Below, piece by piece: positions 1 through 64,000 of a stretch of DNA of 64,000 nucleotides (positions are counted from its first letter, which is position 1; each line of letters opens with the position of its first letter). The stretch is taken from IMG/VR virus record IMGVR_UViG_3300044701_003953, positions 124,001-188,000 of that record. One strand, written 5' to 3'. The notes beneath the pieces were generated by a model that saw nothing but the letters and a program-made list of their open reading frames with translations, was not told where the DNA came from and searched no databases. The translations under genes were made by a program, and so were the position numbers.

Positions 1-707
1 CCGACACCAAATCCGCACACTTGAGCAATCATGTGCGTGAACAGGCTGTAACTGGCTATGTTAAAAGGTACGCCCAGGAACATGTCACAACTGCGTTGAT
101 ACATCTGGCAACTGAGTTCATGGTTCTTGTTTACATAGAACTGCGCAAAGGCATGGCAAGGAGGTAGCGCCATGCTATCTAGTTCGCCAGGATTCCATGT
201 TGTGAGTATGTGACGCCGGCCGAATGGATCCTGCTTCAATCCTTCGATCAAAACTTTTAGTTGATCTGTTTCTTTGATGTGTAATGTGCCCTGGCGATTG
301 TATATGCTTCCAAAATCGTCTTTGAATGTTTCCGCTTTGTGTATGACAGGAGTGCGCCACTTGCGCCATTGTACTCCATATACCCTGCCCAAGTCGCCTT
401 CGTATTGTGCCTTTGGTTTCCAGTAAGGCGCTAATGCGTTTGGAGTCCAGATAGTAACTGGGCCTTCCCGTGTGCCGTGTGTAATTTCTGCTAGGCGACG
501 TTCGTCTCCCGACCCTTCAATGAACCAAAGCAGTTCGCCAACACATGCTTTCCATGCTAGTCGCTTGGTAGTGACTGCCGGGAAGCCTTGTCGTAGATCG
601 TATCTTTGTTGGAGCCCGAAAAGGGAGATCGTTCCTACTCCAGTGCGGTCATCTCTGACCTCACCATCATTCAATACTTGGGAGAGGGCGTTTAAATATG
701 CTTTCAT
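1..707 (-). CDS. thyA: Thymidylate synthase (runs off the left edge; absent from ORF track)
   Basis: Manual translation from ATG at 707: MKAYLNALSQVLNDGEVRDDRTGVGT...WNPGELDSMALPPCHAFAQF...YQRSCDMFLGVPFNIASY; catalytic PPCH and QRSCD motifs. Confidence 0.97.
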   Translation of the reverse strand, partial: MKAYLNALSQVLNDGEVRDDRTGVGTISLFGLQQRYDLRQGFPAVTTKRLAWKACVGELLWFIEGSGDERRLAEITHGTREGPVTIWTPNALAPYWKPKAQYEGDLGRVYGVQWRKWRTPVIHKAETFKDDFGSIYNRQGTLHIKETDQLKVLIEGLKQDPFGRRHILTTWNPGELDSMALPPCHAFAQFYVNKNHELSCQMYQRSCDMFLGVPFNIASYSLFTHMIAQVCGFGV

Positions 708-1185
708 ATTTCAAGAAGCTACATTGGAAATCGGGACTGGTGTCACAGCGTTTGACTTGGAATCCAGACAAGAACTCTTTGAGCTGTATACGGACATCGG
801 CTCTATGAGATCCCCTGAACACCGTCATATAGATATAGTCTAGGTAGCCTTGCATCTCCATCAGCAGGGCTGGCCCGCCGATGATGAATATCTTTTGATT
901 CTTATGTGCCTTCGCTACATTGGCCACCGCGGTTGGAAGGTCGCCCGAGATGGGTCTCCCATATAGCGGCAATGTCTGTGGTCTGTGCGTGTACACATAG
1001 CAGATCCGTCCTGGCAACGGTTTTGGAAATGTAGGATCGTCCCATGTTTTTCTTCCCATGACGAGCACATGCCCCATCGTCATCGATTGGAACCATTCCA
1101 TGTCGTACTTATTTTTTGGCCATGGTAACGTGCCAGCGTTGCCCATGGCACCGTTCATGTCGGTTGCGATTATAGCGTTTATCAT
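667..1185 (-). CDS. folA: Dihydrofolate reductase
   Basis: MINAIIATDMNGAMGNAGTLPWP, VMGRKTW, IFIIGG motifs; start moved to the Met at 1185; overlaps thyA start. Confidence 0.95.
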   Translation of the reverse strand: MINAIIATDMNGAMGNAGTLPWPKNKYDMEWFQSMTMGHVLVMGRKTWDDPTFPKPLPGRICYVYTHRPQTLPLYGRPISGDLPTAVANVAKAHKNQKIFIIGGPALLMEMQGYLDYIYMTVFRGSHRADVRIQLKEFLSGFQVKRCDTSPDFQCSFLKYESIFKRPLPSIE

Positions 1186-1186
1186 A

Positions 1187-1531
1187 TCAGAGATTTTTGA
1201 GTAATCTGTCAGTATAAGGTTGTACAGTCTTAGCAACCTTTTCTACACTGATCATAAAATCAACATCGTCGATAATTTCGTCCATTGCCTCGAGCCGATC
1301 ATTGATAGCCATCTCGAGATATTCCGGTTCATTGCCTTCGGAAAGTAACTGTTCTATATCAAGTACGACCTCTGTCCCGTCAGTGAGATTGATCCTGATT
1401 TTATCGATACAATGTAAGGGAACTTCACTTTTTTCTACGTCTTTAAGTATGCGTTCCCAGATCTGTTTGCGGGTATGGTTAAGCCGCTGCCTTTTGTTTT
1501 TTGGTGGTTGTTTTTTTGGTGGTGCGGGCAT
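1187..1531 (-). CDS. Hypothetical phage protein
   Basis: Intact 114-aa ORF in tight operon context. Confidence 0.7.
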   Translation of the reverse strand: MPAPPKKQPPKNKRQRLNHTRKQIWERILKDVEKSEVPLHCIDKIRINLTDGTEVVLDIEQLLSEGNEPEYLEMAINDRLEAMDEIIDDVDFMISVEKVAKTVQPYTDRLLKNL

Positions 1532-2063
1532 TTTTTGGTGACAGCGACATCGCTTCTTTCTCTAGTCGATTGGCTTCTTCTAAAAGTCTTTTTGCTTCGG
1601 CCTTCATCTGCGCGGCCTGTTTTTTCTGCGACTCGGCAAGGTCTCGATCGCTGAGCACACTGACATTTTCTACGATGCTAGGTTCTCCTAGGTCTTTCCC
1701 CATTGGTTCTCCGCTAGAGATTTTGTTCACCAAATCATTGAGTTTGTCTAGCTGGATATCGTTAGCACGATCAGTAGTTGGGGTCACCATCACGGAATTA
1801 GTTGGTACCTTGATCATATACCCGCCTGCGTGTAGACTGGTCAAGATGCTGTTTCCATCAGCCATGATGGTACGGAAAAATACTTCGTTGATGCTGTTGC
1901 TCTGTTGTCCACTAGGACTCTCTAAACAAGCCATCATTTCGTCGTGCAGTAGGCTAGGTAGTTTTTCGGGATAAACTATCAAGGCCTGATCGGATTCCCC
2001 CGGAACTTCACGGAAAACGATCACGGATTTTTTCTTTTTGTGTAATCCCACATGTTTGATCAT
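1479..2063 (-). CDS. Hypothetical phage protein with coiled-coil and Lys-rich C-terminus
   Basis: 194-aa ORF, start overlaps upstream stop. Confidence 0.75.
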   Translation of the reverse strand: MIKHVGLHKKKKSVIVFREVPGESDQALIVYPEKLPSLLHDEMMACLESPSGQQSNSINEVFFRTIMADGNSILTSLHAGGYMIKVPTNSVMVTPTTDRANDIQLDKLNDLVNKISSGEPMGKDLGEPSIVENVSVLSDRDLAESQKKQAAQMKAEAKRLLEEANRLEKEAMSLSPKNARTTKKTTTKKQKAAA

Positions 2064-2311
2064 GATTGATCTCCTTTCACTTCATTACCATCAGTTGCAG
2101 GTGCGGTCCCTGTTGGTGCGGTACCTAAAACCCCTGCCGAGGTCAAAAATACTTTAAGACGGTCGTGTAAAGCGCCGACATTCGATAGTTCGTCGGCACG
2201 GAACCCGCCACGCTGTGCTACTACCTGTATGACCTGGAACATGAGTAGTAAATCCTGTACGCCCAGCGATGGCGCGGCCTGGGCAGTGCCTTGCTGATTA
2301 TTTTCTTCCAT
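2060..2311 (-). CDS. Hypothetical protein
   Basis: 83 aa, GGAG RBS and TAAATA motif upstream. Confidence 0.7.
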   Translation of the reverse strand: MEENNQQGTAQAAPSLGVQDLLLMFQVIQVVAQRGGFRADELSNVGALHDRLKVFLTSAGVLGTAPTGTAPATDGNEVKGDQS

Positions 2312-2381
2312 TTGATTTTTCTCCAGTGTGGGATATCATTGATATAGATATTTAACTTGTTTAACTGAGACTATAATTTTT

Positions 2382-2675
2382 TTACCAAGACGATTCGAGT
2401 CTGGGATTTAGTGAATCCAGCATCAGTGCAAAATAGCTGGCTTCTCCTGGTATTTCAAAAGCAACAGTTTTTTCAAAATAGATCTTATCATGTACATCTC
2501 GATGATAGTGATCACCGTAGAAAAAACGACCTTCTAAGTTAGTCCATATCCAATCCGAAATGCTTTTTTCCGAAGTGCGTAATTGGAAACTGATCTTATG
2601 GAAATGTGGAGGACAGTGATCTAATCTTCTCAGTCCAAACACATTAAGTGGATTAGGTTGTAGATCCTTCAGCAT
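2382..2675 (-). CDS. Hypothetical protein
   Basis: 97-aa ORF in operon context. Confidence 0.65.
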   Translation of the reverse strand: MLKDLQPNPLNVFGLRRLDHCPPHFHKISFQLRTSEKSISDWIWTNLEGRFFYGDHYHRDVHDKIYFEKTVAFEIPGEASYFALMLDSLNPRLESSW

Positions 2676-2988
2676 CTTTATTTGATTTCAATATAGTGAT
2701 CTTCATTGGTCCGCGTTCAGGCTCTACCACAGTGATCTTATTCTGTAGCATTTCGTCGGCCCGACTACGGAATCCATCTACTAACTCAAACTGACGACTG
2801 ATCACAGCGATCTCGATCGCCCGCGATAGATCTTCTAGCGCCGTCTCAAGAGCCATGATGCGTTGTATGGCTGACTCAATATCTTCGGGGGCATTCTTAT
2901 ATTCGGGCACCGGTAGTTGGATATCGTCGAGCTTGTCGAAGATCTCTTGAGTGGTCTTTTCGTCTAATACAGGAGCGATTGAAGTCAT
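2653..2988 (-). CDS. Hypothetical protein
   Basis: 111-aa ORF in operon context. Confidence 0.65.
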   Translation of the reverse strand: MTSIAPVLDEKTTQEIFDKLDDIQLPVPEYKNAPEDIESAIQRIMALETALEDLSRAIEIAVISRQFELVDGFRSRADEMLQNKITVVEPERGPMKITILKSNKDAEGSTT

Positions 2989-2997
2989 GATGTTAGT

Positions 2998-3861
2998 TTA
3001 CTTGAAAGAGTTGTAAAAGTCAATGGATCTTTTTATTGAATCATTGGTTATTTTTTCATCGTACAAGTAAGTGACATGGACTCCAGTAGGTGACTGTTTT
3101 TTAAATCCGTGAAGCTCTTTACAATCCCAACAGTGCCCGGCACCTTCATAGATATGCCAGTCAACTTTGACTTTCTTTTCGATTACTTTCAGTGTCGGAA
3201 CGCAATCCTCGGGTGGTGTTTCTTTGTCATCGGACCCCATGAGCCATAAGACAGGGATGTTAGTGTCGTTGAATAGATATTTTCCGCCGCGGCCATAGTC
3301 ACATCCGCCATAGAGACCACCTACAGCCCGTGGCCTTAATCTACCATCGGCTACTTGTTGATAAACGTCTTGGCTAGCAGCAAGACCACTTACCATAGTA
3401 CCCAGACTGAGGCCAAAAGTGAAAATCCTATTTTTATCTACCCCAGGGATCTTGCTTAAATGTTCAACAGCATCGTACAGGTCTTTAACTAGTCGTCCTT
3501 CGGCTACTGTTCTATATCGAGACCCGCCGCAGTTTTTGCCAGCGTTGCGTGGTTGGTAATGATCGACTACCAATACAGTGTACCCAGCGTCAACGAATGC
3601 TTTAACCCACACTTTCAAATCATTTTCGGCCCGACTGTGTATTCCTGCACAGGCTGGTAATAGGACCATGCCCGGCCCGGGCTTGTTAGTTTTTGTGGTG
3701 GGCGAAAACACAGCGTTTCGTATAAACGACGAAGATTTAAATTCTTCAACTTGCGCAGAAAATTTTAAATCTTCTCCGATGGTTGCTTCTCGTCCATAAA
3801 AGGCTTCGGCCGGTGCTATGAATATCAGAGTTGAAAAAATAATCGCTAATGGTTTAATCAT
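2998..3861 (-). CDS. Exported dienelactone-hydrolase-family alpha/beta hydrolase
   Basis: Start at 3861 with AAGGAG RBS; signal peptide MIKPLAIIFSTLIFIAPAEA; GLSLG nucleophile elbow, GSDDKET and GAGH catalytic segments. Confidence 0.8.
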   Translation of the reverse strand: MIKPLAIIFSTLIFIAPAEAFYGREATIGEDLKFSAQVEEFKSSSFIRNAVFSPTTKTNKPGPGMVLLPACAGIHSRAENDLKVWVKAFVDAGYTVLVVDHYQPRNAGKNCGGSRYRTVAEGRLVKDLYDAVEHLSKIPGVDKNRIFTFGLSLGTMVSGLAASQDVYQQVADGRLRPRAVGGLYGGCDYGRGGKYLFNDTNIPVLWLMGSDDKETPPEDCVPTLKVIEKKVKVDWHIYEGAGHCWDCKELHGFKKQSPTGVHVTYLYDEKITNDSIKRSIDFYNSFK

Positions 3862-3871
3862 AGCATTCTCC

Positions 3872-5131
3872 TTAATGACGTTTAGCGGCTTCTTCGTAGT
3901 GGGCCCAGATACCAAAGGGTGGTTCGCAGTTAGGATTACCTTTGATGATCCAGACGGTTTCACAATACAACTCATCTCCCCAAGACCCAAACGGATAACC
4001 GTCTGTGAACATGATGAACTTTTTGGGTTCGATACCCTGTTCTTTCATGTAACGCCAGTTGGCATCAAAGTCAGTGCCGCCACCGCCCTGGGGCTCATAG
4101 GCCATGATGTCTTCTAGATTGTCGGAAGTGAATATCTGCGGATTGTAGACTTCGGTGTCGAAACTCCACACATGGATTCGATACTCGTCGTAACTGTCCA
4201 TGATACCTTTGATCTCGGTCAAGAACGCACGGATGTCCGATTCACCGATGGAACCTGATGTGTCAATACCGATGCAGACATCGATGGTCTCGCCGGGCTT
4301 CATGCCGGGCAGGATAGCATCGTGGTGCCAGCCTTTGCGGCTGGGACGAGCGAATGTGAAGTCGGATTTGATGGTGGAGATGATCTGTTGCTCCAGCAGT
4401 TCTTTCCAACCGATAACCGGAGCAGTGAGATCTTTGATCAAGCGTTTGACACCTGCTGGGATGTTGCCAGCACCTGCGGCCTGTGCCGATTGTAGCACAG
4501 CCTGCTTGATCTCGTCGCGGATCTGTTTGCGCTCTTCGTCGGTGAGTTTGGGGCGACCACCTTTGCCGTCCTTGTCACCATCACCTTCGCCTTCGCCATC
4601 ACCGTCCATGTGTTCGTCTAGGATCTGCTGGGCGAGTTGTTCGATGTCGATCTTGTCGGCGTTCTCCATCAAGTCGTCGTAGACTTCTTCGGCACTCATG
4701 CCCTTGTATTTGGAATCATAAAGGATGGGCACCACGGTGATGCGCTCGCCTACCCGCTGATCCAACAAGTCGGCGTTGACACAATAGTCGTCGGCGATGT
4801 TCCAGATCTTGGGATCACGGTCACCGCGTCGACCCATATGGTCATAGACAGCGTGGAGCACTTCGTGTCCGAACAAGAACTCGGTCTGCTTGAGCGGAAG
4901 GCTCTTGATGAACTGGGAATTGTAGTAGAACTTGCGTCCGTCTGTAGCGGCAGTGGGGCACCAGTCATCGGCGTTGATCAGCGTCATGCGGGTGGCCAGG
5001 TTGCCGAAAAACGGACTGCGGAGCAAGAGACCGATACGGGCAGTGACCAGTTTCTCGCGGGCCTCTGCGTCCACTTTGGGATCAGTGGTAACCTTGGATT
5101 TGGAACGTTCTGCTAGTGTGGTATCGCTCAT
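3872..5131 (-). CDS. DUF2201-like metallopeptidase + VWA domain protein (partner of MoxR-type ATPase)
   Basis: HEVLH (HExxH), acidic Gly linker, MIDAS DTSGS, GGGGTDF, FTDG. Confidence 0.88.
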   Translation of the reverse strand: MSDTTLAERSKSKVTTDPKVDAEAREKLVTARIGLLLRSPFFGNLATRMTLINADDWCPTAATDGRKFYYNSQFIKSLPLKQTEFLFGHEVLHAVYDHMGRRGDRDPKIWNIADDYCVNADLLDQRVGERITVVPILYDSKYKGMSAEEVYDDLMENADKIDIEQLAQQILDEHMDGDGEGEGDGDKDGKGGRPKLTDEERKQIRDEIKQAVLQSAQAAGAGNIPAGVKRLIKDLTAPVIGWKELLEQQIISTIKSDFTFARPSRKGWHHDAILPGMKPGETIDVCIGIDTSGSIGESDIRAFLTEIKGIMDSYDEYRIHVWSFDTEVYNPQIFTSDNLEDIMAYEPQGGGGTDFDANWRYMKEQGIEPKKFIMFTDGYPFGSWGDELYCETVWIIKGNPNCEPPFGIWAHYEEAAKRH

Positions 5132-5157
5132 TGGGTGCTCCTTAACTGTATATCTAT

Positions 5158-5186
5158 ATTATACAATAATGGGAATTATTGGTCAA
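5158..5186 (-). promoter_or_regulatory. Phage early sigma70-type promoter (conserved family, copy 1)
   Basis: TTGACC-17 bp-TATAAT followed by ATAGATATACAGTTAAGGAG. Confidence 0.85.
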
Positions 5187-5258
5187 CTAGGCGTAAGGCG
5201 TAAAATGGGGGACTTATACGCCCTGAATGCGATGCCCCCGGCCCGTGACGGCCAAACT

Positions 5259-6362
5259 TTACTTGCCTGATGCGGCGATGATGTATTTGCCGAAGCGACT
5301 GTGGAACTCGTCGAAGCTCTTCATCTTGCCGGGAACCATGGGCAGGTTGTAGGTAGTAAGAGCTACTCGGGCACCCATCACTACCAGTTCGGTAGTGAAG
5401 TTATCCATCATGAACCGCAGGAAGTTATCGGCTTGGGCATGCCAATCTGCGATCTTAGAGCCAGCCAACTTTTTATGTTGCTCCTGGAGCTCGTAGCACA
5501 TGGAGATCGTCAACGAGTACATCGCGGACACTTCCTTGACTTTGAGCTCTTTGACTTTGCCAGTGAGCACATCTTCGGGTTTAGGCATCTCGCCAGCGAC
5601 CTTGCGATGAGCCATGAACTTGACAGCGAGTCCTTCACCTACGGTGCCGGCGATCAAGTCAGTGAGTTCTGCGTCAGTGGCTTCGCCATCTTCTAAGAAC
5701 TCAGAAACGAACGTCCAAGAGCGTGGGGTAGCGAAAGAGCGGCTAGCCGAGCGAGGGTCAAAGTCCATCAAGTCTTGTTTGGCGAAGCTCAAGTAACCCA
5801 CCACGTCCTTGTGGATGTTCTTGTTCACAGCCCACTGGAACCAGGAATCAAAGTCCGAGCGCACTTCCAAGTGGACGAAACGGTTGGCCAACGGCGTAGG
5901 CATGCGATAAGAGATGCCTTTGTCGCTTTCGCGGTTACCAGCGGCCACCACCACCACATTGTCGGGCAGAACATACTTGCCGACTCGACGGTTCAGGATC
6001 AACTGGAACGCGGCACCTTGGACGGCAGGCACAGCCTGGTTCATCTCGTCCAAGAATAGCACGATGATGGGATACTGATCAGCCATCTCCTGCGTGGGCA
6101 AGTCGATGGGAGGCGCCCAGTCCATGAGCCCGGTGTCTTTGTTGAAGAACGGGATACCACGGATGTCAGTGGGCTCCATCTGGCCCAAACGCAGGTCGAT
6201 CATATGACCACCCATCTCGCTGGCGAGATCTGCGATCAGTTCGGACTTGCCGATTCCGGGAGGACCCCACAAGAAAACGGGTCGTTTGTTTTTAAAACAG
6301 CGAAGGACACGGCTACGGGTCTCGCTGGGGGTAACGGTACGATTTTCACTTACACTCATCAC
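5259..6362 (-). CDS. MoxR-like AAA+ ATPase
   Basis: Walker A GPPGIGKS, Walker B LFLDEMN, AAGNRESD, PLANRF. Confidence 0.92.
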   Translation of the reverse strand: MMSVSENRTVTPSETRSRVLRCFKNKRPVFLWGPPGIGKSELIADLASEMGGHMIDLRLGQMEPTDIRGIPFFNKDTGLMDWAPPIDLPTQEMADQYPIIVLFLDEMNQAVPAVQGAAFQLILNRRVGKYVLPDNVVVVAAGNRESDKGISYRMPTPLANRFVHLEVRSDFDSWFQWAVNKNIHKDVVGYLSFAKQDLMDFDPRSASRSFATPRSWTFVSEFLEDGEATDAELTDLIAGTVGEGLAVKFMAHRKVAGEMPKPEDVLTGKVKELKVKEVSAMYSLTISMCYELQEQHKKLAGSKIADWHAQADNFLRFMMDNFTTELVVMGARVALTTYNLPMVPGKMKSFDEFHSRFGKYIIAASGK

Positions 6363-6399
6363 GGGCTCCTTGGAAAGGTTGTTGCTTCAGGGTATCACT

Positions 6400-6428
6400 A
6401 TTGTAAGATATCGGGATTTTCAGGTCAA
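6400..6428 (-). promoter_or_regulatory. Phage early sigma70-type promoter (copy 2)
   Basis: TTGACC-17 bp-TACAAT, AAGGAG RBS downstream. Confidence 0.8.
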
Positions 6429-6438
6429 CCACCGTATC

Positions 6439-6696
6439 TTAGCAGTATTCGTAGAACTTGACGCCGGGATCCAGCTTCAAGAGTTGATCGGCGCAACGGG
6501 CGAGGTTGCGGTAACGGGTTTGGACCTGCGAGCGGCTCAGTTCACCATCGCAAGTGAGGTTTTCAGGGCTCAGGGCAGAATCGATCTTGTCGGCGATCTT
6601 CTGGCGATCAGCAGCTGAGTTGAGATCTAGCGGACGCTGGCCAAATTTGGCGCTGAAACGGTTTTCTTGGTCCACGTAGTTTTTGAGTTCTTTCAT
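6439..6696 (-). CDS. Hypothetical early protein
   Basis: 85 aa, AAGGAG RBS and own early promoter. Confidence 0.75.
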   Translation of the reverse strand: MKELKNYVDQENRFSAKFGQRPLDLNSAADRQKIADKIDSALSPENLTCDGELSRSQVQTRYRNLARCADQLLKLDPGVKFYEYC

Positions 6697-6727
6697 TGCT
6701 GGCTCCTTTATTTAACTGTATACCTAT

Positions 6728-6756
6728 ATTGTAGCAAAATGGGAATTTTGGGTCAA
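6728..6756 (-). promoter_or_regulatory. Phage early sigma70-type promoter (copy 3)
   Basis: TTGACC-17 bp-TACAAT followed by ATAGGTATACAGTTAA. Confidence 0.85.
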
Positions 6757-6929
6757 CCACCCCAAAAAACGGGGTTTTTAGGTGTTGTTTTTATGCCACA
6801 ATAAAAATACCTGTTTCTGCTTGGATCGTAGCTGGGTCATAAATATATTGACGGCGCATGATCGATGGATGCCGGCAAAACACACATCGAAAAGACGCTA
6901 TCATCTAAAACTCCAGGAGAAATACAATA

Positions 6930-7898
6930 ATGGAAAAAAGAACTCTGCGTTGGGTACTAGCCCACGAACCAATCGAGATCTTCATCCGCGCCGCAGAAAA
7001 ATTTGCTAAATCCATCAGCGAGAAGACCAACGGTGCTATCAGCATCGAGATCATGACAGCTGAGCAATATGGCAAACAGTATCACGGTATGGAAAAGGTC
7101 GACACACAGTATCGTTACGATCTCATCAAGCACTTAGAAGCTGGTGAACTCGAAATGAGCCAGATGTACACAACCACATTAGGTACACATTATGACCAGC
7201 AACTGCTGGCCCTTGACATGCCTTACATTTTCGCTGATCACGATCATGTAGCTCGTGTACTTGATGGTGAAATCGGCGTTAGCCTCCGTAAGAGCCTCAG
7301 CGAGAAGACCAACATGGCTTCCCTGGCTTTCACATACTCGGGTGGTTTCCGCGTACTGCCTTCTGCTAAGAAGATCACAAGCATCACAGAACTCGCTGGC
7401 GAAAAAGTCCGCGTTGGTAGCCCTGTTTCGTTAGAAACATTCAAGGCCCTAGGTTGCGAAGCCGTTGACGGCATCAAAATCGAAGAGCTGGGCGAAGCGA
7501 TCGGCGACGGTCGTATCGTTGCTGGTGAATCCACATACCCACGCCTCTACGGTACAGAGCAGAACATCGCTCCTTCCAAGACTGCCAAGGCAGTCATCAA
7601 CACAGAGCACAGCCTATTCTTGACAACTATCCTGATCAACAAGGATATCTGGAATAGCTTCAGCGCAGAACTACAACAGTTCATGCTGGAAGCCGCACAC
7701 GAGGCTGCTCTGGAAGAGCGTAAAGAAGCACTGCTTGACATCCAGAAGAACCAGGCTCGCCTGCGTGCCGACGGTGTTGAAGTGGTTGATCTTCCTGCCA
7801 CAGAAATCGACTTGTTCAAGAACAAGACAGCAGTCGTATACGACGTATTAGCTGACATGTTCCCAGCTGGTCTGATCTCTAGCATCAAGAACGCCTAA
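6930..7898 (+). CDS. dctP: TRAP-transporter substrate-binding protein (DctP family), no signal peptide
   Basis: LALDMPYIFADHDHV, LAFTYSGGFRVL, LAGEKVRV motifs; AGGAG RBS; ATAAATA at 6839-6845. Confidence 0.85.
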   Translation: MEKRTLRWVLAHEPIEIFIRAAEKFAKSISEKTNGAISIEIMTAEQYGKQYHGMEKVDTQYRYDLIKHLEAGELEMSQMYTTTLGTHYDQQLLALDMPYIFADHDHVARVLDGEIGVSLRKSLSEKTNMASLAFTYSGGFRVLPSAKKITSITELAGEKVRVGSPVSLETFKALGCEAVDGIKIEELGEAIGDGRIVAGESTYPRLYGTEQNIAPSKTAKAVINTEHSLFLTTILINKDIWNSFSAELQQFMLEAAHEAALEERKEALLDIQKNQARLRADGVEVVDLPATEIDLFKNKTAVVYDVLADMFPAGLISSIKNA

Positions 7899-7915
7899 TA
7901 AGTGTTTTGATAAAG

Positions 7916-7942
7916 AAAAAGCCCGCTTATGCGGGCTTTTTT
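7916..7942. terminator. Bidirectional intrinsic terminator between convergent dctP and phasin genes
   Basis: AAAAAGCCCGC-TTAT-GCGGGCTTTTTT. Confidence 0.9.
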
Positions 7943-7959
7943 GTTGGCTGTGTAGCGTA

Positions 7960-8250
7960 TTACTCAGCGTCAGCTTTAGAAGCCTTCTTAGAAGAAACAG
8001 AAGGAACTTTGAAGAACTTGGTTAGGTCGAAATGAGTAGCCTCATTGATAGCCTTAACGCCTTCTTCTGTCAGACGTGTACCAACTTCTGTAGCGACCTT
8101 AACTGCGCTCTTTGTGTAAGCGGTCTGGCCGTCGATGAAACTATTCATGGCTGTCTTGATACCGTCGTGTTGTACGAAAGTGTTCACGAATTGCTTCTTG
8201 GCGTTTTGTACAGAGTCGATGTAAAAATCAGGGGTTGTATTGTAAAACAT
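7960..8250 (-). CDS. Phasin-like (PHA granule-associated) protein
   Basis: 96-aa amphipathic helical protein of phasin-like size and pattern (FIDGQTAYTKSAVKVATE); AAGGAG RBS; PhaR-like box upstream. Confidence 0.6.
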   Translation of the reverse strand: MFYNTTPDFYIDSVQNAKKQFVNTFVQHDGIKTAMNSFIDGQTAYTKSAVKVATEVGTRLTEEGVKAINEATHFDLTKFFKVPSVSSKKASKADAE

Positions 8251-8349
8251 TTTGCTTTCTCCTTAGGTTAAGCGAGTTAAATCGTCCCTTGACCCGCACC
8301 ATGCGGCATCTTGGGTTTACTGCATTCATTGATTGTAACATTACTTATA

Positions 8350-8363
8350 TTGCGGCGCAACAT
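8350..8363. promoter_or_regulatory. PhaR-like operator (TGC-N3-GCA inverted repeat) upstream of phasin-like gene
   Basis: TTGCGGCGCAACAT; inverted repeat TTGC-GGC-GCAA. Confidence 0.5.
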
Positions 8364-8465
8364 GTAATATGCCCACTTTACGATTTAAGATGTCCAAAAA
8401 GAAATTTTCGCCCGGGACTCTTGGCCCAGTAAATACTACACTAATCGATTAGGAGATTTTTCAAA

Positions 8466-8747
8466 ATGGAAATTATTATCGCACTAGTAGTAATTGCAGC
8501 TCTTGGGTATTTCATTTTTAGAGGCACCGACGCCAACAAAGATGGTAAAGTGACTGTAGCTGAAGTCAAAGCAGTAGCAGACGTCAACAAAGACGGCAAA
8601 GTTGACATCCAAGATGTCAAGGCCGCTGCCACTAAAGCCAAGACCGCTGTGAAGAAAACAGCGACCAAGGCCGGTGCCAAGACCAAGGCTGTTGTCAAGA
8701 AGGCTACCACTGCTCGTAAACCTGCTGCCAAGAAAACAGCCAAGTAA
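8466..8747 (+). CDS. Membrane-anchored protein with two EF-hand-like loops and a Lys/Ala-rich histone-H1-like tail
   Basis: N-terminal TM helix; DANKDGKVT and DVNKDGKVD; AKKTA-type tail; AGGAG RBS, TAAATA at 8430. Confidence 0.8.
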   Translation: MEIIIALVVIAALGYFIFRGTDANKDGKVTVAEVKAVADVNKDGKVDIQDVKAAATKAKTAVKKTATKAGAKTKAVVKKATTARKPAAKKTAK

Positions 8748-8780
8748 ACTAGCAGACGAACCAAAATATAGGTGAAAAAC

Positions 8781-8805
8781 AAAAACGGGCTTCGGCCCGT
8801 TTTTT
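8781..8805. terminator. Bidirectional intrinsic terminator (UUCG loop)
   Basis: AAAAACGGGC-TTCG-GCCCGTTTTTT. Confidence 0.9.
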
Positions 8806-9178
8806 ATTGGCTAAGACTGTCCAAGTATTGTTTTAAGTCACCACCATATAGACTCAGCATAGTGGCTTCTTTTTCTTCAAACACCAAGATCTTCTTCCGC
8901 TTGCCGAACAGGAAGTAGACGCTGGGAAAGTGACGTTCCAGCTGTAGGATGTTGCCGTTGCTGAGTGGCTCGGTGAGTTCGTAGGCGTAGTGCTTGAGCC
9001 CCAAGGTCTTGGCCAGGAAAGTATAACCTTCCATGGTAAGACTCAGGCTATTGGGGTCTGTGGGGTTCGACCAGATGCGGAGACGCAGTTCTCGCTGGGT
9101 TCCTTGCGAGCCCGCCATCTCCCAGAATATCTTAGTAAGTTGAGTCTGGGTGAAATGCTTAGGGGTAGATTTGGTCAC
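8804..9178 (-). CDS. Hypothetical protein
   Basis: Probable GTG start at 9178 overlapping the upstream gene. Confidence 0.6.
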   Translation of the reverse strand: MTKSTPKHFTQTQLTKIFWEMAGSQGTQRELRLRIWSNPTDPNSLSLTMEGYTFLAKTLGLKHYAYELTEPLSNGNILQLERHFPSVYFLFGKRKKILVFEEKEATMLSLYGGDLKQYLDSLSQ

Positions 9179-9446
9179 CGGCTTTGAGCAAGACCACTGT
9201 GAATTTATCGGTCTTGAACAGGGTGTTGAGTTTCTTGGCCAAGTTGATAGCATGACCGGGGTTAGAGAAAGAAACCTTCTTATACTTGGGACCCGGGTAA
9301 GAAACTAAGATGTTGTGTGTTTTAAGGTTGATGGGGCTATTATCGTAGAAGACCGCCCAGATACCTTCACTGTTTAGCACCTGGTCACTTTTGTAAGTTG
9401 TTTTGTTTACATGTTCAACGATTACCGTTGGCTTTGGTCTTGACAT
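9159..9446 (-). CDS. Hypothetical phage protein
   Basis: 95 aa, ATAAATA at 9476-9482. Confidence 0.7.
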   Translation of the reverse strand: MSRPKPTVIVEHVNKTTYKSDQVLNSEGIWAVFYDNSPINLKTHNILVSYPGPKYKKVSFSNPGHAINLAKKLNTLFKTDKFTVVLLKAGDQIYP

Positions 9447-9500
9447 TTCCTAAATTCTCTTTTATGTGCGTACTTTATTTATCATTGATAAAGTGATACT

Positions 9501-9719
9501 TTAAAAAGCTCCGCCGTCTAATTGTACTTCGATTGTGCTTTCTTCAGAGTTTTGTTGAGATTTCGCCGATAACTCGCTGATCATGCTCAACAAAGTAAAG
9601 ATATCTGAATGCAAATTTCTGGCATCTTGGCAGGTCATAATGATGTCTTTTTTATTGGTTTGATTCATGATCTTTACACGCTCATTGAAAGCGTTGATGT
9701 GTGGTCCTGGTATGTTCAT
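9501..9719 (-). CDS. Hypothetical protein
   Basis: 72 aa, ATGA-type overlap with upstream gene. Confidence 0.65.
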   Translation of the reverse strand: MNIPGPHINAFNERVKIMNQTNKKDIIMTCQDARNLHSDIFTLLSMISELSAKSQQNSEESTIEVQLDGGAF

Positions 9720-10201
9720 GATGTTTGTTCCTTTGATTTTTCCAATTCTTTTTGTGCTTCATCCTTTGTCACAAACGGACCTATAAATCGGTGACGGTTG
9801 ATGGAAATGAGTTTGGGGCAAAATTCAATCAACCATTGGTTGCCGTAATCGACTAGATAGTAACCGGCACAGTAATAACTTTTGCTTTTATCGTTGAGGC
9901 TGTAGATTGGGAGTTGCCGACGCACATCAAACACTTCACTATAAGGGGTCTTATGGCAAGGGTAACCATAGATTTCTTTGTGTTTGCTTGCGGTCTTCTT
10001 TTTATTATGTGCTGTCAGTACACGGATATTGTACTGGCGTTTAATAGCCCGGATAGTAGGAAAATATTCTCGAGTCTGATTATGTACATAAGCAAAACCC
10101 CCGTCGTCTTTGGCCTGAATTGAGCCCACTTGACGCCCTTGTGATTCTACTACCCAAAATTTATCTTTGATAACAGGGGTGGCTGTAAGTTGTTCGATCA
10201 T
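9716..10201 (-). CDS. Hypothetical phage protein
   Basis: 161 aa, overlapping start/stop. Confidence 0.7.
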   Translation of the reverse strand: MIEQLTATPVIKDKFWVVESQGRQVGSIQAKDDGGFAYVHNQTREYFPTIRAIKRQYNIRVLTAHNKKKTASKHKEIYGYPCHKTPYSEVFDVRRQLPIYSLNDKSKSYYCAGYYLVDYGNQWLIEFCPKLISINRHRFIGPFVTKDEAQKELEKSKEQTS

Positions 10202-11187
10202 GTTTGATACTCTGCTGAAAGGAAATCTACATATTGTTGGACGTTGTCAGAGATGCGGTTGAGTTCATACTTACCGCAGAACTTGAGAAACTTGGTACCG
10301 ACTTGCCCGACATTTTTAGACACCGAGTTTTCTGCGATTGTCTCTGCTATCTTGGCCTTGACGTCATCCGGCTGTGCTGTGAGATCCACTAATGTGCGAT
10401 TGCGTTCATAATCATCTAACACACGATGCTCTACACCATTATGATCAGTCCAGCGTTGTAGCATGAGGTTGTTCCAATTGAAACCTTTCTTGCCACGATC
10501 TTCATAGGCTTCTTGTAAGCCCACTTTGTTCTTGGTGCCTTTGGTGCGCACACCGGGATAGGCTGAAAACACATTGTCAGTGGGGTCACCACGCATGCAT
10601 TTCTCAAACAAGATCCACTGTGGGTCGGGGATCTTCTTGGGCTCCTTGGTCTTTTTATCGACTACTGGCTTGCCCTTCTTGTCAAAGATACCTTCGATAG
10701 TATGTAACTCGTCGGCGATACCGTTGTATTGGTTCACGTTAGCGGCTAACAGTTGATGGAAGTCAGTGTCGCTGGAAACGATGGTATGATGATCGTCGGG
10801 ATGGCTCTGTATCCACCCTGCGATGAGATCGTCCGCTTCGAGCTCGGGGTGACGCAATACTGTACAATTGGTCTTCTCATACAAGAAAGTCTTGAGCTCG
10901 TCGAAGGCTTCCCAAAAGAGTCGATCCTCTTCTTGCTCGGCTTCTGTGAGCGCGGCCCGGGCCACGGCACGATTCTTCTTGTAAGGCTCATAAAAGTCCT
11001 TACGCCACGAACGACCTTCTAAACAGAAAACAACGTGATCGGCTCGCTGTTCGCGCCATGCTTTGGCCACGCTAGAAAGCGTGACATGGACGGCAAAGCC
11101 CAAGCGATCCCAAGTATCACTTTGTCTATGGGCCGCGTGTCGTGCGCGGAAGAAAGTATTAGCGGTGTCTACGATCAGATATCTCAT
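10198..11187 (-). CDS. T4 RNase H-like 5'-3' exonuclease (FEN/5'-nuclease family)
   Basis: LIVDTAN, FCLEG.SWRK.FY..YKKNR, LEADDLIA, SSDTDFHQL, GDPTDNV; start at 11187. Confidence 0.92.
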   Translation of the reverse strand: MRYLIVDTANTFFRARHAAHRQSDTWDRLGFAVHVTLSSVAKAWREQRADHVVFCLEGRSWRKDFYEPYKKNRAVARAALTEAEQEEDRLFWEAFDELKTFLYEKTNCTVLRHPELEADDLIAGWIQSHPDDHHTIVSSDTDFHQLLAANVNQYNGIADELHTIEGIFDKKGKPVVDKKTKEPKKIPDPQWILFEKCMRGDPTDNVFSAYPGVRTKGTKNKVGLQEAYEDRGKKGFNWNNLMLQRWTDHNGVEHRVLDDYERNRTLVDLTAQPDDVKAKIAETIAENSVSKNVGQVGTKFLKFCGKYELNRISDNVQQYVDFLSAEYQT

Positions 11188-11193
11188 AGAGTA

Positions 11194-11222
11194 ATAGTAG
11201 CAGTTTATAGTATTTTTGTCAA
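11194..11222 (-). promoter_or_regulatory. sigma70-type promoter, probably giving a leaderless RNase H mRNA
   Basis: TTGACA-17 bp-TACTAT, 6 nt before ATG, no SD. Confidence 0.7.
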
Positions 11223-11909
11223 CTGTGGATAGAGGAATTCGGCCCATTTTTGGTGAGCTTCTTTACCAAAATGGTAAGATCCCGGGGATGTTGGTTTGAA
11301 TCCCTGCGCTGATAACCACTCGAAATAAGTGCCGGACCGTTCATAAGGCGAGATATACGAATCTCCCCAATCGTATCTAGGAAAATCATTTGATCTGATC
11401 CAGTGGAAATGGCTATAGCAGTTGAAAAACAGATGTGGTATCTTTAAGCCAGAAAGTTTAAGATGGAAATCCCAGATCCGTTCGTGCCAGATCATTTCGC
11501 ATTCATTTAAACGCCGGCTCTGGGAAATGATCCAATCCCGATATCTATCCCTGAGCTCGGCCGGCACAGAGTCTCTTCCCGAGCAATTGATTTGTAACCA
11601 TTGACCGTCGTGGAACCATTCTTCTCTTTCCCAAGTAGTCCATCCGATCACTATAGCGTCGGGCCGATTAGTTGAAAGATATTCTAGTGTGGTCCTGATG
11701 ATACGATCGTTTCCGCCTGCTGATTCGGAATCGTTGAATCTTTCCCAACCGAGTTTTTCGGATAATATCGTCCCAAAGCAGACTTTTTCATTCTCTGGGT
11801 GAGGGCGACGGCCTAGATGTAAATATCGTCCGTCGTCTTCAGCGAACGCACAAGGATTGGCAGCTTCGGCACCGGCAGAATTACTGTCGCCGTTGATATA
11901 AAGGATCAT
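11205..11909 (-). CDS. SGNH/GDSL-like hydrolase-fold protein
   Basis: N-terminal INGDSNSAG; C-terminal SYHFGKEAHQKWA. Confidence 0.6.
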   Translation of the reverse strand: MILYINGDSNSAGAEAANPCAFAEDDGRYLHLGRRPHPENEKVCFGTILSEKLGWERFNDSESAGGNDRIIRTTLEYLSTNRPDAIVIGWTTWEREEWFHDGQWLQINCSGRDSVPAELRDRYRDWIISQSRRLNECEMIWHERIWDFHLKLSGLKIPHLFFNCYSHFHWIRSNDFPRYDWGDSYISPYERSGTYFEWLSAQGFKPTSPGSYHFGKEAHQKWAEFLYPQLTKIL

Positions 11910-12283
11910 GACACGGAAGTTTTGCCGCGGCCTATATCTTCTTTATCTACTCGGCGTTCCATGGTGTAATTGGCGTCCCACTGTTCGTAGTTTTCTTGTA
12001 CGACATTACGACATACGTCCTGGAACCAACGGTCGACGATAACAGATTCATCTTCGTTAGGCTTTTTTTGGTATCCGGCGCGGACTAAATTCGTGATAAA
12101 CTTGTCGTTCCAATCTAGTTCAAAAGCACCGTTACCGATGTTGTCGGGGTCTAGTTCTACCGCCACTACAGAGATATAAGGTTCACCTTTTTCTGTAGCG
12201 ATATCTTTGTCGGATTTTTTCTTAGGTGTCGCTTCTGTTTTTTTAGGTTCTGGTTTTTTCTTGAATCTATCGAATAAACCCAT
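11906..12283 (-). CDS. Hypothetical phage protein
   Basis: 125-aa ORF, operon context. Confidence 0.7.
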   Translation of the reverse strand: MGLFDRFKKKPEPKKTEATPKKKSDKDIATEKGEPYISVVAVELDPDNIGNGAFELDWNDKFITNLVRAGYQKKPNEDESVIVDRWFQDVCRNVVQENYEQWDANYTMERRVDKEDIGRGKTSVS

Positions 12284-12515
12284 GATGGGATCCTCTCATT
12301 ATCTTTATCAATGCTTCGTGTCGGTGATACCAACGATCCTCGATGATAGGATCACCGGGACCTGTGATGATCCTGCGCCCACGCACCGCTAATTCGCAGA
12401 ACAACCATCTGCGTGACATATAGCAACGCCGTGGAAGCCAACACCACACATATTGGAAGTCGGCACGGTCATCGAAGGGATCGTAAATGTGTAGGTCCAT
12501 AAACGGTATCGGCAA
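12267..12515 (-). CDS. Hypothetical protein
   Basis: 82-aa ORF immediately after queE. Confidence 0.55.
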   Translation of the reverse strand: MPIPFMDLHIYDPFDDRADFQYVWCWLPRRCYMSRRWLFCELAVRGRRIITGPGDPIIEDRWYHRHEALIKIMRGSHHGFIR

Positions 12516-13406
12516 TCAAGTGCCCCAAGCGTTACGCCAGATATCAACTTGTAGACGTGGACTGTAACGCCATCCACGTTCCATGGCCAATTTAGCGACT
12601 TCTTGTGTGTTAAGATTGTAAACTTGCGGAACACCGCCCATTGGCATGAGATACACTGGCCCACCGAATCCCGCCTCACGGAACTCAGCTACGGCACGTT
12701 CTGCGTCCTCTACGTCTTTGCGAGTAGCCACTACGAACTTGACATAAGTGTAACCGATCATCTCATAGCTCTTGATGACCTTGGGATTGATCGCCTTATC
12801 CCAGCTTTCGCCCGAGCATGGTAGTTTTGGACTCACAGAGAATGTGAGCTTGTCGTAGTCTCTACCGTTGCGTGTAAATTCTTGGAACAGGTATTCTTCC
12901 ACTTCAGGATACAAGGCTTGGCTACCATTGGTCTCAAACGTGAGATTGCGGAGTCCGTTGTCTCGACAGCGTTGGATCATGTCGGGATATAGTCGCTGAT
13001 AGCCCAGCAAAGGTTCACCACCAGTTATAACCAAATGTACATCATCATTGGCCCACTCGCCCGACCACTTTCCATTGGGAATCAATGCTTCCATTTTGTC
13101 CACGATCACATCCGGATCGTCTTGCTCATTGAACGACTTAAACTCGGGATAGATGCTCGCGTATGTGTCGCACCCCGTGGTCACTAGTGGTAGATCTTCG
13201 AACTTTTTATACTTGTCGGGATCTGCCTTGACCATGTTGATGATATCCACGACTTCTGGGTTGTGCCCTTCGAAGTCATCTGTACGGCCGAACTTCTTAC
13301 AACGGAAGTTACAACCATATGTTCGGAAGAACACGCTAGGCACACCTGCCCACTTGCCTTCGCCTTGTAGACTATAAAATATTTCTGTGTATGTGATTTT
13401 TTCCAT
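12516..13406 (-). CDS. queE: 7-carboxy-7-deazaguanine synthase (radical SAM)
   Basis: [10 protein letters not shown]...[16 protein letters not shown]...[34 protein letters not shown]; start at Met 13406. Confidence 0.93.
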
Positions 13407-13747
13407 CAATGATTCCTTTTGCCTTGGAACACGCAATTAAACAGCATGTGACTATCTCCATCGTTGATCACACGATGGAACGCACCGTCGGGGATCAATA
13501 CTACATCGCCAGGTCCCACACTAAATGGTTCGCTGGTCTCCTCTCCTACTATCATCTGCCCACGGCCTTGTACGAAAAAGTAAACTTCTTCTTGTCCGAC
13601 ATGCCTATGACCACGAGTCTGTTGATTACGATACAGCCATGTAGAACTCAGCACGAGATTATCGAGGTCGTGGTTATCCCGGAGCACATAAACTTCGTTG
13701 TCCTTGACTACTTCGCCACCGATATCATGTATGTGATATTTCTTCAT
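13406..13747 (-). CDS. Cupin-domain protein
   Basis: [16 protein letters not shown] and [14 protein letters not shown] cupin motifs. Confidence 0.85.
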
Positions 13748-14147
13748 TTAAATATCTCTTCAGTTCTTTGTCAGTGGGCTCAACGGCATAGTTATGTTTG
13801 AAAAAGATCTCATAACTGTCCGAGCCGTATTTGCCGATACCATATAACATTTTAGCATCACTGCCGTCCCAAGTCAAGTAGTCTTCGGTCATACCAAACA
13901 ACCTTTTAGTACGCACATTGACCATCCCCAATGGCCGGATCACTTCTTTGACCATCTCGGGGTCTGCCAATGAAAAGAATGCCGGGACAGGCCAGCGTTC
14001 TAGGAACTCTGGCAGCACCCGTTTCACGGGCTTGCGACCAGTTTGGTTCAGCATGATCACTGCCACCATGTGTTGCCAACGACGGACCCATTCTTCGCGG
14101 CCCGGCAGTTGTTGCTGGACCATCAGATCATCGCGCAATGGCTCCAT
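13725..14147 (-). CDS. MBD4-like HhH-GPD DNA glycosylase
   Basis: VAVIMLNQT, LYGIGKYGSDSYEIF...PTDKELKRY resembles the MBD4 catalytic domain; TAATG overlap at 14145-14149. Confidence 0.8.
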   Translation of the reverse strand: MEPLRDDLMVQQQLPGREEWVRRWQHMVAVIMLNQTGRKPVKRVLPEFLERWPVPAFFSLADPEMVKEVIRPLGMVNVRTKRLFGMTEDYLTWDGSDAKMLYGIGKYGSDSYEIFFKHNYAVEPTDKELKRYLNEEISHT

Positions 14148-14515
14148 TATCGTGTCAGGAACGGTTTGAGTTGTGGGGGAGTCCAACCTTCTGGTTTGAG
14201 AACTTTACCATCTTCGCGTTTACGGACTTTACCGGTGGCTGAGTCGATCTTAGCGAAGTTGGTGCGCATGACTTCGTTCCATGCTCCCTCTGCGTCCATC
14301 CCTGCGGAATGTATGGCACCGATAGTGACGACCAGGATATCGATCAGCGCATCGAGTTGTTCGACCGGGTCAGCGTCCACTAGAGCATGGATGAGTTCTT
14401 GATGCTCTTCGTTGATCAATTTGAGATACATGTTATATTGATCGAGATCGAACTTGCCGACTGTTTGGTCGCAGGCTCGCATGAACCGCTCTTGGTCTTG
14501 GAAAGGATTTGTCAT
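14147..14515 (-). CDS. MazG-like / PRA-PH-like NTP pyrophosphohydrolase
   Basis: LINEEHQEL, EQLDALIDILVV, EVMRTNFAK, KREDGKVLKPEGW. Confidence 0.85.
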   Translation of the reverse strand: MTNPFQDQERFMRACDQTVGKFDLDQYNMYLKLINEEHQELIHALVDADPVEQLDALIDILVVTIGAIHSAGMDAEGAWNEVMRTNFAKIDSATGKVRKREDGKVLKPEGWTPPQLKPFLTR

Positions 14516-14518
14516 TTT

Positions 14519-15043
14519 TTATCCTTCGTAGATGGCTGAGTTGGCTTCGTGCTCAAATACTTCCACAGAGCGTAACTTTACACCTTGTCCCACTGGATAA
14601 CGGGCAGAAAATGTTTTTCCATTGGGCAAGGTATATTCGCGACCTTGTTGATAGGTCTCAAGGATGTCTTGCATGGTGTTGTAGGCCAGTTCGGCGAATT
14701 TTTCGCAGCCCACTGCTTCCACGATGCGTAGGTCGCAAATGCCACCTTGCTCCTGGAGCCCCAACTTGGCCATGTTTTTAAAGATCTCAAGATGGGGATC
14801 ATCTGAGGCCACTACCAAAGTGTGATCGAACATGTATTCGCTCCACTCTTTGAATGCTTTCAGTCCACCGAAGTCCATAACCCAATTGCGATCATCAAGG
14901 GTAGTAGACTCAAATGCAAGACGAATGCCAATGCTATAACCATGCAATAGGCTGCAATGACTGTGAGTGCTACGCCATTGACGGAAACAGCACGAAAGGC
15001 CGCGGTCATTACCATAAGTTTTTGTTGAAAGGAATTTTGCCAT
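14519..15043 (-). CDS. queD: 6-carboxytetrahydropterin synthase
   Basis: HSHCSLLHGYS, WVMDFGGLK, FDHT, GCEKFAE, VEVFEH. Confidence 0.92.
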   Translation of the reverse strand: MAKFLSTKTYGNDRGLSCCFRQWRSTHSHCSLLHGYSIGIRLAFESTTLDDRNWVMDFGGLKAFKEWSEYMFDHTLVVASDDPHLEIFKNMAKLGLQEQGGICDLRIVEAVGCEKFAELAYNTMQDILETYQQGREYTLPNGKTFSARYPVGQGVKLRSVEVFEHEANSAIYEG

Positions 15044-15067
15044 CTCTAGTCTCCTGTGTAAGGGGCA

Positions 15068-15124
15068 AGTTTGATGACACGCAGAATTTATAAAGCGGGA
15101 TGAGCGTCATTGAAAGGCCGCTGG
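15068..15124 (-). ncRNA. Candidate cis-regulatory pseudoknot (preQ1-I-like riboswitch variant) in queD 5' UTR
   Basis: AGCGG/CCGCU stem, AUGACGC/GUGUCAU pseudoknot, CAUC-CC junction and A-rich 3' linker; lies between ATAAATA (15134-15140) and the AGGAG SD. Confidence 0.45.
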
Positions 15125-15148
15125 TTGAACAACTATTTATCGCAGTAG

Positions 15149-15967
15149 TCAATTGAAGAGAAAACGTCGATACCAAGGCGACTGTCCTTCTTGACGATCT
15201 ACTTCTATGTCCATGAGTTGATTATACACTATCTTCCTAGTGATATCAAGTCTTTCTTGTTTACTTTTGGCACCTAAAACTACCACAACGAAGTTTTGTC
15301 CGTTCTTTTCCACCATGAGTGCCACACACCACCCCGCGGCAAACGTGAAACCGGTCTTAGAGATCATGATTTCGTCAAACTCAAACAGCAGTGGACGATT
15401 GGTGTTCTGTAACTCTATGGTCCGGACCTTTTGTCGGAGTTTGATATCAAACAACGCCTGTTTCTGTACAGATGTTTCCACGATGAATGGGTAGCGAGCC
15501 GCGGCCTTCACCATTTCGGCTACTTCCGCAGCCGCGGCCATGTTGCCGGCATTCAGTCCCGATGGATCAACGAACTTAGCGGTAGGCATATTCAATTTCC
15601 GGGCGTGTTGATTCATGTCACGGACGAAGGCCTTTTGGCCCCCGGGATAATCGGCGGCTAGCGCATCAGCGGCTCGATTGTCGCTACGGATCAGCATGGC
15701 TCTCATGACATCTCGCCGTGTATGTGATCCTGCGGGTAATTTGCTTCCTCGGCGCACTGTGATGCGACGATCTAAGTCTTGGTCATGATCTAGTGCTACC
15801 ATAGCGGTCATGAGCTTAGTGATGCTGGCTATGCTCTTAGGAACATTAGAATCACTGTCTATCACTATTTCGTTTTTAGTGATATCATGTAACCAAATGG
15901 AAGGCGTCGATTCTTTGGCTAGTGCTGGAATACAAACCAGCGCCAAAGACAGTATCAATGATTTCAC
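15149..15967 (-). CDS. Peptidase S11 D-alanyl-D-alanine carboxy/endopeptidase (PbpG-like)
   Basis: Signal peptide; SITK (SxxK), SDN (SxN) and KTG motifs. Confidence 0.9.
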   Translation of the reverse strand: MKSLILSLALVCIPALAKESTPSIWLHDITKNEIVIDSDSNVPKSIASITKLMTAMVALDHDQDLDRRITVRRGSKLPAGSHTRRDVMRAMLIRSDNRAADALAADYPGGQKAFVRDMNQHARKLNMPTAKFVDPSGLNAGNMAAAAEVAEMVKAAARYPFIVETSVQKQALFDIKLRQKVRTIELQNTNRPLLFEFDEIMISKTGFTFAAGWCVALMVEKNGQNFVVVVLGAKSKQERLDITRKIVYNQLMDIEVDRQEGQSPWYRRFLFN

Positions 15968-16356
15968 GGTTGTTGGTAATCTTTTTTACGATAGTTGGCT
16001 TGCCCGGGTATGACCCCGCGCACACCGCCTACCGGGTCTTCTATATCGCCTTTGCGTCTCGGGATAAGATGTATGTGTGGATACATGACGGTCTGGCCAG
16101 CAGCCTCGCCCATGTTCATCCCAATGTTGAAAGCGTCGCACTCTCCGAGTTCTACCATCTGTTGACCTGATGCCCATGCCTCGTATAGCGTAGTGCTCAT
16201 CGATACTGGGTCCGTGCTCTTTGGGATAAAGAGTAAGTGACCTTTTGTGACTGGGTAAAGATCGCGGAACACGATATAAGTCATGCCTTCGCGGACCCAA
16301 TTGTCCCAGGGTGCTCTTCCTTCTGTTTTAGCGATGTAGTAATTGTCGTAGAACAT
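15964..16356 (-). CDS. HIT-family nucleotide hydrolase
   Basis: DLYPVTKGHLLFIPK, AGQTVMYPHIHLIPR. Confidence 0.9.
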   Translation of the reverse strand: MFYDNYYIAKTEGRAPWDNWVREGMTYIVFRDLYPVTKGHLLFIPKSTDPVSMSTTLYEAWASGQQMVELGECDAFNIGMNMGEAAGQTVMYPHIHLIPRRKGDIEDPVGGVRGVIPGQANYRKKDYQQP

Positions 16357-16363
16357 GATGTTA

Positions 16364-17002
16364 TTATATATTTACGGGTGAACGTTTGTCGAATAATTGC
16401 TTGACCACATCAATGGGCTGATAGAAATGTATACTAAACCAAACTCGAGGGCCTTGATTGTGTACTCTATGATACTGGGTGATGTTGATTATCGTGGGAG
16501 ACATGCTCCTCCCTGAGTAAAAGAAATCGTTTTGGTTATCGGGATCGTATACTACTCCTACAGAGTCACATATATGTAAAGGATAGACTAGACTGGCCTG
16601 ACCATTCTTGATGCTGTCGCGGTGCCTTGGTACATCATGACTAGAAAAACATACAGTGGCAGGCGTGAATGTGAGTTCAGGAAATGCCCGTTTAAATCGG
16701 TCTTCAAGGTCTTCGGTCTCATCGATGCCGCCCATGACGAAGAAGTCTTTGCTGGGACCACTCTTAGAGATCCAACCTCCCCCGGGTATCTCAGCGACTA
16801 CACTAGCGCCATCTTCGTAGAGGATATATTCTCGGTATATGTCAGTCTTGATAAAGTTATTGGCTATATCAGTGACGGTAGTCTTTAGTGCATCCCAGTC
16901 ATGATCGATATAGAGAGCAGGATGGAATCCCAGTAGCATCAGACATGCTCCTCGTTGGGATTCCAACGTCTCCACCATTCTTCCCAAGGAAACACGATCC
17001 AC
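16364..17002 (-). CDS. Possible 2OG-Fe(II) oxygenase-fold protein
   Basis: PRHRD (HxD) followed by YHRV and a distal Arg (RVWFSI). Confidence 0.45.
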   Translation of the reverse strand: MDRVSLGRMVETLESQRGACLMLLGFHPALYIDHDWDALKTTVTDIANNFIKTDIYREYILYEDGASVVAEIPGGGWISKSGPSKDFFVMGGIDETEDLEDRFKRAFPELTFTPATVCFSSHDVPRHRDSIKNGQASLVYPLHICDSVGVVYDPDNQNDFFYSGRSMSPTIINITQYHRVHNQGPRVWFSIHFYQPIDVVKQLFDKRSPVNI

Positions 17003-17514
17003 TGCGGGTCTTCGAATTTGTTGATAGTCTCGGCTGAGTAAGTTGGATGTAGTGTACTTTCACTGCTTTCGTTATCGTAAAGCACAGCCACACGCACATT
17101 ATCTCCCCAGATGCTATTCCAAACGGGATCATTGGGCATACAGCCGCCGGGCCAATCTTGCTTGATCCAGTTTAGTGTAGCACCCGAGTCATTGATATCA
17201 TCGACGATAAGGATTTTCTTTCGAAGTTCGGGGTTGCTATAGCCTGGCATGTCATCAGTGCGATGATACCCAAATGCTTCTTCGGCCATCCAAAGATTGC
17301 TTTCGCAATCACCGTCCTCGCCGCCATCACGCAATTTGACCTTAAGAGTTTCCATTGGGCAATCAAGATATTGGCTGATGAGGTTAGCAGGAACCAACCC
17401 ACCGCGAGTGATGCCTACCACATAGTCGGGCACCCAACGATCCTGCCACATCTGTCTTATCAGTTCTTGGACTTGGCGCTGGACATCTCCCCAGCTCACG
17501 TATACTTTTTTCAT
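16939..17514 (-). CDS. Type I phosphoribosyltransferase (purine-salvage, Gpt-like)
   Basis: VVGITRGGLVPA, ILIVDDINDSGATL, WIVFPWE. Confidence 0.9.
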   Translation of the reverse strand: MKKVYVSWGDVQRQVQELIRQMWQDRWVPDYVVGITRGGLVPANLISQYLDCPMETLKVKLRDGGEDGDCESNLWMAEEAFGYHRTDDMPGYSNPELRKKILIVDDINDSGATLNWIKQDWPGGCMPNDPVWNSIWGDNVRVAVLYDNESSESTLHPTYSAETINKFEDPQWIVFPWEEWWRRWNPNEEHV

Positions 17515-17915
17515 CGTTTCAATGTTTCCCAGATTTGTCGTTTTTCCAACATGCGCTTTTCAACAGCGCGATATTCGTCGCCTATCCGGCGGAGTTCTTC
17601 GAATTCTGCTTCTAGTTCGGGATTGAGCTTGACCAATCCCAGTTTACGCTCGATGGCATCCAAGATAGACATGAGGCTCTTGTCCCCGATCTCAATGTCG
17701 GCATTTTCACCCTTGAGCGAGATCTTAGCCGAATTGGGTCCCACCATCCCGGAATCGTTGAAAGTCCATGGACCATTGGTGTTGTTGGTGACAGTCACTT
17801 TCCCAAGATAAGGGGTAGCCGGTAAAGACACCGATGTGGTCATGGTGCTGTAAGTGAGATCGGTAGCCGCGTCAGTGTTCCACACCGGTGGCACGTTCTT
17901 TGAGGTATTGGTCAT
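17511..17915 (-). CDS. Hypothetical phage protein
   Basis: 134-aa ORF, operon context. Confidence 0.65.
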   Translation of the reverse strand: MTNTSKNVPPVWNTDAATDLTYSTMTTSVSLPATPYLGKVTVTNNTNGPWTFNDSGMVGPNSAKISLKGENADIEIGDKSLMSILDAIERKLGLVKLNPELEAEFEELRRIGDEYRAVEKRMLEKRQIWETLKR

Positions 17916-18339
17916 GCTTGATCCATTTATTGTTTACTAGGAATCCCCATTCTCTCTTGTGCGGTCCGGGCATAAACAACGTCCAGGCCGTCACACCTTC
18001 TTTTAGTTCGATGCGATGGTAAGAGTCGGGAGAGCAGATACGGAAATGACCGGGGCCGCGCCAGTGTCGGGTTTCCCCAATCTGTAGGCCTTGGGAATCG
18101 AAATCAGGAGTCCATTCATAGTATCCGCCACGTAAGATCAGAGTAGCATAAGGCCATGGATGGTCATGCACGTCATCGGGATCTGACTTAAGAAATTTGT
18201 GGACGAATACATTAAAAGGGAACCACTTTCGGTCGCGAAGAAAAACATAATATCTCTCCAAGTAAGGTTCGGTATCCACGCGATCCATGATCACGCGGTA
18301 GCGTCCCAACCTTTGCATGATGCTTTTAAGCAACGGCAC
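17872..18339 (-). CDS. Cupin-like phage protein
   Basis: HKFLKSDPDDVHDHPW, GGYYE, HRIEL; start uncertain (GTG 18339 or ATG 18318). Confidence 0.6.
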   Translation of the reverse strand: MPLLKSIMQRLGRYRVIMDRVDTEPYLERYYVFLRDRKWFPFNVFVHKFLKSDPDDVHDHPWPYATLILRGGYYEWTPDFDSQGLQIGETRHWRGPGHFRICSPDSYHRIELKEGVTAWTLFMPGPHKREWGFLVNNKWIKHDQYLKERATGVEH

Positions 18340-18538
18340 TTTTAAGGTTTTCCCCGAGTTCACGGATCTGTTCTGCGTTAAGGAAGAAATCATAGCTACT
18401 CTCATCGATCTTTTTACCATCGTTGTCGTATTGTTCGCCTGTGAATCTTAAGTGCTTGAGATCCGCTGGCATCACGCAATCATTGATCGTGACACGGATT
18501 TTAAAGGCTTGCCCGTCATTTGCTAAGAACTGTTTCAT
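18326..18538 (-). CDS. Hypothetical protein
   Basis: Start MKQFL at 18538 by ATGA overlap with the small upstream gene. Confidence 0.65.
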   Translation of the reverse strand: MKQFLANDGQAFKIRVTINDCVMPADLKHLRFTGEQYDNDGKKIDESSYDFFLNAEQIRELGENLKSAVA

Positions 18539-18681
18539 TTCTCTGAACCTTTCACCGAGTCGAATACATGTGGTAACCAGCCGGTTAATCCAACCAACCA
18601 GCCATATACGGCAGGAGTGCCCCAACTAACATACATCATGAAAATACAAGAAATTGTGATAAACATAGCGGCTATCTTCAT
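18535..18681 (-). CDS. Small membrane protein, 48 aa (absent from ORF track)
   Basis: MKIAAMFITISCIFMMYVSWGTPAVYGWLVGLTGWLPHVFDSVKGSEK; ATGA overlaps at both ends. Confidence 0.75.
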   Translation of the reverse strand: MKIAAMFITISCIFMMYVSWGTPAVYGWLVGLTGWLPHVFDSVKGSEK

Positions 18682-18878
18682 TCTGGTCTCCCCGAAGTAC
18701 ATGAATCATTCCATAAATCTTGTGCTTGCTGACGATATTGATCTAGTTCCCATTTGTTCTTTTTGATCAGATAGTCGTCTTCGGTAAGCCCATGCCAACC
18801 GATACATTTTCCTGTTGGACTGCGGCCACATCCACATGGCACACCACCGTCCTTGAATTGATCTACTCTTACTTGCAT
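18678..18878 (-). CDS. CDGSH-like iron-sulfur mini-protein
   Basis: PCGCGRSPTGKCIGWH resembles the CxCxx(S/T)xxxPxCDGxH ligand set. Confidence 0.55.
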   Translation of the reverse strand: MQVRVDQFKDGGVPCGCGRSPTGKCIGWHGLTEDDYLIKKNKWELDQYRQQAQDLWNDSCTSGRPE

Positions 18879-18889
18879 GATCGTTTCCT

Positions 18890-19636
18890 TTATCTAGGTG
18901 CGTAGTCTTGCTGGAGTTTGATGTTGTCGATGAACTCTTTTTTCACGGCGGAGTCCAACTTAAATGCTCCATGTAGAACAGTAGTCTGGGTCAACGAACT
19001 ATGTGCCATGATGCCACGATTCTCGCAACAGCCGTGTGTGGCTTGGATATATACACCAACATCTTTGCTGTCAGTGGCCTTCATGATCTCACGAGCGATA
19101 TCATTACAGAGTTCTTCTTGTAAGGTTCCTCGGCGAGCACACCACTGTGCGATGCGAGTGTATTTGCTGAGGCCGATCAGTTTCTGTGCGGCAAGGATGC
19201 CAATATAAGCAACCCCAACAACGGGTTGATGATGATGGCTACACATACTACGAAGTTCACTACGAACCACGAGCATGCCCTCGTAACGGTCTTCCGAATC
19301 GTTTGGAAACGCTGTGCAATCTGGTGCTGGGTCATATCGACCTCCCATTATTTCGTTGAAGTACATCTTGGCCAATCGACGTGCTGTGCCCTTTGAATTG
19401 GGGTCGGTTTCCCTATCGATGAGCAAACGGTCTAGCACTAGTTCAAACGCTTCGGTGGCTTCGTCGATCAGTCGCGCTTTATCTTCTTCGCTTACATAGT
19501 CGCTGACATTATCGCCTGCCCAGAAACGCTTGTTATCACGTTTCATCTTGAAGCGGATAGCATCGCCTAAGTATGCTTCTTTGTAACCACTGTCGCCTGC
19601 CATCGCATCAAGTGCTGTTTGTTGTTTATCTGTCAA
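18890..19636 (-). CDS. folE: GTP cyclohydrolase I
   Basis: TARRLAKMY, SMCSHHHQP, GLSKYTR, LQEEL, HGCCENRG. Confidence 0.95.
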   Translation of the reverse strand: MTDKQQTALDAMAGDSGYKEAYLGDAIRFKMKRDNKRFWAGDNVSDYVSEEDKARLIDEATEAFELVLDRLLIDRETDPNSKGTARRLAKMYFNEIMGGRYDPAPDCTAFPNDSEDRYEGMLVVRSELRSMCSHHHQPVVGVAYIGILAAQKLIGLSKYTRIAQWCARRGTLQEELCNDIAREIMKATDSKDVGVYIQATHGCCENRGIMAHSSLTQTTVLHGAFKLDSAVKKEFIDNIKLQQDYAPR

Positions 19637-19669
19637 TTTTATTTCTCCGAGTTATTGTCGTGGATGACG

Positions 19670-20248
19670 TTAGATTATTCTTATTTTCCTGAGGTCAGGA
19701 TACATTTTAGCACGAGGCTCTTCATTATGCGAGCCCAACATTACCAAACCTTTTTCTGCTTCTTCGGGTGTGGGTCTGTAATGATATCCCACTTCGAATA
19801 CTTGCTGTTCCTGCCATGGTGATATATTTAGGTCGCGGCCGTCATATCGTTGGCGGATCACTTTATTATAGAACTGTTCGTCGTCTGTGAGGATAGCACC
19901 ACCACGGCCGATCTCGAGTGGTTTGTCGAAACCAAAGCTCAGGCATTGTAACATACCCGGACGATACATATCACGTCTGAGCAAGCGAGCCGAATCCCAT
20001 ACACGTGAAGAACGGAAGCGATACTCTCCTACCCATTCTTCGTCAATGAGCTGATACTCTATTCCTAATCTTTTAAAAATCATAGGGACAGACAGATAAG
20101 TGAATGCTGTGAACTCTACTTTGCTGGGCTGGTCGTAGCGGAAACAAAGTTCGAGAGCGTGTGTACAACAGTCAGTCATGATAACATAAGGCGCCCCGGT
20201 GTAGTGCGCCAATGCTTGTTCGAAATCTGCTATGCTCTTAAACGACAT
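19670..20248 (-). CDS. Compact DegT/DnrJ/EryC1/StrS-like PLP aminotransferase
   Basis: DCCTHALEL, WDSA, LSFGFDKPLEIGRGGAILTDD (PLP Lys), YDGR, GYHY. Confidence 0.75.
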   Translation of the reverse strand: MSFKSIADFEQALAHYTGAPYVIMTDCCTHALELCFRYDQPSKVEFTAFTYLSVPMIFKRLGIEYQLIDEEWVGEYRFRSSRVWDSARLLRRDMYRPGMLQCLSFGFDKPLEIGRGGAILTDDEQFYNKVIRQRYDGRDLNISPWQEQQVFEVGYHYRPTPEEAEKGLVMLGSHNEEPRAKMYPDLRKIRII

Positions 20249-21209
20249 CTCGGCGATACCATTCCCATGCGTGTTCGATCATTTCATATAGATCGTATTT
20301 AGGCCGCCAACTGCTGGCACTCATCAACTTGTCAGCACTGGCCGTCAGCAAAGCAGGATCGCCGGCACGCCGATCTCCATACTTTTCAGGCCAGCGTGTG
20401 CCAGTGACTTGTTCAGCAGTCCTGACCACTTCTAAGTTGCTGGCACCACGATTGGTGCCGATGTTGTAGACACCATCGAGATCTTCTTCGATAGCCACAC
20501 GGATGGCCGACGCGATATCTGCTACATGGATGTAGTCACGGACGCAAGTGCCGTCGGGCGTGTCAAAGTCAGTGCCATTGATCACGAATTCTTTTTCGTG
20601 TAGCACGGCTTCTAGGTATCTCGCGATGATGTGCGTGGCTTCTTTTTCTTGACCATGCCTGCTTCCAGGATCGGCACCACATACATTGAAGAAACGGAAT
20701 GCGGTATACTTGAGCCCATACGCCATCTTGTAGTCGGCGAGTATCTGTTCAAACATTAGCTTGCTCCAACCATAGGGAGAGATGGGCACAGTGGGTCCAT
20801 CTTCCTTTAGCGGGACGATGCTGGGGTCGGGATTACCATATGTGGCCGCTGAACTAGCGAAAACGATCCTGGTCTCTGGACTGTGTTTACGGACCATATC
20901 CAAGAAACGGATGGAACGTGCCACGTTGTTTTCGTAATATTCGCCGGGGTCGGTCATGGAAGGACCTACTAGGCTAGTTCCAGCACAATGCACGATAGCA
21001 CGTGGTCTATGTTCTTTAATAGCATGTTCAACAGCCGCACTATCAAACCCATCCACGATGGTCTGGTGCCAGTTATTGGACACCGGGCGGCTGCGTCGAT
21101 CTACACCGATGACCCAGTATTTTTTCTGGTCCGCTAGTTCCAACCCAACCTGGCCACCGATGTATCCACCGGCGCCAGTGACTAGGATAGTATCAATACT
21201 TTGATTCAC
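20238..21209 (-). CDS. galE: UDP-glucose 4-epimerase-like NAD-dependent epimerase
   Basis: TGAGGYIG, SSAATYG, YGWSK (YxxxK), FRFFNVCGA, GTCVRDYIHV. Confidence 0.9.
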   Translation of the reverse strand: MNQSIDTILVTGAGGYIGGQVGLELADQKKYWVIGVDRRSRPVSNNWHQTIVDGFDSAAVEHAIKEHRPRAIVHCAGTSLVGPSMTDPGEYYENNVARSIRFLDMVRKHSPETRIVFASSAATYGNPDPSIVPLKEDGPTVPISPYGWSKLMFEQILADYKMAYGLKYTAFRFFNVCGADPGSRHGQEKEATHIIARYLEAVLHEKEFVINGTDFDTPDGTCVRDYIHVADIASAIRVAIEEDLDGVYNIGTNRGASNLEVVRTAEQVTGTRWPEKYGDRRAGDPALLTASADKLMSASSWRPKYDLYEMIEHAWEWYRRDVV

Positions 21210-22371
21210 TAGTATGCTTTCTGTAGTCTACGGTGTTGCGTAACCACTGCTCGCCTTGTCCTTCCAAGATGTCACAGATGCGATCGATGGTGCCATCGTT
21301 ATAGTCTGAAATCTTGCCCATGTCTGGATGGGGTGCTTCTAACAATGGCTTCAGTTTGTTGATAGCATCATCTAGGCTCCATGGAACGTAAAGTCGGCTA
21401 GCATCATTTGAAAAAGTTTCAGGAAAGCTACGATATGCAGGGTAAAGAACATTACACCCCAGAGTGTCGGCTTCGGATACAGTGTTAGATACCCAGTCTT
21501 GAAGAGCACAATTAAAGAGAACACGACTATCATTAAGAAGGGCATAGTAATCATTTTTTTCCAAGTCCTCGTGTAATGACAGCAATCCGCGGGCCTGTAG
21601 GTCTCGTGTCCGCTTCATGTATGAATCGTTGTTGCTACGCAATTTAGCGCCCGAGAAGATGGCAAACTCCACACCCGAATCGGGATAACGGCGATGCCAT
21701 TCTTCGATGAGATCCATGTAAAAGTCAGGTTGCTTTTCTTGGTCCCAGCGAGCGGCAAAGCCAACCCGTAAGGCACGGTCCTGGAAAGGTTTCAATTCAC
21801 CTGGCACACGGCCACGCACTTCGTCCTTGCCAAAAGCAAGTCCGGAGATGTTGTAGATTGGGGCTTCCCAGCCAGCGATTTTCATGTGTGCCACCATCTC
21901 TTCGTTGGTAGCCAGGACCGTGTCTACGAATGAGTCCACCATCTTTTCATAAGTTGACATCCACTTCTGCATGCCCCAGACATGAACGAAATCATCGGGG
22001 TCAATAGTTTGTGCAAGACAACGAACGGCGATACGAGGGCGAAGAGCAGGATCGATTTGATCCATAATGTAAGGCAAGCTCTCGATACCGGGCTGGAACA
22101 TATCTTCAAAATAGATGACATCTTCTCCATTGACTTCTCCTGCTTTCATCTTTTTAACGAGATTCATGAGTTGGCTCATACCAAAGTAGGTTCTGCCATG
22201 AGCATCCAGGACCTGGCCAGTGACGATGGCCTTGTCGTTACTGAGTGTTTCACCTTCGACGATTTCGTAATCGATACCTCGACGCTCAAACACCGCACGA
22301 TTCCACTCTTGTAACTGTAGAGTGTAACGTGCCTTGTAGGGCTCTAGGCCCATGTACCATAACTTACGCAT
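21193..22371 (-). CDS. GT-B (GT4-like) glycosyltransferase
   Basis: VGFAARWDQEKQP, ALQDWVSNTVSEA, YPAYRSFPE; probable start MRKLW at 22371. Confidence 0.75.
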   Translation of the reverse strand: MRKLWYMGLEPYKARYTLQLQEWNRAVFERRGIDYEIVEGETLSNDKAIVTGQVLDAHGRTYFGMSQLMNLVKKMKAGEVNGEDVIYFEDMFQPGIESLPYIMDQIDPALRPRIAVRCLAQTIDPDDFVHVWGMQKWMSTYEKMVDSFVDTVLATNEEMVAHMKIAGWEAPIYNISGLAFGKDEVRGRVPGELKPFQDRALRVGFAARWDQEKQPDFYMDLIEEWHRRYPDSGVEFAIFSGAKLRSNNDSYMKRTRDLQARGLLSLHEDLEKNDYYALLNDSRVLFNCALQDWVSNTVSEADTLGCNVLYPAYRSFPETFSNDASRLYVPWSLDDAINKLKPLLEAPHPDMGKISDYNDGTIDRICDILEGQGEQWLRNTVDYRKHTSESKY

Positions 22372-22939
22372 TGTTTTTCCTGTAATTTCCAATGGTTAAT
22401 TGCCTTACCACAAAAGGTTGATCCAACACCGAATGCACGATGTATTTGGCCATCTTGTCGGAGTCGATCTTTGAAAGTCTAATACGATCATCAGTTGTCC
22501 TGGGAGTATCAACCAGTCCAGGCTTCACTAAGACCACATCACATCTTGCTTCGAGATCGTTCCACGCCCATTGTGATGCCATTTCTAGAGCAGCTTTTTC
22601 GGAAGCATAATGAGCCCGCCCTAAAGGGTGTTGTGGACTGTCGGGGCCCGATCTCATGTCGTTAACTATGCTGCCAATATTAACGATCTTCTTCGGCTGG
22701 TCTCTCCAACTACGCCAGAGCCTAGTAAAAATCTCAACCTGGAAAAAACGTTCATGGGCATTGTTAACGAACATGTCAGCATCGGCTGACATTTCCACGA
22801 TTCTTTTTTGGGTTTCAACATCTGATATATTAAACCCAGCACTCCGAGAGATACCGACCACGTCGTGACCGCGCTTACAAAATTCTTCAGATAAAGATTT
22901 TCCAATCCCCGAAGTATTTCCGGTCACGATGATTTTCAT
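22364..22939 (-). CDS. Short-chain dehydrogenase/reductase
   Basis: IVTGNTSGIG, FVNNA, IVNIGS, YASEK (YxxxK), VKPGLVDT. Confidence 0.88.
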   Translation of the reverse strand: MKIIVTGNTSGIGKSLSEEFCKRGHDVVGISRSAGFNISDVETQKRIVEMSADADMFVNNAHERFFQVEIFTRLWRSWRDQPKKIVNIGSIVNDMRSGPDSPQHPLGRAHYASEKAALEMASQWAWNDLEARCDVVLVKPGLVDTPRTTDDRIRLSKIDSDKMAKYIVHSVLDQPFVVRQLTIGNYRKNNA

Positions 22940-23190
22940 CTCGGTTTCCTCTCAAAACGAGGTTTGTTAGGATCACGTGGCTTCCAGTACCACATATCGC
23001 GGGCCCAGCCTTTGCCACCAATCTTGCGCTGGAACTCGCCCCAGGGACCAAACTCTTTGTAGAGCTTGGCTTCGTCGAACGGGTGGCCGTGCTCCACACA
23101 AAACGCACGGTATTGGTCGAGATCGTCAAAGATCTGGCTGACCTCAGGTTTCATCTTAAGGTATTTTTCCAACCACTTAGGATTAGACAT
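22936..23190 (-). CDS. Hypothetical protein
   Basis: 84 aa, AAGGA RBS. Confidence 0.7.
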   Translation of the reverse strand: MSNPKWLEKYLKMKPEVSQIFDDLDQYRAFCVEHGHPFDEAKLYKEFGPWGEFQRKIGGKGWARDMWYWKPRDPNKPRFERKPR

Positions 23191-23207
23191 GCTACTTTCC
23201 TTTATAT

Positions 23208-23702
23208 TTAGACAGAAAGGGTTTGTGGACGGTGAGTTTCATATTTGATGAGGGCGCCGTTCTCACCATCTTCGGCAACCTCAATCCAGACGCTACGGCC
23301 AGGATACTTTTGTGCGATCTGGAGATACAGATCGTCAGCGATCATTTCACAGGATTTGTAGTTAAGGCTTAGAACTCCACCCTTATTATCGGGATTGGAG
23401 GGATTTCCCTGGGTATACAGGTTCTCCAGCCATCTTTTGAACTGGATGAACTCGATGTCTCGGTCGTTGTGGAACACATCGATCCACACCCTGAAATGGA
23501 AGATATGACGATGAGGATAACCAAGGAACGAAACATCATATTCATCTCCGGTAGCGAGTTGTGGATCTTCGAGTGCCGCTGGGTATTTATGTATGCCTTC
23601 TCGGCGGAAAGTGACCCAGATTTTGCGATCTGCTCGATCCATGATGCGTTCTACTGTGGCTCTTTGTTCTTGATTCATTTTGTTTCCGTTGGGAACGGCC
23701 AT
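23208..23702 (-). CDS. Second T-fold (QueD-like) protein, DpdL-like candidate
   Basis: EGIHKYP, FLGYPHRHIF (LxxxHRHxF), DRDIEFI, SCEMIA, EVAEDGENG. Confidence 0.6.
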   Translation of the reverse strand: MAVPNGNKMNQEQRATVERIMDRADRKIWVTFRREGIHKYPAALEDPQLATGDEYDVSFLGYPHRHIFHFRVWIDVFHNDRDIEFIQFKRWLENLYTQGNPSNPDNKGGVLSLNYKSCEMIADDLYLQIAQKYPGRSVWIEVAEDGENGALIKYETHRPQTLSV

Positions 23703-24184
23703 CCGTTGTTGGGTTTATGTTGATAGGGTTTGATGTTTTCTTCTATAACTGTATTGTATGAATCTGCATCTACGATGTCAATCTTTACTGGACCCAAAAT
23801 GTAGACACAGTCGTCTTCGATCTCCCAATCGTGTTCTCCATCAAACAACCAGGCTGTGCCCCAACGCCCATCTTCATCTTCTACACCATCCCAGAGGCTT
23901 TGGATCTCGGCCTTTTCTTCTTCGGTGAAATCACCAAACCAAGAAAAATATACACTACACAGATCATCTAGCTCGCAACCCCACCCTACCCCGGGATCAC
24001 ATCTCACACGATCCACTTCGTTCGCCCAGACTTCGTCGTCCATGTCGCGGAAGCCTTGCCCCCAACGATAGGTCTCTGTGACATCAAATCCGCGCACGGT
24101 GCCATCGGGTAGGGTTTCGTAGACATCCACGAAGAACTCTACGCTTTTCTTTTCTAAAGGAGTGATGCGATATAGTTGTGCCAT
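23675..24184 (-). CDS. Hypothetical acidic protein
   Basis: 169-aa ORF in operon. Confidence 0.65.
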   Translation of the reverse strand: MAQLYRITPLEKKSVEFFVDVYETLPDGTVRGFDVTETYRWGQGFRDMDDEVWANEVDRVRCDPGVGWGCELDDLCSVYFSWFGDFTEEEKAEIQSLWDGVEDEDGRWGTAWLFDGEHDWEIEDDCVYILGPVKIDIVDADSYNTVIEENIKPYQHKPNNGWPFPTETK

Positions 24185-24705
24185 TATTCTGAGACTTTGT
24201 CGTCTTGATATTTAGACCACGGCGTGAACACCGCACGATTTTTCAAGTCATGTAGGCTGTGGCACCACACACCAGGATTGGTGGCCTGGAAATCTCGGTC
24301 ATCGATCTTGATGGTGGTGTTGTAATTCCAGAGTTTGGCGTAAGGCAGTTTCACGGAGATCATGGGGATGAACAAGTCATGTTCGGTGAGTTTGCCCTCC
24401 AGCAAGCCCTCGGCACAACGAAGATCGAGATCTAATGTGCAGTAGTAACCTTCTTCCAAGAAAGGCCAGATCATGTTTTCCCAATCTTCCCAGGTCTGGA
24501 AATCGTCGAATTCGGGATTGGGGAAACTCTGATTGGCACCAAAGTAGATGTGCTTGATCTCGCGCTCAGCCATGGCCACTTGCACAGTGATCTCGCTAGT
24601 TGGCCGCAAGCCAACCACGAATAGTGTCTCCATGCCCAAGGCAGGTGTGTGTTCTACTTCGCGACCATAAAAGTAAGTCGCTGTTTCGTGTCCTGGTCTA
24701 TCCAT
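24184..24705 (-). CDS. Hypothetical protein of the deazaguanine cluster
   Basis: GREVEHTPALGMETLFV, HIYFGANQSF, ATNPGVWCH; lies between the transglycosylase and the T-fold gene. Confidence 0.65.
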   Translation of the reverse strand: MDRPGHETATYFYGREVEHTPALGMETLFVVGLRPTSEITVQVAMAEREIKHIYFGANQSFPNPEFDDFQTWEDWENMIWPFLEEGYYCTLDLDLRCAEGLLEGKLTEHDLFIPMISVKLPYAKLWNYNTTIKIDDRDFQATNPGVWCHSLHDLKNRAVFTPWSKYQDDKVSE

Positions 24706-24708
24706 TTT

Positions 24709-24915
24709 TTACTCTTCGTCGAAGTTGACTCGTTCGTGCTCTTCTTCCCATTGCTTCTTCTTCATTTTAGCGATTTCGTCTTTTAAGAGCAACTTCTTTT
24801 TCTTCAGAGTCTGGAGATGTTCGTCCGAAAAGTTTCCAGACGTCTCAAGTTTAACAATTTGTTCGTCCAAAAGGCGGTGTGCTTCTTCTAGATGGGCGAT
24901 CCGATTTTCATACAT
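24709..24915 (-). CDS. YdcH/DUF465-like small coiled-coil protein
   Basis: LEEAHRLLDEQI...LKKKKLLLKDEI; GAGGAG RBS, start 24915. Confidence 0.7.
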   Translation of the reverse strand: MYENRIAHLEEAHRLLDEQIVKLETSGNFSDEHLQTLKKKKLLLKDEIAKMKKKQWEEEHERVNFDEE

Positions 24916-26464
24916 TTGGGTTCTCCTCGAGTTGATCAAGTTTCGATTCGTCAAGTTCGGGTTCTTCGGAAACCTCTTCTTCTACAGTCTCAAATAAAGC
25001 GTTAAACATGGTCATGGAGTTCTTGGCTTTCTTTCCAGAGAAGCCGCGTGTGCCTACGATCTCCATCCAATATTTGTCATACTTTTCGATTATAGCTTCG
25101 CTGGTAGCGCGATCCGGTGCAGTGAAGATCTCTTCTACGATGTCTTGGAAACGATCATGGCTGGGACCTGAGTAACGCATCATGGCAGGATATTCGCCGG
25201 CGTCAAAGCGTCTATTGGCTTCTTGGACGGCAGTGATATGCTGATAGACATTATGTCCCATGAGCAAAGCATACGAGAAACTATCCCAGGATGTCTTACC
25301 TTCTTTGCCCACTTTGTTGAGATCACCGGGCTTGTAGATACAGATGTCTTTCATGCGCAACAGGTCGCTGACTGGACTGTCTTGCCATATGGGATAGATG
25401 CCGTCAGCTATCACTCCTTGCCGCCACTGTCGGGTGTCGGTGGCGTATTTTTTGTCATCGGCTGAAGGAGCCATGCGGTACGACCATTTGGAGTCGTGTT
25501 CGAAGACGTTTTCGAAGTAGACTTGTCCGTTCGCTGTTGCGAGGAATGGACTGGCGCAGTCAAAAGAGATGGTAAACGATGGGTTGACATATTTCCTCAC
25601 GGCACGTTGTAAGATAGTGAGCAAGACTGCCCACTCCAATTTTGATGTTCCCAAGAAGTGCATCCAGTCATGTTTGCCCTCCTGTAGGAGTCCATCGTAG
25701 CGCAATGCCACCAAGCGTCGTAATACTAAGTGGACATCACACATATTCTGACCACCCATAGCCCAACCGTTGAAATGCGTGTCGGGATACTTTGCGGGAT
25801 CACAATATTCTTTCATCGTTTCATACCAATCATCTGCTTCAGCGTGATTAGCACCTTGTAGCACGTTGAGGAATTTCACTCCACCGTTCTTGACACCCCG
25901 ACGGTGGGTCATGAAATACTCGTTGTTGTATTTTGTAGCGTTGACTGCTTCTTCGTGTGTGGTGATACCACAGGCCCGAGATGCTTTTTCATCATGCACT
26001 ACCCAGGTCGGGATATCAAGGATCATGCCGTAGTCGGCGATGCCATCCAACCATTTCAGCACCGCTTCTCGTTTCTTCTGCGCTTTGGGACAACCAGAAC
26101 CGGCCTTCCAATCGCCTTCCCAGAGTCCTTTAGCGATCTGGAATCCACCCGAGTCACCTAGGATCAATGTGCCAGGATCACGGTTACGCACCATGTCCTC
26201 CGACCAGTCCTGCTTGTTGAGATCTAAGTTAGCGTGTCCACCCGAGTATAGACTCCACTTATAAGGGAAAAGTCCTTTGGCATCGTTGAGCCAGTTCAAC
26301 TCTTCCATGTCCTTCATGCCCGGCGGGAAACGAGCAGGATCTACATAAGGGCCGTTTACAGGGTCGCGTTGCTTGCCTATGAACGTGGCATAGAAGCCCG
26401 AGATAGCCGGCAAAAACACAGCATAGTCATTTTGTTTGGAAGTCAGGTTATCTCGGTTTGTCAT
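24908..26464 (-). CDS. dpdA: TGT-family guanine transglycosylase, probably DNA-directed (DpdA-like)
   Basis: LGDSGGFQI, LDIPTW, NVLQG, GWAMGG, HFLGTS, SFDCASP; no CxCxxC Zn motif seen; near queE/queD/folE. Confidence 0.7.
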   Translation of the reverse strand: MTNRDNLTSKQNDYAVFLPAISGFYATFIGKQRDPVNGPYVDPARFPPGMKDMEELNWLNDAKGLFPYKWSLYSGGHANLDLNKQDWSEDMVRNRDPGTLILGDSGGFQIAKGLWEGDWKAGSGCPKAQKKREAVLKWLDGIADYGMILDIPTWVVHDEKASRACGITTHEEAVNATKYNNEYFMTHRRGVKNGGVKFLNVLQGANHAEADDWYETMKEYCDPAKYPDTHFNGWAMGGQNMCDVHLVLRRLVALRYDGLLQEGKHDWMHFLGTSKLEWAVLLTILQRAVRKYVNPSFTISFDCASPFLATANGQVYFENVFEHDSKWSYRMAPSADDKKYATDTRQWRQGVIADGIYPIWQDSPVSDLLRMKDICIYKPGDLNKVGKEGKTSWDSFSYALLMGHNVYQHITAVQEANRRFDAGEYPAMMRYSGPSHDRFQDIVEEIFTAPDRATSEAIIEKYDKYWMEIVGTRGFSGKKAKNSMTMFNALFETVEEEVSEEPELDESKLDQLEENPNV

Positions 26465-27074
26465 AGAAATGTGTAGAATTTATTAGTTCATAATCGATCG
26501 AAAAAGCATTTACTAATTTTGCCACCAATGGCGGATTCTGTTGTAACCGCTCTTTCATGAATTTTGAAATCTGTTTCGTGTCATAGTTATTCTCCGAAAC
26601 ATTATCCTCGACGCTGATATCATTGATCTCGACACCAAGAAGCCATCGTATCTGATCGAGTAAGTTATGATTATACTTGAGTAATATCGGGTCAGTCAAC
26701 TGTGATATATAGATGCTTTGTGGCGCGGTATGATCATCAAAGTATACGGTGTCAAAGATGATCCTTTCAGTGAGATCCGTGTAGTCTTCAACGAAGTGGT
26801 CACTACCGAAGTTCTGGCTACATAAGTGTAAGGTAGCATATGTGGCGAAACCACTGACCCAGCGATCTACAGGATCTCTCACGAAGGCGAACATTTTTTC
26901 AAAGTGATCGCTGTCCTTGAGTATATGTAGTTCCCACCCGTTCGCTAACAAAACATTCGTGAGATAAGTGCTGGCATTCTTAGGTATGTTAAGACAAAAG
27001 GCCTTCCCATCGGGCGATCTCATCCCTCCTCCGGGCTGATAGCCTTTAGTCTTTAACCAATCGAATGATATCAC
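26448..27074 (-). CDS. Sulfotransferase-family-2-like protein
   Basis: LNIPKNAST (5'-PSB-like) and FVRDPVDRWVSG (3'-PB-like). Confidence 0.7.
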   Translation of the reverse strand: MISFDWLKTKGYQPGGGMRSPDGKAFCLNIPKNASTYLTNVLLANGWELHILKDSDHFEKMFAFVRDPVDRWVSGFATYATLHLCSQNFGSDHFVEDYTDLTERIIFDTVYFDDHTAPQSIYISQLTDPILLKYNHNLLDQIRWLLGVEINDISVEDNVSENNYDTKQISKFMKERLQQNPPLVAKLVNAFSIDYELINSTHFYDKPR

Positions 27075-27802
27075 TTAGTTTGGGCTGGGATGATGTAAGA
27101 GTAGTCAGCGATACCAGAATCTACAGTGATCATGGCAGCACCTTCGTCGCTGATTTTGAAAGTCTTGTCTCCGGGCAAGCTCAGGATAGCAATCACCGCC
27201 GACACAGGCCAGCTCCATGCTTTGGTCAATGAGCCCGACACACCTTGTTCAAACACGAATTCACCAGCGTGGCTGGCAGCATCGCCAAAGTAGAACTTGA
27301 GCTTGTCACCGTCGGTCTTGGCCACGAATGTGGTCTCCTCGCTGTTGGCTTGTGCCTGGAACTTGAGACGTTGGATGGATGCGGCACTGGGAACGATGTC
27401 TACGTTCCACTTCACGCCACGGAATTTCACTGCCTTGAGTTTTTCGTTGATGATCTCAGCAGTCATGAAACGATAGTCGTTCTTGAAGTCACCGGCTTTG
27501 TTTTCAAAGTGGATACCAACAGGAACTTTTTCTCCGTTACGATCCTGGCGCGTCACAGAGATACTGGCGTCTTCGCGATACTCGCTGATGTTGAGAACTG
27601 TGTTGAGTTTGGCCAAGTTGGGCATGCCGAATGTGCCTACGAATTCGGCCACAGGCTGTTTGAAACTGGCTTCCAGTATTACGCTACGATCTTCTGCGAT
27701 AGCGTTGATGGCAGTACCAGCAGAGTCGCCGGTGACTTTGACCAGGTCGATGTTGCCTAAGCCATGTGTGTGTTGAACGATGTCTTGTAAAAAGTCTTTC
27801 AT
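27071..27802 (-). CDS. DNA polymerase sliding clamp (gp45-like)
   Basis: 243 aa, two-domain clamp-like pattern (FGMPNLAKLNTVL, KNDYRFM); strong own promoter; near the polymerase. Confidence 0.7.
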   Translation of the reverse strand: MKDFLQDIVQHTHGLGNIDLVKVTGDSAGTAINAIAEDRSVILEASFKQPVAEFVGTFGMPNLAKLNTVLNISEYREDASISVTRQDRNGEKVPVGIHFENKAGDFKNDYRFMTAEIINEKLKAVKFRGVKWNVDIVPSAASIQRLKFQAQANSEETTFVAKTDGDKLKFYFGDAASHAGEFVFEQGVSGSLTKAWSWPVSAVIAILSLPGDKTFKISDEGAAMITVDSGIADYSYIIPAQTK

Positions 27803-27825
27803 ATAGAGCCTCCAGTGATAGTTAG

Positions 27826-27855
27826 ATTATAGATGATTGTATTTAGATTTGTCAA
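27826..27855 (-). promoter_or_regulatory. Composite promoter of the clamp gene
   Basis: TTGACA-18 bp-TATAAT with TAAATA inside the spacer; GGAGG RBS. Confidence 0.7.
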
Positions 27856-27858
27856 TGA

Positions 27859-28962
27859 TTATACCAATAAAATTCTTCGTTTGGCGAAATTTTGGACTTC
27901 TTTGGGCAATAGATCAAACATTCGATCTCCTCGTAGTTTATCCATCATCAACGTATGTGCAATGGTATGGTGGAACAGATCTTCTGTGTTGCCTATCATT
28001 GATCGAGCCTGCTGATAGACACGTCGATTGTGATTTTGATTTCTGTCCGGCGCAAAATCAATTTCAGGCAGGAGGTCCTTTAACTCATAGGGCAAAGTCG
28101 ACAAAGAAAGGAAATCCGGTCCTTCTAATACTGATGTATTTAGAGTTATAGATTTATCTCGGCACCAATCTACCAATTCTTGTAGGAACCATATATTCAG
28201 TAGTCCCAGTGTGCAAAAAACAAATATTTCTGTGTCGGGTCTTTGCTTCCGATATGCCAGTAGAGATTCTATATTTTTTTCTGCACGATCCCAGTCTAAT
28301 CCCGATCTTACCATCTGCCCGGGCTCTCCGATAGCTTCCAGACTGGCATAGACTCTTGTCTTCTTAAAATGTTTCCAAAGTTCGGTGACTTCTTTTCCTC
28401 GGTAGTTTAAAGTAGTGAGGTTGGTATTGTATCTCAATGAAATGTTTCTGCTCCGACCATTTTCGATCAATGTATCTAACAATTTCCAATGATCGGGGTT
28501 TAGCATAGGTTCGCCGCCAGTGAAATAGATTTCTGTAAGTTCTTCGTTAGTGATTCCCTCTAACATAGGCCATACATTGAATCTTTCAAATTCGAGATCT
28601 CCGACCAAACTAGTCCAACTGCTACTGAAGTTGGGACTACAGATACGGCAAGTGAGATTGCAGGTGTTGTTGTTTCTGAGGTCGAGATATTTTATCGAAT
28701 CTCTTTGCCCAACATCGTCACCATAGTTTTTCCTGTAGGATTCTAAACCATTTTGCTCGTCTTCCCAACAACCTCGACAGCCTTGGGGACATGACCCCGA
28801 TAACATCTCTTGCTGTAGATCCTTAAAAGTATCTACCCCTTGGAAATTTTCCCCAGATCTGGCTAACTTGTAATCATAGATACAGCAAGGAGCAATCTTA
28901 CCGTCGGGGTAGACAGTGATGCTATTCCAAACGGCATTACAGATAAAAGGCTTGCCTGTCAT
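27859..28962 (-). CDS. Radical SAM protein with Cys-rich (SPASM/twitch-like) N-terminal region
   Basis: CNLTCRIC (CxxxCxxC), FTGGEP, YNTN; N-terminal C...PCC...CxxC. Confidence 0.85.
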   Translation of the reverse strand: MTGKPFICNAVWNSITVYPDGKIAPCCIYDYKLARSGENFQGVDTFKDLQQEMLSGSCPQGCRGCWEDEQNGLESYRKNYGDDVGQRDSIKYLDLRNNNTCNLTCRICSPNFSSSWTSLVGDLEFERFNVWPMLEGITNEELTEIYFTGGEPMLNPDHWKLLDTLIENGRSRNISLRYNTNLTTLNYRGKEVTELWKHFKKTRVYASLEAIGEPGQMVRSGLDWDRAEKNIESLLAYRKQRPDTEIFVFCTLGLLNIWFLQELVDWCRDKSITLNTSVLEGPDFLSLSTLPYELKDLLPEIDFAPDRNQNHNRRVYQQARSMIGNTEDLFHHTIAHTLMMDKLRGDRMFDLLPKEVQNFAKRRILLV

Positions 28963-29895
28963 TTAATTGTTAGGTTTGATTGTACCCAAGACTTGGTGTG
29001 CTTTAACAGTAGTAAGTTCGCCGGGTCGTTTAAGTTCTATCCAACTTACAGCCGGTTCGAAGTCTTGGTGATTGATGATCTCAAAACCCAACATCTCGCA
29101 CATAGGTATCAGCAGACTTTTTGGCATATATGTCATGTAGTATCTTTCGGCATATTCGGCCGCGGCCGGTAAGTCTCCGTTGTTGTAACTGAACAAGACC
29201 TTACCACCCGGCTTTAGCAAGTTGTATATCTGTTGTAGATAATGCTTGATGGTGTCGAGACTAAGATAGTTAAAATGGTTCCAACTAAATACGAACCCAA
29301 ACTGTTCCTGTGGTAACATAGAAAAATTTTGATCCTTAATTAGATATGGGCGTATGCGACGCTGATAATCCGTGTTAAACGCTTTGACGGTAGAGTCAAG
29401 GAATTCTTGGTGAACATCTGTGACATACAAAGGGTCTCCAGCCACCAGATGTTTAGTGAACTCTCCGTCTCTGCATCCAATCTCTAGAGTGGCATATCTC
29501 CAATCAAGGTTAGCATCGATTCTGCTCATCAATATGGGCTCAGCATGTTGCGGTATATAAAGAATACGAGCTTGCCTTACACCTTCTGCTTCGTTGTAAA
29601 CAAATTCAGTTTCGTAGTTAGCGGCAAAAAACTTTTTAGTGAGTTCTTCGATATCCTGCAAGAGATTATTTGTCAGCAGGGTTTTTCTTGATTCAATGAT
29701 ATCAAGTTCAGCAAGTTTGATATCAATAAGCTGTATGGTGTTATTGACTATGCTAGAATAATTTTCAGTGAGTTCATATCGATCGATGATCAATTCTAGT
29801 TTCTTTCGCAGATCTGCCATGGCAGCAACGACTTTGCTAACATCAAAAGCTAGATCGGCGTCGTTTTTTAGTGAGACTAGTTTATTGAGTTTCAT
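28963..29895 (-). CDS. Class I SAM-dependent methyltransferase with coiled-coil N-terminus
   Basis: LEIGCRDG, YVTD, FVFSWNHFNY, LLKPGGKVLFSY. Confidence 0.8.
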   Translation of the reverse strand: MKLNKLVSLKNDADLAFDVSKVVAAMADLRKKLELIIDRYELTENYSSIVNNTIQLIDIKLAELDIIESRKTLLTNNLLQDIEELTKKFFAANYETEFVYNEAEGVRQARILYIPQHAEPILMSRIDANLDWRYATLEIGCRDGEFTKHLVAGDPLYVTDVHQEFLDSTVKAFNTDYQRRIRPYLIKDQNFSMLPQEQFGFVFSWNHFNYLSLDTIKHYLQQIYNLLKPGGKVLFSYNNGDLPAAAEYAERYYMTYMPKSLLIPMCEMLGFEIINHQDFEPAVSWIELKRPGELTTVKAHQVLGTIKPNN

Positions 29896-29910
29896 AATAT
29901 ACGCCGTTAT

Positions 29911-32571
29911 TTATTGCCACTCAAACAAGCTGTCGAAAGTTGTTTTAATCTGTGTGTGTTCTTCTATCTTCCAATCTAGCACACCTAGCAGATTCTCTAC
30001 CTTTTGATCCACGATAGTGGACTCCATGTTATCGTCGTCGAAGGGCAATTCTTTGAACCAATTTGGGATATGTAACTCGTCGGTAGGGTAAGCTACGGAA
30101 GTATATCCGAGTGGATTATCTCGGAGTTTACAGACGATGACTTTCATGCCGTCCACGATCTGCATGGAATAATTGTCTCCGTGCATTCTCTTGAGGTTAT
30201 TCCAATTCATACCGGCTCTCACGTGTCCTGGCATGTTGGCTTTGCCCAGGCGTGCTTCTTCGGCTGTGTATTTGGTCAAGTTGTTGACACGCTTGGGTGT
30301 ACCTTTTTCCCAAGCCGGCCTTTCTGTGAATAACAGTTTAAAGTCCCGGACCTTCTCAATGATCTCGTCCCTGCCGGATCCTGTTAGGACCATAGTGAGC
30401 AATTCGCTGAGGAACTCTTGTACCACCTTGGGGGTGTCTGAACGCTTGAGGTCCAAGCCCATGGCCTTGACCTTGCCGGGTTTGCCGTGCGTATCCAGTC
30501 GCACACCTTCGAGATCGTAGATCAGAACAGCGTAGCGTTTTTTCTTGATGAACAAGCCCTTGGATGCCACTAGTTCACGACCGGCAGCGATGATGGCCCC
30601 CATGTCTCTGGGACAATGGCAGGCACGTTCCATGAACGCCGGGAACGAAGCGTTTACAGAATCGGCGATAGTGTCATACAGTTGTACGCAGATCTCGCGA
30701 TTCCATTCCATGCGCCCGGCCTCGACCTCGTCCTTGATAGCGGGCCAAGCAGAGAAGTACACCGAGTCGGTGTCTCCGTAGATCACGCTCTTGCCCACGT
30801 GGTCATATTCGCCAGTGATACATTCATTGACGAACGAGTCCATGTGCTTGGCGATGATACGGCCTGTCAGTGTCGTTGATTGTCCGATACGATGGTCGAA
30901 AAAGCGACAGCCCGGATTCAAGATAGCGCCGTATAGCGAGTTCAAGTTAATCTTCTTGACTAACTGACGCTTGTCCCAGAACGCTTTGTCTTCGGGAGTC
31001 TCGGCATCTTTTTTCTTGGCTTGTAGTTCTTTGCGTTCAGCATACCATCTTTCTAGCAAACCGGGGACGATACCTTTAGCATCGTACTTGAAAATAGTGC
31101 CGTTGGCACTGAGAGTCCAGGGCTGATTACTGTCGAATACCAAGCGCCATACATTGGCTGCCGATGTGACATCCGTGGTCCCATCCTCCCAGTCGATGGT
31201 GATCTCGGTGCCAGGCTCCATATTCATGACTGATTGATATTCGAGACTTCCGAACATGTTTTCCCAGGCGTCTGCGAAACTGCTGCCGCCAGCCATCTTG
31301 TCCTTGATATATCGATCCGTCATGATAGGCCGCAGTTGGCCCACGATGGTCTCGGGTCCCATGTTTAAAGCACGGATGGTAGAAGGATACAGACTGTTCA
31401 AGTCGATGGCGCCGATGTATTCGTGTATGCCACGCTTGGGGTAGGCCACATAAGCACCCGCGGCTTGTGTCTCACCTTGGTCATCACGGCTGCGACGATT
31501 GGGCACCACCATGCCGCGTTGGTGTGCTTCATTGATGATGGCTTGTTCTGTGACTGCCACTGCGCCCATGGTAGTGGGCAGTAACACGGTGTTGTCGTGT
31601 GCTAGTTCGTTGGCTAGATCCAGGAACCGGAGCTTCTTGTCGATTTTGACCAAGAGCATGACGTCTTGTCGGTTGTAGTCGATGAACTTGGGGAAGTCTT
31701 TGTTGTAGAGTTGGTCCAGAGTTCCTTCATAGGCCACCTTTGATTCACCGACTTCGTATTCTCCGATGGCATCCAGACTATAGGAGTGTCGTTCTTCATA
31801 AGTGTATTTACGATACAGTTGCATATAGTCCATATGTACTCGACCGATGATGTCAAAGGTCAAGTTCTCAGCACCAAAACGTTCGAAGGTACGTTGCTTA
31901 GGATACTGTCCCCACAAGCAGAATCGTCGCGTGTCGTCTTTGCTGAGAACACGATTCACTCGCATTACGGTATACGGGATATCAAAGCCTTCTGAGTTCC
32001 ACCCTGTCAGGATATCTGCGTCTTCGATGAGATCAAGGAATGTATCTAACATATCCTCTTCTCGCTCAAACAAGAAGCAATTATCAAACCCATCACAGAT
32101 CTCTTGCGCCGTCTCCCAGGAATAACTCTTAGGCGGGACCACTAGCGTGACGAGTCGGTCCAACCAGTCTAAGTAAACCGTGATGGATGTGATAGGATTG
32201 AAAGGATCTTCGGGTTTGGAATATCCGCGTTCGGGGTCGAAGTCGACCTCGATGTCGAAGAAACAAGTCTGTAGTTTAGGAGATGTCGCTCCTAGATAGT
32301 TTTCTTCGAGGCAGCGGAAGATGGGATTGATATCTGATTCCCAGAGACGTTTTCCGGAGTTGATCCGCATCTCTTTGTGGAACTCTTTGCTGTTGCGTGT
32401 GGAAAATCTACTGACAGGAGTGCCGTAGATAGTACGGAACTTGCCTTTGTTATCGTCGTAATAGAACACATACTTGGCCGGGAACTCGCGATATTCGCGG
32501 CTACCGTTTATACGTTCCACGACATGGATAGTATCACGCTCTCTATCAAAGAGCGCATCAATATAACTCAT
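29911..32571 (-). CDS. Family B DNA polymerase (T4 gp43-like)
   Basis: Exo FFDIE, GWNSEGFD, YNRQD; pol DLNSLYPS, KINLNSLYG, YGDTDS, KKRY; no intein apparent (886 aa). Confidence 0.97.
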   Translation of the reverse strand: MSYIDALFDRERDTIHVVERINGSREYREFPAKYVFYYDDNKGKFRTIYGTPVSRFSTRNSKEFHKEMRINSGKRLWESDINPIFRCLEENYLGATSPKLQTCFFDIEVDFDPERGYSKPEDPFNPITSITVYLDWLDRLVTLVVPPKSYSWETAQEICDGFDNCFLFEREEDMLDTFLDLIEDADILTGWNSEGFDIPYTVMRVNRVLSKDDTRRFCLWGQYPKQRTFERFGAENLTFDIIGRVHMDYMQLYRKYTYEERHSYSLDAIGEYEVGESKVAYEGTLDQLYNKDFPKFIDYNRQDVMLLVKIDKKLRFLDLANELAHDNTVLLPTTMGAVAVTEQAIINEAHQRGMVVPNRRSRDDQGETQAAGAYVAYPKRGIHEYIGAIDLNSLYPSTIRALNMGPETIVGQLRPIMTDRYIKDKMAGGSSFADAWENMFGSLEYQSVMNMEPGTEITIDWEDGTTDVTSAANVWRLVFDSNQPWTLSANGTIFKYDAKGIVPGLLERWYAERKELQAKKKDAETPEDKAFWDKRQLVKKINLNSLYGAILNPGCRFFDHRIGQSTTLTGRIIAKHMDSFVNECITGEYDHVGKSVIYGDTDSVYFSAWPAIKDEVEAGRMEWNREICVQLYDTIADSVNASFPAFMERACHCPRDMGAIIAAGRELVASKGLFIKKKRYAVLIYDLEGVRLDTHGKPGKVKAMGLDLKRSDTPKVVQEFLSELLTMVLTGSGRDEIIEKVRDFKLLFTERPAWEKGTPKRVNNLTKYTAEEARLGKANMPGHVRAGMNWNNLKRMHGDNYSMQIVDGMKVIVCKLRDNPLGYTSVAYPTDELHIPNWFKELPFDDDNMESTIVDQKVENLLGVLDWKIEEHTQIKTTFDSLFEWQ

Positions 32572-32580
32572 AGTCCTCCT

Positions 32581-32640
32581 GTGGTTTATGGCCCACTGGC
32601 CGTTCTACATGCTGGTTGAGCCAGCGACTCTATTATAACA
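32581..32640 (-). promoter_or_regulatory. Extended -10 promoter and structured leader of the polymerase gene
   Basis: TGTTATAAT (32632-32640); hairpins GCUGG-CUCAA-CCAGC and GGCC-AGUG-GGCC ahead of the AGGAGG SD. Confidence 0.55.
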
Positions 32641-32647
32641 GGATCGT

Positions 32648-32908
32648 TTACAGCGTACGACCAACAGTCTCAAGGATGGTGGTCAACTCTTCGTGTTCGT
32701 GAGTGGTTTCACCGAACTTGCTCTTTTGTGCGATCTTGATCGCTTTTTTCAAGATAGCAGGTTTGACTTCTAGTTCTTCTGCGATGGCCTTGATGGTGTC
32801 ATTGAGGCCGGCGCTGAGGTCTTCGACTTCTTGTAGCACAGCGATGCCTTCATTGATGAGTTGTGTGAGCTTGGCTTTCTGTTCGCCGGAAAACATTCTT
32901 GAGGACAT
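32648..32908 (-). CDS. Small helical protein, T4 DsbA/GapR-like dsDNA-binding candidate
   Basis: 86 aa, LNDTIKAIAEELEVKPAILKKAIK pattern; AAGGAG RBS and TTGACT-17-TATACT promoter (32933-32961). Confidence 0.5.
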   Translation of the reverse strand: MSSRMFSGEQKAKLTQLINEGIAVLQEVEDLSAGLNDTIKAIAEELEVKPAILKKAIKIAQKSKFGETTHEHEELTTILETVGRTL

Positions 32909-32957
32909 TCAAATCTCCTTGATAAAAAACACAGTATAGATACTTATTTTAAGATAG

Positions 32958-34127
32958 TCAACCCTGGAAACTTTCTAATAGTTCCATAGCCGCTTCAGTG
33001 ACTCCGGGTTCCCAGGTATGGTATCCTACCCAATCATGATCGTAATACATCGGGGAGATCCACACTATTCTGCGCTCGAAATCGGGACTTTTAGATGCCA
33101 CTTTGATTTTTTGGTCGGCATAAGAACGATTGCCATCAAACTCGAAAATATATCGTTTAGCTTCGAGTTTCACACCGGCACGGCCCTTGTGTACATGTTC
33201 GAAATGATGCTGTAAATTACTGTAACTCCATTGCACGAATTCGTCTGTATTAAAATAACTGTACTGTGCATAATCACTATGGTGTTTTCTGTCGATCGGC
33301 TTCTTGAAATCTTTGCGAAGGTGCATAAATGGTCTCACTATTGCGGTAGCCCATTTAAAATTTACATAATGCCACCACCACCAATCTGAGATAGTCTTGA
33401 CATTTTCGGGATTGACTTCTATGAGGTTTTCGGTGATCCTTCTTACATACCATTGACCGAATTCTGGATCGGCATTGATGCTTTGATCACGATCAAAGAA
33501 ACTAGCGATGAGATGCTGATTGTCTTTAAATGGTAGGAGATGTTGATCGTTATTGACCAGATGCTTGAACGCCGGAAGAGTTGGCCCAAACACAGCGTCG
33601 CCTGGATCGCCATGTATGAGTATGTATTTTTCTAAGGTTTCATTGCACATCTCAAAATCTAACAGTTGTATGTATCGGAATCTTCCTGATATATATTTTC
33701 TAAAAAAGTCAAAGTTTTCGATGATCGATTCGGTGCTCATGACTATATCAATGATCCCTAAATCGGATTCGGAAAGATTCTTTAAGAATGAAACTAATAC
33801 AGCAGTAGAATCAATTCCGCCGCTCCACATCAGTGCTATTCTTTTGTTTGCCTTTTTAGCGTAGTTAAAGACTTCTATAGCTCGTTGATCAAACAAGTCG
33901 TGTAACTTATAGTCGACAAATTTAAGTTCAGGCATAGGATAATGATGATCGTATGGTGCTTGCCATGGAGTGGAAAAATTTCCAGTCCTGGCACGCAGAT
34001 CTTTAGCGCCTATCACCAAGTGCGCAAACTTTGACCATAGGTGCCCGCTTCGGTGCTTGATATCAAGTTCGGCTACTAGATGATTGTCAACAGCTAGGCT
34101 GTTTTTTATACCTTCAACATGGTTCAT
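32958..34127 (-). CDS. Asparagine-synthetase-C-terminal-like ATP pyrophosphatase (copy 2)
   Basis: PP-loop WSGGIDST; HGDPGDAVFG aligns with the AsnB GEGADE.FG motif; no N-terminal Cys glutaminase domain. Confidence 0.7.
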   Translation of the reverse strand: MNHVEGIKNSLAVDNHLVAELDIKHRSGHLWSKFAHLVIGAKDLRARTGNFSTPWQAPYDHHYPMPELKFVDYKLHDLFDQRAIEVFNYAKKANKRIALMWSGGIDSTAVLVSFLKNLSESDLGIIDIVMSTESIIENFDFFRKYISGRFRYIQLLDFEMCNETLEKYILIHGDPGDAVFGPTLPAFKHLVNNDQHLLPFKDNQHLIASFFDRDQSINADPEFGQWYVRRITENLIEVNPENVKTISDWWWWHYVNFKWATAIVRPFMHLRKDFKKPIDRKHHSDYAQYSYFNTDEFVQWSYSNLQHHFEHVHKGRAGVKLEAKRYIFEFDGNRSYADQKIKVASKSPDFERRIVWISPMYYDHDWVGYHTWEPGVTEAAMELLESFQG

Positions 34128-34797
34128 TTTTTAGAAGTTCAATTGATTTATTGATCGATTCGGTGAAATAGTATGCACTAATAGGTATCAGTCTGATCTT
34201 TTTCTCGATGTCTGCTTTAATCTCATTGAGAGGACGACTATAATCTAGATCCGATAAAATGCGAAAAAGTATGCCTTGGAATTCTTCGAGTATTTTTTTC
34301 GGTACATCTTTGTTGATTATTTCTCGATCGACAAACTCTTGTACAGCGACATCATTGGGCACTGTCAAGGATATAAACTTTTTAAACACTCTTAGACCTT
34401 TTTTGAGAGTCTCGACCTGTCGTAGATCCCTATCAAGTATATGATAGTTATGATCTCTAGATTTTTGTATAAAATCAAAAAGGAAATGCATTTTTTCTTT
34501 ATACTCTATATCGTCCTGCGTGAACTTAGTCCTTGCTGGCACGAGCCTATATGAAGGATTTGTAAAATACATGTCGATCTCTATCCGTATTTTTTCTCCA
34601 TTGGCTATAGTGACGTTCATGCATCGATCATTGTTCAGGAGATTTGGTCGGTAGTTAACGATGCCGTTTAAATCTACTAGATACAGCAATTCATGGTTCA
34701 TGGTTATCAACTGCAAATATTTTAAACTTTCGTAATCACTGTTAACCATAATGAATCTATTACGAAACGTATTGAACAATGCATATTCATTTGACAT
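34114..34797 (-). CDS. Hypothetical partner protein (copy 2)
   Basis: Start MSNEY at 34797 with AAGGA RBS; homologous to 35962-36699 (TVPND...FVD.EI). Confidence 0.7.
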   Translation of the reverse strand: MSNEYALFNTFRNRFIMVNSDYESLKYLQLITMNHELLYLVDLNGIVNYRPNLLNNDRCMNVTIANGEKIRIEIDMYFTNPSYRLVPARTKFTQDDIEYKEKMHFLFDFIQKSRDHNYHILDRDLRQVETLKKGLRVFKKFISLTVPNDVAVQEFVDREIINKDVPKKILEEFQGILFRILSDLDYSRPLNEIKADIEKKIRLIPISAYYFTESINKSIELLKNEPC

Positions 34798-34804
34798 AAA
34801 ACTA

Positions 34805-35965
34805 TTATCCTTTAAAAGTTTCAAGTCGATAACAAACTTGCTCATTGAGATAGTCTTCCCAACGAAAGTAGCCTTTCCAATTTCGATCAAAGCATATCGG
34901 GTTGTCGGATGAAGTGCGAGTAATGACGTCGGGTGGGGCACCGGCTAACTTTGGTTTATTCTCAAAATAGAATTCATTTTTATCGAGCTCGAAAATATAT
35001 CGTTTGGCTTCGATCTTGTGAGACTTCATGCCGTCCTTTAAAAGATTTTTGAGATTGCTATAACTCCAATGCTGGAAGTATTCGGTGTTATAGAAAGTAT
35101 TTTCTGCGAACGTTTTTTGATTTTCGATGCTGATGCCTTTTTTTACATCTTTTTGGGAAAAGATAAAAGGTCTCTGGCAGCTGAATTCCCATTTGTAATT
35201 GTAATATGTCCACCACCACCAATCACTGACGGTAGTCACGTTGTCGGGGTTCACTTCTTCGATGTTATCGGTTATTTTTTTGACTATCCAATTTCCAAAA
35301 TTTGGAACAGAGTACGGCAGATGTTTACCGGGCTGACAGAGATCAATGAGTTTTTTAAAATGTTTTTTATAACTTTCTTTATGTTCGCCACTGATTATCA
35401 ACTCTCGATATGCAACAGTAGTTGGGCCGTAGAGACAATCTGCTGGGTCGCCATGCACTAAAATATTTTTATCAAGAAAATCGTCATTAAGGTCTAACAA
35501 CGAGTAATGGAAACATTTTATTTTATTAGAAATAAATTTCATATAAAATTCAAAATTTTCCACCATTGAGCCAGTGTTCATCACCACAGTCAATAATTCG
35601 AGATCTGTGCTACTTAGATTTTTAATAAAAGACGCCAAGACTGCGGTAGAGTCAATACCACCACTCCAAAGTACAAATATTTTTTTATTTGTTTTTTTGG
35701 CCACAGAAAATATTTCTAATGCTCTTCGATCTAATAGATCTGAGAGAGAATCGTTGATGAATTTGAACTCGGGCGCAGAATAAAAACTATTGCTAGGAGC
35801 ATTCCACGGAGTAGTGAAAGTACCCAATCGTGCTCTTAGGTCGTGTACTCCGATAAAACTATCTAGAGTCGATTTCCACATTTTTCCGTAGGGATTTTTT
35901 AGGTTGCCGGCAATGTTGAAGTTGCGCACGTCAACCATGATGGAATCTTCTATTTTTATAGTCAT
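34805..35965 (-). CDS. Asparagine-synthetase-C-terminal-like ATP pyrophosphatase (copy 1)
   Basis: WSGGIDST, HGDPADCLYG, SDWWWW, WSYSNL, EAKRYIFE shared with copy 2. Confidence 0.7.
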   Translation of the reverse strand: MTIKIEDSIMVDVRNFNIAGNLKNPYGKMWKSTLDSFIGVHDLRARLGTFTTPWNAPSNSFYSAPEFKFINDSLSDLLDRRALEIFSVAKKTNKKIFVLWSGGIDSTAVLASFIKNLSSTDLELLTVVMNTGSMVENFEFYMKFISNKIKCFHYSLLDLNDDFLDKNILVHGDPADCLYGPTTVAYRELIISGEHKESYKKHFKKLIDLCQPGKHLPYSVPNFGNWIVKKITDNIEEVNPDNVTTVSDWWWWTYYNYKWEFSCQRPFIFSQKDVKKGISIENQKTFAENTFYNTEYFQHWSYSNLKNLLKDGMKSHKIEAKRYIFELDKNEFYFENKPKLAGAPPDVITRTSSDNPICFDRNWKGYFRWEDYLNEQVCYRLETFKG

Positions 35966-36699
35966 TGTTCTTTTAACACTGATAGTAAGGTTTTTTTAAA
36001 AACATCAGATAAGAATATTTTTTTCCAATTGGTATTGACGTAGTCCAACTTACCAAATTCCAATGAGTTTATTTTTTCTTCGATGATTTTTTTTGCATCG
36101 TCTTTTCGATAGTTTACGTTAATCAATAAATTTATTATATCTGATTTAAATGGTCTTGCTCGTCGAATAGCGTTGTTTCTAATTTCAATTTCCCAGTCAA
36201 CAAAGTTATCGATGTTTTCGTCGTTTGGTATAGTGAGTTTTACAAACTCTTTTAACTCGATAAACCCGTTGATTTCATCGCGGAACCTTCTTTTTTCTTG
36301 TTCCTCAAATTCGTCGACGATTTTTTCCAGGACGTGCAAAATTTTCTGCAATAACAATAAGTTGGATCTCAATATAGGGTCTGGAGGCGAATGCGAGTCC
36401 ACGATTTTAGTTAGATGCATACCGGGGTCGGCGTCGAGTTTGATGTGTTTTACTGCTTTTGGTATACAGCCGAACTCATGACAGTTGTTATTGTCTATAT
36501 TGGAAGTATCTTTTTCAGATTCGAATTTTGATATGTTGATACAGAAAAAAAACTTCTGTTTCATAAGCACGAACTGTAACAGCTTCATGACTTTATGATT
36601 ATCATCTATTAGATAAAAGCAATTTTCGGGCAACCCAAGAAGACCATATACGTCGGCATCGGATTCGAATCTTCTAAAAAAGGGAAAATGTGCTGTCAT
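35962..36699 (-). CDS. Hypothetical partner protein (copy 1)
   Basis: 245 aa; TIPND...FVDWEI; preceded by TTGACT-17-TAAAAT promoter (36728-36756). Confidence 0.7.
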   Translation of the reverse strand: MTAHFPFFRRFESDADVYGLLGLPENCFYLIDDNHKVMKLLQFVLMKQKFFFCINISKFESEKDTSNIDNNNCHEFGCIPKAVKHIKLDADPGMHLTKIVDSHSPPDPILRSNLLLLQKILHVLEKIVDEFEEQEKRRFRDEINGFIELKEFVKLTIPNDENIDNFVDWEIEIRNNAIRRARPFKSDIINLLINVNYRKDDAKKIIEEKINSLEFGKLDYVNTNWKKIFLSDVFKKTLLSVLKEQ

Positions 36700-36828
36700 T
36701 TAATTTCTAACTCAACGGTAGTTTTCTATTTTACTATCTTTTAAAAGATTAGTCAATAGACTTATGGTAGATTGTGCTGGGCCCGAGGGCCCAGGTTATG
36801 CTAAAATGGTTTTTCTAATACGACTTGT

Positions 36829-38112
36829 TCAGTGGAACTGCTCTTCCTCTGTGGAACCTTTGAGGGCTTGTGTGGATGCGTCAGCTTCGATGGTCGTAGT
36901 GACAGCGTCGAAGTAACCTGTGCCTACTTCCCTTTGATGCTTAACAGCTTCAAAACCACGGCTCGCATCCGCGAACTCACGTTCTTGTAACTCCACGAAA
37001 GCAGACATACCGTTCCTAGCATAACCATGAGCAAGGTCAAACATGCCATGATTAAGAGCATGGAATCCAGCAAGTGTGATGAATTGAAAACGGTAGCCCA
37101 TTGCTCCAAGTTCACGTTGGAAACGGCTAATTGTGTCTGCATCTAAGTTCTTCCTCCAGTTGAATGATGGCGAGCAGTTGTAGGCTAACATCTTACCTGG
37201 ATGGTGCTTGTGTACTTGCTCTGCGAATTCCTTCGCGAATTGTAAGTCGGGCTTTCCTGTTTCACACCACACGAGGTCTGCGTAAGGTGCGTAGGCGACG
37301 GCTCTGCTGACTGCTTGATCGATTCCGTTACGGGTTCTGTAGAATCCTTCAACAGTTCTTTCACCAGTAAGGAAAGGCTTGTCGTTGTCATCAATATCGC
37401 TAGTGATAAGGTCACCGGCTTCGGCATCAGTTCGTGCAATAACAAGAGTAGGCACGCCCATAACATCACTAGCGAGGCGAGCGGCAACAAGTTTATTGAT
37501 GGCTTCTCTGGTTGGTACAAGGACTTTTCCTCCCATGTGTCCGCATTTTTTAGCAGACGCTAATTGGTCTTCGAAGTGTACACCAGCGGCACCAGCTTCG
37601 ATCATGGCCTTCATCAGTTCAAATGCGTTTAACACGCCACCAAAGCCGGCTTCGGCATCAGCTACGATGGGTGCGAAGAAGTCGTGATCATCTTTACCTT
37701 CCATCCACTGTATCTGATCGGCACGACGAAACGTGTTGTTGATCTTGCGGACCACGGCGGGCACAGAGTTCACTGGATACAAGCTCTGATCAGGATACAT
37801 CTCTCCGGCCAAGTTGGCATCACCTGCCACTTGCCAACCGCTTAGGTATATGGCTTTGAGTCCTGCTTTGACTTGCTGTAACGCCTGCATGCCTGTCAAC
37901 GCACCCAAGGTGTTGACATAGTCCTCAGTGGTCAGTAGGTTCCATAATTTCTTGGCTTGGTCTATCGCGAACTGATCGGGATATACACGACTGCCTTGCA
38001 AGCGAACTACATCATCGGCGGTGTAGTCTCGTTTGATGCCCAACCACCTTGGGTTGGTACTCCAATCCTGTTGTATCTGATAGGCTTTCCAGCTACGAGT
38101 GTTTTCAGACAT
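36829..38112 (-). CDS. aceA: Isocitrate lyase
   Basis: KKCGHMGGK signature, [43 protein letters not shown]; GAGGAG RBS. Confidence 0.98.
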
Positions 38113-38138
38113 TAGTTGATCTCCTCAGTGTTCTTAGA

Positions 38139-38146
38139 TATTTATA
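38139..38146 (-). promoter_or_regulatory. T4-type late promoter upstream of aceA
   Basis: Exact TATAAATA about 27 nt before the ATG. Confidence 0.7.
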
Positions 38147-38230
38147 TTGCTCTGCAATAGCAAATTTCAATGTTGGCCGTACGGGTTTTTTCCGAACCCA
38201 GGAGCAGGCCATACCAAATATAGATCAGGG

Positions 38231-38383
38231 TTACTGTTCTGCTGATTCTCGGCAGCTAGGACACCCGCATTCTGTACAGGAGTCGCAGTCGAGGCAACTG
38301 TGTCCGCAGTGTTTTGTGCATCCACAGGGGCATTTTGGCAAGAGTCGTTGGTAGGCTTCGATATCATCGATGTAATTCTCCAT
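38231..38383 (-). CDS. Metallothionein-like Cys-rich protein, 50 aa (absent from ORF track)
   Basis: MENYIDDIEAYQRLLPKCPCGCTKHCGHSCLDCDSCTECGCPSCRESAEQ: 10 Cys + 2 His; AAGGAG RBS; TAAATA at 38402-38407. Confidence 0.75.
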   Translation of the reverse strand: MENYIDDIEAYQRLLPKCPCGCTKHCGHSCLDCDSCTECGCPSCRESAEQ

Positions 38384-38423
38384 GTCCGGCTCCTTTTTGT
38401 TTATTTACCGGGACACTGGACTA

Positions 38424-38963
38424 TTACTCGACTTTACCCCAACCCGTTTTGGCACGGATGGCAAAGGCCAACTCTCGCATACGACCATATTCGGGACTGC
38501 CCTTGGGATGTGGCCCTGACTTTTTAAGTGCGTTGTAGGCTTTGACAAGTTCCGATTTGGTCTTGCCAGCATACTTGCCACGCTCTTCGGGGCCGACTTG
38601 TGTGTCTGTGCCCCATTTTTCTGCTAATGCCTTAGGGTTCTTGGCTAGAGCGATGCGATCGGCGAAAGTGACACGATCCTTGGGCGGGGCCAGTTTCGCG
38701 AGTTGTTCGCGGTCTAAGGCTTCTTGGGGTTTCTTTTCAGGGAGACCTTTATGTGGTGTCTTGGCGAAATCCTTGACATCACTTTTCTTCATGGTGCGAG
38801 CAGTTTGTTTGAGTTCCTTGCTGGCGCCTGGAATACGCTCGCCTTTTTGCATGGCATGCACCATGCCCATGTAACGCTGTTGGGCTTTGCTGACAGCACG
38901 CTCGGCCAGAGCGATTGCAGCACGCAGTTCGCGTGCCTCGTTGATGAATTCTTGGCTTTTCAT
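38424..38963 (-). CDS. DUF3008-like basic protein, candidate internal head protein
   Basis: AVSKAQQRYMGMVHAMQKG and VKDFAKTPHKGLPEKK; N-terminus MKSQEFINEA; AAGGAG RBS. Confidence 0.6.
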   Translation of the reverse strand: MKSQEFINEARELRAAIALAERAVSKAQQRYMGMVHAMQKGERIPGASKELKQTARTMKKSDVKDFAKTPHKGLPEKKPQEALDREQLAKLAPPKDRVTFADRIALAKNPKALAEKWGTDTQVGPEERGKYAGKTKSELVKAYNALKKSGPHPKGSPEYGRMRELAFAIRAKTGWGKVE

Positions 38964-38981
38964 TACGCCCTCCTTGGCGTG

Positions 38982-39416
38982 TTATTTGAGACTTGCTCTC
39001 AACATCCAGGAGTGTTTGCGGTGTGCGTCCATGCGCTCGGCCAGGAAGTTGGCAAGACCGTCTTCCCCAGCTTCAGTGGCCATGTCAAATACACGCTTAA
39101 GGATCTTGACCATCTTGTCAGAATCTTCTAGCAGTTCTTGGCACATGTCTTCAGCGGCTAGGATAGCAGTCTCGTCATCGACCATGCTGAGCATGGAGAA
39201 GCGGGTGAACGAGCCCGGGGTATAAGAATCTAGCTTGCGTATGTTTTCCGCGAACAGATCGATGCTACCGTATACTTCTTCGTAGATACCTCCAAACAGT
39301 TCGTGGAACTGTGCGAAGTGTATGCCTTCCACGTTCCAGTGGAAGTTGTGTGCTTTTAGATAAAACGCGAACTCGGATGAGAACGCGATCTTCATGGCTT
39401 TTTTAAGCTCGTCCAT
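38982..39416 (-). CDS. dps: Dps/ferritin-like protein
   Basis: KAHNFHWNVEG..F...HELF...YEE...D..AE; HRKHSWML. Confidence 0.93.
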   Translation of the reverse strand: MDELKKAMKIAFSSEFAFYLKAHNFHWNVEGIHFAQFHELFGGIYEEVYGSIDLFAENIRKLDSYTPGSFTRFSMLSMVDDETAILAAEDMCQELLEDSDKMVKILKRVFDMATEAGEDGLANFLAERMDAHRKHSWMLRASLK

Positions 39417-39428
39417 AGTAATCAGTCC

Positions 39429-40217
39429 TTAGATGTCGTAGCCGGATTCTTTCATCTCGGCCAAGTATTTACTGACCTCTTCAGCTGTGACACTACGGCT
39501 TTCGTTGGATCGTACTGACCAGTCTACTTTGATGTCTTTGACAGTCTTGCCTTGTTTGGCGAAATGCTGTTTGATCATGTCTGTGTAGCCTTCGTCACTG
39601 CGAAGTCTCACTGTGACTTTGCTACCATCGTCGAAAGTGACTTCGGCTTCATGATGTTCACCGGGGCGCAGGCTTTCGTTGGTTTCGATGTCACCCTCGC
39701 TATATTCGTCTACGATTTTATCCCAAAGTATCTCGATCATCTTGTCGTGGTCGTTGATGACATCCGTCATGCCTTTTGCGGCCAACTCGTCTTTGAGTTC
39801 TTCCATCATGTTTTGTAGGACATCTGCTGTACCTGGTCCTAAGTCACCTTCGAGAGCAGCGATCAGATCTTCTTCATCACCGCGTGTAGCCAAGGCATGT
39901 AGATCGATATCGATTTCGCTCATAAAGCCTTCCGCTACACCTTGCTCTGCGCTTTCCCTTGGGCCCATGCTCTGTAGTGTGCGTTCCACTTGTTTGACCC
40001 ATCCGCTGACGTCGGAGGTGCCGATCTCTTCAGTGTCACCCACGAAGTCTGCTACGTCGTCGATGGCAGCGATCACTTTGTCGACGCCATAGGTCTTGAT
40101 GAGGTCAAGGTGTTGACCCATGATGCGACGTGCTACAGCACCGGCTACAGCATCACGGTCTTCCTTGACCACTACTCGAGTCTTGAGTCTGAATGGTCCA
40201 AATTCATCTAAAAGCAT
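39429..40217 (-). CDS. Acidic hypothetical protein, candidate internal head protein
   Basis: Modular, segments bounded by VKE/VAEG/TNES/SNES-like motifs. Confidence 0.6.
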   Translation of the reverse strand: MLLDEFGPFRLKTRVVVKEDRDAVAGAVARRIMGQHLDLIKTYGVDKVIAAIDDVADFVGDTEEIGTSDVSGWVKQVERTLQSMGPRESAEQGVAEGFMSEIDIDLHALATRGDEEDLIAALEGDLGPGTADVLQNMMEELKDELAAKGMTDVINDHDKMIEILWDKIVDEYSEGDIETNESLRPGEHHEAEVTFDDGSKVTVRLRSDEGYTDMIKQHFAKQGKTVKDIKVDWSVRSNESRSVTAEEVSKYLAEMKESGYDI

Positions 40218-40219
40218 TT

Positions 40220-40564
40220 TTATTGTCCTGTCTTCTGTTGTGCTTTTTGTAGTGTATTCTTGATCTGTGGAGCAAGGGTAGGATCGGCTAATGCTTTTTC
40301 TACCGCCCCAGCGATACCTGCGGCATTGGCGGGATCTTCAGCATCTTTGTTGGGATCGATTTCGACACCAGCTCCTTTGAGTTGGTTGAGATTTTGTTTG
40401 AGTTTCTGTGCTTGCTGTGCAGCCTGCGCGGGATCAGAAGTCGTAGTTTGAGCATTGTCTGCTCCAAACTCACGCACACGCTTGATGGGTTTCTTGAATA
40501 AAGGTGTGGCTACTGTAGCGATAGCGCCGGAAGTTGTTTCTTTGATGATGTCGGTGATTTTCAT
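40220..40564 (-). CDS. Hypothetical protein, candidate internal head protein
   Basis: Probable start MKITDIIKET at 40564. Confidence 0.6.
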   Translation of the reverse strand: MKITDIIKETTSGAIATVATPLFKKPIKRVREFGADNAQTTTSDPAQAAQQAQKLKQNLNQLKGAGVEIDPNKDAEDPANAAGIAGAVEKALADPTLAPQIKNTLQKAQQKTGQ

Positions 40565-40586
40565 AACAATATTTATAATCCCAGAA

Positions 40587-40892
40587 TTAAATAGAAAACT
40601 CGAAATTTGCTGGTTGATCATTGATACGCACATTACTGATTCTCAGCATATCTCGTGGATCATTAAGTTTTTCTACCTTTAAGCGATGCGCCCCTGGCCC
40701 CAGCTTTACTGTGATCAGTTCTTCAACATAAGTGTCTTCGTGTTGCCAGACATAGGTACGTTCAGTCAAAAGATCCGAGTCCACATATATGCGATAGGCA
40801 GGTCGATACACATAAGCACCAGTTAACCCATGGGGTATATCTTCGCCGGACCAGCGTACATCAATACGTATCTCTATCTGCCGGTCATTCAT
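40587..40892 (-). CDS. Hypothetical beta-rich protein
   Basis: 101-aa ORF overlapping upstream stop. Confidence 0.6.
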   Translation of the reverse strand: MNDRQIEIRIDVRWSGEDIPHGLTGAYVYRPAYRIYVDSDLLTERTYVWQHEDTYVEELITVKLGPGAHRLKVEKLNDPRDMLRISNVRINDQPANFEFSI

Positions 40893-42222
40893 CGCTGAAA
40901 ATCCCTGGTGGGATTCCTCGTGCTCCTACTCCGCCTTTTTTCCTAAGAGCGGATAGGTCTCTGTAAGCCTTTAGCAAAGCATCGAGCATGACGGGCATCG
41001 GAGATTTCTGTAACAGATATTGTGCCTGACGAACTTGGTCGGCATCCATGCTAGACATCCTGTCTGACAGATCTTTAAAGTTATTTGCCAGTTTTTTATG
41101 TAATGTCGCGATAGTCAGGCGTCCGTACCCGGGTATCAATACTTCACTGTCGGACATTGGATTTGTGGGATCCTTAGCGTATAAACTTTCGATAAGGTTG
41201 AACGCTTTCATCATCTTTTTCAATGTATTTGTTTTTACATCAACAGTCATCGAAGTGCTGTATCTTGGATCGCGGGCCATCTTTTTATTTGATGCTACGA
41301 CACCGACTCCGGCCGCATCTTCATTAGAATGACGTCGATTTAGCCAATCTTTTTCTTGGTGGGCATCTCGACCGTTTCTTCCTAATATCCTGCTGGCATT
41401 CCGGTCCCCGCGAGCTATGGCCCGGATTTCTTGATCTATCTCGCCCTTTACTGAGTCTTTGCTGATATTTTGAATATTTTTCGCTGTGCGTAACGCGATT
41501 AATGCATCACGTGCTGTACCGGCATCAGTGGTGGCACAGCCCGGAGTTCCTGCGACGCATGCGGCCACTGCCGCGGCACCGAGAGCTTGCTTCCATCCTT
41601 CGGTAACGACCAGTTTCTGGTCCATGATGTGCTTTGCTTCTTCACTATAGCGTCCAAACAAGTCGGCGATTATCTGCTTACGAGTCGCAGGGTCGGCATC
41701 TTTGTACTGCTGTCGCACTTCTGTTGCTGACCGCATAGGCGCCCCAAGAACGGTGAAGTCCACCGTAGGTACCGTTAGGATATAGCCCGTCTTGTCGAAT
41801 GTATCGGCATCTTTTAGATCTGCGGGCAGAGGCTGGAAATATGTTGGGCTACCGTCTTTTTTAGTTCCCATACGGAAACGAGGATCTTCGGCCATGTCTT
41901 TTTCGCTGACCGCGAAGATCAATATAGTCGATTCTGCTGGATAATTTGCTGTTAGCTCAGGGACCTTGTAGGGTTCACGGCTTTCGATCACACGATCCAT
42001 TGGCACCCCTGTGAGCGCCATGAACACGGATTTGTCTGAAAAGTTGAAAGGACTCTTGGGGGGATCTACTTTGTTGCTGGTAGCGATGTAGACGCGATCT
42101 CGGCCAAATTTCTTGACGAGATAGTCATACACCGCTTTATGCCCTTTGTGGAAGGGTTGGAAGCGTCCGGGGTAGACTACGACAAGATTTTGCGTGTCTT
42201 CAAATAAATCAGCAACAAACAT
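40885..42222 (-). CDS. HxGH nucleotidyltransferase (cytidyltransferase-like) with extra C-terminal modules
   Basis: YPGRFQPFHKGH, MRSATEVR; ATAAATA at 42244-42250. Confidence 0.8.
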   Translation of the reverse strand: MFVADLFEDTQNLVVVYPGRFQPFHKGHKAVYDYLVKKFGRDRVYIATSNKVDPPKSPFNFSDKSVFMALTGVPMDRVIESREPYKVPELTANYPAESTILIFAVSEKDMAEDPRFRMGTKKDGSPTYFQPLPADLKDADTFDKTGYILTVPTVDFTVLGAPMRSATEVRQQYKDADPATRKQIIADLFGRYSEEAKHIMDQKLVVTEGWKQALGAAAVAACVAGTPGCATTDAGTARDALIALRTAKNIQNISKDSVKGEIDQEIRAIARGDRNASRILGRNGRDAHQEKDWLNRRHSNEDAAGVGVVASNKKMARDPRYSTSMTVDVKTNTLKKMMKAFNLIESLYAKDPTNPMSDSEVLIPGYGRLTIATLHKKLANNFKDLSDRMSSMDADQVRQAQYLLQKSPMPVMLDALLKAYRDLSALRKKGGVGARGIPPGIFSDE

Positions 42223-42252
42223 GTGGATTCCATTTCGTTGCTGTATTTATGG

Positions 42253-42765
42253 TTAGAGATTCTCTAGCAACCAGATATAAAAAGGGCTACCGAACTTGAT
42301 ATCGTACGATCCGTTCCATCCCATATGCCGTATACCGGGTATTTCTGTGACTCCGGATTCACCTTTGTAAGTGACTGGCTGATCGAGTTTGTAGATGCCA
42401 TATCTTGCTTCGTCACCGTAATCTGCACCAATTGGAATATCAACGGTATCTATTTCAAGATTTTCAACGACTAATAACATGTCTTTGGCTATAGACATAT
42501 TTTCTTCGGTGTAGTCATCGGCTTTAACTGTTTGATCGGGAGTTTTATTTAAAAAACGTATCGATAAAATATGATCAGTTGATTCCCGGAATTCTTTTGC
42601 AAATTCGTGATATTCAACTTCCCCACTGGGCGCAGTTATTTCTGATTCCTTGATAACTTCACCGTTAACGAGTATCTGGAAGAGTGGCTTTTTATCCCAG
42701 TATATACCCGATAAACCTATTTTTATTAAAAGTTTTTCTGAAAATTCTTTTGACATTTTTCTCAA
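42253..42765 (-). CDS. Hypothetical protein
   Basis: 170-aa ORF, GMGWNG/GWNG-type C-terminus. Confidence 0.65.
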   Translation of the reverse strand: MRKMSKEFSEKLLIKIGLSGIYWDKKPLFQILVNGEVIKESEITAPSGEVEYHEFAKEFRESTDHILSIRFLNKTPDQTVKADDYTEENMSIAKDMLLVVENLEIDTVDIPIGADYGDEARYGIYKLDQPVTYKGESGVTEIPGIRHMGWNGSYDIKFGSPFYIWLLENL

Positions 42766-43583
42766 TCCTTGGTATTTTGCTGCGACATAGTCATGGCTAG
42801 TGCTGCCGGTAAAGATACGTTATCGGGGTTCTGAGACGCATCAATTTTTTGGAATTTAGGCATCTGGTCGAGATTTCCGGCGAATTCGTGATGCCCGATA
42901 TGATTCAACAACACTTTTCCGTGTGCCCATATTTCTCCACCTAGGGCTTGCCAACGACGACAAAAAGTCCAATCCTCACTGAGATAGTGTCCTTTTTCGT
43001 CGATGATAGTATCGAAGATAGAATACATGTAAGGCTCGTACTGTTTGCCCAGATTCACATCGTCAACGTATTTACATTCGGGGTGTGCGGAGCAAAGTTT
43101 TTCATAAACATGACGTTTGAATAGCAAGAACCCGGTGCCGGCGGTATCTACAGTAAACATATCTCCGGATACTTTAGTGGTCTCGGCAAGATTGATCACA
43201 TAGTTGGACGGAAGACTTTTCTTGGGATATAATCCTGCGACGACGTCGCGATCCTGTATTATCATCTGGAATATCGACTCGGGCTGGAATCTGATATCGG
43301 CGTCAATGAACATGAAATGGGTCGCTTCTGTGTTGGACATCATTTTCGCCATGAGATTGTTCCGGGCTCTCGTGACCAGACTCTCATTAACCATAGTATC
43401 AAGACTCCATCGCATGCCGATGTTCTGGGCGAACAACACAAATTTCAAAAAACTTGTGAATGTGGGTTCGCTAATTTGCCCACCATAGCACGGTATTCCA
43501 ACATGGAGATTTATTTTTGAAAAATCAAAGTTGGGGGTATTGGGCACAGCCGCAGGTTTGCTAGATTTACTCTTTTTAGACAT
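42762..43583 (-). CDS. GT-A-fold glycosyltransferase-like protein
   Basis: VGIPCYGG, SLVTRARN, FMFIDADI (DxD), AGTGFLL, LSEDWTFC. Confidence 0.75.
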   Translation of the reverse strand: MSKKSKSSKPAAVPNTPNFDFSKINLHVGIPCYGGQISEPTFTSFLKFVLFAQNIGMRWSLDTMVNESLVTRARNNLMAKMMSNTEATHFMFIDADIRFQPESIFQMIIQDRDVVAGLYPKKSLPSNYVINLAETTKVSGDMFTVDTAGTGFLLFKRHVYEKLCSAHPECKYVDDVNLGKQYEPYMYSIFDTIIDEKGHYLSEDWTFCRRWQALGGEIWAHGKVLLNHIGHHEFAGNLDQMPKFQKIDASQNPDNVSLPAALAMTMSQQNTKD

Positions 43584-43600
43584 TCGGTGACTTTGGGGTA

Positions 43601-43765
43601 TTAAGCGATTTGTAGTTCGACCAATGATCTTTCACCGGCGAGCTCTTGGACCACTTGTTCCAAGCTCCTTAGATCTGGGTTGCCCAATAAAGGATGCTCT
43701 TCTTCGGTGTCTTTGAGTAGTCGGCTGATTTTAATCACCAACACTTGTTCTTGGAGTTTTGCCAT
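43601..43765 (-). CDS. Hypothetical 54-aa protein (absent from ORF track)
   Basis: MAKLQEQVLVIKISRLLKD...ELQIA; AAGGA RBS; ATAAATA at 43790-43796. Confidence 0.7.
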   Translation of the reverse strand: MAKLQEQVLVIKISRLLKDTEEEHPLLGNPDLRSLEQVVQELAGERSLVELQIA

Positions 43766-43792
43766 TTTGCGTTCCTTGAATAATAGTAGTAT

Positions 43793-44539
43793 TTATTCTA
43801 CCGTCACGATCTCGTGGACATTTGTGATTATGCCCGGGCTGATCAACTCAACGAATGTGTTTATCGAAATATCGTTGGTGTAATAATATACTCCCCAAAA
43901 TGAAGAGTAAGACGAAGACAGCATTTTCCTTGGTGCCGCGGGCAGGCTGACAAGGTCCTCCATCGAAAGCAGGTAATTCAATAAGCTAGATTTCGATGCG
44001 GTATCTAATCTACCATCTCGTAACAATACTTTATAACGGTATTGGTTCCTTCGTGATTTCCTGAGTATCTTGTTTTCTTGTAACATCGGGATATGTTCAG
44101 GGCGTGGCACGCTGATAGAAAACACTCGCGACTGATCGACAGCAGTAAAATGCTCGATCACTTTTTTCAATGAGGTTTCATCCTCTGCGTAGACTTGTAT
44201 GTACGGTTCTTCGACCCTTAACTTGATAGTGTCATCTTTGAGCAGATCCTTGAACACTTCAAGCTGTGCGAGACTAGATTGGTCGAGCGATTTATTGTTA
44301 CGATATATCCAGCTACCGCCATGGTTCCTATGTACCACTCGTGTGTTTATAGATGATGATATATCCTCGTCGTGGATGGCCCTGCCGCCGGGGCAAAACA
44401 CCCTCATGCGGCACAGATATTTTTTAAAAAATATTTTCCGTGTCTCTTCGAAGACGACGACGGAGTTAAGATTGATCCAGTACAATATATCCATTGTTGT
44501 CCACGGCTGGTTGTAGTTTATAGTCGCCTTTAACATCAA
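43793..44539 (-). CDS. Hypothetical phage protein
   Basis: Long ORF following clpA; true start probably downstream of 44539. Confidence 0.65.
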   Translation of the reverse strand: MMLKATINYNQPWTTMDILYWINLNSVVVFEETRKIFFKKYLCRMRVFCPGGRAIHDEDISSSINTRVVHRNHGGSWIYRNNKSLDQSSLAQLEVFKDLLKDDTIKLRVEEPYIQVYAEDETSLKKVIEHFTAVDQSRVFSISVPRPEHIPMLQENKILRKSRRNQYRYKVLLRDGRLDTASKSSLLNYLLSMEDLVSLPAAPRKMLSSSYSSFWGVYYYTNDISINTFVELISPGIITNVHEIVTVE

Positions 44540-46751
44540 AGACTACTTCATGATCGACGACACTAACTACTACTGTTGATCCCGGCGATAGCTTTTCAAA
44601 CAAGATCTTCTTGCTAAGTGGGACCTTCACCATTTCGTTGATTTTGCGAGCTAACGGACGAGCACCCAACTTGGGATCATACCCAACCTCTGCGAAATAA
44701 TTAACCGCGGTCTCTGTGAAATGCACACGCAGATTCTTATCACTGAGCAGTTCATTCATTTCCGACATGAGCTTGATCACGATCTTCTTCATGCTGAGAT
44801 GATCCAATTTGCCGAATTTACAGATGCCGTCGAGTCGATTGCGGAACTCTGGCTTGAAAAAGTCTTTGACTGCTTTATCATCTTCGCCGACTTTCTGGAA
44901 ATTCCTACCTATACCGATGGCATTCTTTTCTGAGTCTGCGGCACCCAGGTTGGAAGTCAATATCACGATAGTGTTGCGGCAATCGGCTTTCTTACCATTG
45001 CTGGAAGTGATCATACCCTCATCCATGAGGTTCAGTAAGACATTAGTGACATCGGGGTGTGCTTTTTCGATCTCATCAAACAGGATAACAGAGTTAGGAT
45101 TCTTCTCTACATCGCTGATCAAGAGTCCGCCACCGAGATTACTATCGTCGTAGCCTACATAGCCCGGGGGAGCACCAATCAGCTTAGATGCCGAATGCTT
45201 CTCTTGATATTCGCTCATGTCATAGCGTAATAATTTCATGCCCAAGTTATCAGCCAGGGCTTTCGCTAGTTCTGTCTTACCTGTGCCAGTGGGGCCGATA
45301 AACAGGAAATTGCCAATTGGTTTGTTGATAGCCTTGAGTCCGGCTTTGCTGACATAGATCTTTTCCAATACTTGGTCAACCACCGAATCTTGTCCAAATA
45401 CACGATCTTTAATACGATTTTCAAAATCATCGACGTCCTTGATCTCGTCGCTATCTCCGATCTGATCTGCAGGAATCTTGGTAAACTTGCTGATGGCTTC
45501 TACGATCTGGCTCTTGCCCACGATCCAATCATTGAGATGTATCTTGGATTTGGCGCAGGCTGTGTCAATAAGATCGATAGCCTTGTCTGGTAGTTTCTTG
45601 TCAGTCTGGTATCTCACGCTGAGATCTACAGCGGCATCGATAGCTTCGTCGGTAATCTTACCTCCGTGAAATTCTTCAAAGTAATTACGCAATCCTCGTA
45701 ATATGTCTTTGGCCACAACCGGACTTGGCTCCTCGATCGCCAACCTATGGAATCTGCGCATAAGAGCTCGATCTTTCTCGAAACTCTGTGTGAATTCTTC
45801 CCAGGTAGTAGATGCGATTACTTTGATGTGACCTTTGCTTAGGGCCGGCTTAATCATGTTAGCAAAGTCTACGCTGGAGTTAGATCCCGAACCGGCACCT
45901 CTCATCTGATGCGCTTCGTCAATGAATAGTATGCACTTACCGATAGCATGTAAAGCCGCGATTACTTCTTTGAGTTTTTCTTCGAATTCGCCACGATATT
46001 TGCTGCCGGCTAGTAGTCCGCCGATGTCGAGATTGTAAACAGTGAAGTCTTTGAGATAATCAGGCACTTCACCGTTGATGATGTTTAATGCTAACCCTTC
46101 GGCTATCGCGGTTTTGCCTACACCAGGATCGCCCACCATCAAGACATTGCTCTTGTTGCGCTTGGCTAGGATTTGTGTAATTTCGGCTATCTCGACTTCG
46201 CGACCAATCACGGGATCGATCTTGCCTTTTTCTGCCATCTCATTGAGATTGTCACAGAACTCCTTTAGTATTTCTGCTGCCTTGGCCTTGTTTGATGCCC
46301 CGGCTTCTTTTCGTTTGTCTTGCCAATTTTCGTTGTAATAGTCGACTAATCCGCTGCGGTCGATGCCGTACTTCATCAGAAAATAAGTAGCATGGCTGTT
46401 GCCTTCTTGCCATATGCTCAACACCAAATCGATGACTTGTATATGAGTGCGTCCCGAGAATAACACCTGAGTGAATGCTCGATTAAACACACGCTCGAGC
46501 GCATGTGTTTTTTTAGGAACATCGTCTTTGTCTGCCGAAGCTAGATGCTCTTGTGTTGTCAAGTACATCAACAACTCGTTGGACATGCCCTCGACGTTTA
46601 CACCATAATTGTTTAGAAATTCATTAAAAGGTTTATAGGTCAAAAGACCCTGTAATAGATGCTCTACAGTCACGTATTTGTGTCGTAGTTGGCGTGCTGC
46701 TGTAGTGGCATATTCTACGATCATTTCTATTTCAGGATTGGGTTGTATCAT
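44466..46751 (-). CDS. clpA: ClpA-like Clp ATPase (Hsp100)
   Basis: Clp-N domain, GDPGVGKT, FIDEAH, GPTGTGKT, LFDEIEKAHPDV, FKPEFRNRLD, GARPL. Confidence 0.93.
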   Translation of the reverse strand: MIQPNPEIEMIVEYATTAARQLRHKYVTVEHLLQGLLTYKPFNEFLNNYGVNVEGMSNELLMYLTTQEHLASADKDDVPKKTHALERVFNRAFTQVLFSGRTHIQVIDLVLSIWQEGNSHATYFLMKYGIDRSGLVDYYNENWQDKRKEAGASNKAKAAEILKEFCDNLNEMAEKGKIDPVIGREVEIAEITQILAKRNKSNVLMVGDPGVGKTAIAEGLALNIINGEVPDYLKDFTVYNLDIGGLLAGSKYRGEFEEKLKEVIAALHAIGKCILFIDEAHQMRGAGSGSNSSVDFANMIKPALSKGHIKVIASTTWEEFTQSFEKDRALMRRFHRLAIEEPSPVVAKDILRGLRNYFEEFHGGKITDEAIDAAVDLSVRYQTDKKLPDKAIDLIDTACAKSKIHLNDWIVGKSQIVEAISKFTKIPADQIGDSDEIKDVDDFENRIKDRVFGQDSVVDQVLEKIYVSKAGLKAINKPIGNFLFIGPTGTGKTELAKALADNLGMKLLRYDMSEYQEKHSASKLIGAPPGYVGYDDSNLGGGLLISDVEKNPNSVILFDEIEKAHPDVTNVLLNLMDEGMITSSNGKKADCRNTIVILTSNLGAADSEKNAIGIGRNFQKVGEDDKAVKDFFKPEFRNRLDGICKFGKLDHLSMKKIVIKLMSEMNELLSDKNLRVHFTETAVNYFAEVGYDPKLGARPLARKINEMVKVPLSKKILFEKLSPGSTVVVSVVDHEVVFDVKGDYKLQPAVDNNGYIVLDQS

Positions 46752-46833
46752 TGGGTTCCTATTCCGTTGAAAATTTAAGATAGCGTTGATTGATTTTACG
46801 ACAAATCAAAAAAATACACAACCTTTGTGATAT

Positions 46834-47682
46834 TTATTGACCTTTTTTGAGTTCTTCTAACAATTCTTTCCGGTGGTGATCGGTCTCTTTGGGAATATAG
46901 ACTTCGACTTCAACTAAGAGATTCCCCCGCGCCCCATTAGTTGAGTATAGTCCTTGATCTTTGATCCTTAATTTAGTTCCGTATTGTGTGCCCGGTGGCA
47001 CTGTTAATAAAAAAGTCTTGTTTTCGAGATTGGTTATTTCTCTCTGTGTGCCCAGGATCGCATCGTAGGCTGATATTTTAAGCGAGCAAACGATGTCTGA
47101 GTGATGTACTCGGAACCTTGGGTGCGGAATTAGGCGCACCAATACATAGAGATCTCCGCGCGGCAAGGTACTAAAAAAGTTGTCGCCTAACCCGGGATAT
47201 TTGATCATTGATCCGTCTTCGACACCGCGGGGGATATTGATGTTGATTGTTTCTCGGTAACCATTGGTAGTTTGTATCTGTATGGTTTTTCCGACGGGAT
47301 TTAAAGTTTCCTCAAGACCCAATCCCATTTCTATCCTGATGTCTTTGTTGCGCCGCGGCTGACGCATGCGTTCAAAGGGATCTTCAGAACGATTCCGGAA
47401 CCCGAAGTTAAATTGAGTGAATATGTCGTCGAGATCGGGCATACCGTCGGTGTCTTGATTCCAACGAAATTGCGGACCGCCGCCAAAACCTTTTCTTTCG
47501 AGATCGTATCGTTGTCGAGATTCGGGATTACTAAGCACACGATATGCTTCTTCGATACGCTGGAACTCATCCGTATTACCACCTTTATCGGGGTGATGTT
47601 TGGACGCTAGGCGGCGATAGGCTTTTTTAATCTCTTCGGGCGTAGCCGTTTCGGTTACTTTAAGGGTGTCGTAGTGAGACAT
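46834..47682 (-). CDS. dnaJ: DnaJ/CbpA-type co-chaperone (no Zn finger)
   Basis: J-domain with HPD, G/F linker, C-terminal GDLYV and PGTQ motifs. Confidence 0.9.
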
Positions 47683-47705
47683 CCATGTATTTTATGACAA
47701 AAGAT

Positions 47706-47731
47706 GTGCGGAAGTCAACAAACTTCCGCAC
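47706..47731. terminator. 10-bp hairpin after the holin, overlapping the -35 of a dnaJ promoter
   Basis: GTGCGGAAGT-CAACAA-ACTTCCGCAC; minus-strand TTGACT-18-TAAAAT (47689-47718). Confidence 0.6.
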
Positions 47732-47740
47732 GATCTTGAT

Positions 47741-48208
47741 TTACTTGATACCAAAATCCATTGGCGCTGGCTTAGCGACTGGTGGAATCGTTGGTGCTGG
47801 GTCTGCCGCTGGCATTGGTGCTGGCGCTGGTGCTGTGCTCGCCGTGTTGCCACCTAGCGGTGCGCTACCACTACCAAAGCTGGGTTTAGGCATAGCTGGT
47901 GCGTCTGTGGCTGATGAACCACCGGTGACTCCGGCCATCTTCTCTTGACCGCGGCTCCAAGCAGTGATACCAAGTACGGCACCCATAGCCATATGGAATA
48001 GACCTGCGCCTTGTAGCGTCAGTGGCTGCCATTGGCGGAATGCGTCGTTGGCCGCTTGTGTCTCCCAGAATTGGACGATGGTGAACATAACTGGAAATAC
48101 TATGAAGTCGAAAGCGCAGACTGTCATGTACATCATGGCCATCATTGGACGCCATTTTTTCTGCATCCAGTCTTCGGTTTTCTTGTCGGGTTTTGCTTGA
48201 TCGCTCAT
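47741..48208 (-). CDS. Holin of the GTA 3TM-like family
   Basis: KWRPMMAMMY...FDF..FP, WQPLTL.G.GLFH.AMGAVLG..AWSRGQEK; end of lysis cluster; TAAATA at 48229-48234. Confidence 0.7.
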   Translation of the reverse strand: MSDQAKPDKKTEDWMQKKWRPMMAMMYMTVCAFDFIVFPVMFTIVQFWETQAANDAFRQWQPLTLQGAGLFHMAMGAVLGITAWSRGQEKMAGVTGGSSATDAPAMPKPSFGSGSAPLGGNTASTAPAPAPMPAADPAPTIPPVAKPAPMDFGIK

Positions 48209-48245
48209 TGAATAGCTCCTTTTTTTAGTATTTACTAAAAATGGG

Positions 48246-48488
48246 CTATTTGTCGCTCGTGAGGGTGTAAGTTATGGGGCGATCGCTTTTGATGATAGTG
48301 GCTTTTTTAGTGCCATAATCTTGGTATATTATACAGTTATCGGCCTTTTCTTTGAACGCCGACACCCATACTGTGTAGAGCTCTCCGTTGAGCCAATACT
48401 GTAGCAAGAAGCGACTGCGGAACAGTTTCGCTAACCATCCCAACTCGGGGATCTCTGGGATGCTGATCGCTTCTTGATTGTCGCTCAT
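48246..48488 (-). CDS. Hypothetical protein
   Basis: 80 aa, overlapping start/stop. Confidence 0.6.
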   Translation of the reverse strand: MSDNQEAISIPEIPELGWLAKLFRSRFLLQYWLNGELYTVWVSAFKEKADNCIIYQDYGTKKATIIKSDRPITYTLTSDK

Positions 48489-48733
48489 AGTAGTGCTGGT
48501 AAATTAGTGACCAATTGGAATATCTTGGCTACTTGATACTCTTCGTCGGCGGTACGGCACATGCCTTTGAGAGTCTCGATGTCTGCCATCAAGTCGTTGT
48601 ATTCGTTTTGCGAGATTTCGCGATTAGCCAATGCTTGACCATAGATTATAGCCTTCCCGGCGAATTCAGCGATAGCTGAATTTTCATGTGCGCAGAATAT
48701 GTTGAGTTCTGCGATAGTCTGTTCAAAGCTCAT
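48485..48733 (-). CDS. Hypothetical protein
   Basis: 82 aa, overlapping start/stop. Confidence 0.6.
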   Translation of the reverse strand: MSFEQTIAELNIFCAHENSAIAEFAGKAIIYGQALANREISQNEYNDLMADIETLKGMCRTADEEYQVAKIFQLVTNLPALL

Positions 48734-49131
48734 TCTCTTTTCTCCCCACTAGATGATCGCAGTATCTCTGCGGCCTTGACTATGTTCTTGCTACGCTCTT
48801 TACAAAAGAATGCTGACATGGTTTCTCGCTTGGCTGTGTCCTCGACCATGCTCAATAACTTGCCATTGAGTTCTAAGGTGCGTTTGTTATAAGGACGACC
48901 TTCTAAGTATGCTTGGTGATACTTTAACTGGGAAGCCATGTGTGTGATAGTGGCTTTATAATCACCGGGCGTCGAGCATTTGGCTTCTAGTCCACGGGCT
49001 GTGACTAACTGTGCTACCGCACGATCATACTCGATGGGATCATAGTTGTGATAGTTGCCCATGATACCATCGATCAATGTTGAGCAACCTGTCAGTACTA
49101 CGAATATTGGGACGATCAACAGCTTTTTCAT
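48730..49131 (-). CDS. Lipoprotein
   Basis: MKKLLIVPIFVVLTGC lipobox. Confidence 0.8.
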   Translation of the reverse strand: MKKLLIVPIFVVLTGCSTLIDGIMGNYHNYDPIEYDRAVAQLVTARGLEAKCSTPGDYKATITHMASQLKYHQAYLEGRPYNKRTLELNGKLLSMVEDTAKRETMSAFFCKERSKNIVKAAEILRSSSGEKRE

Positions 49132-49141
49132 TTTTCTCTCC

Positions 49142-49300
49142 CTACCAATGTCTTATAACACCAGCGATAATAAAAATATTAGTAACAATATAGAATAGAA
49201 CGATAACAGTTCGTACCAGCGCCACCCTGTCTGCTTCTTGTTCGTCCTTGCCACTCTTTTCTCCTAGAGCCTTGGCCCACACACGCCAGAGAGATTTCAT
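49142..49300 (-). CDS. Small phage membrane protein, 52 aa (absent from ORF track)
   Basis: MKSLWRVWAKALGEKSGKDEQEADRVALVRTVIVLFYIVTNIFIIAGVIRHW; ATGA overlap. Confidence 0.8.
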   Translation of the reverse strand: MKSLWRVWAKALGEKSGKDEQEADRVALVRTVIVLFYIVTNIFIIAGVIRHW

Positions 49301-49719
49301 TTCTTGGAGTCGTCTTTTTTAGGCTCGTAATATTCTTTGTATTTGATGATGATAGCTCTTTGTGTGTTAATCAGATTCCTGAGGTCACCGATCGTCATCG
49401 CTAATTGCTGATAACCATCACTGGTTATAGCGAATAACACTACATCTTGGCCTTTTTCTTCGAGTTTCTTGAAAACGGCATCTGCGTTCTCCGGTGTGAC
49501 TACCATCCATTCGATCGGCTTGGTCTTGATCGGATCAGGAAGAGGAATATCTAGGTTGGTTCTTTCGACCGGCTTGGTCGTTATCTCAATAGGCTTTTCT
49601 CTCTTACCGAAGAGATCAAAACTGGCGCATCCGCTGAGACTACTGACCAGAAACAGGCTGGTAGTTAGGATTAGCCAACGAGGGACATTCTTTGTTGATT
49701 TCACTTGGTTTAGTTGCAT
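49297..49719 (-). CDS. o-spanin-like lipoprotein
   Basis: LSGC lipobox, Pro-rich segment, overlaps the i-spanin end; exact start uncertain. Confidence 0.7.
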   Translation of the reverse strand: MQLNQVKSTKNVPRWLILTTSLFLVSSLSGCASFDLFGKREKPIEITTKPVERTNLDIPLPDPIKTKPIEWMVVTPENADAVFKKLEEKGQDVVLFAITSDGYQQLAMTIGDLRNLINTQRAIIIKYKEYYEPKKDDSKK

Positions 49720-50140
49720 TTTTCTCTGTGTCCGTTAAAGGTGCGCCGCTGGCTATTTCTAGACAACGGAGTGCGTTTACGGTACCTCGGTTGATAGCAC
49801 GTTCTAGACTAGACGGCTTGGCCGCGGCTGTCTTTCCGAAGTCTCGTTTTTGACCATTGGCACTAGTATTGAATCTGTCAGAGAGATTCTGTAGATCCTT
49901 GTTCTGTAACTTTATGGTCGTGTTGAGTTCGGAGTTGATATCTTTTATTTTTTGTGCGTCTGCCTGGACTTGTTTGATCGCTTCTTGCTGTTGCTGTACA
50001 GCCTCGGTGAGTTTTTTAGTGTTCTCTTGGCTGATGGCCAGATCCGCACGAAGTCCAGTGACGTACCACAAACCACCGGCGCATACTAGCACGATGACTA
50101 GTGCGACGATGGCTTTGACGACGGCACTTATCCCGAACAT
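49640..50140 (-). CDS. i-spanin-like protein
   Basis: Single N-terminal TM helix, long coiled coil, C-terminal Cys residues; directly after the endolysin. Confidence 0.7.
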   Translation of the reverse strand: MFGISAVVKAIVALVIVLVCAGGLWYVTGLRADLAISQENTKKLTEAVQQQQEAIKQVQADAQKIKDINSELNTTIKLQNKDLQNLSDRFNTSANGQKRDFGKTAAAKPSSLERAINRGTVNALRCLEIASGAPLTDTEKNATKPSEINKECPSLANPNYQPVSGQ

Positions 50141-50142
50141 GA

Positions 50143-50772
50143 TCAGACGTTATCGTAAAGTATGTTCAAGCAATGGATCAGATGCTGTTTGCGATCTTCC
50201 AAGCCAATGGTGCCACCGTTGATTCGTTTGGTCATCTTGGTGTTGTCACGCTCGTCGGCCATAGCATTGAGACCGTTCTTGTACCAGAACCAGCAAGCAG
50301 ATTCTACGGCACCACGTAATGTCTCTAGATACTCGACTACGCTGTCGATGTCTGCTCCGATGTCGGCAGCAAATCTTGCGTAATTGTCATGACCAGTCAA
50401 TTGGATAGCACCACGTCCGCGATACTTCCAACCATCACCGGACGCTTCGTCGCCGTTGCCCATGCGGTTAGCATAAGCGCGGTTAGCGATAGCTTCTGGA
50501 TTGCGATTATATTGATCCTTGTTGGATTCATTGAAGTAACGTGGCCATACGCGGCAAAGCGAATCACCAGAGTAGTTCAAGTTTTCTTTAAGGATAGTGA
50601 AGTCGGCACTCTCGTGCCCGCATTGTGCCAAGAAGGCGGCTACGCGGTCGCGTGTGACGATTTCGTATTTAGGGAGCAGTTCGCACATGACGGCATAGAG
50701 TTCTGTGACGTCGGGGTTACGATGTAAGCATTCTGTTAGTTTTTCTTGGGTAAAGTCAAAATCGAAGCTCAT
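50143..50772 (-). CDS. Glycoside hydrolase family 19 endolysin
   Basis: AAFLAQCGHES, YRGRGAIQLTG..NY, SACWFW, INGG.IGL.DR; TAAATA at 50806-50811. Confidence 0.92.
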   Translation of the reverse strand: MSFDFDFTQEKLTECLHRNPDVTELYAVMCELLPKYEIVTRDRVAAFLAQCGHESADFTILKENLNYSGDSLCRVWPRYFNESNKDQYNRNPEAIANRAYANRMGNGDEASGDGWKYRGRGAIQLTGHDNYARFAADIGADIDSVVEYLETLRGAVESACWFWYKNGLNAMADERDNTKMTKRINGGTIGLEDRKQHLIHCLNILYDNV

Positions 50773-50800
50773 GTTTGTATACCTCAGGTTAAAATTTTGA

Positions 50801-51613
50801 TTAAGTATTTAGCCCTTTTGTTGCGAGCCAATGTTTCCAACGATCGAATTGGTCAGCCGTGATGAGTTTGCGGGCTTCTCGGTGTATGCTGACAGTCAGC
50901 GTATCTTCGCGTTTCATTTCCTCAAATAATCTTTCAAAATCGTGTTCTTCGCCATGTGTGATATTGACCGGGCGGAATCGCTGTGTCTGGCTATAAGGGC
51001 TGTAATCTTTGTGTATCATCAATACCATGGCAGAATAGAGATTAAACTCAGTTATGAAGTTTGGCTCCATGACGTTTTCGCAGAAAAATTCTACCAAGTT
51101 GGGTTTGGCGTAATGTCCGATGGTGTTCACGACCCGCCGATCCATGAGATACGGGACACCGCCCGGGCCGACTATCTGATCGATATAAGGTAACCCAAAG
51201 TGCTCGAGCAAAAACCTCCAACCATGCTCAAACACTGGCTGTATTTTTTGTGTCCTTATGTCGATCTTGCCATCGGGCCCGATGAAGGTATCTAAAGAAA
51301 ATTCTCGCACGAACCAAGTCTTGGTGTCTAATACCAACGCCCACTCAGTCGATTCTTTAGCGGCCATGATCTTAGAGATCTGTTGTTGATCCCAGCCAGA
51401 TGACATTTTAGGTATGCCGTAATATGTGTAATGCTTTATGTCTACGCGGTCTTGATATCTACCCCACCATGCGGGGTCTATCACGTAATCGTCGTCGTCA
51501 TTGATGACCACACGTATGCGATTTATATCACGTGCGTATAAGTGTATGCTTTGTGCTTGTGTTTTTAATAGATCTAGTTCGTCACGGAATACTACCGTGA
51601 CTAGGTCCATCAT
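50801..51613 (-). CDS. Glycosyltransferase-like (DUF6492-like) protein
   Basis: GWDQQQISKI, LVLDTK, ITEFNLY. Confidence 0.5.
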   Translation of the reverse strand: MMDLVTVVFRDELDLLKTQAQSIHLYARDINRIRVVINDDDDYVIDPAWWGRYQDRVDIKHYTYYGIPKMSSGWDQQQISKIMAAKESTEWALVLDTKTWFVREFSLDTFIGPDGKIDIRTQKIQPVFEHGWRFLLEHFGLPYIDQIVGPGGVPYLMDRRVVNTIGHYAKPNLVEFFCENVMEPNFITEFNLYSAMVLMIHKDYSPYSQTQRFRPVNITHGEEHDFERLFEEMKREDTLTVSIHREARKLITADQFDRWKHWLATKGLNT

Positions 51614-52176
51614 CGGATACCGGCGGCGATCCTTAGACTCTCGGTATATTCGTTTTTAGGAGCTTGAGATTCTACAGGTAGGCCGGCCGCCAGCTTGATG
51701 TCATTGATTTCTTTTTCTCCAACGCGACTAGCGTATTCGTCAGCGGTAGTTGGCACCACTTTAGAGATTTCTTCGCTAGTGACAGCGAATTCGCCGGGAA
51801 CTCGATGATAATGGAAATGCCATTCGCTGATGTCTTGGGATGTGAGATTAACGAGATCATTGAGCAGGCTCACGATGTTGTCGGGCAAGTCTGCGTCTCG
51901 CTCGATCTCAACGAATACCAAGTAGTCACCGTCGTCCATCTCACCAGAGCTGACATCGGCGTCGATGACCCAGCTGTAGCCTTTTTCCACGAATGATGCC
52001 AGATCCTGTGCGGGGTCTTTGCCTGAGACTTTGAAACTGAGCACACAGACATCTTCGTCGCGGCCCATCTTGCTGCGGAACTCGTCGATGTGCAGTTCGG
52101 GATGGACTAGTCGAGCTAGGTCGCCTTGCTCGTTGCCTTCGGTGATGATGTTAGGCTGCTGGTTGTTGCTCGGCAT
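51610..52176 (-). CDS. Hypothetical phage protein
   Basis: Probable start MPSNN at 52176. Confidence 0.65.
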   Translation of the reverse strand: MPSNNQQPNIITEGNEQGDLARLVHPELHIDEFRSKMGRDEDVCVLSFKVSGKDPAQDLASFVEKGYSWVIDADVSSGEMDDGDYLVFVEIERDADLPDNIVSLLNDLVNLTSQDISEWHFHYHRVPGEFAVTSEEISKVVPTTADEYASRVGEKEINDIKLAAGLPVESQAPKNEYTESLRIAAGIR

Positions 52177-52690
52177 TTTCCTGACCTTCTTCACTTTGAT
52201 AGACATCCTCGTCGGCACCAGTTTCGTAGGCCTGCTCGATGTCCTCGGCGTCGATGCTTTCGCCTTCGAGCTCGAGGCTACCACGGTGTATCTCTTGCAT
52301 GAGACGCTTGGGCATGACTATCTCGACCAGCCACACAGGAACGTGCTTCATCTTGGGCATCTTGGTGCCGGCTTCGAAATCGTCGAGGGATTCTATTTTT
52401 TGTGGCACTTCCAGCTGATCTTTTTTGTAAAACACTTCGCAGCCGTACTCTAAGAGACGCTCGCCGCCCCTGGGGTCGGGCATCATCTTGTAGGGCCACA
52501 TGAACACACAAGTCACGAAATACTTTTCGTAGTGTGGTCCCTGTACCAGCTCACCTTTTTTCCAGTTGTCAAAAACATAGATGTCGAGCTCGTCGATCAC
52601 ACGCTCAAAATCTAGGAGCGTGTTGAGACTGCTGTCGGTGAGATAGATCTCTCGGGTGTTTTCAATGATGTCTGCGATACTTTGTGCCAT
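52151..52690 (-). CDS. Hypothetical phage protein
   Basis: 179 aa; ATAAATA at 52698-52704. Confidence 0.7.
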   Translation of the reverse strand: MAQSIADIIENTREIYLTDSSLNTLLDFERVIDELDIYVFDNWKKGELVQGPHYEKYFVTCVFMWPYKMMPDPRGGERLLEYGCEVFYKKDQLEVPQKIESLDDFEAGTKMPKMKHVPVWLVEIVMPKRLMQEIHRGSLELEGESIDAEDIEQAYETGADEDVYQSEEGQENAEQQPAA

Positions 52691-52728
52691 AGTACTGTAT
52701 TTATGCTGATCTAGTTTTTGTCAAGCAT

Positions 52729-52756
52729 AAAAAAATGCCCCTTGCGGGGCATTTTT
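52729..52756. terminator. Intrinsic terminator after the tctC-like genes
   Basis: AAAAAAATGCCCC-TTGC-GGGGCATTTTT. Confidence 0.88.
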
Positions 52757-53591
52757 ATTTGGCGACATAACTCTTGATATATCGATCAATCCACACTTCG
52801 ACACGATCTAGCAGTGCTTTATCGCTGGTGGTGGTTCTTGCTACATAATTTCCTTGGTCTAGTAGACCCACAAATCCCTTGGACTCTAGTGCCGACTTGA
52901 CTCGAGCACGTTGATCTGCGCTGTCAACGCCATTGACTAATACCGTGACAGGGATACGCAAATCGGGAATTTTCATCTTAAGCTGTTTTCCGATGTAGTT
53001 TTGATCCACAGGATTGGTACTGGCCACACATTCAATGGCACCCGAGGACTCTTGTTTCTGCGCAGCAGAAGCACCCAATAGGCCTAGGTCAAGGTCGCCG
53101 CTCATGATCTGCAGCAAGACATCCTTGCTGCCTGAAAATGGTAGAGCTTTGATGCTGGTGCCATTTTGTGCATTGATGTCAGCCACGATGGGTCCGGGTT
53201 GCATCACTGATGGAATACCAAAAGTGGCATTGGCAGAACGGAAATTCTTGCCGGATCCTTTTTTGGTGCAGATCTTGAAAAATTGTTCGCCGTAAAACAC
53301 GATGTTCTTTTCTGTGATCTGTGGTTTGCAAATCTGCCCTTTGGCAACAGATGCAAAAGCCAGGCTGGTGCCATACACCAGAACACTGTCCTTGGTATCC
53401 TGGAACTTCTTGACGCCGTCGAGACAACTATCAGCTTGGTAAAACTTCGAGCCCGCAAGATTTTCTTGAAGAGTCATAGCAACAGTAGTGGTTGGACTGT
53501 TCCTTGATGAAGTAGAAATCACTGTGATGTCGGAGGCTTGAGCCATCAAGGGCATAAAGGCAGCAATTACAGCCAATTTGATTTTTTTCAT
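52755..53591 (-). CDS. tctC: Divergent TctC/Bug-like periplasmic binding protein (copy 2)
   Basis: Signal peptide; LPFSGSKDVLLQIMSGDLDLG resembles Bug VPY.G....DLL.G.VD; follows tctA. Confidence 0.6.
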   Translation of the reverse strand: MKKIKLAVIAAFMPLMAQASDITVISTSSRNSPTTTVAMTLQENLAGSKFYQADSCLDGVKKFQDTKDSVLVYGTSLAFASVAKGQICKPQITEKNIVFYGEQFFKICTKKGSGKNFRSANATFGIPSVMQPGPIVADINAQNGTSIKALPFSGSKDVLLQIMSGDLDLGLLGASAAQKQESSGAIECVASTNPVDQNYIGKQLKMKIPDLRIPVTVLVNGVDSADQRARVKSALESKGFVGLLDQGNYVARTTTSDKALLDRVEVWIDRYIKSYVAK

Positions 53592-53594
53592 TTA

Positions 53595-54422
53595 TTATTT
53601 CCCGTAGTTTGAATGAGATCGTTGGATATATGCATTTACATTCTTTACCAGTTCCTCGGAACCTTGGTAAGTCACATTTGCATACTCACCTTTATTTAAT
53701 AGAGTTTTTACGTCGTTGGAAATAATTCCTTGTTGTACCAGAGACAGAGCCTTGCTATCTTTGATGTTGTGAAGTATCAAAGTTTGTATGCGGATATCGG
53801 GCTGTTTCATTTTCAAAGCACTACCTAAAAACTTCGAGCTTTTGGGATCTGTGGATGCGATACACTCGATGGTGCCTAGTTTTTCCTGGGAGGCTGCGGT
53901 GCTGGTTCCGATCAGACCGAGATCAAGGTCGCCGCTCATGATCTGCAGCAAGACATCCTTGCTCCCGGCAAAAGGCACAGGGCGTAGCGTAGTGGCGTTT
54001 TGTGCATTGATGTCGGCCACGATGGCGTCTACAGGTTGCACAGAGGCCATCCCAAAAGTGGCATTGGCAGAACGGAAATTCTTGCCGGATCCTTTTTTGG
54101 TGCAGATCTGATAGTACTGCTCGCCATAGAACAAGATATTATTGGCTCGGATACTGGTGTCACAGGGTTTGTTTTTTCTCAAACCCGTGATGGCCAAATT
54201 GGTTCCATAGACTAGTAGACTGTTGTTGGTGCTTTCATATTTGGCCACAGCAGCCTGGCAGCTTTCGCCCTGATGGTACGCACTACCAGGGATATTTTTT
54301 TGCACAGTCATGGCCAAAGTGGCCACCGGCGATGTTTTTGCTTGTGGATTGATTACAAGGGTTTCAGCAGCTACCGAGACCAGCGGCAGGCATGCTAGAG
54401 CGGATAAGATGATTTTTTTCAT
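53595..54422 (-). CDS. tctC: Divergent TctC/Bug-like periplasmic binding protein (copy 1)
   Basis: Signal peptide; VPFAGSKDVLLQIMSGDLDLG. Confidence 0.6.
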   Translation of the reverse strand: MKKIILSALACLPLVSVAAETLVINPQAKTSPVATLAMTVQKNIPGSAYHQGESCQAAVAKYESTNNSLLVYGTNLAITGLRKNKPCDTSIRANNILFYGEQYYQICTKKGSGKNFRSANATFGMASVQPVDAIVADINAQNATTLRPVPFAGSKDVLLQIMSGDLDLGLIGTSTAASQEKLGTIECIASTDPKSSKFLGSALKMKQPDIRIQTLILHNIKDSKALSLVQQGIISNDVKTLLNKGEYANVTYQGSEELVKNVNAYIQRSHSNYGK

Positions 54423-54440
54423 GGTATTTTTCCTTTTGAA

Positions 54441-55727
54441 TCAGATAGTGGAGATGACCTGTAGAGCAGTCCATATGACTTTGTCCCCCAGGATAAACGC
54501 GAATAGCATGGGAATAGGATCGATGTTCTTTTTATCTAGTGCATAACCGATCGCGCTAAAAAACAAGAACAAGCAAACATATTTCAATGCTCCCAACTCT
54601 GAATAGTAGAAATCTATCAACCCCAGGCCTGCTATCAACAACAACAGTATGAATCTAAATCTCGACTGTAGAAACAACAGGGCACGAGCATAGACGTCCA
54701 ACAAACTGGTACTCAGGAAGTAGTAGATCACAGCCAGCAACACACAGGCCAGTTGTATGGTCAACAACATACGACCCACTTCTTCGAGATTGGCCAGGTC
54801 CGGCCAGTCAATGAGTTTGGTCTGCAGGATCTGTAACACTATGACTTCACCCACAGTGATGGGTATGCCCACGATCAACAACGGTAACATGCTAGTGATC
54901 ATGGCCGAGTTGTTGGCCGATTCTGCCGAAGTGACTTTTTTACTCAAATCTTTTTCGGTGTGGAACGCCAAGTTGCTGCTCAAAGTCGCCGACGGTCCTG
55001 GTATGAGCCCGATCATGCTGCCAATGACGCCGCCTTTGACAGCACTGGTCCATGGCATATCACCAATCACAGATTCAGCATTACGAGATTGCCATATTTC
55101 ACTGTCATATTTTTTAAACAGCTCGGGCACGATCAACAAGCCCAAGGCCATGGAAAAAAACGTGGTGTTCTGGAAAGTCTCTTGTAAGTGATACCAGGCT
55201 TCTGGCAAAGCATAATTGTTTTTTGGGCCCAGTAGAATACCAAACATCACTAACACCAATGCCACCGGTCTGTTTTTACTGAGTAATACAAAAAACAACA
55301 ATGCGAATCCGAAGATCACGGCCTTGACCCAGATTTTGTTGAACCAAAACATGAAATCGTACGACCCCAGCACAAACACAGCCACACATGCCACTGATGC
55401 AGCCACAGATGCTACCACTGATCCACGTGCGGTGTATTTGATCAGTTTGATACGATCTTTGATGCCCAAGGGTTTGATCGAATTCAAGTAGATCAAACTC
55501 GACGTTTCGCCAGGTACACCAGTGGTTATGGCAGCCACGCTGCCAAAATACTGCGACCCAATGATCACGGCTGCCCAGTATAGGAATATGTCAAACACCG
55601 ACATGAATTCCACAAACGGGAACATCAACATCATGCCCAAAGCAATAGGCATGGCCGGGAAAAGTCCTACCAACATCCCGGCCATGATTCCTGAAACAAA
55701 AGTTATGATTGTTGAAAGTTCGATCAA
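54441..55727 (-). CDS. tctA: TctA-family tripartite tricarboxylate transporter permease
   Basis: GSQYFGSVAAITTGVPGETSS, GLIPGPSATL, SAESANNSA, LIVGIPIT; polytopic; TTG start. Confidence 0.85.
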   Translation of the reverse strand: MIELSTIITFVSGIMAGMLVGLFPAMPIALGMMLMFPFVEFMSVFDIFLYWAAVIIGSQYFGSVAAITTGVPGETSSLIYLNSIKPLGIKDRIKLIKYTARGSVVASVAASVACVAVFVLGSYDFMFWFNKIWVKAVIFGFALLFFVLLSKNRPVALVLVMFGILLGPKNNYALPEAWYHLQETFQNTTFFSMALGLLIVPELFKKYDSEIWQSRNAESVIGDMPWTSAVKGGVIGSMIGLIPGPSATLSSNLAFHTEKDLSKKVTSAESANNSAMITSMLPLLIVGIPITVGEVIVLQILQTKLIDWPDLANLEEVGRMLLTIQLACVLLAVIYYFLSTSLLDVYARALLFLQSRFRFILLLLIAGLGLIDFYYSELGALKYVCLFLFFSAIGYALDKKNIDPIPMLFAFILGDKVIWTALQVISTI

Positions 55728-55785
55728 TTGATTTCTCTATTCGATGTAAAAATTTATCAATGGAAAATCACTGGTGCGCCCCACT

Positions 55786-56475
55786 TCAGTGGGTGGGTTT
55801 GAGAGCGCCGGTCTTGCTGGCCAAGATGAGTTGTGTGCGGTTCTGCACACCGTATCGTCGAATGATGGCCGATACATGACCTTTGACGGTGTCTTCGCTG
55901 ACCTGTAAGATCTCAGCTATCTTGCGATTGGGCAGGCCGCGTTGTGTGATCAACTTGAACACTTCGGCCTGGCGATCCGTGAGACCGATCTCTCGCTTGC
56001 GCACCACTGCTCGCTGGAGTTCGGGTTTGACCACGATGCTGGGCCAGTGGCTTTCACCGCGGGCCAGAGTCTGATATGCTGTCACTGAATGTTCAGCATC
56101 AAAGAATCGCATGCCCGGAATCACGCCTAGAACATCGTTGCGTTTGAGTTTGGCCAAGAGATCGGCGTCCAGGAGTTCGGGTACTACCACAGCGATGTCC
56201 ACCCGCTGGCGCTCGGCCACGAAGCGCGACAACGATGACAGCATGCTCAACACTTCGTCGATCATCATGTCATTGCGTTCCAGACAGTCCAAGCGGAACA
56301 CCACCAAGGCGTCCTCGGGCTCTTCGAGCTGGCGCATGAGATTGGGCCAGCCGGCTGTGATGGTTATGGCGATGCCTACCGCGGCATGATGGTCGACCAC
56401 ACGCTGGATAGACTCCAACTCGACCTCAGAATCGGTGCTGGGCGAGAAGTAAATGATTTTTCGGGATTTGGCCAT
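55786..56475 (-). CDS. LuxR/NarL-type HTH transcription regulator with degenerate receiver-like domain
   Basis: LTDRQAEVFKLI..GLPNRKIAEIL.VSEDTVKGHVSAI.R..GVQNRTQL. Confidence 0.88.
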   Translation of the reverse strand: MAKSRKIIYFSPSTDSEVELESIQRVVDHHAAVGIAITITAGWPNLMRQLEEPEDALVVFRLDCLERNDMMIDEVLSMLSSLSRFVAERQRVDIAVVVPELLDADLLAKLKRNDVLGVIPGMRFFDAEHSVTAYQTLARGESHWPSIVVKPELQRAVVRKREIGLTDRQAEVFKLITQRGLPNRKIAEILQVSEDTVKGHVSAIIRRYGVQNRTQLILASKTGALKPTH

Positions 56476-56619
56476 TTTGTTGATTTTACTATGACCTGGT
56501 GTTGCCTGTCAAGGCCGTAAATGCGGGTATGGAGGAATTTGGTTAGCCAAATATTTAGTAGTCAGTGACAAAAAAGAACTCTTCTGTTTTTATACGAGCA
56601 TATGGGTACCTAAATATCT

Positions 56620-57390
56620 GTGTCACTTCCGCCAAAGGAGGCACACTTGACCAAAAGAAAACATCGCGACTCATATTCGCATCATCCGCAAGCCCTTCAA
56701 CAACAGCACATAGACTACGAACATTATCGATCAAATCGACAAAATATACAGCTCATCCCTAAGAGTCTTGGGCAAGAGAGGTATATAGAGTTGCTGACCG
56801 ACCCAGCACGAACGATCATATTCGCCACAGGCCCAGCCGGTACTGGCAAGACCATGTTGGCGGTGTTGGCAGCACTGCGAGCACTCAAGAATGGCGAGTG
56901 CAAGAAGATAGTGATCACTAGACCGGCAGTGGGTGTAGATGACGAGAAGCACGGTTTCCTACCCGGAGACTTGAACCAAAAGATGGAACCCTGGACCCGT
57001 CCCATATTCGACTACATGGGCGAATATATGAGACCCCAGGAAATCGCAAGGATGCTAGACGAACAGATCGTGGAAATTTCCCCACTGGCATTCATGAGAG
57101 GACGCACATTTAAAAATGCGTGGATCATCGCAGACGAAATGCAGAATGCCACGCCCTCGCAGATGAAGATGCTGCTTACGCGACTCGGCGAAGGTTCCCG
57201 TATGGTAGTAACTGGTGACACGAAACAAGCAGATCGCCAGGACCCTGACAACGGACTACTTGATTTCAAGAAAATAGTAGCAGATTATGATGGAAAATTA
57301 CTACATATTTCCGGTGTAGAGTTTGATTATCGTGATATAAAGCGCCACCCAGCGGTGTCAGAAGTACTAAAACTTTACGGTGAAATCTAA
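56620..57390 (+). CDS. phoH: PhoH-like ATPase
   Basis: GPAGTGKT, ITRPAV, GFLPGDL..K..PW, PLAFMRGRT, DEMQN, GD.KQAD; TAAATA at 56611. Confidence 0.95.
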   Translation: MSLPPKEAHLTKRKHRDSYSHHPQALQQQHIDYEHYRSNRQNIQLIPKSLGQERYIELLTDPARTIIFATGPAGTGKTMLAVLAALRALKNGECKKIVITRPAVGVDDEKHGFLPGDLNQKMEPWTRPIFDYMGEYMRPQEIARMLDEQIVEISPLAFMRGRTFKNAWIIADEMQNATPSQMKMLLTRLGEGSRMVVTGDTKQADRQDPDNGLLDFKKIVADYDGKLLHISGVEFDYRDIKRHPAVSEVLKLYGEI

Positions 57391-57447
57391 AGGTTTTTGC
57401 CATAATCATAAATAAAGTTATCATATCACTCAATGGAGACTTCCCCA

Positions 57448-58536
57448 ATGACACAATTAACTGGAAAAAATGGACGTAGAAAAGTCCGTTGGATCATAGC
57501 TCACTTCCCACTAGAACTGTTTGTTCGTGCGGCCAAGGCATTTCAGCTCGAAATTGAAAAACTTTGCCCCGGGCAGTTCGACATCGAGATCCATACTATC
57601 GGTTCTTATCTAAGAGCTTACGGTAACGAACTCACTGAAGAACAGAAAAAGAATCTTGGATTCGTGGCCCCACGTATTCCTGGACTCGAAGATCCCAAGA
57701 ACACAGTTGCAACTAAAAACCCAGACAGCCTAGTTTTTGCTAAAGACTTCAACCAACTCAAAGTTTGGTGGAAGACATTGTTTGAGGTGATGAAAGAGCA
57801 GAAGTTTGAGATGAGCCAGACACAGGTCAACATCGTTGGTAGCCATCTGCACACCAACTTCCATGCCATCGATCTTCCTTACCTTTTCAAAGATCACGAT
57901 CACGTAGCTAAAGTACTCGACGGCGAAGTCGGACAAAAGATCAGCGACCAAGTAGCAAAAGACACTGGTGTAAAAGCACTGGGTTACACATACTCGGGCG
58001 GATATCGAATCATCGGTAGTACCGAGGGTATTACAAAACTTGATGATCTTAAAGAAAAGAAATTCATCAGCTTTACTGCACCTAGCAATATGTTGTTCAG
58101 ACTCGCAGACGTACCACGTCTTCCACGTTACCTCACAACAGCAGAAGACCTCGGTGATATCGCTGAGCAAGGTGGTGCCATTGAGACCACATATCTGCGC
58201 TTTGCTGGTAAGAATGTTCTTAAAACAAACCACAGCATGTTCATGACATCGATCCTGACCAGCGAAAACTTCATAAATTCGTTAACAGAAGACCAGCGTG
58301 CCGCTTTTACAGAAGCTGCACATCGTGTTGCCAAAATCGAAAGACTTTGGTCTGTTGAAGATGCCGCCAAGTATGAGCAGGATGCTGAAAGCCGTGGCGT
58401 TACTATCGTTCCAGTTAACGAAGAAGACGACACAAGACTCAGAACAGCAGCCAAGGAAATTTACAAGAAAGAAAATCTTGAGAAGATTGGTATCGACTAC
58501 ACATTAGTAGAAGAAATCATCAAACTCGGTAAGTAA
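57448..58536 (+). CDS. dctP: Second DctP-family substrate-binding protein, no signal peptide
   Basis: AIDLPYLFKDHDHV, LGYTYSGGYRII; GGAG RBS favours the start at 57448; ATAAATA at 57408-57414. Confidence 0.82.
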   Translation: MTQLTGKNGRRKVRWIIAHFPLELFVRAAKAFQLEIEKLCPGQFDIEIHTIGSYLRAYGNELTEEQKKNLGFVAPRIPGLEDPKNTVATKNPDSLVFAKDFNQLKVWWKTLFEVMKEQKFEMSQTQVNIVGSHLHTNFHAIDLPYLFKDHDHVAKVLDGEVGQKISDQVAKDTGVKALGYTYSGGYRIIGSTEGITKLDDLKEKKFISFTAPSNMLFRLADVPRLPRYLTTAEDLGDIAEQGGAIETTYLRFAGKNVLKTNHSMFMTSILTSENFINSLTEDQRAAFTEAAHRVAKIERLWSVEDAAKYEQDAESRGVTIVPVNEEDDTRLRTAAKEIYKKENLEKIGIDYTLVEEIIKLGK

Positions 58537-58551
58537 TATTCTTGCACTAAT

Positions 58552-58577
58552 AAAAAACCGCCTCCGGGCGGTTTTTT
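58552..58577. terminator. Bidirectional intrinsic terminator
   Basis: AAAAAACCGCC-TCCG-GGCGGTTTTTT. Confidence 0.9.
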
Positions 58578-59163
58578 ATTGGCCGACTACTAGCTCGTAT
58601 ATCTCTCGCCAGTCCTTGACTTTAGGAATGTCTTCGTGATAGTAGTGCATATTATGACCGTGCTCGACTAGTATCGGTTTAAGTCCTAACATCCAGCCCA
58701 ATTCGGCATTTGTGACTTTGTCCTCGATCCACCACAGCCCGGTCTTGCGATAAGGTGCCAGTGCTTCGTCTTTGTCAGCACCAGTATCCAAGCACACTAT
58801 CTTTTCGAAAACAGTCTCCCCAAACAGTTTGGCGAGATTCATCTCGCGGAGTCTCTGTGCGTTCCTGTCTAAGCTCAATGACGTGATACAGTGGAATACG
58901 AATCCGTGTTCTTCGTGTAGCCTCTTCACGTAATACATAGCATCACGGAGTGGTGGGAGGAACCCAATAGCGGCACTTTCGTTGAACATCTTGATCAGCT
59001 TCTTGCCTTGTGTTTTCGTGATGCCGTAACGTTCGCCGATGTCATAGTTGAGTTCTCCACCGGGCACCATCTCGAAGCCATGGTCCTCCATCCAAACAGA
59101 AAAGGCATACTCCCAGTTAAGGAGCACGCCGTCGCAGTCAGTTAAAATAATCCTATTCGTCAT
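58576..59163 (-). CDS. HAD-superfamily 5'(3')-nucleotidase-like phosphatase
   Basis: ILTDCDGVL (DxDGV), ITS, WIEDK. Confidence 0.82.
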   Translation of the reverse strand: MTNRIILTDCDGVLLNWEYAFSVWMEDHGFEMVPGGELNYDIGERYGITKTQGKKLIKMFNESAAIGFLPPLRDAMYYVKRLHEEHGFVFHCITSLSLDRNAQRLREMNLAKLFGETVFEKIVCLDTGADKDEALAPYRKTGLWWIEDKVTNAELGWMLGLKPILVEHGHNMHYYHEDIPKVKDWREIYELVVGQ

Positions 59164-59915
59164 AACACCTTTACACGATTGAGTTGGGTTGAGTCGTCAC
59201 GATGTGCTTTCACCGTGCCTTGTATTTTAAGTTTCGCTCCAGCGGCCAGTTGCTCGCGGTAGCTGAAGAAAATCATTTTGCCATCGCCGGTGATAGCATT
59301 GTTGAACCATACGTTCCACTTCTGGCTGTAATTGCTACGAATCACTTCCACATCCAGCGACACCTTGTCACCTTCGGCACCGATGTGCCCACCGGTGCTA
59401 CGCTCACGGGCATCTTCTTCCCGGCGTCCGTGCGTATACGAACGGATCTGGCTGGGCACCAGGCTCAGGGCATAGCGATCAGCACGGGTGTCAAAGTTGT
59501 CAAGATTGATCATATCCATCATGGAGCGATCAAAGTCTGACAGATTGCCTTTGAGGCTCTTGAGCGTGAGATTCTTCTGGTGCCACTCGCGCACGGCACG
59601 ACCTTCGGCCTGGTCTGCTTCTGACACACCGGTGTTCAGGGCATCTAGCATGAGATCTCGGTTGGTACGATTTTTGGTCACATACTGATCGTTCTCGATC
59701 TGTACATTGGGCACCTTGTAATAGTTGCCACCATTAACCCTATCAGCCACTACTGCCGCACCCCAGACTTGATCCGCGGTGTAGAGAACGCTCACGGGCT
59801 TAGCCGATGCTCGACGGCTTCTTTTTTCTGTGGGAGTATCTTCGTCGTCGTCCATCTGCCCGAGACGTTTGATCTCGAGCGAAGTCCAACCAGTCACGTC
59901 AACGAATCCAGACAT
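59160..59915 (-). CDS. Hypothetical protein with C-terminal OB-fold-like domain
   Basis: HIGAEGDKV.LDVEV...LKIQGTVKAH. Confidence 0.55.
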   Translation of the reverse strand: MSGFVDVTGWTSLEIKRLGQMDDDEDTPTEKRSRRASAKPVSVLYTADQVWGAAVVADRVNGGNYYKVPNVQIENDQYVTKNRTNRDLMLDALNTGVSEADQAEGRAVREWHQKNLTLKSLKGNLSDFDRSMMDMINLDNFDTRADRYALSLVPSQIRSYTHGRREEDARERSTGGHIGAEGDKVSLDVEVIRSNYSQKWNVWFNNAITGDGKMIFFSYREQLAAGAKLKIQGTVKAHRDDSTQLNRVKVL

Positions 59916-59928
59916 AGTTGCTCCTTGA

Positions 59929-60285
59929 TTAATCTAAACGGCTACCAGCATAAGCACGGAAACCATATTTCTCGAATACCTTCTGGGCCGCGTATGCGCC
60001 AGCCTCTTTGGTATCGACATTCTGTACTGGCATACCACTCGGGTCCCAGATCGAAAAACATTTTTTATAGTCTGAGCGGTCAACACCAGCGGCTTTCAAC
60101 ATCTTGCCTAATCGGGTGTTGCCTTTGATGCCATAGATATCAACCCAGGCGAAACCACAGGCATATTGATCTTGGCCGTTCAATTTCTCTTGGAAGAATC
60201 GATCAGCGGCTTTACGTGCGGCCACTTTGGCCTCGGCTACTATATCGTTGATTTGCTCTTGTGTATATTCCATAATCTGCTCCAA
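59929..60285 (-). CDS. Hypothetical early protein
   Basis: ACGFAWV motif; own early promoter and GGAG RBS. Confidence 0.75.
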   Translation of the reverse strand: MEQIMEYTQEQINDIVAEAKVAARKAADRFFQEKLNGQDQYACGFAWVDIYGIKGNTRLGKMLKAAGVDRSDYKKCFSIWDPSGMPVQNVDTKEAGAYAAQKVFEKYGFRAYAGSRLD

Positions 60286-60304
60286 TCTTTTACTGTATGC
60301 TTAT

Positions 60305-60333
60305 ATTGTAGCAAAATGGAAATTTCTGGTCAA
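60305..60333 (-). promoter_or_regulatory. Phage early sigma70-type promoter (copy 4)
   Basis: TTGACC-17 bp-TACAAT followed by ATAAGCATACAGT; spacer nearly identical to copy 3. Confidence 0.85.
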
Positions 60334-60338
60334 CCGGG

Positions 60339-61508
60339 CTATTTTTTGGTGAAAATATAGATTCCTTCGTGCTTGAAACCATTGGATTTTTTATTATTAC
60401 CTTGCCCTGGGCGCACATTCAACATCATCTTGATTTCACGTTGATACTGAAATCCACACTTTTCGCTTAATTCACGCCAGCGATCTACTATTTCAAACTT
60501 TTCTTTACCAGTACGATAATCTGCTATGTTTACAGCATATACACCATCATCATCAAGAGCACGATGGATCATATTAAGAGTGGGTTCTACATAGAGTTCA
60601 AACCAAGCGTCAAGATTGCTACAACGATTCATACACTGGGTAGGTTCGTCGCTATAGGTTTCAAGATTAAAATAAGGTGGGCTACTGAAAGCGGCCTGAT
60701 AAAATCCTGGTTCGGGATCAAAATCTTCGCTAGGCATGCAATTCATATCATATCCGTTGCCCTGCCCGCATTCGGTTAGAAGTTCTCCTAACGCTACCAG
60801 ACCTTCATAGGTTTTGGTATTTGGGTCGATACCTGTGTAATGGTATCTCATGCGGCTAGTCATGGCTCCCATCATACGACCGCCATATCCTGAACTGAAG
60901 TCTAATAGATTTCCAAACAATGTAGGACAGATATATTCCCACACCGCCCGAGCATTCATAGGTTTGAAATTCTGTATACTACCGCCTGATACCAAATCAA
61001 AGGCTCGACGCAGATTTTTCGGCACTACCGCCAAATCTCCTTCATCTCTATGTTTGTAACAGAGATTGATAGCACGACGTAGTTTATTGTCATTCATGAA
61101 TCTACCACGCAGACTGACCTCTGTATTGTCTCTGGTATATGCATCTTGAATGTTTTCGAACCAGAACCTGCCCAAGGTTAGTCCTTCATTGTTACCAACC
61201 TGCAGGATGCCATTGTCTATCCTTTTTTGTTGTCGGGCTAGATCAAATATGGCCTCCTGGCAACCTTCGAGATTGAAGTAATATATGGGAAGGATGTTCT
61301 TGTTGCGATAGATATCAAAAACTTCTTGTTCGATATCCTCCTTGCCAGCATCGTCTGCAGCCAGCCATGCTTCTTTGCTCAACTGATGCAATCTCGGCAT
61401 TTCAACTTCGTAGCCGGTACATATCTTATCCGTGGGAGTATAACCCCATCGTTGGCACAGTTGGTTGTAATAATCTAGTATTTTTTGATTAGTTGTAATA
61501 CTTGTCAT
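60339..61508 (-). CDS. Amino (N6-A/N4-C)-type DNA methyltransferase-like protein
   Basis: Motif I LLDFSSGYGG, motif IV FSSPPYF; probable start MTSITT at 61508. Confidence 0.75.
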   Translation of the reverse strand: MTSITTNQKILDYYNQLCQRWGYTPTDKICTGYEVEMPRLHQLSKEAWLAADDAGKEDIEQEVFDIYRNKNILPIYYFNLEGCQEAIFDLARQQKRIDNGILQVGNNEGLTLGRFWFENIQDAYTRDNTEVSLRGRFMNDNKLRRAINLCYKHRDEGDLAVVPKNLRRAFDLVSGGSIQNFKPMNARAVWEYICPTLFGNLLDFSSGYGGRMMGAMTSRMRYHYTGIDPNTKTYEGLVALGELLTECGQGNGYDMNCMPSEDFDPEPGFYQAAFSSPPYFNLETYSDEPTQCMNRCSNLDAWFELYVEPTLNMIHRALDDDGVYAVNIADYRTGKEKFEIVDRWRELSEKCGFQYQREIKMMLNVRPGQGNNKKSNGFKHEGIYIFTKK

Positions 61509-62691
61509 ATATCTCTTTGACTTTGGCAAGATACTTAATGTTAGGTATCTTGCTCCAAAAATCTTTGGTATGGGTTTTGACCAACACAGTTTTGAACAGT
61601 ATATTGTAGCACAGTTCGTTGTTGATTGCATCCGTCAGTTTGTCGAATTCTCTTTTACTCATAGCGACCCAGGGTACTTGAGCACTACAAGCTAGTTCTC
61701 CTTTGGCATCATAATAAAAGTTTGGAATACGACCGGGATTTCCATTTTTTGGTACCATGAGTTTAGGAACACCATACCCCATCCTATCAGTGACATCACG
61801 TTTACTGATCATCATGATTTTGACTTTGTGCTGTTTGTTATAAGTAGTTTTTAGTTTTTTACCACTAATAACATCATCTAACCATTCACGAAATACTAAT
61901 GGAACAGATCCCGCTGCGGGATTGAATTTTGAGTTATCTTCAGGGCCTGATTCAGAACGATAACCTTCAAACCCTGTCTGTAAAACTTCTTGAACAAACT
62001 CGAATCCAGCAGCATCTTCAGTGGGCACTGTTTTTGGATTATCGATTACCAGAGAATTTTTTCCGCAGATGAATTTTACTTTTTTATTCTTTTTAATGGC
62101 AGGTACATGGATCAGGCACATAGGAGTCATTTTGACTCGACGAAGAAACTGATAGGTGTTGATTTCAGTTAATTTGCTTTCGACATATCGATGCGAATTT
62201 GATTTTGTGATTACGATAACATGTTCACTTAAATTTTTATAGTGTTCAATAAATTCATTTGTTGTGTCAAAATCGATGGATCCAAATGTATAAGTGGTTT
62301 TCTTTTCATTTTGGAAACAATCTTGTACCTCGATATTAGGCTCAAAAGACATATCGCCCACCGCATGCTTGATATTGGCTCGGGCGATCCTGGCCTGGAT
62401 AGGTTCTTTATCGCCCAAGAAAATCTGATTCTTGAAAATATGCCATAACCTATCCTGTTCATCGGGGATGGCATCCTGGAGATCGATCATCAATTGTTCG
62501 GCTAAGATCAGGGCATCAAGACCCGTGCCGCATTGACTGTCCTGGTATGTAGTAGCAAGATTCCGTCGATCCTTCACTGGAATCATCGCCACTAGTTTAC
62601 GAGCATCACCTTCGTTGGTGATGCTCTGTGCACCGGACCTGTTGAAGTACGGAATCTTTTCGATCTGCCGAGAAATCTTGTTAGATAGCAT
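61489..62691 (-). CDS. Eco57I/TaqI-like methyltransferase-fold protein with degenerate catalytic motif
   Basis: YQDSQCGTG (DPxCGxG-like) but SIDF where NPPY is expected; specificity-domain-like C-terminus. Confidence 0.45.
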   Translation of the reverse strand: MLSNKISRQIEKIPYFNRSGAQSITNEGDARKLVAMIPVKDRRNLATTYQDSQCGTGLDALILAEQLMIDLQDAIPDEQDRLWHIFKNQIFLGDKEPIQARIARANIKHAVGDMSFEPNIEVQDCFQNEKKTTYTFGSIDFDTTNEFIEHYKNLSEHVIVITKSNSHRYVESKLTEINTYQFLRRVKMTPMCLIHVPAIKKNKKVKFICGKNSLVIDNPKTVPTEDAAGFEFVQEVLQTGFEGYRSESGPEDNSKFNPAAGSVPLVFREWLDDVISGKKLKTTYNKQHKVKIMMISKRDVTDRMGYGVPKLMVPKNGNPGRIPNFYYDAKGELACSAQVPWVAMSKREFDKLTDAINNELCYNILFKTVLVKTHTKDFWSKIPNIKYLAKVKEIYDKYYN

Positions 62692-64000
62692 TGAATTGTC
62701 CTAACGCAAGATCCATACCGATCACATCAATAGCAGGCAAAATCGTCTTCCATTCTCTGGGCATCAATCCTGTGATCGCTACTACCAGTCCGGGATCCTT
62801 GAAGTTCACGACATCATACATGGATCCTATTTTTAATCCATCGCCTTGCGCTATCTGAGATAGCTCATAGACTTGTTTCAATGCGTAGCGTATCCTGAGT
62901 TCGGTGAGATCTTGTTCTTCTTGTGTTGTGGTGCCACCGGGTTTGTTCTTTTTGCCTTTCTTTTGATTGGAGCCCCGTACGAGATCATTTTCATTGAGCT
63001 GTGTGGTAGCTGACACAGAATTTGAGTCTTTGTTCTTATCGGCCATCAATTGTTTGATCTCGTCGGTGATGCAGGCGGATTTCACGAAACTACCGATTCG
63101 TTCTATGTAATTTCCTATGTTACTGAGGAATCTCTGCTTGAGATCAACACCGTCGACAATGTTCCAACCATTGTCAGTGTAGTCATAGATGTCACTGCAT
63201 TCGCCAAACTCAGCGGCCACTTGCTCGGGATCACGACCGGTTGCGTCGGCCTTTCGTTGTATATGCTGATACATCACGCTCACGAAGCGTTCGGGGTTGT
63301 AGTCAAACACGATGACTTCTTGTTTGTCGCCGTCGGACCATGGAGTCTTGCAACGGAACGAACCTTGGAAATAGTCTTCGGCGCTCTTGGCATCATTGAT
63401 CTGATGTACAGCCCACCATTGCTTAATGCTGGTGCCTTCCAGGAAACGTCCACAGGTAAGTGTGATGGTCCCGATGAAGTCGCTCTTACCTGATTCTACA
63501 GCATCGATACGGGTCTGTACGTCACCGATATCACTTACACTTGCTATATTGTCTTTGTTGCCTTTATCTGTGGCCAGAATGATGTCATACTTCTTGAAGT
63601 AAGGGTGTTCCTGTAGCATCCGAGCCACTGCTTTGATAGCCTTTACATTTTTAGGCAGGACCCATAGCGTGTGCTTGGTGACTTTTTCCACAATGTTTTC
63701 AAACTTTGGTGGCAGATTTTTATAACCACGTAGCCGGACATGATTGATGAGTTCGTTTACCGCGTCTCGATATACCAGCTGATCGCCTTGGGTAGAAAAG
63801 ATACCACGGGCGCCGAGATTGAAGTTCTCGTCATTGACCAGAGATCGGATCTTTGCAGGTACAGAGATCAAGGCCCAATTGATACGAGACTTGTAACGGA
63901 ACTGTCGAGTCTGTTCGTCATCAAGGTCATTGACAGCCAGTAACTCATCACGGATTTTCTGCTCGTCGATGTAATCAAAACTGTAGATGGATTCTTCTGG
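62681..64000 (-). CDS. SF2 helicase / restriction-subunit-like protein (C-terminal part; runs off the right edge)
   Basis: Frame open to the window edge; TLTCGRFLEGTSI and YFQGSFRCKTPW resemble SF2 motifs V/VI. Confidence 0.65.
   Translation of the reverse strand, partial: PEESIYSFDYIDEQKIRDELLAVNDLDDEQTRQFRYKSRINWALISVPAKIRSLVNDENFNLGARGIFSTQGDQLVYRDAVNELINHVRLRGYKNLPPKFENIVEKVTKHTLWVLPKNVKAIKAVARMLQEHPYFKKYDIILATDKGNKDNIASVSDIGDVQTRIDAVESGKSDFIGTITLTCGRFLEGTSIKQWWAVHQINDAKSAEDYFQGSFRCKTPWSDGDKQEVIVFDYNPERFVSVMYQHIQRKADATGRDPEQVAAEFGECSDIYDYTDNGWNIVDGVDLKQRFLSNIGNYIERIGSFVKSACITDEIKQLMADKNKDSNSVSATTQLNENDLVRGSNQKKGKKNKPGGTTTQEEQDLTELRIRYALKQVYELSQIAQGDGLKIGSMYDVVNFKDPGLVVAITGLMPREWKTILPAIDVIGMDLALGQFNAI

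What the first reader, a model, noticed from the sequence alone, without database searches (positions are those of the whole stretch)
6930..58536. Two TRAP substrate-binding proteins with no signal peptide and no DctQ/M in the window
Both DctP homologs (6930-7898 and 57448-58536) start almost directly at the first mature-domain strand (TLRWVLAHEP; KVRWIIAHFP), with no hydrophobic Sec/lipoprotein leader. The TctC-like proteins here do have one. Canonical DctP is periplasmic (established). Each gene is isolated on the plus strand with its own TAAATA motif and terminator. Inference: these are cytoplasmic small-molecule binders repurposed as metabolite sensors or sponges, possibly for a signalling or defence molecule.
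Basis: partly seen in the sequence, partly recalled or inferred. Interest (0 to 1): 0.75.

Follow-up and report, generated by a model that had tools for sequence, protein, structure and literature searches.

The report
Leaderless phage TRAP-type binding proteins
A freshwater jumbo phage carries three copies of a "periplasmic" TRAP-transporter binding protein that have no export signal; they belong to a large, previously undescribed clade, mostly from phages, that probably binds an organic acid inside the infected cell.

Summary
Window 6930-7898 and 57448-58536 encode complete DctP-family (PF03480) binding proteins that start at the first strand of the mature fold. Each has an in-frame stop just upstream, so no signal peptide is possible. 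The window is part of a 207-kb jumbo myophage record. That record has a third leaderless copy and no DctQ or DctM.

Both proteins belong to large families whose listed members are all leaderless: over 1300 and 761 database proteins, on 500 and 198 IMG/VR contigs. In a tree, the leaderless proteins form one well-supported clade nested among signal-bearing homologues from Bdellovibrionota and Elusimicrobiota. Neighbouring phage binding proteins (TctC-like and others) keep normal signal peptides.

The "sponge or defence sensor" reading gets no support. All three genes carry the phage's ATAAATA motif, which also precedes tail sheath, tube and fibre genes. In other phages and in cellular genomes they cluster with PP-loop (asparagine-synthetase-like) ATPases, 2OG-oxygenase-like proteins, TctC/TctA components or an MFS transporter. 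Gene 2 is paired with phoH rather than isolated.

Best reading: a non-exported organic-acid binder that captures or hands over a metabolite in a late phage metabolic module. The ligand is unknown.

The parts
6930..7898 (+). DctP1: leaderless DctP-family binding protein, 322 aa
   Evidence: PF03480 at 133 bits. AF2 pLDDT 94.5, TM 0.76-0.89 to solved TRAP SBPs. In-frame stop at 6906-6908. Both arginines equivalent to SiaP R127/R147 are present.
6839..6845 (+). ATAAATA late-type promoter-like motif, 85 nt before the DctP1 start; AGGAG ribosome-binding site at 6915-6919
7915..7942 (.). Hairpin terminator with A-tract and U-tract (bidirectional type) after DctP1
   Evidence: Free energy -19.3 kcal/mol, z-score -4.45.
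56620..57390 (+). PhoH-like ATPase, directly upstream of DctP2
   Evidence: PF02562 at 230.8 bits. The phoH->dctP2 pair is conserved in L056, L158/L159, L160 and L161-L167.
57408..57414 (+). ATAAATA motif in the 57-nt phoH-dctP2 spacer
   Evidence: The spacer has no hairpin.
57448..58536 (+). DctP2: divergent leaderless DctP-family protein, 362 aa (alternative ATG at 57433), with an ordered insertion of about 45 residues after helix 2
   Evidence: PF03480 at 92.6 bits. AF2 pLDDT 93, TM 0.60-0.80 to TRAP SBPs. The position equivalent to SiaP R147 is Phe and is never Arg in the subfamily.
58549..58580 (.). Hairpin terminator after DctP2
   Evidence: Free energy -19.4 kcal/mol, z-score -5.42.
54441..55727 (-). 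TctA-family permease (context gene). It sits directly next to leaderless DctP in other phages.
   Evidence: PF01970 at 118 bits. Adjacent to DctP in L086, L089 and L122.
52755..54422 (-). Two tandem 278- and 275-aa proteins with Sec signal peptides downstream of TctA; putative periplasmic binding proteins
   Evidence: N-termini. No Pfam or PDB sequence match. Weak TctC-like motif by hhalign.
32958..36699 (-). Two pairs of [245/275-aa ORF][PP-loop SGGIDST ATPase, 386/389 aa]. Their homologues lie next to leaderless DctP in other phages and in cellular genomes.
36829..38112 (-). Isocitrate lyase heading the PP-loop cluster, with ATAAATA at 38139-38145
   Evidence: PF00463 at 361.6 bits. Motif position.

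Best explanation
DctP1 and DctP2, and the third copy outside the window, are complete two-lobed TRAP-type ligand-binding proteins that have lost the export signal and stay in the cytoplasm of the infected cell. They are transcribed from the phage's late-type ATAAATA promoters. DctP2 is probably also co-transcribed with phoH.

They do not serve a DctQM permease. I infer that they bind a small organic acid inside the cell and hold it or pass it on, acting as a metabolite sink or chaperone. The likely partners are the enzymes they are repeatedly linked to: PP-loop, asparagine-synthetase-like ATPases that activate carboxylates, and cupin/2OG-oxygenase-like proteins. These often sit downstream of phage- or host-encoded secondary uptake systems (TctA plus signal-bearing TctC-like proteins, a TRAP QM pair, or an MFS transporter).

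Shown here: the fold, the absence of a leader, clade structure, gene neighbourhoods, and retention of the carboxylate-binding arginines in DctP1 and DctP3.

Inferred: cytoplasmic location, late timing, ligand class, and the hand-over role.
For: No leader is possible in these genes.

The leaderless state is conserved.
- All 120 listed homologues of DctP1 and all 120 of DctP2 are leaderless.
- All 57 non-redundant viral sequences are leaderless.
- The leaderless sequences (57 viral and 16 from cellular MAGs) form one clade with SH-like support 100, nested in a grade of signal-bearing Bdellovibrionota and Elusimicrobiota proteins.

These phages do use Sec leaders on other binding proteins.
- The TctC-like SP304 family has them; its profile matches PDB 7ndr at E 5e-20.
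- So do the two window proteins downstream of TctA (the 'c64' cluster), and the SBP of a full DctQ-DctM-SBP operon in related phage G008.

No permease is needed on the phage. G000 has no DctQ or DctM. G006 (98% complete) and G007 (94% complete) have no DctM and no TctA.

Gene neighbourhoods.
- Among 54 non-redundant DctP1-type loci, PP-loop families lie within two genes in 21 and 14 loci, TctC-like in 20, and DUF2061 in 10.
- Among 61 DctP2-type loci, PP-loop genes lie within 6 kb in about 25.
- The same [about 250 aa][PP-loop][DctP] trio occurs in cellular MAG contigs together with BKACE, SDR and AMP-ligase genes.
- [MFS][cupin-like 200 aa][DctP] occurs in Bacteriovoracaceae between flagellin genes.

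The PP-loop protein is asparagine-synthase-like.

The fold is complete, and R141 and R161 are conserved in at least 90% of the clade.

Timing. The ATAAATA motif is positionally specific: 26 of 39 copies have a same-strand start within 120 nt, against 3-11 for controls. It precedes sheath, tube, adaptor and fibre genes, all three dctP genes and the ICL/PP-loop cluster.
Against: - No localisation, ligand or interaction data exist.
- In this phage the dctP genes are not adjacent to the PP-loop genes. DctP1 sits alone between a MoxR/VWA block and unknown genes.
- About 40% of viral loci show no PP-loop neighbour.
- DctP2 lacks the canonical arginine, so it may not bind a carboxylate in the usual way.
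- Late timing rests on a motif, not on RNA data. Only fragments of relatives were seen in one metatranscriptome.
- A binding protein acting as cytoplasmic chaperone or sink has no precedent in the DctP family. This rests on my own knowledge and on searches.
Confidence: 0.4

Rival explanations
1. Virion-associated or lysis-released lectin-like protein. It would be made late, need no signal because it leaves the cell at lysis, and use the SBP cleft to bind an acidic sugar or organic acid on the host surface or in the environment (decoration or adhesin).
For: The late-type motif is shared with tail sheath, tube and fibre genes. DctP3 lies inside the tail module, just after the tail tube gene. In several marine phage contigs the DctP gene borders gene families shared among phages that I did not identify. 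The closest solved relatives include sialic-acid and sugar-acid binders.
Against: - The protein is only the bare SBP domain, with no extra domain to anchor it to a capsid or tail.
- The pocket is highly conserved across phages from different habitats, unlike receptor-binding proteins.
- Leaderless clade members sit in metabolic and transport operons of cellular genomes.
- The consistent neighbours are enzymes, not structural genes.
Confidence: 0.15
2. It is still a transporter component. The protein would reach the periplasm by a non-classical route, or act after partial envelope damage late in infection, and feed host DctQM or the phage TctA permease to boost uptake (a classical auxiliary metabolic gene).
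For: The fold is a complete TRAP SBP and the selectivity arginine is conserved in DctP1 and DctP3. Phage TctA lies next to leaderless DctP in L086, L089 and L122, and 1.7 kb away in the window. Related phage G008 encodes DctQM.
Against: - There is no leader in about 300 sequences, while neighbouring SBPs of the same phages keep Sec leaders. In G008 the DctQM operon has its own signal-bearing SBP.
- Near-complete relatives have no permease at all.
- No TRAP SBP is known to work with TctA (review PMC5812351).
Confidence: 0.1
3. Ligand sensor that regulates a partner protein. For DctP2 the partner would be the PhoH ATPase it is co-transcribed with, or the divergently encoded LuxR-type regulator.
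For: The phoH->dctP2 pair is conserved down to 47-49% identity in this jumbo-phage lineage. There is no terminator between the two genes. The LuxR/GerE HTH gene lies at 55786-56475. DctP2 has a remodelled pocket and an ordered insertion.
Against: The pair is found in only 5 of 61 non-redundant DctP2-type loci, so it is lineage-specific. DctP1 and DctP3 have no such partner. No interaction has been tested.
Confidence: 0.1
4. One reading: a cytoplasmic sponge or sensor for a nucleotide-type immune signal or other defence molecule.
For: The proteins are non-exported, high-affinity-type binding folds, present in multiple paralogues in a phage. No function is known for them; phrog_31178 is listed as 'unknown function'.
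Against: - The promoter motif is of the late type.
- The neighbourhoods are metabolic and transport, and include cellular operons.
- The pocket is strongly conserved, and the carboxylate-type arginines are retained.
- PADLOC gives no hit.
- From my own knowledge, known sponges are small oligomeric proteins of unrelated folds.
Confidence: 0.06

Closest known systems
TRAP-transporter substrate-binding proteins (DctP family, PF03480; e.g. SiaP, IseP, DctPAm, PA5167)
   Same: The fold is the same two-lobed structure over its full length: TM 0.76-0.89 for DctP1 and 0.60-0.80 for DctP2. The family motifs are shared (PFLF-DHDH, TYSGGFR, GESTYPR). DctP1 and DctP3 keep both arginines used for carboxylate binding.
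   Different: There is no signal peptide or lipobox. There is no dctQM in the phage or in near-complete relatives. The gene context is PP-loop ATPases and 2OG-oxygenase-like genes instead of dctQM. DctP2 lacks the selectivity arginine and carries an insertion of about 45 residues.
Signal-peptide-bearing DctP homologues of Bdellovibrionota and Elusimicrobiota (e.g. loci L022, L025-L028, L030-L041)
   Same: They are the nearest cellular relatives, at 30-40% identity, and share the N-terminal WVLAHEP motif of strand 1.
   Different: They carry classical Sec leaders and form the grade from which the leaderless clade emerges.
Orphan TctC/Bug proteins of the TTT family
   Same: They are binding proteins that greatly outnumber or lack nearby permease genes (review PMC5812351). 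TctC-like genes are frequent neighbours of the leaderless DctP genes.
   Different: Orphan Bug proteins are still exported. They belong to a different SBP family.
Phage-encoded periplasmic binding proteins used as auxiliary metabolic genes (e.g. cyanophage PstS; named from my own knowledge)
   Same: They are a phage copy of a host uptake binding protein.
   Different: Those proteins are exported and plug into the host permease. Here the export signal is absent and the link is to cytoplasmic enzymes.

Membership tests
TRAP transporter SBP (DctP, PF03480) | Sequence and fold of the type-II two-lobed DctP domain | tested here: met
   PF03480 at 133 and 92.6 bits. AF2 models with pLDDT 94.5 and 93 match solved TRAP SBPs.
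TRAP transporter SBP (DctP, PF03480) | N-terminal Sec/Tat signal or lipoprotein anchor giving an extracytoplasmic location | tested here: not met
   In-frame stops lie 7 sense codons upstream. There is no hydrophobic segment before strand 1. The same holds in 240 listed homologues. Actual localisation cannot be tested with these tools.
TRAP transporter SBP (DctP, PF03480) | Cognate DctQ and DctM membrane subunits | tested here: not met
   None in the 207-kb record. There is no DctM in the 98%- and 94%-complete relatives. The host genome is unknown, so a host partner cannot be excluded.
TRAP transporter SBP (DctP, PF03480) | Conserved arginine that pairs with the ligand carboxylate (SiaP R147; PMC4646407, abstract) | tested here: met
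   Met for DctP1 (R161) and DctP3, and conserved in at least 90% of the clade. Not met for DctP2, where the position is Phe and is never Arg in 31 aligned subfamily members.
Tripartite tricarboxylate transporter (TctABC) as partner system | TctA permease plus TctB plus an exported TctC binding protein | tested here: inconclusive
   TctA is present (PF01970, 118 bits). Two signal-bearing proteins lie downstream, with only weak TctC similarity. TctB was not looked for. DctP-family proteins are not known TTT components.
Phage anti-defence signal sponges (Tad1/Tad2/Acb2-type) | Homology or fold of a known sponge, with binding of an immune signalling nucleotide | not tested
   No anti-defence library was available. 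PADLOC (defence systems) gave no hit. The fold is a TRAP SBP, not a known sponge fold. Binding cannot be tested here.
Phage anti-defence signal sponges (Tad1/Tad2/Acb2-type) | Early expression and location among counter-defence or accessory genes | tested here: inconclusive
   The promoter-like motif is the one shared with tail and head genes, and the neighbours are metabolic. No time-resolved RNA data are available.

The most novel reading that the evidence does not exclude
Cytoplasmic DctP-family proteins would be a new functional class of binding protein working on the inner side of the membrane. A phage-borne metabolite trap would receive the substrate of secondary transporters (TTT, TRAP or MFS) in the cytoplasm and deliver it to PP-loop amidoligases or 2OG-oxygenase-like enzymes. 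This would pull uptake forward and channel a host or environmental organic acid into a late phage-specific pathway, for example modification of virion components or of a metabolite pool.
Probability: 0.2. Interest if true: 0.85.

Novelty: new variant of a known kind. Interest (0 to 1): 0.66.

Why it matters
TRAP binding proteins are defined as extracytoplasmic. A large, ancient, conserved clade without any export signal breaks that rule. It is found on hundreds of uncultured phage contigs, and in predatory bacteria inside transport and enzyme operons.

This points to an unrecognised use of the SBP fold inside cells. It also ties together several very common phage genes of unknown function: PP-loop Asn-synthetase-like proteins, 2OG-oxygenase-like proteins and PhoH.

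In viromes these genes are automatically labelled as C4-dicarboxylate transport genes, and they could be counted as uptake auxiliary metabolic genes. That reading is probably wrong.

The proteins are small, soluble and model with high confidence, so ligand identification is directly feasible.

Tried and rejected
- **Upstream start or missed leader:** rejected, because in-frame stops lie 7 sense codons upstream.
- **Tat signal from the RRK in DctP2:** rejected. The residues that follow form strand 1 and helix 1 of the fold and contain charged residues.
- **Assembly or annotation artefact:** rejected, because the leaderless state recurs in all homologues examined.
- **TctC (PF03401) in the record:** no hit.
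- **Cultured-phage relatives:** tblastn against 50,697 phage records gave only five weak hits at 23-28% identity. BFVD holds only fragments from uncultured phages.
- **Literature:** six searches found no description of leaderless or phage DctP proteins. Many hits were the nucleotide dCTP.
- **Isocitrate lyase as an obligate partner:** rejected. It is absent from four of five related records.
- **phoH pairing as a general feature:** rejected. It is found in 5 of 61 loci.
- **Maximum-likelihood tree with the mixture model:** it did not finish in time, so FastTree was used. The placement of DctP2 is a long-branch problem and is not interpreted.
- **Terminator scan:** it missed both hairpins, which folding then confirmed.
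- **RNA evidence:** only short contigs of relatives at 90-95% identity in one metatranscriptome, which does not prove transcription.
- **The roughly 250-aa partner ORF family:** no informative match.

Full report
**What the window is.** The 64-kb window is bases 124001-188000 of a 207,520-bp IMG/VR virus record that CheckV estimates as 59% complete. Its own DctP2 protein is also recorded on a 339,769-bp contig.

The gene content is that of a large myophage. It includes:
- a family-B DNA polymerase, 51% identical to Sinorhizobium phage Phosso and 43-49% to Agrobacterium phage Atu_ph07 and jumbo phages of Yersinia, Erwinia and Serratia (352-358 kb);
- tail sheath, tube and adaptor genes;
- PhoH, a MoxR-like ATPase with a VWA partner, and ClpB- and DnaJ-like proteins.

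The DNA is found in freshwater metagenomes. Small contigs carrying 94%- and 72%-identical copies of the two genes are binned in a Polynucleobacter MAG. This is a weak hint at the host.

**The observation.** Both ORFs are real DctP-family genes (PF03480, 133 and 92.6 bits).

Neither can have a signal peptide. TAA stops lie in frame at 6906-6908 and 57409-57411, and the coded N-termini run straight into the first beta-strand.

AlphaFold2 models built on family alignments are confident (pLDDT 94.5 and 93). They place strand 1 at residues 4-10 and 11-17. They superpose on solved TRAP binding proteins over their whole length:
- DctP1: TM 0.76-0.89 (IseP, SiaP, 4xfe, DctPAm, PA5167);
- DctP2: TM 0.60-0.80.

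A third leaderless paralogue lies at G000 16360-17307 on the minus strand. There is no DctQ, DctM or Pfam-level TctC anywhere in the record.

They follow a TctA-family permease (54441-55727) and do have classical Sec leaders. Their TctC homology could not be confirmed.

Both dctP genes are followed by strong hairpin terminators. DctP2 is not isolated: it lies 57 nt behind phoH with no intervening hairpin.

**The leaderless state is a family property, not an accident.**
- A search with DctP1 found more than 1300 proteins. The best 120 (44-95% identity, 312-342 aa) all begin within a few residues of the motif (K/R)xxWVLAHEP(I/Y)xLF(L/I)RAA.
- A search with DctP2 found 761 proteins at E<=1e-10. 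The best 120 all begin RRK(V/I)RW(L/I)IAH(F/Y/H)P, with no hydrophobic segment.
- IMG/VR holds 500 and 198 contigs encoding relatives.

A scan of GTDB species genomes with patterns specific to the clade returned 64 loci. Most are from Bdellovibrionota, with some from Elusimicrobiota, Myxococcota and a few Pseudomonadota MAGs. About 31 of these carry clear Sec leaders in front of the same WVLAHEP strand. About 16 are leaderless.

In a FastTree phylogeny of 110 mature domains, the leaderless sequences (57 viral and 16 cellular) form one clade with SH-like support 100. That clade is nested in a grade of signal-bearing proteins. The simplest history is a single loss of the leader followed by long retention.

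DctP2 sits on a long branch, and I do not interpret its position.

**These phages do use signal peptides where export is wanted.**
- The frequent neighbour family SP304 is a TctC/Bug protein. Its profile hits the TTT binding protein 7ndr at E 5e-20 and the terephthalate binding protein at 2e-16, and its members have Sec leaders.
- Related phage G008 encodes a full DctQ-DctM operon whose own 363-aa binding protein starts MKKTLVGSIVAGALALFSTGVLA.

Two near-complete relatives that carry leaderless DctP genes, G006 (354 kb, 98%) and G007 (345 kb, 94%), have no DctM and no TctA. The leaderless proteins therefore do not depend on a phage-encoded permease.

**What they are linked to.** I called ORFs in 54 non-redundant DctP1-type viral loci and clustered them. 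The families most often found within two genes are listed below.

| Neighbour family | Loci of 54 |
|---|---|
| PP-loop ATPases, first family (SGGxDS motif) | 21 |
| PP-loop ATPases, second family | 14 |
| Signal-bearing TctC-like family | 20 |
| DUF2061 small membrane protein | 10 |
| ~250-aa unknown family | 5 |
| 2OG-oxygenase-like family | 4 |

(Supporting calls: 52, 60, 76.)

TctA plus a signal-bearing protein of about 270 aa sits directly beside DctP in L086, L089 and L122. In 61 non-redundant DctP2-type loci, PP-loop genes lie within 6 kb in about 25.

The PP-loop protein resembles asparagine-synthetase C-domains without a glutaminase domain. Its nearest clusters are about 90% viral.

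The same [about 250 aa][PP-loop][leaderless DctP] trio occurs in cellular MAG contigs of Pseudobdellovibrio, Burkholderiales and Xanthobacteraceae. In Pseudobdellovibrio it sits with BKACE, SDR and AMP-dependent ligase genes.

In Bacteriovoracaceae the leaderless gene closes an [MFS transporter][200-aa protein][DctP] operon that lies between flagellin genes. The 200-aa protein has a cupin or 2OG-oxygenase-like predicted fold, and its nearest relatives are viral.

In the window itself the PP-loop genes are present but not adjacent. Two [ORF][PP-loop] pairs lie at 32958-36699, headed by an isocitrate lyase gene at 36829-38112.

The phoH->dctP2 pair is conserved in the jumbo-phage lineage down to about 47% identity. 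It is not conserved across the wider subfamily, where it occurs in 5 of 61 loci.

**Timing.** ATAAATA occurs 39 times in the record. Of these, 23 are in the 7% of sequence that is intergenic, and 26 have a same-strand start codon within 120 nt. Same-composition heptamers give 3-11.

The motif precedes the tail sheath, tail tube, head-tail adaptor, fibre-like and virion structural genes. It also precedes all three dctP genes, the ICL/PP-loop cluster, and the ClpB-like and cytidylyltransferase-like genes.

By analogy with the T4 late promoter TATAAATA (established knowledge), I read it as a late-type promoter. This is an inference; there are no time-resolved RNA data. One aquatic metatranscriptome contains short contigs of relatives at 90-95% identity, which does not prove transcription.

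By contrast, the LuxR-TctA operon sits behind an 11/12 sigma70-like promoter. A repeated sigma70-like promoter cassette serves other minus-strand genes.

**Ligand.** In DctP1, DctP3 and at least 90% of their clade, both arginines that align with SiaP R127 and R147 are kept (GGFR, KVR). R147 is the carboxylate selectivity filter of TRAP binding proteins (PMC4646407; alignments).

About 30 positions are invariant across 27 sequences that are 31-71% identical to DctP1, including H12, Q78, E200, R205 and H227. Whether they line the cleft was not checked on the model. This argues for one conserved organic-acid ligand.

The DctP2 subfamily is equally conserved. It never has the second arginine (Phe, Val or Leu instead), and it carries an ordered insertion between residues about 60 and 105. 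Its ligand, or the way it binds, differs.

I could not identify either ligand. The solved structures closest in sequence are annotated only as TRAP SBPs. They include sugar-acid, sialic-acid, isethionate and C4-dicarboxylate binders.

**Mechanism and rivals.** The best-supported reading is a non-exported, late-made organic-acid binder acting with PP-loop carboxylate-activating enzymes and 2OG-oxygenase-like proteins. Often this would be downstream of secondary uptake systems, as a cytoplasmic sink or hand-over protein.

I rate non-export at about 0.8 and the specific role at about 0.4.

The rivals are:
- a virion-associated or lysis-released lectin-like protein (late motif, DctP3 in the tail module);
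- a still-periplasmic transporter component that uses an unknown export route;
- a ligand sensor for PhoH or the LuxR-type regulator (DctP2 only);

The sponge idea is the weakest, for four reasons: late-type motif, metabolic neighbourhoods that include cellular operons, a strongly conserved carboxylate-type pocket, and no PADLOC hit. It cannot be excluded without binding assays.

**Novelty.** UniProt and IMG label such genes automatically as TRAP solute receptors. PHROGs lists the family as unknown function. None of the literature searches found a description of a leaderless or phage DctP clade. No close homologue is present in 50,697 deposited phage genomes.

It is a new variant of a known protein kind, with a location and partners that contradict the family's definition.

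Noticed in passing
window 36829-38112 (-): A phage-encoded isocitrate lyase (PF00463, 361.6 bits, KKCGHMGGK motif) with an ATAAATA motif upstream. It heads the cluster with the two PP-loop ATPase pairs. It is present in close relative G010 but absent from four other related records.
   Followed up: partly
window 52755-56475 (-): An operon-like block behind an 11/12 sigma70-like promoter (56512->56483): a LuxR/GerE HTH protein, a TctA-family permease, and two tandem Sec-signal proteins of 275 and 278 aa. This looks like a phage-encoded secondary uptake system. TctB was not looked for.
   Followed up: partly
window 6729-6756, 60306-60333 and about 5159-5186 (promoter reads on the minus strand): A repeated sigma70-like promoter-plus-leader cassette (TTGACC-N17-TACAAT followed by TATAGGTATACAGTTAA..AGGAG) lies upstream of three minus-strand genes. 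The same stretch shows excess depth and many partial contigs in metagenomes.
   Followed up: partly
whole record; window copies at 6839, 9476, 15134, 23584, 29908, 38139, 40570, 42244, 43790, 46831, 52698, 57408: ATAAATA behaves as a strand- and position-specific promoter-like motif. Elsewhere in the record it precedes tail sheath, tube, adaptor and fibre-like genes, so it is probably the late promoter of this phage group.
   Followed up: yes
window 32958-36699 (-): Two tandem pairs of an unknown 245/275-aa ORF and a 386/389-aa PP-loop (SGGIDST) asparagine-synthetase-like protein. The family is about 90% viral in the Atlas and has no Pfam or PHROG assignment.
   Followed up: partly
L155 (related phage G008, bases 14000-28000): Five consecutive paralogues of fatty-acid-desaturase-like membrane proteins, followed by a complete DctQ-DctM-SBP (with signal peptide) operon, a PP-loop gene, TctA and a signal-bearing binding protein of about 276 aa.
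   Followed up: no
G000 16360-18200 (outside the window; L001/L240): The third leaderless DctP lies inside the tail module, directly after the tail tube gene and an ORF fragment that I read, by eye only, as possibly a TnsA-type endonuclease. It has its own ATAAATA motif and terminator, like an inserted moron.
   Followed up: partly
window 8466-8747 (+): A 93-aa plus-strand ORF with EF-hand calcium-binding motifs (PF00036, E 5e-8) and a lysine- and alanine-rich tail.
   Followed up: no
window 44466-47682 (-): A ClpB-like two-AAA ATPase (761 aa, phrog_4871) and a protein of 282 aa (phrog_14336) that I take to be DnaJ-like. In related phage contigs (L005, L158) a DnaJ-domain protein next to ClpB recurs near the DctP genes.
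   Followed up: no
L011, L012, L023, L056 (GTDB MAG labelled uncultured Polynucleobacter): Four small contigs of one Polynucleobacter MAG carry phage-type leaderless DctP genes. One reproduces the TctA-LuxR-PhoH-DctP2 arrangement. These are probably phage contigs binned with their host, or contamination.
   Followed up: partly

Follow-up and report, generated by a model that had tools for sequence, protein, structure and literature searches.

A small gene of a freshwater jumbo phage lies behind a promoter that carries a site of the PhaR type, and this promoter follows the design of the phasin (phaP) promoter of its likely host group. PhaR (PhbF) is the repressor that senses PHB in the host, and it is therefore reasoned, on computational evidence alone, that the phage gene would be switched on only in cells that hold carbon-storage granules. 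The PhaR-type operator is well supported, whereas a phasin-like role of the encoded protein is plausible but unproven.

The locus was examined in a window of 64,000 nucleotides (positions 124,001 to 188,000 of IMG/VR record IMGVR_UViG_3300044701_003953), and all positions below are those of the window unless stated otherwise. The first-pass annotation had described a palindromic TGC-N3-GCA site about 100 nt upstream of a phasin-like gene, and had proposed that the phage gene reads the carbon-storage status of the host through PhaR and may coat or mobilise granules. The observation is correct: the site and the gene lie where they were placed. The interpretation is supported only in part, since the operator is strongly supported but the relation of the protein to phasins is not established.

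Anatomy of the locus and its predicted promoter

The phage record has 207,520 bases and is estimated to be 59% complete, and the same protein also occurs on a 340-kb contig. The window carries a T4-type DNA polymerase, a Clp-like protease and many small genes, almost all on the minus strand. The palindromic sequence TTGCGGCGCAACAT lies at 8350-8363 on the plus strand, 100-113 nt upstream of the gene, and within it TTGCG-G-CGCAA (8350-8360) is a perfect 5+1+5 palindrome. The locus is a compact unit with the following features:

7960-8250, minus strand: gene for a 96-aa protein (10.6 kDa, pI 8) predicted as two helices, with its start codon at 8250; the only copy in the 207-kb record.
8350-8362, minus strand: PhaR-type operator box, TGTTGCGCCGCAA on the gene strand, with the core TGC-N3-GCA at 8351-8359.
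8355-8360, minus strand: -35-like hexamer TTGCGC, embedded in the left half of the box.
8332-8340, minus strand: extended -10 element TGTTACAAT, 17 nt from the -35-like hexamer; the predicted transcription start is near 8325.
8291-8310, minus strand: conserved, predicted 5'UTR stem-loop (GAUGCCGCA UGG UGCGGGUC).
8259-8276, minus strand: predicted hairpin that masks the Shine-Dalgarno (SD) sequence, in which CUCGCUU (8276-8270) pairs with AAGGAG (8264-8259), leaving a bulged G.
7917-7945, no strand assigned: bidirectional intrinsic terminator (GCCCGC TTAT GCGGGC flanked by A- and T-runs), read from the sequence and shared with the convergent DctP gene; subthreshold Rfam hits of the terminator type fall on this stretch.

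The promoter is inferred from sequence, and the -35/-10 assignment is our reading, since a strict promoter scan did not list it. The same geometry is seen, however, in other sigma70-like promoters of this phage at 6736 and 60313. These two nearly identical strong promoters (6696-6760 and 60270-60340, both minus strand; TTGACC-N14-TGCTACAAT followed by ATA.G.ATACAGT and an AGGAG-type RBS) lack a palindrome and suggest a class of host-polymerase early promoters. A sigma54 promoter reading of the region was rejected by inspection, because the GG-N10-GC spacing is absent, and a general middle promoter like the MotA box of T4 was rejected because the phage record contains only one good site. No RNA run was found to contain the locus.

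The divergent neighbour (8466-8747, plus strand) encodes a 93-aa protein with an N-terminal hydrophobic helix, two EF-hand-like calcium loops (DANKDGKV and DVNKDGKV) and a Lys/Ala-rich tail. Its 45-nt upstream block, which contains GTAAATACTA (reminiscent of T4 late promoters), is invariant in relatives. A variable stretch separates this block from the box, and the box therefore belongs to the 96-aa gene. The convergent neighbour (6930-7898, plus strand) encodes a DctP-type TRAP solute-binding protein (Pfam E = 1e-38) with no obvious signal peptide, and it is syntenic with the 96-aa gene in all close relatives. Further along, a MoxR-like AAA ATPase (5259-6362) lies next to a DUF2201/VWA-like metallopeptidase-type protein (3872-5131) within 3872-6362 (minus strand), with an alpha/beta hydrolase of the dienelactone hydrolase family at 2998-3990. 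All of these are conserved in the syntenic relatives. Outside the window, at record positions 116550-116574 (7.4 kb before the window start), a TTGCCTAGCAA palindrome lies directly downstream of a TGTTAGAAT extended -10 on the minus strand, but it scores poorly with the PhaR matrix described below.

Comparison of the box with host sites and its conservation

The bare motif occurs at chance frequency: TGCNNNGCA is found 15 times in the window against 16.7 expected, and TTGCGNCGCAA with one mismatch allowed is found 2 times against 2.15 expected. What exceeds chance is the extended site, its position and its conservation. On the gene strand, the site is an exact match to TG[N]TGC[N]3GCAA, the footprint-confirmed box of PhbF (PhaR) of Herbaspirillum seropedicae, which represses phaP1 and phbF and binds PHB granules (PMC3206438). 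The PhaR of R. sphaeroides uses CTGC-N3-GCAG (PMC3206438).

To compare the site with host boxes, Phasin_2 genes were taken from 29 Burkholderiales genomes sampled across the order of a Polynucleobacter MAG. TGC-N3-GCA occurs 50 times in the 260-nt upstream regions of these genes (28 of 29 loci), that is 6.6 per kb against 0.65 per kb in the flanking DNA, and the symmetrised extended consensus is T-n-n-TGC-R-n-Y-GCA-n-n-A. A matrix trained only on these host sites (exact TGC-N3-GCA sites upstream of Phasin_2 hits; training scores 3.4 to 24.6 bits, median 21.2) gives the phage site 17.5 bits. This is the best hit in the whole 207.5-kb record, with the next best at 10.8 bits. Taken alone this is modest and not significant genome-wide, since 2 of 20 shuffled genomes reach 17.5 bits, and it is the location of the site at the candidate promoter that matters.

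Conservation upstream of homologs had been named beforehand as a condition that could refute the reading, and the motif proved to be conserved. In 8 distinct orthologous upstream regions the TTGC and GCAA arms are invariant, whereas the central triplet is GCC, ACC, AGA, AAT, GGT or ACT. It is the most variable spot in an otherwise conserved block of about 100 nt, and it keeps R-n-Y in 7 of 8. The extended -10 is invariant or nearly so in orthologs. A wider scan of IMG/VR gave the best 80 of 180 confirmed loci, with family members at 37-86% identity on contigs of 5-352 kb. A box of at least 14 bits lies within 300 nt upstream of the family gene in 29 of these 80 loci (24 of 63 distinct loci), against 0 of 316 other ORFs in the same loci (Fisher p = 2.7e-21). 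Several of the boxes score 22-24 bits, as high as the best host sites. In another clade the box lies 500-760 nt upstream, at the head of an operon, and within 800 nt the count rises to 31 of 63. About half of the family loci lack a box. The distance from box to -10 is fixed, in that a TAnnnT hexamer lies 13 nt after GCA in 12 distinct loci, which is explained if TTGCAn doubles as the -35 element.

In many other phages the family gene sits in a conserved cassette of four genes headed by the box (individual family loci are designated by L numbers; L130:1854-3100, L128:1981-3018, L122, L126, L138 and L001:5480-6524). The order is a 57-59 aa protein (..ILERLAEMFP..YQSRLD..), a roughly 47-aa membrane peptide (..VAIDE.L....LGEEW.F), the family gene, and a roughly 90-aa protein (KLPEVKFNKNGYEIRT...PEFPG...AEKMY.FVN), so that the regulated unit is not always the family gene alone. 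None of the other cassette genes, which have no assigned function, was found in the 207-kb record of the present phage. Box-less clades contain degenerate versions of the box (L046:2074-2094; L001:5505-5530; L094-L100, about 830 nt upstream of the family gene): GGCAGTGCA with an apparent 3-nt insertion relative to the window site, TGCGGGTGCA (N4 spacing), and GGCACTGCG. These may be decayed or re-targeted operators.

The layout of the promoter also bears on the host, which is inferred. One orthologous phage contig was binned in a MAG titled 'uncultured Polynucleobacter sp.'. This MAG carries phaR preceded by an 18.3-bit box, and its GC content of 46% equals the 46.2% of the phage. All 31 genomes sampled from its genus have Phasin_2 genes (genus and order here are those of the MAG). 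Their main phaP gene usually has a single box near -95, for example ATGTTGCAACGCAACATAA, followed after 12 nt by TATAAT or TACAAT and a long leader. The design of one box, 11-14 nt, and TAnnnT is seen in 16 of 28 promoters of the genus, 0 of 29 promoters from the other Burkholderiales sampled, and 15 of 64 phage loci, and the extended flanks occur in 9 of 28, 1 of 29 and 7 of 64, respectively. Most other Burkholderiales have two boxes, one upstream of the -35 and one at the start site, bracketing a normal TTGACA/-10 promoter. The phage promoter thus follows the phaP design of one host genus in particular, which both supports PhaR control and points to a Polynucleobacter-like host. The DctP gene gave no host signal: it was not found in 40 other genomes of the genus, and the best identity in 300 Pseudomonadota genomes was 35%. 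The MAG itself contains several small contigs (C191, C73 and C94, including loci L050 and L051) with phage-type DctP genes (94%, 52% and 42% identity) that are probably phage, and it therefore holds binned phage DNA from more than one related phage.

The 96-aa protein and its leader

The protein belongs to a family of small proteins found almost only on viral contigs, with the conserved N-terminal pattern MF.(P)D..ID.VQ..KK..V.TFV ... FVDAQT.YTK. The family comprises 434 clusters (50% identity, E<=1e-3), all of 43-161 aa. Scans against Pfam, NCBIfam and PHROGs gave nothing above threshold. A tblastn search with three family members found no match among 50,697 cultured phage records, and blastn of the locus found only a short hit unrelated to this locus. 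Only two loci turned up in 185,579 species genomes, one on a 2.5-kb and one on a 70-kb MAG contig, of which the 2.5-kb contig is identical to one of the phage contigs.

The AlphaFold2 model is a two-helix hairpin (helices 6-25 and 29-79, pLDDT 75). Structure searches were uninformative: Foldseek against PDB gave no match at E<=0.001, and a search of the ESM-Atlas returned only unnamed viral clusters and generic helical hits. Sequence searches of PDB with two family profiles found only designed helical bundles and other noise. The predicted protein is amphipathic, with a mean hydrophobic moment of 0.31, like phasins (0.32) and above other phage ORFs (0.22).

Homology to Phasin_2 is not shown. 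Phasin_2 (PF09361; cut-off 24.9 bits) and the NCBIfam phasin models give no hit for this protein, and the best family member reaches E = 1.2e-4, below the cut-off. Phasin_2 is by far the commonest subthreshold Pfam hit in the family (24 of 135 members against 4 for the next family), and language-model neighbours include Phasin_2, PHB_acc and PHA_synth_III_E clusters. However, controls show that this similarity is mostly helical periodicity and composition. A phasin HMM scores reversed family sequences about as well as real ones, the alignment registers are inconsistent, hhalign gives 15.8-18.5 forward against 13.4-16.8 reversed, and there is no significant match to Polynucleobacter PhaP (P = 0.04-0.5). 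Only the global N-terminus-to-N-terminus alignment is slightly better than reversed (P = 0.003-0.014 against 0.4-0.6; in the best case 0.003 against 0.59). The protein thus resembles a phasin in physical character and in its inferred regulation, but not demonstrably in descent, and it is not classed here as a Phasin_2 member.

The leader (8245-8315, minus strand) gives a full-length but subthreshold match to the Rfam ROSE_3 RNA thermometer (RF02523), with 34 bits against a gathering score of 43. The stem-loop forms part of this match, and in 14 family 5'UTRs 5 of its 7 pairs show compensatory changes. The C[UC][CU]GCU-N(3-12)-AGGAG pattern of the SD-masking hairpin occurs in 14 of 62 distinct family upstream regions. 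The family locus L006 gives 27 bits and L044 gives no hit, ROSE_3 was not found in 61 Burkholderiales genomes or in the control genomes, and the predicted fold is no more stable than shuffled sequence (z = -0.57). A thermometer function of this leader is a possibility suggested by sequence alone.

Interpretation and comparison with known systems

PhaR represses phaP and is titrated by nascent granules, as described in PMC3206438 and the work it cites on R. eutropha and P. denitrificans. The most economical reading, to which we give a probability of about 0.6, is that the 96-aa gene is a stand-alone transcription unit with a promoter for host RNA polymerase (sigma70-type), a structured 75-nt leader, a strong ribosome-binding site and a terminator, and that the -35 element sits inside a 13-bp box for the PhaR of the host. 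In this view, free PhaR would sit on the box in cells without PHB granules, compete with sigma70 for the -35 and keep the gene off, whereas in cells that are making PHB, PhaR would be drawn onto the granules and the gene would be transcribed. The product would most likely act at the granule surface in the manner of a phasin, coating granules and perhaps favouring their mobilisation for phage replication. The site, its match to host boxes, its conservation and the shared promoter architecture are results of the analysis, while binding by PhaR, derepression by PHB and association of the protein with granules are inferred. Of these parts, a real PhaR-type operator is likely, whereas a granule-directed role of the protein, which is half the length of host phasins, remains tentative.

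Other readings were considered. The box could be a real operator for a different regulator, either a phage-encoded factor, such as one of the small cassette proteins, or another host factor with PhaR-like specificity, in which case the protein would have nothing to do with PHB. The cassettes headed by the box and the lack of demonstrated phasin homology are consistent with this, and the fixed box position at about -30 would also suit an activator that replaces the -35 contact. This reading is nevertheless unlikely, because phage boxes score up to 24.2 bits with a matrix trained only on host phasin promoters (whose own maximum is 24.6) and share the extended flanks and the box-to-(-10) geometry of Polynucleobacter phaP promoters. 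In addition, the 207-kb record has the box but none of the cassette genes and neither a PhaR (PF07879) nor a Phasin_2 gene, although the record is only 59% complete, and with one good site per genome record the box is not a general phage promoter class. That the palindrome is merely the -35 region of an ordinary early promoter that resembles a PhaR box by chance is very unlikely. The bare motif is indeed at chance frequency, TTG of the box is the -35 TTG, other promoters of the phage have the same geometry without a palindrome, and the whole promoter block, not only the box, is conserved among close relatives. However, the right half-site GCA(A) lies in the spacer, where sigma70 makes no base contacts, yet it is invariant while N3 varies, and boxes recur in distant phages with otherwise unalignable upstream DNA.

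A special case of the main reading adds common descent, in that the gene would be a strongly diverged and shortened Phasin_2 homolog captured from a Polynucleobacter-like host together with its promoter. The shared promoter architecture, the subthreshold Phasin_2 hits, the global alignment and N-termini that look alike by eye (M..TPEQ..AAQKAN.. against MF.TPD..ID.VQNAKK..) are in its favour, but no comparison reaches significance, local hhalign and HMM scores equal the reversed controls, the alignment registers are inconsistent, and the 5'UTRs of host and phage are unrelated. Common descent is thus possible but unproven. A broader reading is possible but speculative: a large family of uncultured freshwater phages may have copied the phasin promoter of Polynucleobacter-type hosts and may use PhaR as a sensor of stored carbon, so that a phage-specific class of small granule-binding proteins is made only in PHB-loaded cells. 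Within the four-gene cassettes the role of the protein would be to take over the granule surface and release the polymer as carbon and reducing power for phage replication, and the conserved SD-masking leader would add a second layer of control, possibly by temperature.

PHB is a major carbon and energy store in freshwater and soil bacteria, and how phages deal with it or exploit it is essentially unstudied. The shared promoter architecture gives a sequence-based clue to the host of a group of uncultured jumbo phages, pointing to Polynucleobacter, one of the most abundant freshwater bacteria. A protein family of 434 clusters without annotation would gain a testable function, and if the protein binds granules it would be a very small natural PHB-binding tag of possible biotechnological use. 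In the literature searched, no description was found of a phage-encoded phasin or of a phage gene controlled by PhaR.

The closest system is PhaR/PhbF with the phaP promoter in Betaproteobacteria (H. seropedicae, Cupriavidus necator; also the R. sphaeroides site). The box is identical in type, including the flanking T and A and the R-n-Y centre, it overlaps the core promoter (here a predicted one), and the gene downstream encodes a small amphipathic helical protein. In contrast, the present locus is on a phage genome, it has one box that contains the -35 where most Burkholderiales phasin promoters have two, and the downstream protein is not a demonstrable Phasin_2 member. The phaP promoter of the genus Polynucleobacter (28 genomes) shares with the phage a single box near -95 from the ATG, the extended flanks ATGTTGC...GCAACATAA, 12-13 nt to a TATAAT or TACAAT -10, a long leader and 44-46% GC. 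The host gene, however, encodes a 180-190 aa Phasin_2 protein, and the leaders are unrelated, that of the phage having a covarying stem-loop and a predicted SD-masking hairpin. Phasin_2 proteins resemble the phage protein in being all-helical, amphipathic and rich in A, K, T and Q, but no hit reaches the gathering score. ROSE RNA thermometers share two hairpins, the second pairing U(C/U)GCU with the SD sequence around a bulged G, but the phage score is below the gathering score and the downstream gene is not a small heat-shock protein. Finally, phage promoters that carry the operator of a host regulator are already known, such as pho boxes and NtcA sites in cyanophage promoters and phage genes controlled by LexA or Fur, and they let a phage gene follow the physiological state of the host. 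A phage promoter that reads the PhaR state would be a new example alongside the phosphate- and nitrogen-sensing promoters of cyanophages, differing from them in that the signal would be the presence of PHB granules.

What the first reader, a model, noticed from the sequence alone, without database searches (positions are those of the whole stretch)
12516..26464. 7-deazaguanine pathway without queC, with a DpdL-like T-fold gene and an embedded sugar-modification block
queE, queD, folE and a TGT/DpdA-like transglycosylase are present. FolE-QueD-QueE yields CDG (established). No queC/queF is seen in the window. A second T-fold protein carries LxxxHRHxF, which I recall as the signature of the proposed CDG decarboxylase DpdL. 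Between folE and that gene, in one co-oriented and tightly packed run, lie a GT-B glycosyltransferase, a GalE-like epimerase, a DegT-like aminotransferase and an SDR. Inference: CDG or 7-deazaguanine is inserted into DNA and may be further decorated with an (amino)sugar, a hypermodification I do not know to be chemically described.
Basis: partly seen in the sequence, partly recalled or inferred. Interest (0 to 1): 0.8.

Follow-up and report, generated by a model that had tools for sequence, protein, structure and literature searches.

The report
Deazaguanine DNA pathway with glycosyltransferase partner
A giant freshwater phage carries the genes that replace guanine in DNA with 7-deazaguanine, and one of them (DpdL) is paired in many phages with its own glycosyltransferase, which suggests a sugar-bearing form of this base that nobody has measured.

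Summary
On the minus strand of 12516-26464 lie QueE, QueD, FolE, a second T-fold protein with LGYPHRHIF (the published DpdL signature LxxxHRHxF) and a 518-aa TGT-superfamily protein. An SDR, a GT-B glycosyltransferase, a GalE-like epimerase and a short DegT-like protein sit between DpdL and FolE. No QueC or QueF homolog is in the window.

The core is the known QueC-less "dDG" pathway of Cellulophaga phage phiST.

What is new is the glycosyltransferase. It is a divergent GT4-type enzyme, and its full-length subfamily lies beside DpdL in 77 of 80 close metagenomic relatives. It also lies within about 4 kb of DpdL in six cultured phage lineages (BUCT-ZZ01, ACP17, PA5oct, Phosso, Xanthomonas X1, Burkholderia BCSR5), and in four of five remote metagenomic members. 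phiST, whose DNA is plain dDG, lacks it.

GalE and the short DegT are additions specific to this phage clade, and the SDR is rare. They lie in an insertion-prone island that also takes unrelated genes.

Glycosylated 7-deazaguanine is therefore a well-founded hypothesis, but it is unproven: the acceptor is unknown and no chemistry exists.

One caveat to "no queC": two Asn-synthetase/QueC-superfamily PP-loop paralogs lie at 32958-35965.

The parts
24908..26464 (-). DpdA-like DNA-guanine transglycosylase candidate (518 aa, TGT superfamily)
   Evidence: It carries GDSGGFQ, and D104 and D302 (SFDCAS) are invariant. The AF2 model has pLDDT 87.8, and its three best PDB matches are all TGTs: 6yry 1.6e-6, 1j2b 2.5e-5, 9hn7 2.4e-3. 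hhalign against DpdA3 of ACP17/BUCT-ZZ01/phiST gives E 2.4e-5 at 75% probability. It has no Pfam or PDB sequence hit. Homologs are PA5oct gp168 (35%), Phosso and Vibrio phage 2.275.O, the first and last shown to sit in 7-deazaguanine clusters. It is present in 72 of 80 related loci.
24184..24705 (-). Unknown 173-aa protein, a conserved companion of dpdA
   Evidence: It is a homolog of ACP17 gp122, the gene just upstream of ACP17 dpdA3 (E 5e-11; profile 2.4e-44). It occurs in 55 of 80 loci. No Pfam or PHROG match. The ESM Atlas search was uninformative.
23208..23702 (-). DpdL-like T-fold protein (proposed CDG decarboxylase)
   Evidence: It reads LGYPHRHIF, matching LxxxHRHxF (motif in PMC10516641). 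It matches phrog_17812 at 1.4e-34. Identity is 63% to Phosso, 51% to ACP17 DpdL and 33% to phiST DpdL. The motif is kept in 72 of 77 relatives. hhalign against the QueD family gives E 4.8e-5. Invariant residues are H38, H64, H66, E84, S117-C118-E119 and E144-D145.
22936..23190 (-). Small basic protein (84 aa) between dpdL and the sugar genes
   Evidence: It occurs in 77 of 80 close relatives and in none of the distant clusters. No family match. Its pI is 9.4.
22364..22939 (-). Short classical SDR (191 aa)
   Evidence: It matches adh_short at 2.9e-9. TGxxxGIG and YxxxK can be read in the sequence. It is rare: 5-6 of 80 loci, but abutting the GT when present. PA5oct gp164 is a comparable short SDR in its own cluster.
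21193..22392 (-). DpdL-coupled GT4-type GT-B glycosyltransferase (probable start ATG 22371, 392 aa)
   Evidence: The AF2 model has pLDDT 94.5. Foldseek finds BshA, MshA, glycogen synthase, GlgM and SPS at E around 1e-11. Glycos_transf_1 is matched by 38 of 54 family members. R208, K213 and E300 are conserved. The family has 823 representatives at 50% identity. It lies next to DpdL in 77 of 80 loci, within about 4 kb of DpdL in 6 cultured lineages, and in 4 of 5 remote contigs.
20238..21209 (-). GalE-like UDP-hexose 4-epimerase (323 aa)
   Evidence: It matches Epimerase at 1e-53. It aligns full-length to UDP-glucose 4-epimerases, with 8wxk at 3.5e-63. It matches phrog_540 at 1.7e-69. GxxGxxG, Ser and YxxxK can be read in the sequence. 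It occurs in 63 of 80 loci at about 42% identity and in no distant cluster.
19670..20248 (-). Half-size DegT/DnrJ/EryC1-like protein (192 aa)
   Evidence: It matches the Pfam DegT family at 6.6e-12. It aligns only to residues 35-98 and 177-236 of a 382-aa aminotransferase. The PLP lysine context is kept (SFGFDKPL against SFHPRKTL). The protein is 192-222 aa in all 34 loci that have it, so it is a conserved short form and not a pseudogene.
18890..19636 (-). FolE, GTP cyclohydrolase I (248 aa)
   Evidence: It matches GTP_cyclohydroI at 2.5e-38. It occurs in 59 of 80 loci at 78% identity.
16939..17514 (-). Purine (6-oxopurine-type) phosphoribosyltransferase (191 aa)
   Evidence: It matches Pribosyltran at 1e-14. 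PDB matches are purine PRTs: 1vdm at 1.1e-10 and GpT-2 at 4e-8. Homologs sit in the PA5oct (gp163) and BUCT-ZZ01 clusters. It occurs in 22 of 80 loci within reach.
14519..15043 (-). QueD, CPH4 synthase (174 aa)
   Evidence: It matches PTPS at 6e-13 and phrog_2389 at 5e-35. Its motif reads CSLLHGY (CxxxHGY), as in the QueD of the five cultured DpdL phages whose QueD was found, phiST included.
14147..14515 (-). MazG/PRA-PH-like nucleotide pyrophosphohydrolase (122 aa)
   Evidence: It matches PRA-PH at 1.6e-10. phiST has a MazG-like gene next to its dpdL (PMC10516641). It occurs in 10 of 80 loci, in some directly upstream of the GT.
12516..13436 (-). QueE, CDG synthase (306 aa, radical SAM)
   Evidence: It matches phrog_2076 'QueE-like radical SAM domain' at 1.8e-49 over the full length. 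The Pfam Radical_SAM match is weak. It occurs in 42 of 80 loci within reach.
26448..27074 (-). Sulfotransferase-like protein abutting dpdA (208 aa); possible accessory, link unproven
   Evidence: It matches Sulfotransfer_2 at 24.7 bits, above the cut-off of 22. It matches phrog_3347 'Galactose-3-O-sulfotransferase' at 2.2e-6. It occurs in 37 of 80 loci.

Best explanation
This is the 7-deazaguanine DNA-modification module of an uncultured freshwater jumbo phage of about 338 kb.

Established for the enzyme families: FolE, QueD and QueE turn GTP into 7-carboxy-7-deazaguanine (CDG).

Proposed in the literature, not proven: DpdL removes the carboxyl group to give 7-deazaguanine.

Inferred here:
- The large TGT-like DpdA exchanges guanine in phage DNA for the modified base.
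- The purine phosphoribosyltransferase probably salvages the released guanine back towards GTP.
- The dedicated GT4-type glycosyltransferase, genetically locked to dpdL across very distant phages, is an integral step of this pathway.
- Most likely the GT transfers a hexose or amino-hexose from a UDP-sugar onto the 7-deazaguanine moiety. This could happen on the free base or an intermediate before DpdA inserts it, or on the base once it is in DNA.
- In this clade the UDP-sugar donor would be tailored by GalE, the short DegT-like protein and sometimes an SDR.

Rough likelihoods: dDG-type pathway acting on DNA, about 0.8. GT belonging to that pathway, about 0.7. A glycosylated 7-deazaguanine actually present in virion DNA, about 0.35. 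GalE/DegT/SDR feeding that GT, about 0.35.
For: Core pathway:
- All core genes were identified.
- The DpdL motif and its homology to phiST and ACP17 DpdL hold.
- phiST, with the same QueC-less set, has 100% dG replaced by dDG (PMC10516641).
- The DpdA-like protein has a TGT fold, TGT motifs and a profile link to DpdA3.
- It sits next to polB and the sliding clamp here, in PA5oct and in Vibrio phage 2.275.O.
- PA5oct DNA resists restriction enzymes with G-containing sites (PMC12191111).

GT identity: it is a confident GT-B/GT4 fold with donor-binding R/K/E residues conserved.

GT coupling to DpdL:
- In 80 IMG/VR loci the order DpdA-(u173)-DpdL-u84-GT is kept in nearly all 21-kb loci listed (GT 80, DpdL 77, DpdA 72).
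- The GT profile hits a gene within about 4 kb of DpdL in BUCT-ZZ01, ACP17, PA5oct, Phosso, Xanthomonas X1 and Burkholderia BCSR5.
- Remote family members at 30-33% identity have DpdL directly adjacent in 4 of 5 contigs.
- Every full-length GT hit among 50,697 phage records is in a DpdL phage.

Sugar-donor genes: GalE and the short DegT follow the GT in most relatives, and extra NDP-sugar epimerase/dehydratases and SDRs occur in the same island.

Consistent with the literature: Cui et al. could not obtain dDG from dpdL plus dpdA of phiST or ACP17 in E. coli. They suggested that other unknown enzymes may be needed.
Against: - No chemical data exist for any GT-bearing DpdL phage.
- 7-deazaguanine offers no hydroxyl. 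A GT4 enzyme forming an N-, C- or acyl-glycoside on it would be unprecedented (my own knowledge).
- phiST makes plain dDG with DpdL and no GT, so the GT is not needed for dDG itself.
- Four other DpdL lineages (RHph_I1_18, Ahp1, D479, Bakedbeans) show no GT within 10 kb.
- The GT's nearest structural neighbours act on small molecules, not nucleic acids.
- GalE and DegT are missing from all distant clusters and from one subclade.
- The DegT-like protein lacks about half of the fold.
- The GT-FolE island also carries unrelated genes: Bax1-I, TctC, TauD.
- A partial-length relative of the GT in Xanthomonas phage PhiXhv-12 sits with GlmS and an LmbE-like deacetylase and no DpdL nearby.
- The DpdA3 link is only 75% probability, and there is no direct match to phiST DpdA3.
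Confidence: 0.55

Rival explanations
1. The phage makes plain dDG, as phiST does. The GT, GalE, DegT-like and SDR genes are auxiliary metabolic or surface-glycan genes, acting on host envelope or virion glycosylation. They merely sit in an insertion-prone spot of the replication module.
For: - phiST reaches complete dDG replacement without any GT.
- The window is full of unrelated auxiliary genes, including isocitrate lyase, transporters, ClpB, DnaJ and DD-carboxypeptidase.
- The GT-FolE interval varies from 0.7 to 8.7 kb among relatives and takes in Bax1-I, TctC and TauD genes.
- GalE and DegT are clade-specific.
- Nearly all genes are co-oriented, so co-orientation is not informative.
Against: For the GT itself this is hard to hold:
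- The DpdL-GT pair recurs in lineages that share almost nothing else (T4-like cyanophage, Busanvirus, Wroclawvirus, a 469-kb Sinorhizobium phage, remote metagenomic contigs). In most of those clusters no other sugar-related gene was recognised.
- All full-length family members found in cultured phages are in DpdL phages.
Confidence: 0.2
2. The base is built into DNA through nucleotides rather than by base exchange, or in addition to it. The purine phosphoribosyltransferase would convert DG or CDG to the ribonucleotide, as TubE does with CDG in tubercidin biosynthesis (my recollection). MazG- and HIT-like enzymes would reshape the nucleotide pool. The GT would act on the free base or nucleotide.
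For: - A purine PRT recurs in the clusters of this clade, PA5oct and BUCT-ZZ01.
- MazG-like genes sit in the window and in phiST.
- Replacement in DpdA3 phages is complete.
- The GT's structural neighbours use small-molecule acceptors.
Against: - The PRT is equally well explained as salvage of the guanine released by DpdA.
- A DpdA-family gene is present in every such cluster where one could be recognised, and the field regards insertion as post-replicative.
- The PRT is missing from ACP17, Phosso, X1 and BCSR5 within the regions read.
- The MazG and HIT genes are poorly conserved (10 and 5 of 80 loci).
Confidence: 0.1
3. DpdL, the GT and the SDR form a pterin-glycoside branch off FolE. This would parallel GTP cyclohydrolase I, PTPS, sepiapterin reductase and pteridine glycosyltransferase, which make glycosylated tetrahydrobiopterin in cyanobacteria and Chlorobium. 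The product would be a soluble cofactor or pigment, not a DNA base.
For: - The enzyme types match that pathway. Pteridine glycosyltransferases using UDP-Glc, UDP-Xyl or UDP-GlcNAc are known (PMC5683033, PMC4133829).
- The closest cultured relative of the GT (65% identity) is in a phage of Synechococcus elongatus PCC 7942.
- The GT resembles small-molecule GT4 enzymes.
Against: - DpdL lacks the catalytic cysteine of PTPS/QueD, having Leu instead.
- The DpdL-GT pair travels with QueE and, where recognisable, DpdA, which a pterin branch does not need.
- The SDR is rare.
- No pteridine glycosyltransferase appeared among PDB sequence or fold matches.
- phiST links DpdL to dDG.
Confidence: 0.07
4. 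CDG is not only decarboxylated. dCDG in DNA would serve as a carboxyl handle that the two Asn-synthetase-like PP-loop paralogs amidate, possibly with an amino sugar. This would be analogous to CmoY acting on 5-carboxymethylcytosine.
For: - Two paralogous PP-loop proteins (SGGIDST, 42% identical) lie 6.5-9.5 kb upstream of dpdA.
- The ESM Atlas places them in large viral clusters next to Asn_synthase/QueC families.
- A phage Asn-synthetase homolog ligates glycine to a carboxylated DNA base (PMC12783734).
- No CmoX-like SPPC methyltransferase is in the window to supply another carboxyl handle.
Against: - They are absent from the 80 related loci and from all cultured phages searched, so they are not part of the conserved module.
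- They lie in a low-GC (36%) stretch of apparently separate origin.
- DpdL argues for decarboxylation.
- A CmoX could lie in the unsearched roughly 274 kb.
Confidence: 0.05

Closest known systems
dDG pathway of Cellulophaga phage phiST (FolE, QueD, QueE, DpdL, DpdA3, MazG-like; Cui, Hutinet et al., NAR 2023, PMC10516641)
   Same: It has the same QueC-less gene set and the same DpdL signature LxxxHRHxF. The QueD variant CxxxHGY is shared, a MazG-like gene is nearby, and a TGT-superfamily transglycosylase is present.
   Different: phiST has no glycosyltransferase, no ACP17-gp122-like gene, no PRT and no sugar-nucleotide genes. Its DpdA3 is 259 aa and shows no direct similarity to the 518-aa protein here.
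Uncharacterised clusters of Acidovorax phage ACP17 (gp122-gp126), Pseudomonas jumbo phage PA5oct (gp162-gp168), Sinorhizobium phage Phosso, Synechococcus phage BUCT-ZZ01, Xanthomonas phage X1 and Burkholderia phage BCSR5
   Same: They share the DpdL-GT pair close to QueE and FolE, with a DpdA-family gene identified in ACP17, PA5oct, BUCT-ZZ01 and X1. PA5oct also has the same large DpdA type, a PRT, a short SDR and the polB-clamp-DpdA order.
   Different: None carries GalE, the short DegT or the sulfotransferase-like gene. GT identity is only 21-25%, except 65% for BUCT-ZZ01. The DNA chemistry is unknown. PA5oct is known only to resist enzymes with G-containing sites.
QTMAN/QTGAL, the glycosyltransferases that mannosylate or galactosylate queuosine in tRNA (Zhao et al., Cell 2023, cited in PMC11782371)
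   Same: This is the only known glycosylation of a 7-deazaguanine derivative within a nucleic acid. Bacterial 'tRNA-queuosine alpha-mannosyltransferase' clusters (QTMAN_N plus Glycos_transf_1) are among the nearest named neighbours in the ESM Atlas (score 0.97).
   Different: The acceptor there is a hydroxyl of the cyclopentenediol of queuosine, which cannot be made here without QueC, QueF and the later queuosine genes. No member of this family matches the QTMAN_N domain, even at E up to 10. The substrate there is tRNA, not DNA.
T4 alpha- and beta-glucosyltransferases and other phage DNA glycosyltransferases acting on 5-hydroxymethylpyrimidines
   Same: These are phage-encoded GT-B enzymes that decorate a modified base with a UDP-sugar after replication, as counter-defence. 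Sugar diversification between related phages is also seen there.
   Different: Their acceptor is a hydroxymethyl group on a pyrimidine. These enzymes are not among the close fold matches: 'DNA alpha-glucosyltransferase' entries appear only at ranks 31 and 49 of the viral library, among generic GT-B hits.
GT4 retaining glycosyltransferases for small acceptors (BshA, MshA, GlgM, sucrose-phosphate synthase, OtsA)
   Same: These are the best fold matches, at E around 1e-11 and TM 0.6-0.7. The C-terminal Glycos_transf_1 domain has conserved Arg, Lys and Glu.
   Different: The N-terminal acceptor domain has its own invariant motifs (LEPYxxRYT, D56, R60, D90, Y101, D127). It matches closely only the proteins of DpdL phages (TM 0.83-0.87 and 0.74-0.84).
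CmoA/CmoX/CmoY 5-carboxymethylcytosine amide hypermodification (PMC12783734)
   Same: A phage Asn-synthetase-like ligase decorates a carboxylated DNA base. The window has two such PP-loop paralogs.
   Different: No CmoX-like methyltransferase motif is in the window. The paralogs are not conserved with the deazaguanine module.

Membership tests
QueC-less dDG-type 7-deazaguanine DNA modification system (phiST type) | FolE, QueD and QueE present (route to CDG) | tested here: met
   Pfam and PHROG matches. All three are conserved in related loci.
QueC-less dDG-type 7-deazaguanine DNA modification system (phiST type) | DpdL: a QueD paralog with LxxxHRHxF in place of CxxxHGH | tested here: met
   The protein reads LGYPHRHIF. 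It is homologous to phiST and ACP17 DpdL. hhalign against QueD gives E 4.8e-5. The motif definition is in PMC10516641.
QueC-less dDG-type 7-deazaguanine DNA modification system (phiST type) | Absence of QueC and QueF | tested here: inconclusive
   None was found in the 64-kb window or in 80 related loci. About 274 kb of the source contig was not read. Two PP-loop proteins of the Asn-synthetase/QueC superfamily are present.
QueC-less dDG-type 7-deazaguanine DNA modification system (phiST type) | dG in virion DNA replaced by dDG | not testable with these tools
   This needs LC-MS/MS of virion DNA. No nanopore run holding this sequence was listed.
TGT/DpdA superfamily | TIM-barrel TGT fold with the DSGGFQ aspartate and the catalytic aspartate motif | tested here: met
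   The three best PDB fold matches are TGTs. D104 (DSGGFQ) and D302 (SFDCAS) are invariant and aligned to the DpdA3 motifs.
DpdA3 subfamily | Sequence-level membership with phiST, Campylobacter-phage and ACP17 DpdA3 | tested here: inconclusive
   hhalign gives 75% probability and E 2.4e-5 over 193 columns. BLASTP gives 0.019 to ACP17 and nothing to phiST. My DpdA3 profile does not hit the PA5oct-type proteins. This may be a separate large-DpdA branch.
DNA- versus tRNA-directed transglycosylase | Acts on DNA | not testable with these tools
   Context only: it is adjacent to polB and the clamp, its relatives sit in phage deazaguanine clusters, and PA5oct DNA is restriction-resistant.
GT-B / GT4 glycosyltransferases | Two Rossmann-like domains, a Glycos_transf_1 C-terminal domain and donor-binding Arg/Lys/Glu | tested here: met
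   The AF2 model has pLDDT 94.5. Foldseek gives E around 1e-11 to GT4/GT5/GT20 enzymes. Glycos_transf_1 is matched by 38 of 54 members. R208 and K213 are invariant and E300 is nearly invariant.
QTMAN (tRNA-queuosine mannosyltransferase) | QTMAN_N (PF12038) N-terminal domain | tested here: not met
   No member of 54 matches PF12038 even at E up to 10. The only support is a language-model proximity lead.
T4-type DNA glucosyltransferases | Specific structural or sequence similarity to AGT or BGT | tested here: not met
   They are absent from the top PDB matches. Only generic GT-B similarity is seen in the viral library, at ranks 31 and 49.
UDP-glucose/galactose 4-epimerase (GalE) | Full-length extended SDR with GxxGxxG, catalytic Ser and YxxxK | tested here: met
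   E 3.5e-63 to 8wxk over residues 6-320. The motifs are readable in the sequence. Substrate (UDP-Glc or UDP-GlcNAc) was not determined.
DegT/DnrJ/EryC1 sugar aminotransferases | Complete fold-type I PLP domain of about 370 aa with the Schiff-base lysine | tested here: not met
   The lysine context is kept, but only two segments align (35-98 and 177-236 of 382). About 80 internal residues and the C-terminal domain are missing. The short form is conserved.
QueC (preQ0 synthase), tested on the PP-loop paralogs at 32958-35965 | N-terminal PP-loop plus C-terminal zinc-binding cysteines, about 230 aa, Pfam QueC | tested here: not met
   The PP-loop is at residue ~100 of 386/389 aa. There is no Pfam hit and no cysteine cluster in the sequence. 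tblastn with a phage QueC finds only noise. The superfamily resemblance comes only from the ESM Atlas.
Pteridine glycoside pathway | Catalytically competent PTPS (active-site Cys) and a pteridine glycosyltransferase | tested here: not met
   DpdL has Leu in place of the Cys. No pteridine glycosyltransferase appeared among the sequence or fold matches.

The most novel reading that the evidence does not exclude
In this abundant freshwater jumbo-phage clade, and in cultured phages such as BUCT-ZZ01, ACP17, PA5oct and Phosso, guanine in virion DNA is replaced by a glycosylated 7-deazaguanine. This would be the first sugar-bearing purine known in DNA. It would be made by a DpdL-coupled GT4 enzyme through an N-, C- or acyl-glycosidic bond that has no precedent for this enzyme family. 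Clade-specific tailoring of the sugar (epimerised, aminated, perhaps sulfated) would parallel the glucosyl and arabinosyl diversity of T-even phage hydroxymethylcytosine.
Probability: 0.3. Interest if true: 0.9.

Novelty: new variant of a known kind. Interest (0 to 1): 0.7.

Why it matters
The dDG branch is the least understood of the 7-deazaguanine DNA modifications. DpdL's activity has never been shown, and dpdL plus dpdA from phiST or ACP17 gave no dDG in E. coli.

A dedicated glycosyltransferase, and a gp122-like protein, travel with dpdL and dpdA in many lineages. That gives concrete candidates for the missing components. It also gives a testable prediction for the unidentified G modification of PA5oct-type therapeutic jumbo phages.

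If the sugar is on the base, it would be a new class of DNA hypermodification: a glycosylated purine. That would bear on restriction evasion, on modification-sensing defence nucleases, and on how such DNA behaves in sequencing.

The family is large. There are more than 8,000 near-identical-clade proteins and 823 cluster representatives at 50% identity, almost all viral. These phages are common in freshwater metagenomes.

Tried and rejected
- Megablast of the region against 50,697 phage records found nothing, so there is no close cultured relative.
- Sequence searches of the DpdA-like protein and its profile against Pfam and PDB found nothing. Identity had to come from the fold and from a profile-profile comparison.
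- A scan of IMG/VR with PA5oct gp168 gave no loci.
- ESM Atlas on the 173-aa protein was uninformative, with scores near 0.70.
- Isoelectric points do not separate DNA-binding from other roles, because the DpdA-like protein is as acidic as the GT.
- The promoter scan was not above chance (17 found, 20.7 expected). The only notable site is an 11/12 match upstream of dpdL.
- I looked for a broken DegT gene and rejected that idea: the short form is 192-222 aa in all 34 relatives.
- I looked for a CmoX-like SPPC motif to explain the PP-loop ligases and found none.
- The N-terminal part of the Bakedbeans DpdL fusion gave only low-complexity PDB matches.
- No nanopore run was listed. The runs that hold the sequence are freshwater DNA metagenomes kept as contigs. 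Contigs cannot show base modification.
- QTMAN membership was tested and not met.

Full report
**What is there**

The interval 12516-26464 lies in a window that is almost entirely transcribed from the minus strand. In the order of transcription the genes are:

| Coordinates | Size | Identity |
|---|---|---|
| 24908-26464 | 518 aa | DpdA-like, carries GDSGGFQ |
| 24709-24954 | 81 aa | small coiled-coil protein |
| 24184-24705 | 173 aa | unknown |
| 23675-24184 | 169 aa | unknown |
| 23208-23702 | 164 aa | DpdL-like, carries LGYPHRHIF |
| 22936-23190 | 84 aa | basic protein |
| 22364-22939 | 191 aa | classical SDR |
| 21193-22392 | 399 aa | glycosyltransferase; homologs start at the ATG at 22371 |
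| 20238-21209 | 323 aa | GalE-like epimerase |
| 19670-20248 | 192 aa | short DegT-like protein |
| 18890-19636 | 248 aa | FolE |

Downstream comes a looser stretch with a cupin-type protein, a purine phosphoribosyltransferase (16939-17514), a HIT protein and a DD-carboxypeptidase with a hydrophobic N-terminus that looks like a signal peptide. Then follow QueD (14519-15043), a MazG-like protein, a small HhH-GPD protein, a cupin and QueE (12516-13436).

From the 84-aa gene through the DegT-like gene the reading frames overlap by 4, 8, 17 and 11 nt.

Upstream of dpdA lie a sulfotransferase-like gene, the sliding clamp, a radical-SAM/SPASM protein, a methyltransferase and the family-B DNA polymerase.

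**Where it comes from**

No cultured phage is close at the DNA level. An identical DpdA-like protein is encoded on a 337,740-bp contig of JGI metagenome 3300047564. The sequence is held almost completely by freshwater metagenome runs from two samples of two studies.

More than 8,000 proteins share 77-97% identity with the GT or the DpdA-like protein, on contigs up to about 370 kb. So this is a member of an abundant clade of freshwater jumbo phages. It is distantly related in its replication module to PA5oct-type and Phosso-type jumbo phages (polB 47-50%).

**The core pathway is a known kind**

PMC10516641 states that the QueD motif CxxxHGH is changed to LxxxHRHxF in DpdL. It also reports DpdL in phages with DpdA, FolE, QueD and QueE but no QueC.

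- The window protein is 33% identical to phiST DpdL, 51% to ACP17 DpdL and 63% to a Phosso protein.
- The motif is kept in 72 of 77 close relatives.
- The family aligns to QueD by profile comparison at E 4.8e-5, with three invariant histidines and conserved glutamates.
- phiST, the only chemically analysed type, has all dG replaced by 2'-deoxy-7-deazaguanine.

The 518-aa protein has no Pfam or PDB sequence match. Other evidence places it in the TGT superfamily:
- A model of good confidence (pLDDT 87.8) finds three TGTs as its three best PDB matches, and only generic TIM barrels after them.
- Its family profile aligns to DpdA3 of ACP17, BUCT-ZZ01 and phiST at E 2.4e-5. This puts DSGGFQ, LQG, HFLGTS and SFDCAS on the corresponding DpdA3 motifs.
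- Its homologs in PA5oct and Vibrio phage 2.275.O sit in 7-deazaguanine gene clusters next to polB and the clamp.

I file it under the TGT/DpdA superfamily. Whether it is DpdA3 or a separate large branch stays open.

**No QueC, with a caveat**

A phage QueC and QueF find nothing in the window or in 80 related loci. Pfam on about 60 ORFs shows none.

A motif scan did find two paralogous 386/389-aa proteins with a PP-loop (SGGIDST) at 34805-35965 and 32958-34127. They have no Pfam match. The ESM Atlas places them in large viral clusters next to Asn-synthetase/QueC-type families.

They are not QueC: the length and architecture are wrong and there is no zinc cysteine cluster. They are also not conserved with the module. 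But they are amide-ligase-like, and a phage Asn-synthetase homolog is now known to decorate a carboxylated DNA base (PMC12783734). About 274 kb of the genome was not read.

**The glycosyltransferase is the real finding**

The family has 823 representatives at 50% identity. Evidence for its fold and family:
- An alignment of 54 diverse members gives a model with pLDDT 94.5.
- That model matches retaining GT-B enzymes of the GT4/GT5/GT20 type (BshA, MshA, glycogen synthase, GlgM, sucrose-phosphate synthase, OtsA) at E around 1e-11.
- Thirty-eight of the 54 members match Pfam Glycos_transf_1.
- The Arg and Lys that bind the donor diphosphate in such enzymes are invariant, and the Glu of the family motif is nearly so.
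- The N-terminal domain has its own invariant residues. In the viral structure library it closely matches only two proteins, one of them ACP17 gp124.

Genomic context ties the GT to DpdL:
- In 80 IMG/VR loci the order polB, clamp, DpdA, 173-aa protein, DpdL, 84-aa protein, GT is kept in nearly all the 21-kb loci listed (GT 80, DpdL 77, DpdA 72).
- A profile of the family finds a member within about 4 kb of DpdL in BUCT-ZZ01 (directly adjacent), ACP17 (gp124, between dpdA3 and dpdL), PA5oct (gp167, between the large dpdA and dpdL), Phosso, Xanthomonas X1 and Burkholderia BCSR5.
- I looked up five remote members (30-33% identity) on their contigs. Four have DpdL directly beside the GT, and three of those also carry QueE, with QueD, FolE or a DpdA-like gene variously alongside. 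The fifth lies on contigs of 3-5.5 kb.
- All full-length matches among 50,697 phage records are in phages that also have DpdL.

The paper that defined DpdL does not mention a glycosyltransferase: 'glycosyl' does not occur in its text.

phiST has no such gene. Four further DpdL lineages show none within 10 kb. So the GT is not needed for dDG as such.

A partial-length relative lacks the N-terminal 77 profile positions. It occurs in Xanthomonas phages of the PhiXhv-12 type, next to GlmS and an LmbE-like deacetylase and without DpdL nearby. This looks like an outgroup, and it hints at an N-acetylhexosamine donor.

**The other sugar genes**

- GalE is a full-length UDP-hexose 4-epimerase by sequence.
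- The DegT-like protein aligns only to two segments of the aminotransferase fold. It keeps the lysine context and is 192-222 aa in all 34 relatives that have it, so it is a conserved short form of unknown competence.
- GalE is present in 63 and the short DegT in 34 of 80 loci, usually right after the GT. One subclade lacks them, and no distant DpdL-GT cluster has them.
- The SDR is in 5-6 of 80 loci, abutting the GT in about half of those cases. PA5oct has a comparable short SDR.
- The interval between GT and FolE ranges from 0.7 to 8.7 kb among relatives. It holds further NDP-sugar epimerase/dehydratases, an SDR and a radical-SAM protein, but also Bax1-I, TctC and TauD-type genes.
- Some relatives, and BUCT-ZZ01, carry a second GT-B protein in the cluster.

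This fits a variable sugar-tailoring island attached to a fixed GT. It equally fits a hot-spot for insertions. I rate the link of GalE, DegT and SDR to the GT at about one in three.

**How it most likely works**

Shown by homology: FolE, QueD and QueE give CDG. Proposed in the literature and consistent here: DpdL gives 7-deazaguanine.

Inferred:
- The DpdA-like enzyme exchanges guanine in DNA for the modified base.
- The purine phosphoribosyltransferase matches 6-oxopurine PRTs and recurs in PA5oct and BUCT-ZZ01. It returns the released guanine to the GTP pool that feeds FolE.
- The GT carries out a step coupled to DpdL.

Two variants cannot be separated. The GT may act on the free base or an intermediate, and a large DpdA then inserts a bulky base, as eukaryotic TGT does with queuine. 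Or the GT may act on the base already in DNA, as T4 glucosyltransferases do.

The small-molecule character of the nearest structural relatives and the tight DpdL-GT pairing lean slightly to the first variant.

The main difficulty is chemical: 7-deazaguanine has no hydroxyl. The bond would have to be to N2, to the electron-rich C7/C8, or to the carboxylate of CDG. None of these is known for a GT4 enzyme (my own knowledge).

**Comparison and novelty**

The module is a member of the known QueC-less 7-deazaguanine systems. It is a variant in having a dedicated, widely conserved glycosyltransferase and, in this clade, sugar-nucleotide genes.

The nearest functional analogy is the glycosylation of queuosine in tRNA by QTMAN and QTGAL. 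Bacterial QTMAN-like clusters are among the nearest named neighbours in the ESM Atlas. Membership is not met, though, because no member matches the QTMAN_N domain.

I score it as a new variant of a known kind, with interest 0.7. The glycosylated-base reading is a hypothesis at roughly 0.3-0.35. It can be tested directly on cultured phages.

Noticed in passing
window 32958-36699 (minus strand): This is a tandem duplicated two-gene cassette in a low-GC (36%) stretch. Two PP-loop (SGGIDST) Asn-synthetase/QueC-superfamily paralogs of 386 and 389 aa are 42% identical. Each is preceded by a distantly related 245/275-aa unknown protein. They have no homolog in cultured phages or in the 80 related loci. 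They are possible amide ligases for a carboxylated base.
   Followed up: partly
window 26448-27074: A Sulfotransfer_2 / galactose-3-O-sulfotransferase-like gene overlaps the start of dpdA. It is present in 37 of 80 relatives at only about 30% identity. Whether it acts on the same sugar is unknown.
   Followed up: partly
window 27859-29895: A radical-SAM/SPASM protein (367 aa) and a class-I SAM methyltransferase-fold protein (310 aa) are wedged between the sliding clamp and polB. The methyltransferase is in 39 of 80 relatives.
   Followed up: no
window 14519-15043; L004, L005, L086, L088, L089: The QueD of the five cultured DpdL phages where it was found, phiST included, and of most close relatives reads CxxxHGY instead of the canonical CxxxHGH. 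Two remote contigs keep HGH.
   Followed up: partly
L001:17763-18140 and L090:9968-10399: The DpdL of PA5oct and of Aeromonas phage Ahp1 reads HFH (LGYPHFHYF, LGDRHFHYF) rather than HRH, so the arginine of the signature is not universal.
   Followed up: no
L092:9212-10363: In Vibrio phage Bakedbeans the DpdL domain is the C-terminal third of a 383-aa protein. The N-terminal 260 residues gave only low-complexity matches.
   Followed up: partly
L100:7747-10981 (Xanthomonas phage PhiXhv-12; also PhiXhv-15/-16, Ep026, Erwinia phage Ep032): A partial-length relative of the GT sits in a GlmS, LmbE-like deacetylase, GT triplet with no DpdL, DpdA, QueD/E or FolE within 10 kb. It looks like a separate amino-sugar conjugation system in 227-kb jumbo phages.
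   Followed up: partly
L086:11010-12353 and 15 related loci (e.g. L011, L041, L060, L072): A second GT-B protein (447 aa in BUCT-ZZ01) lies between FolE and DpdA3 in the cyanophage cluster. It has homologs in some freshwater relatives, including several loci of the subclade that lacks GalE and DegT.
   Followed up: partly
window 15149-15967: A DD-carboxypeptidase (Peptidase_S11, 6e-36) with a hydrophobic N-terminus that looks like a signal peptide sits in the middle of the deazaguanine gene run. It is present in only 2 of 80 relatives and is clearly an unrelated insertion.
   Followed up: no
window 13725-14186: A 153-aa HhH-GPD-superfamily protein (just below the Pfam cut-off) lies between MazG and the cupin, and is present in 3 of 80 relatives. 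This is of interest because host END nucleases use an inactive EndoIII-like domain to sense modified G in PA5oct (PMC12191111).
   Followed up: no
window 667-1236, 2998-7898, 36829-38112, 44466-47682, 54441-58536: The window has a rich auxiliary gene content. It includes DHFR, a dienelactone hydrolase, MoxR-type AAA plus vWA/metallopeptidase, two DctP-type and one TctA-type transporter components, isocitrate lyase, ClpB-like and DnaJ chaperones, a LuxR-type regulator and PhoH.
   Followed up: no
L087:5843-6376 (Xanthomonas phage X1): A 177-aa 'PAPS reductase family' (PP-loop) protein lies directly after FolE in the X1 DpdL-GT-DpdA cluster. This is another PP-loop enzyme in a QueC-less cluster.
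   Followed up: no
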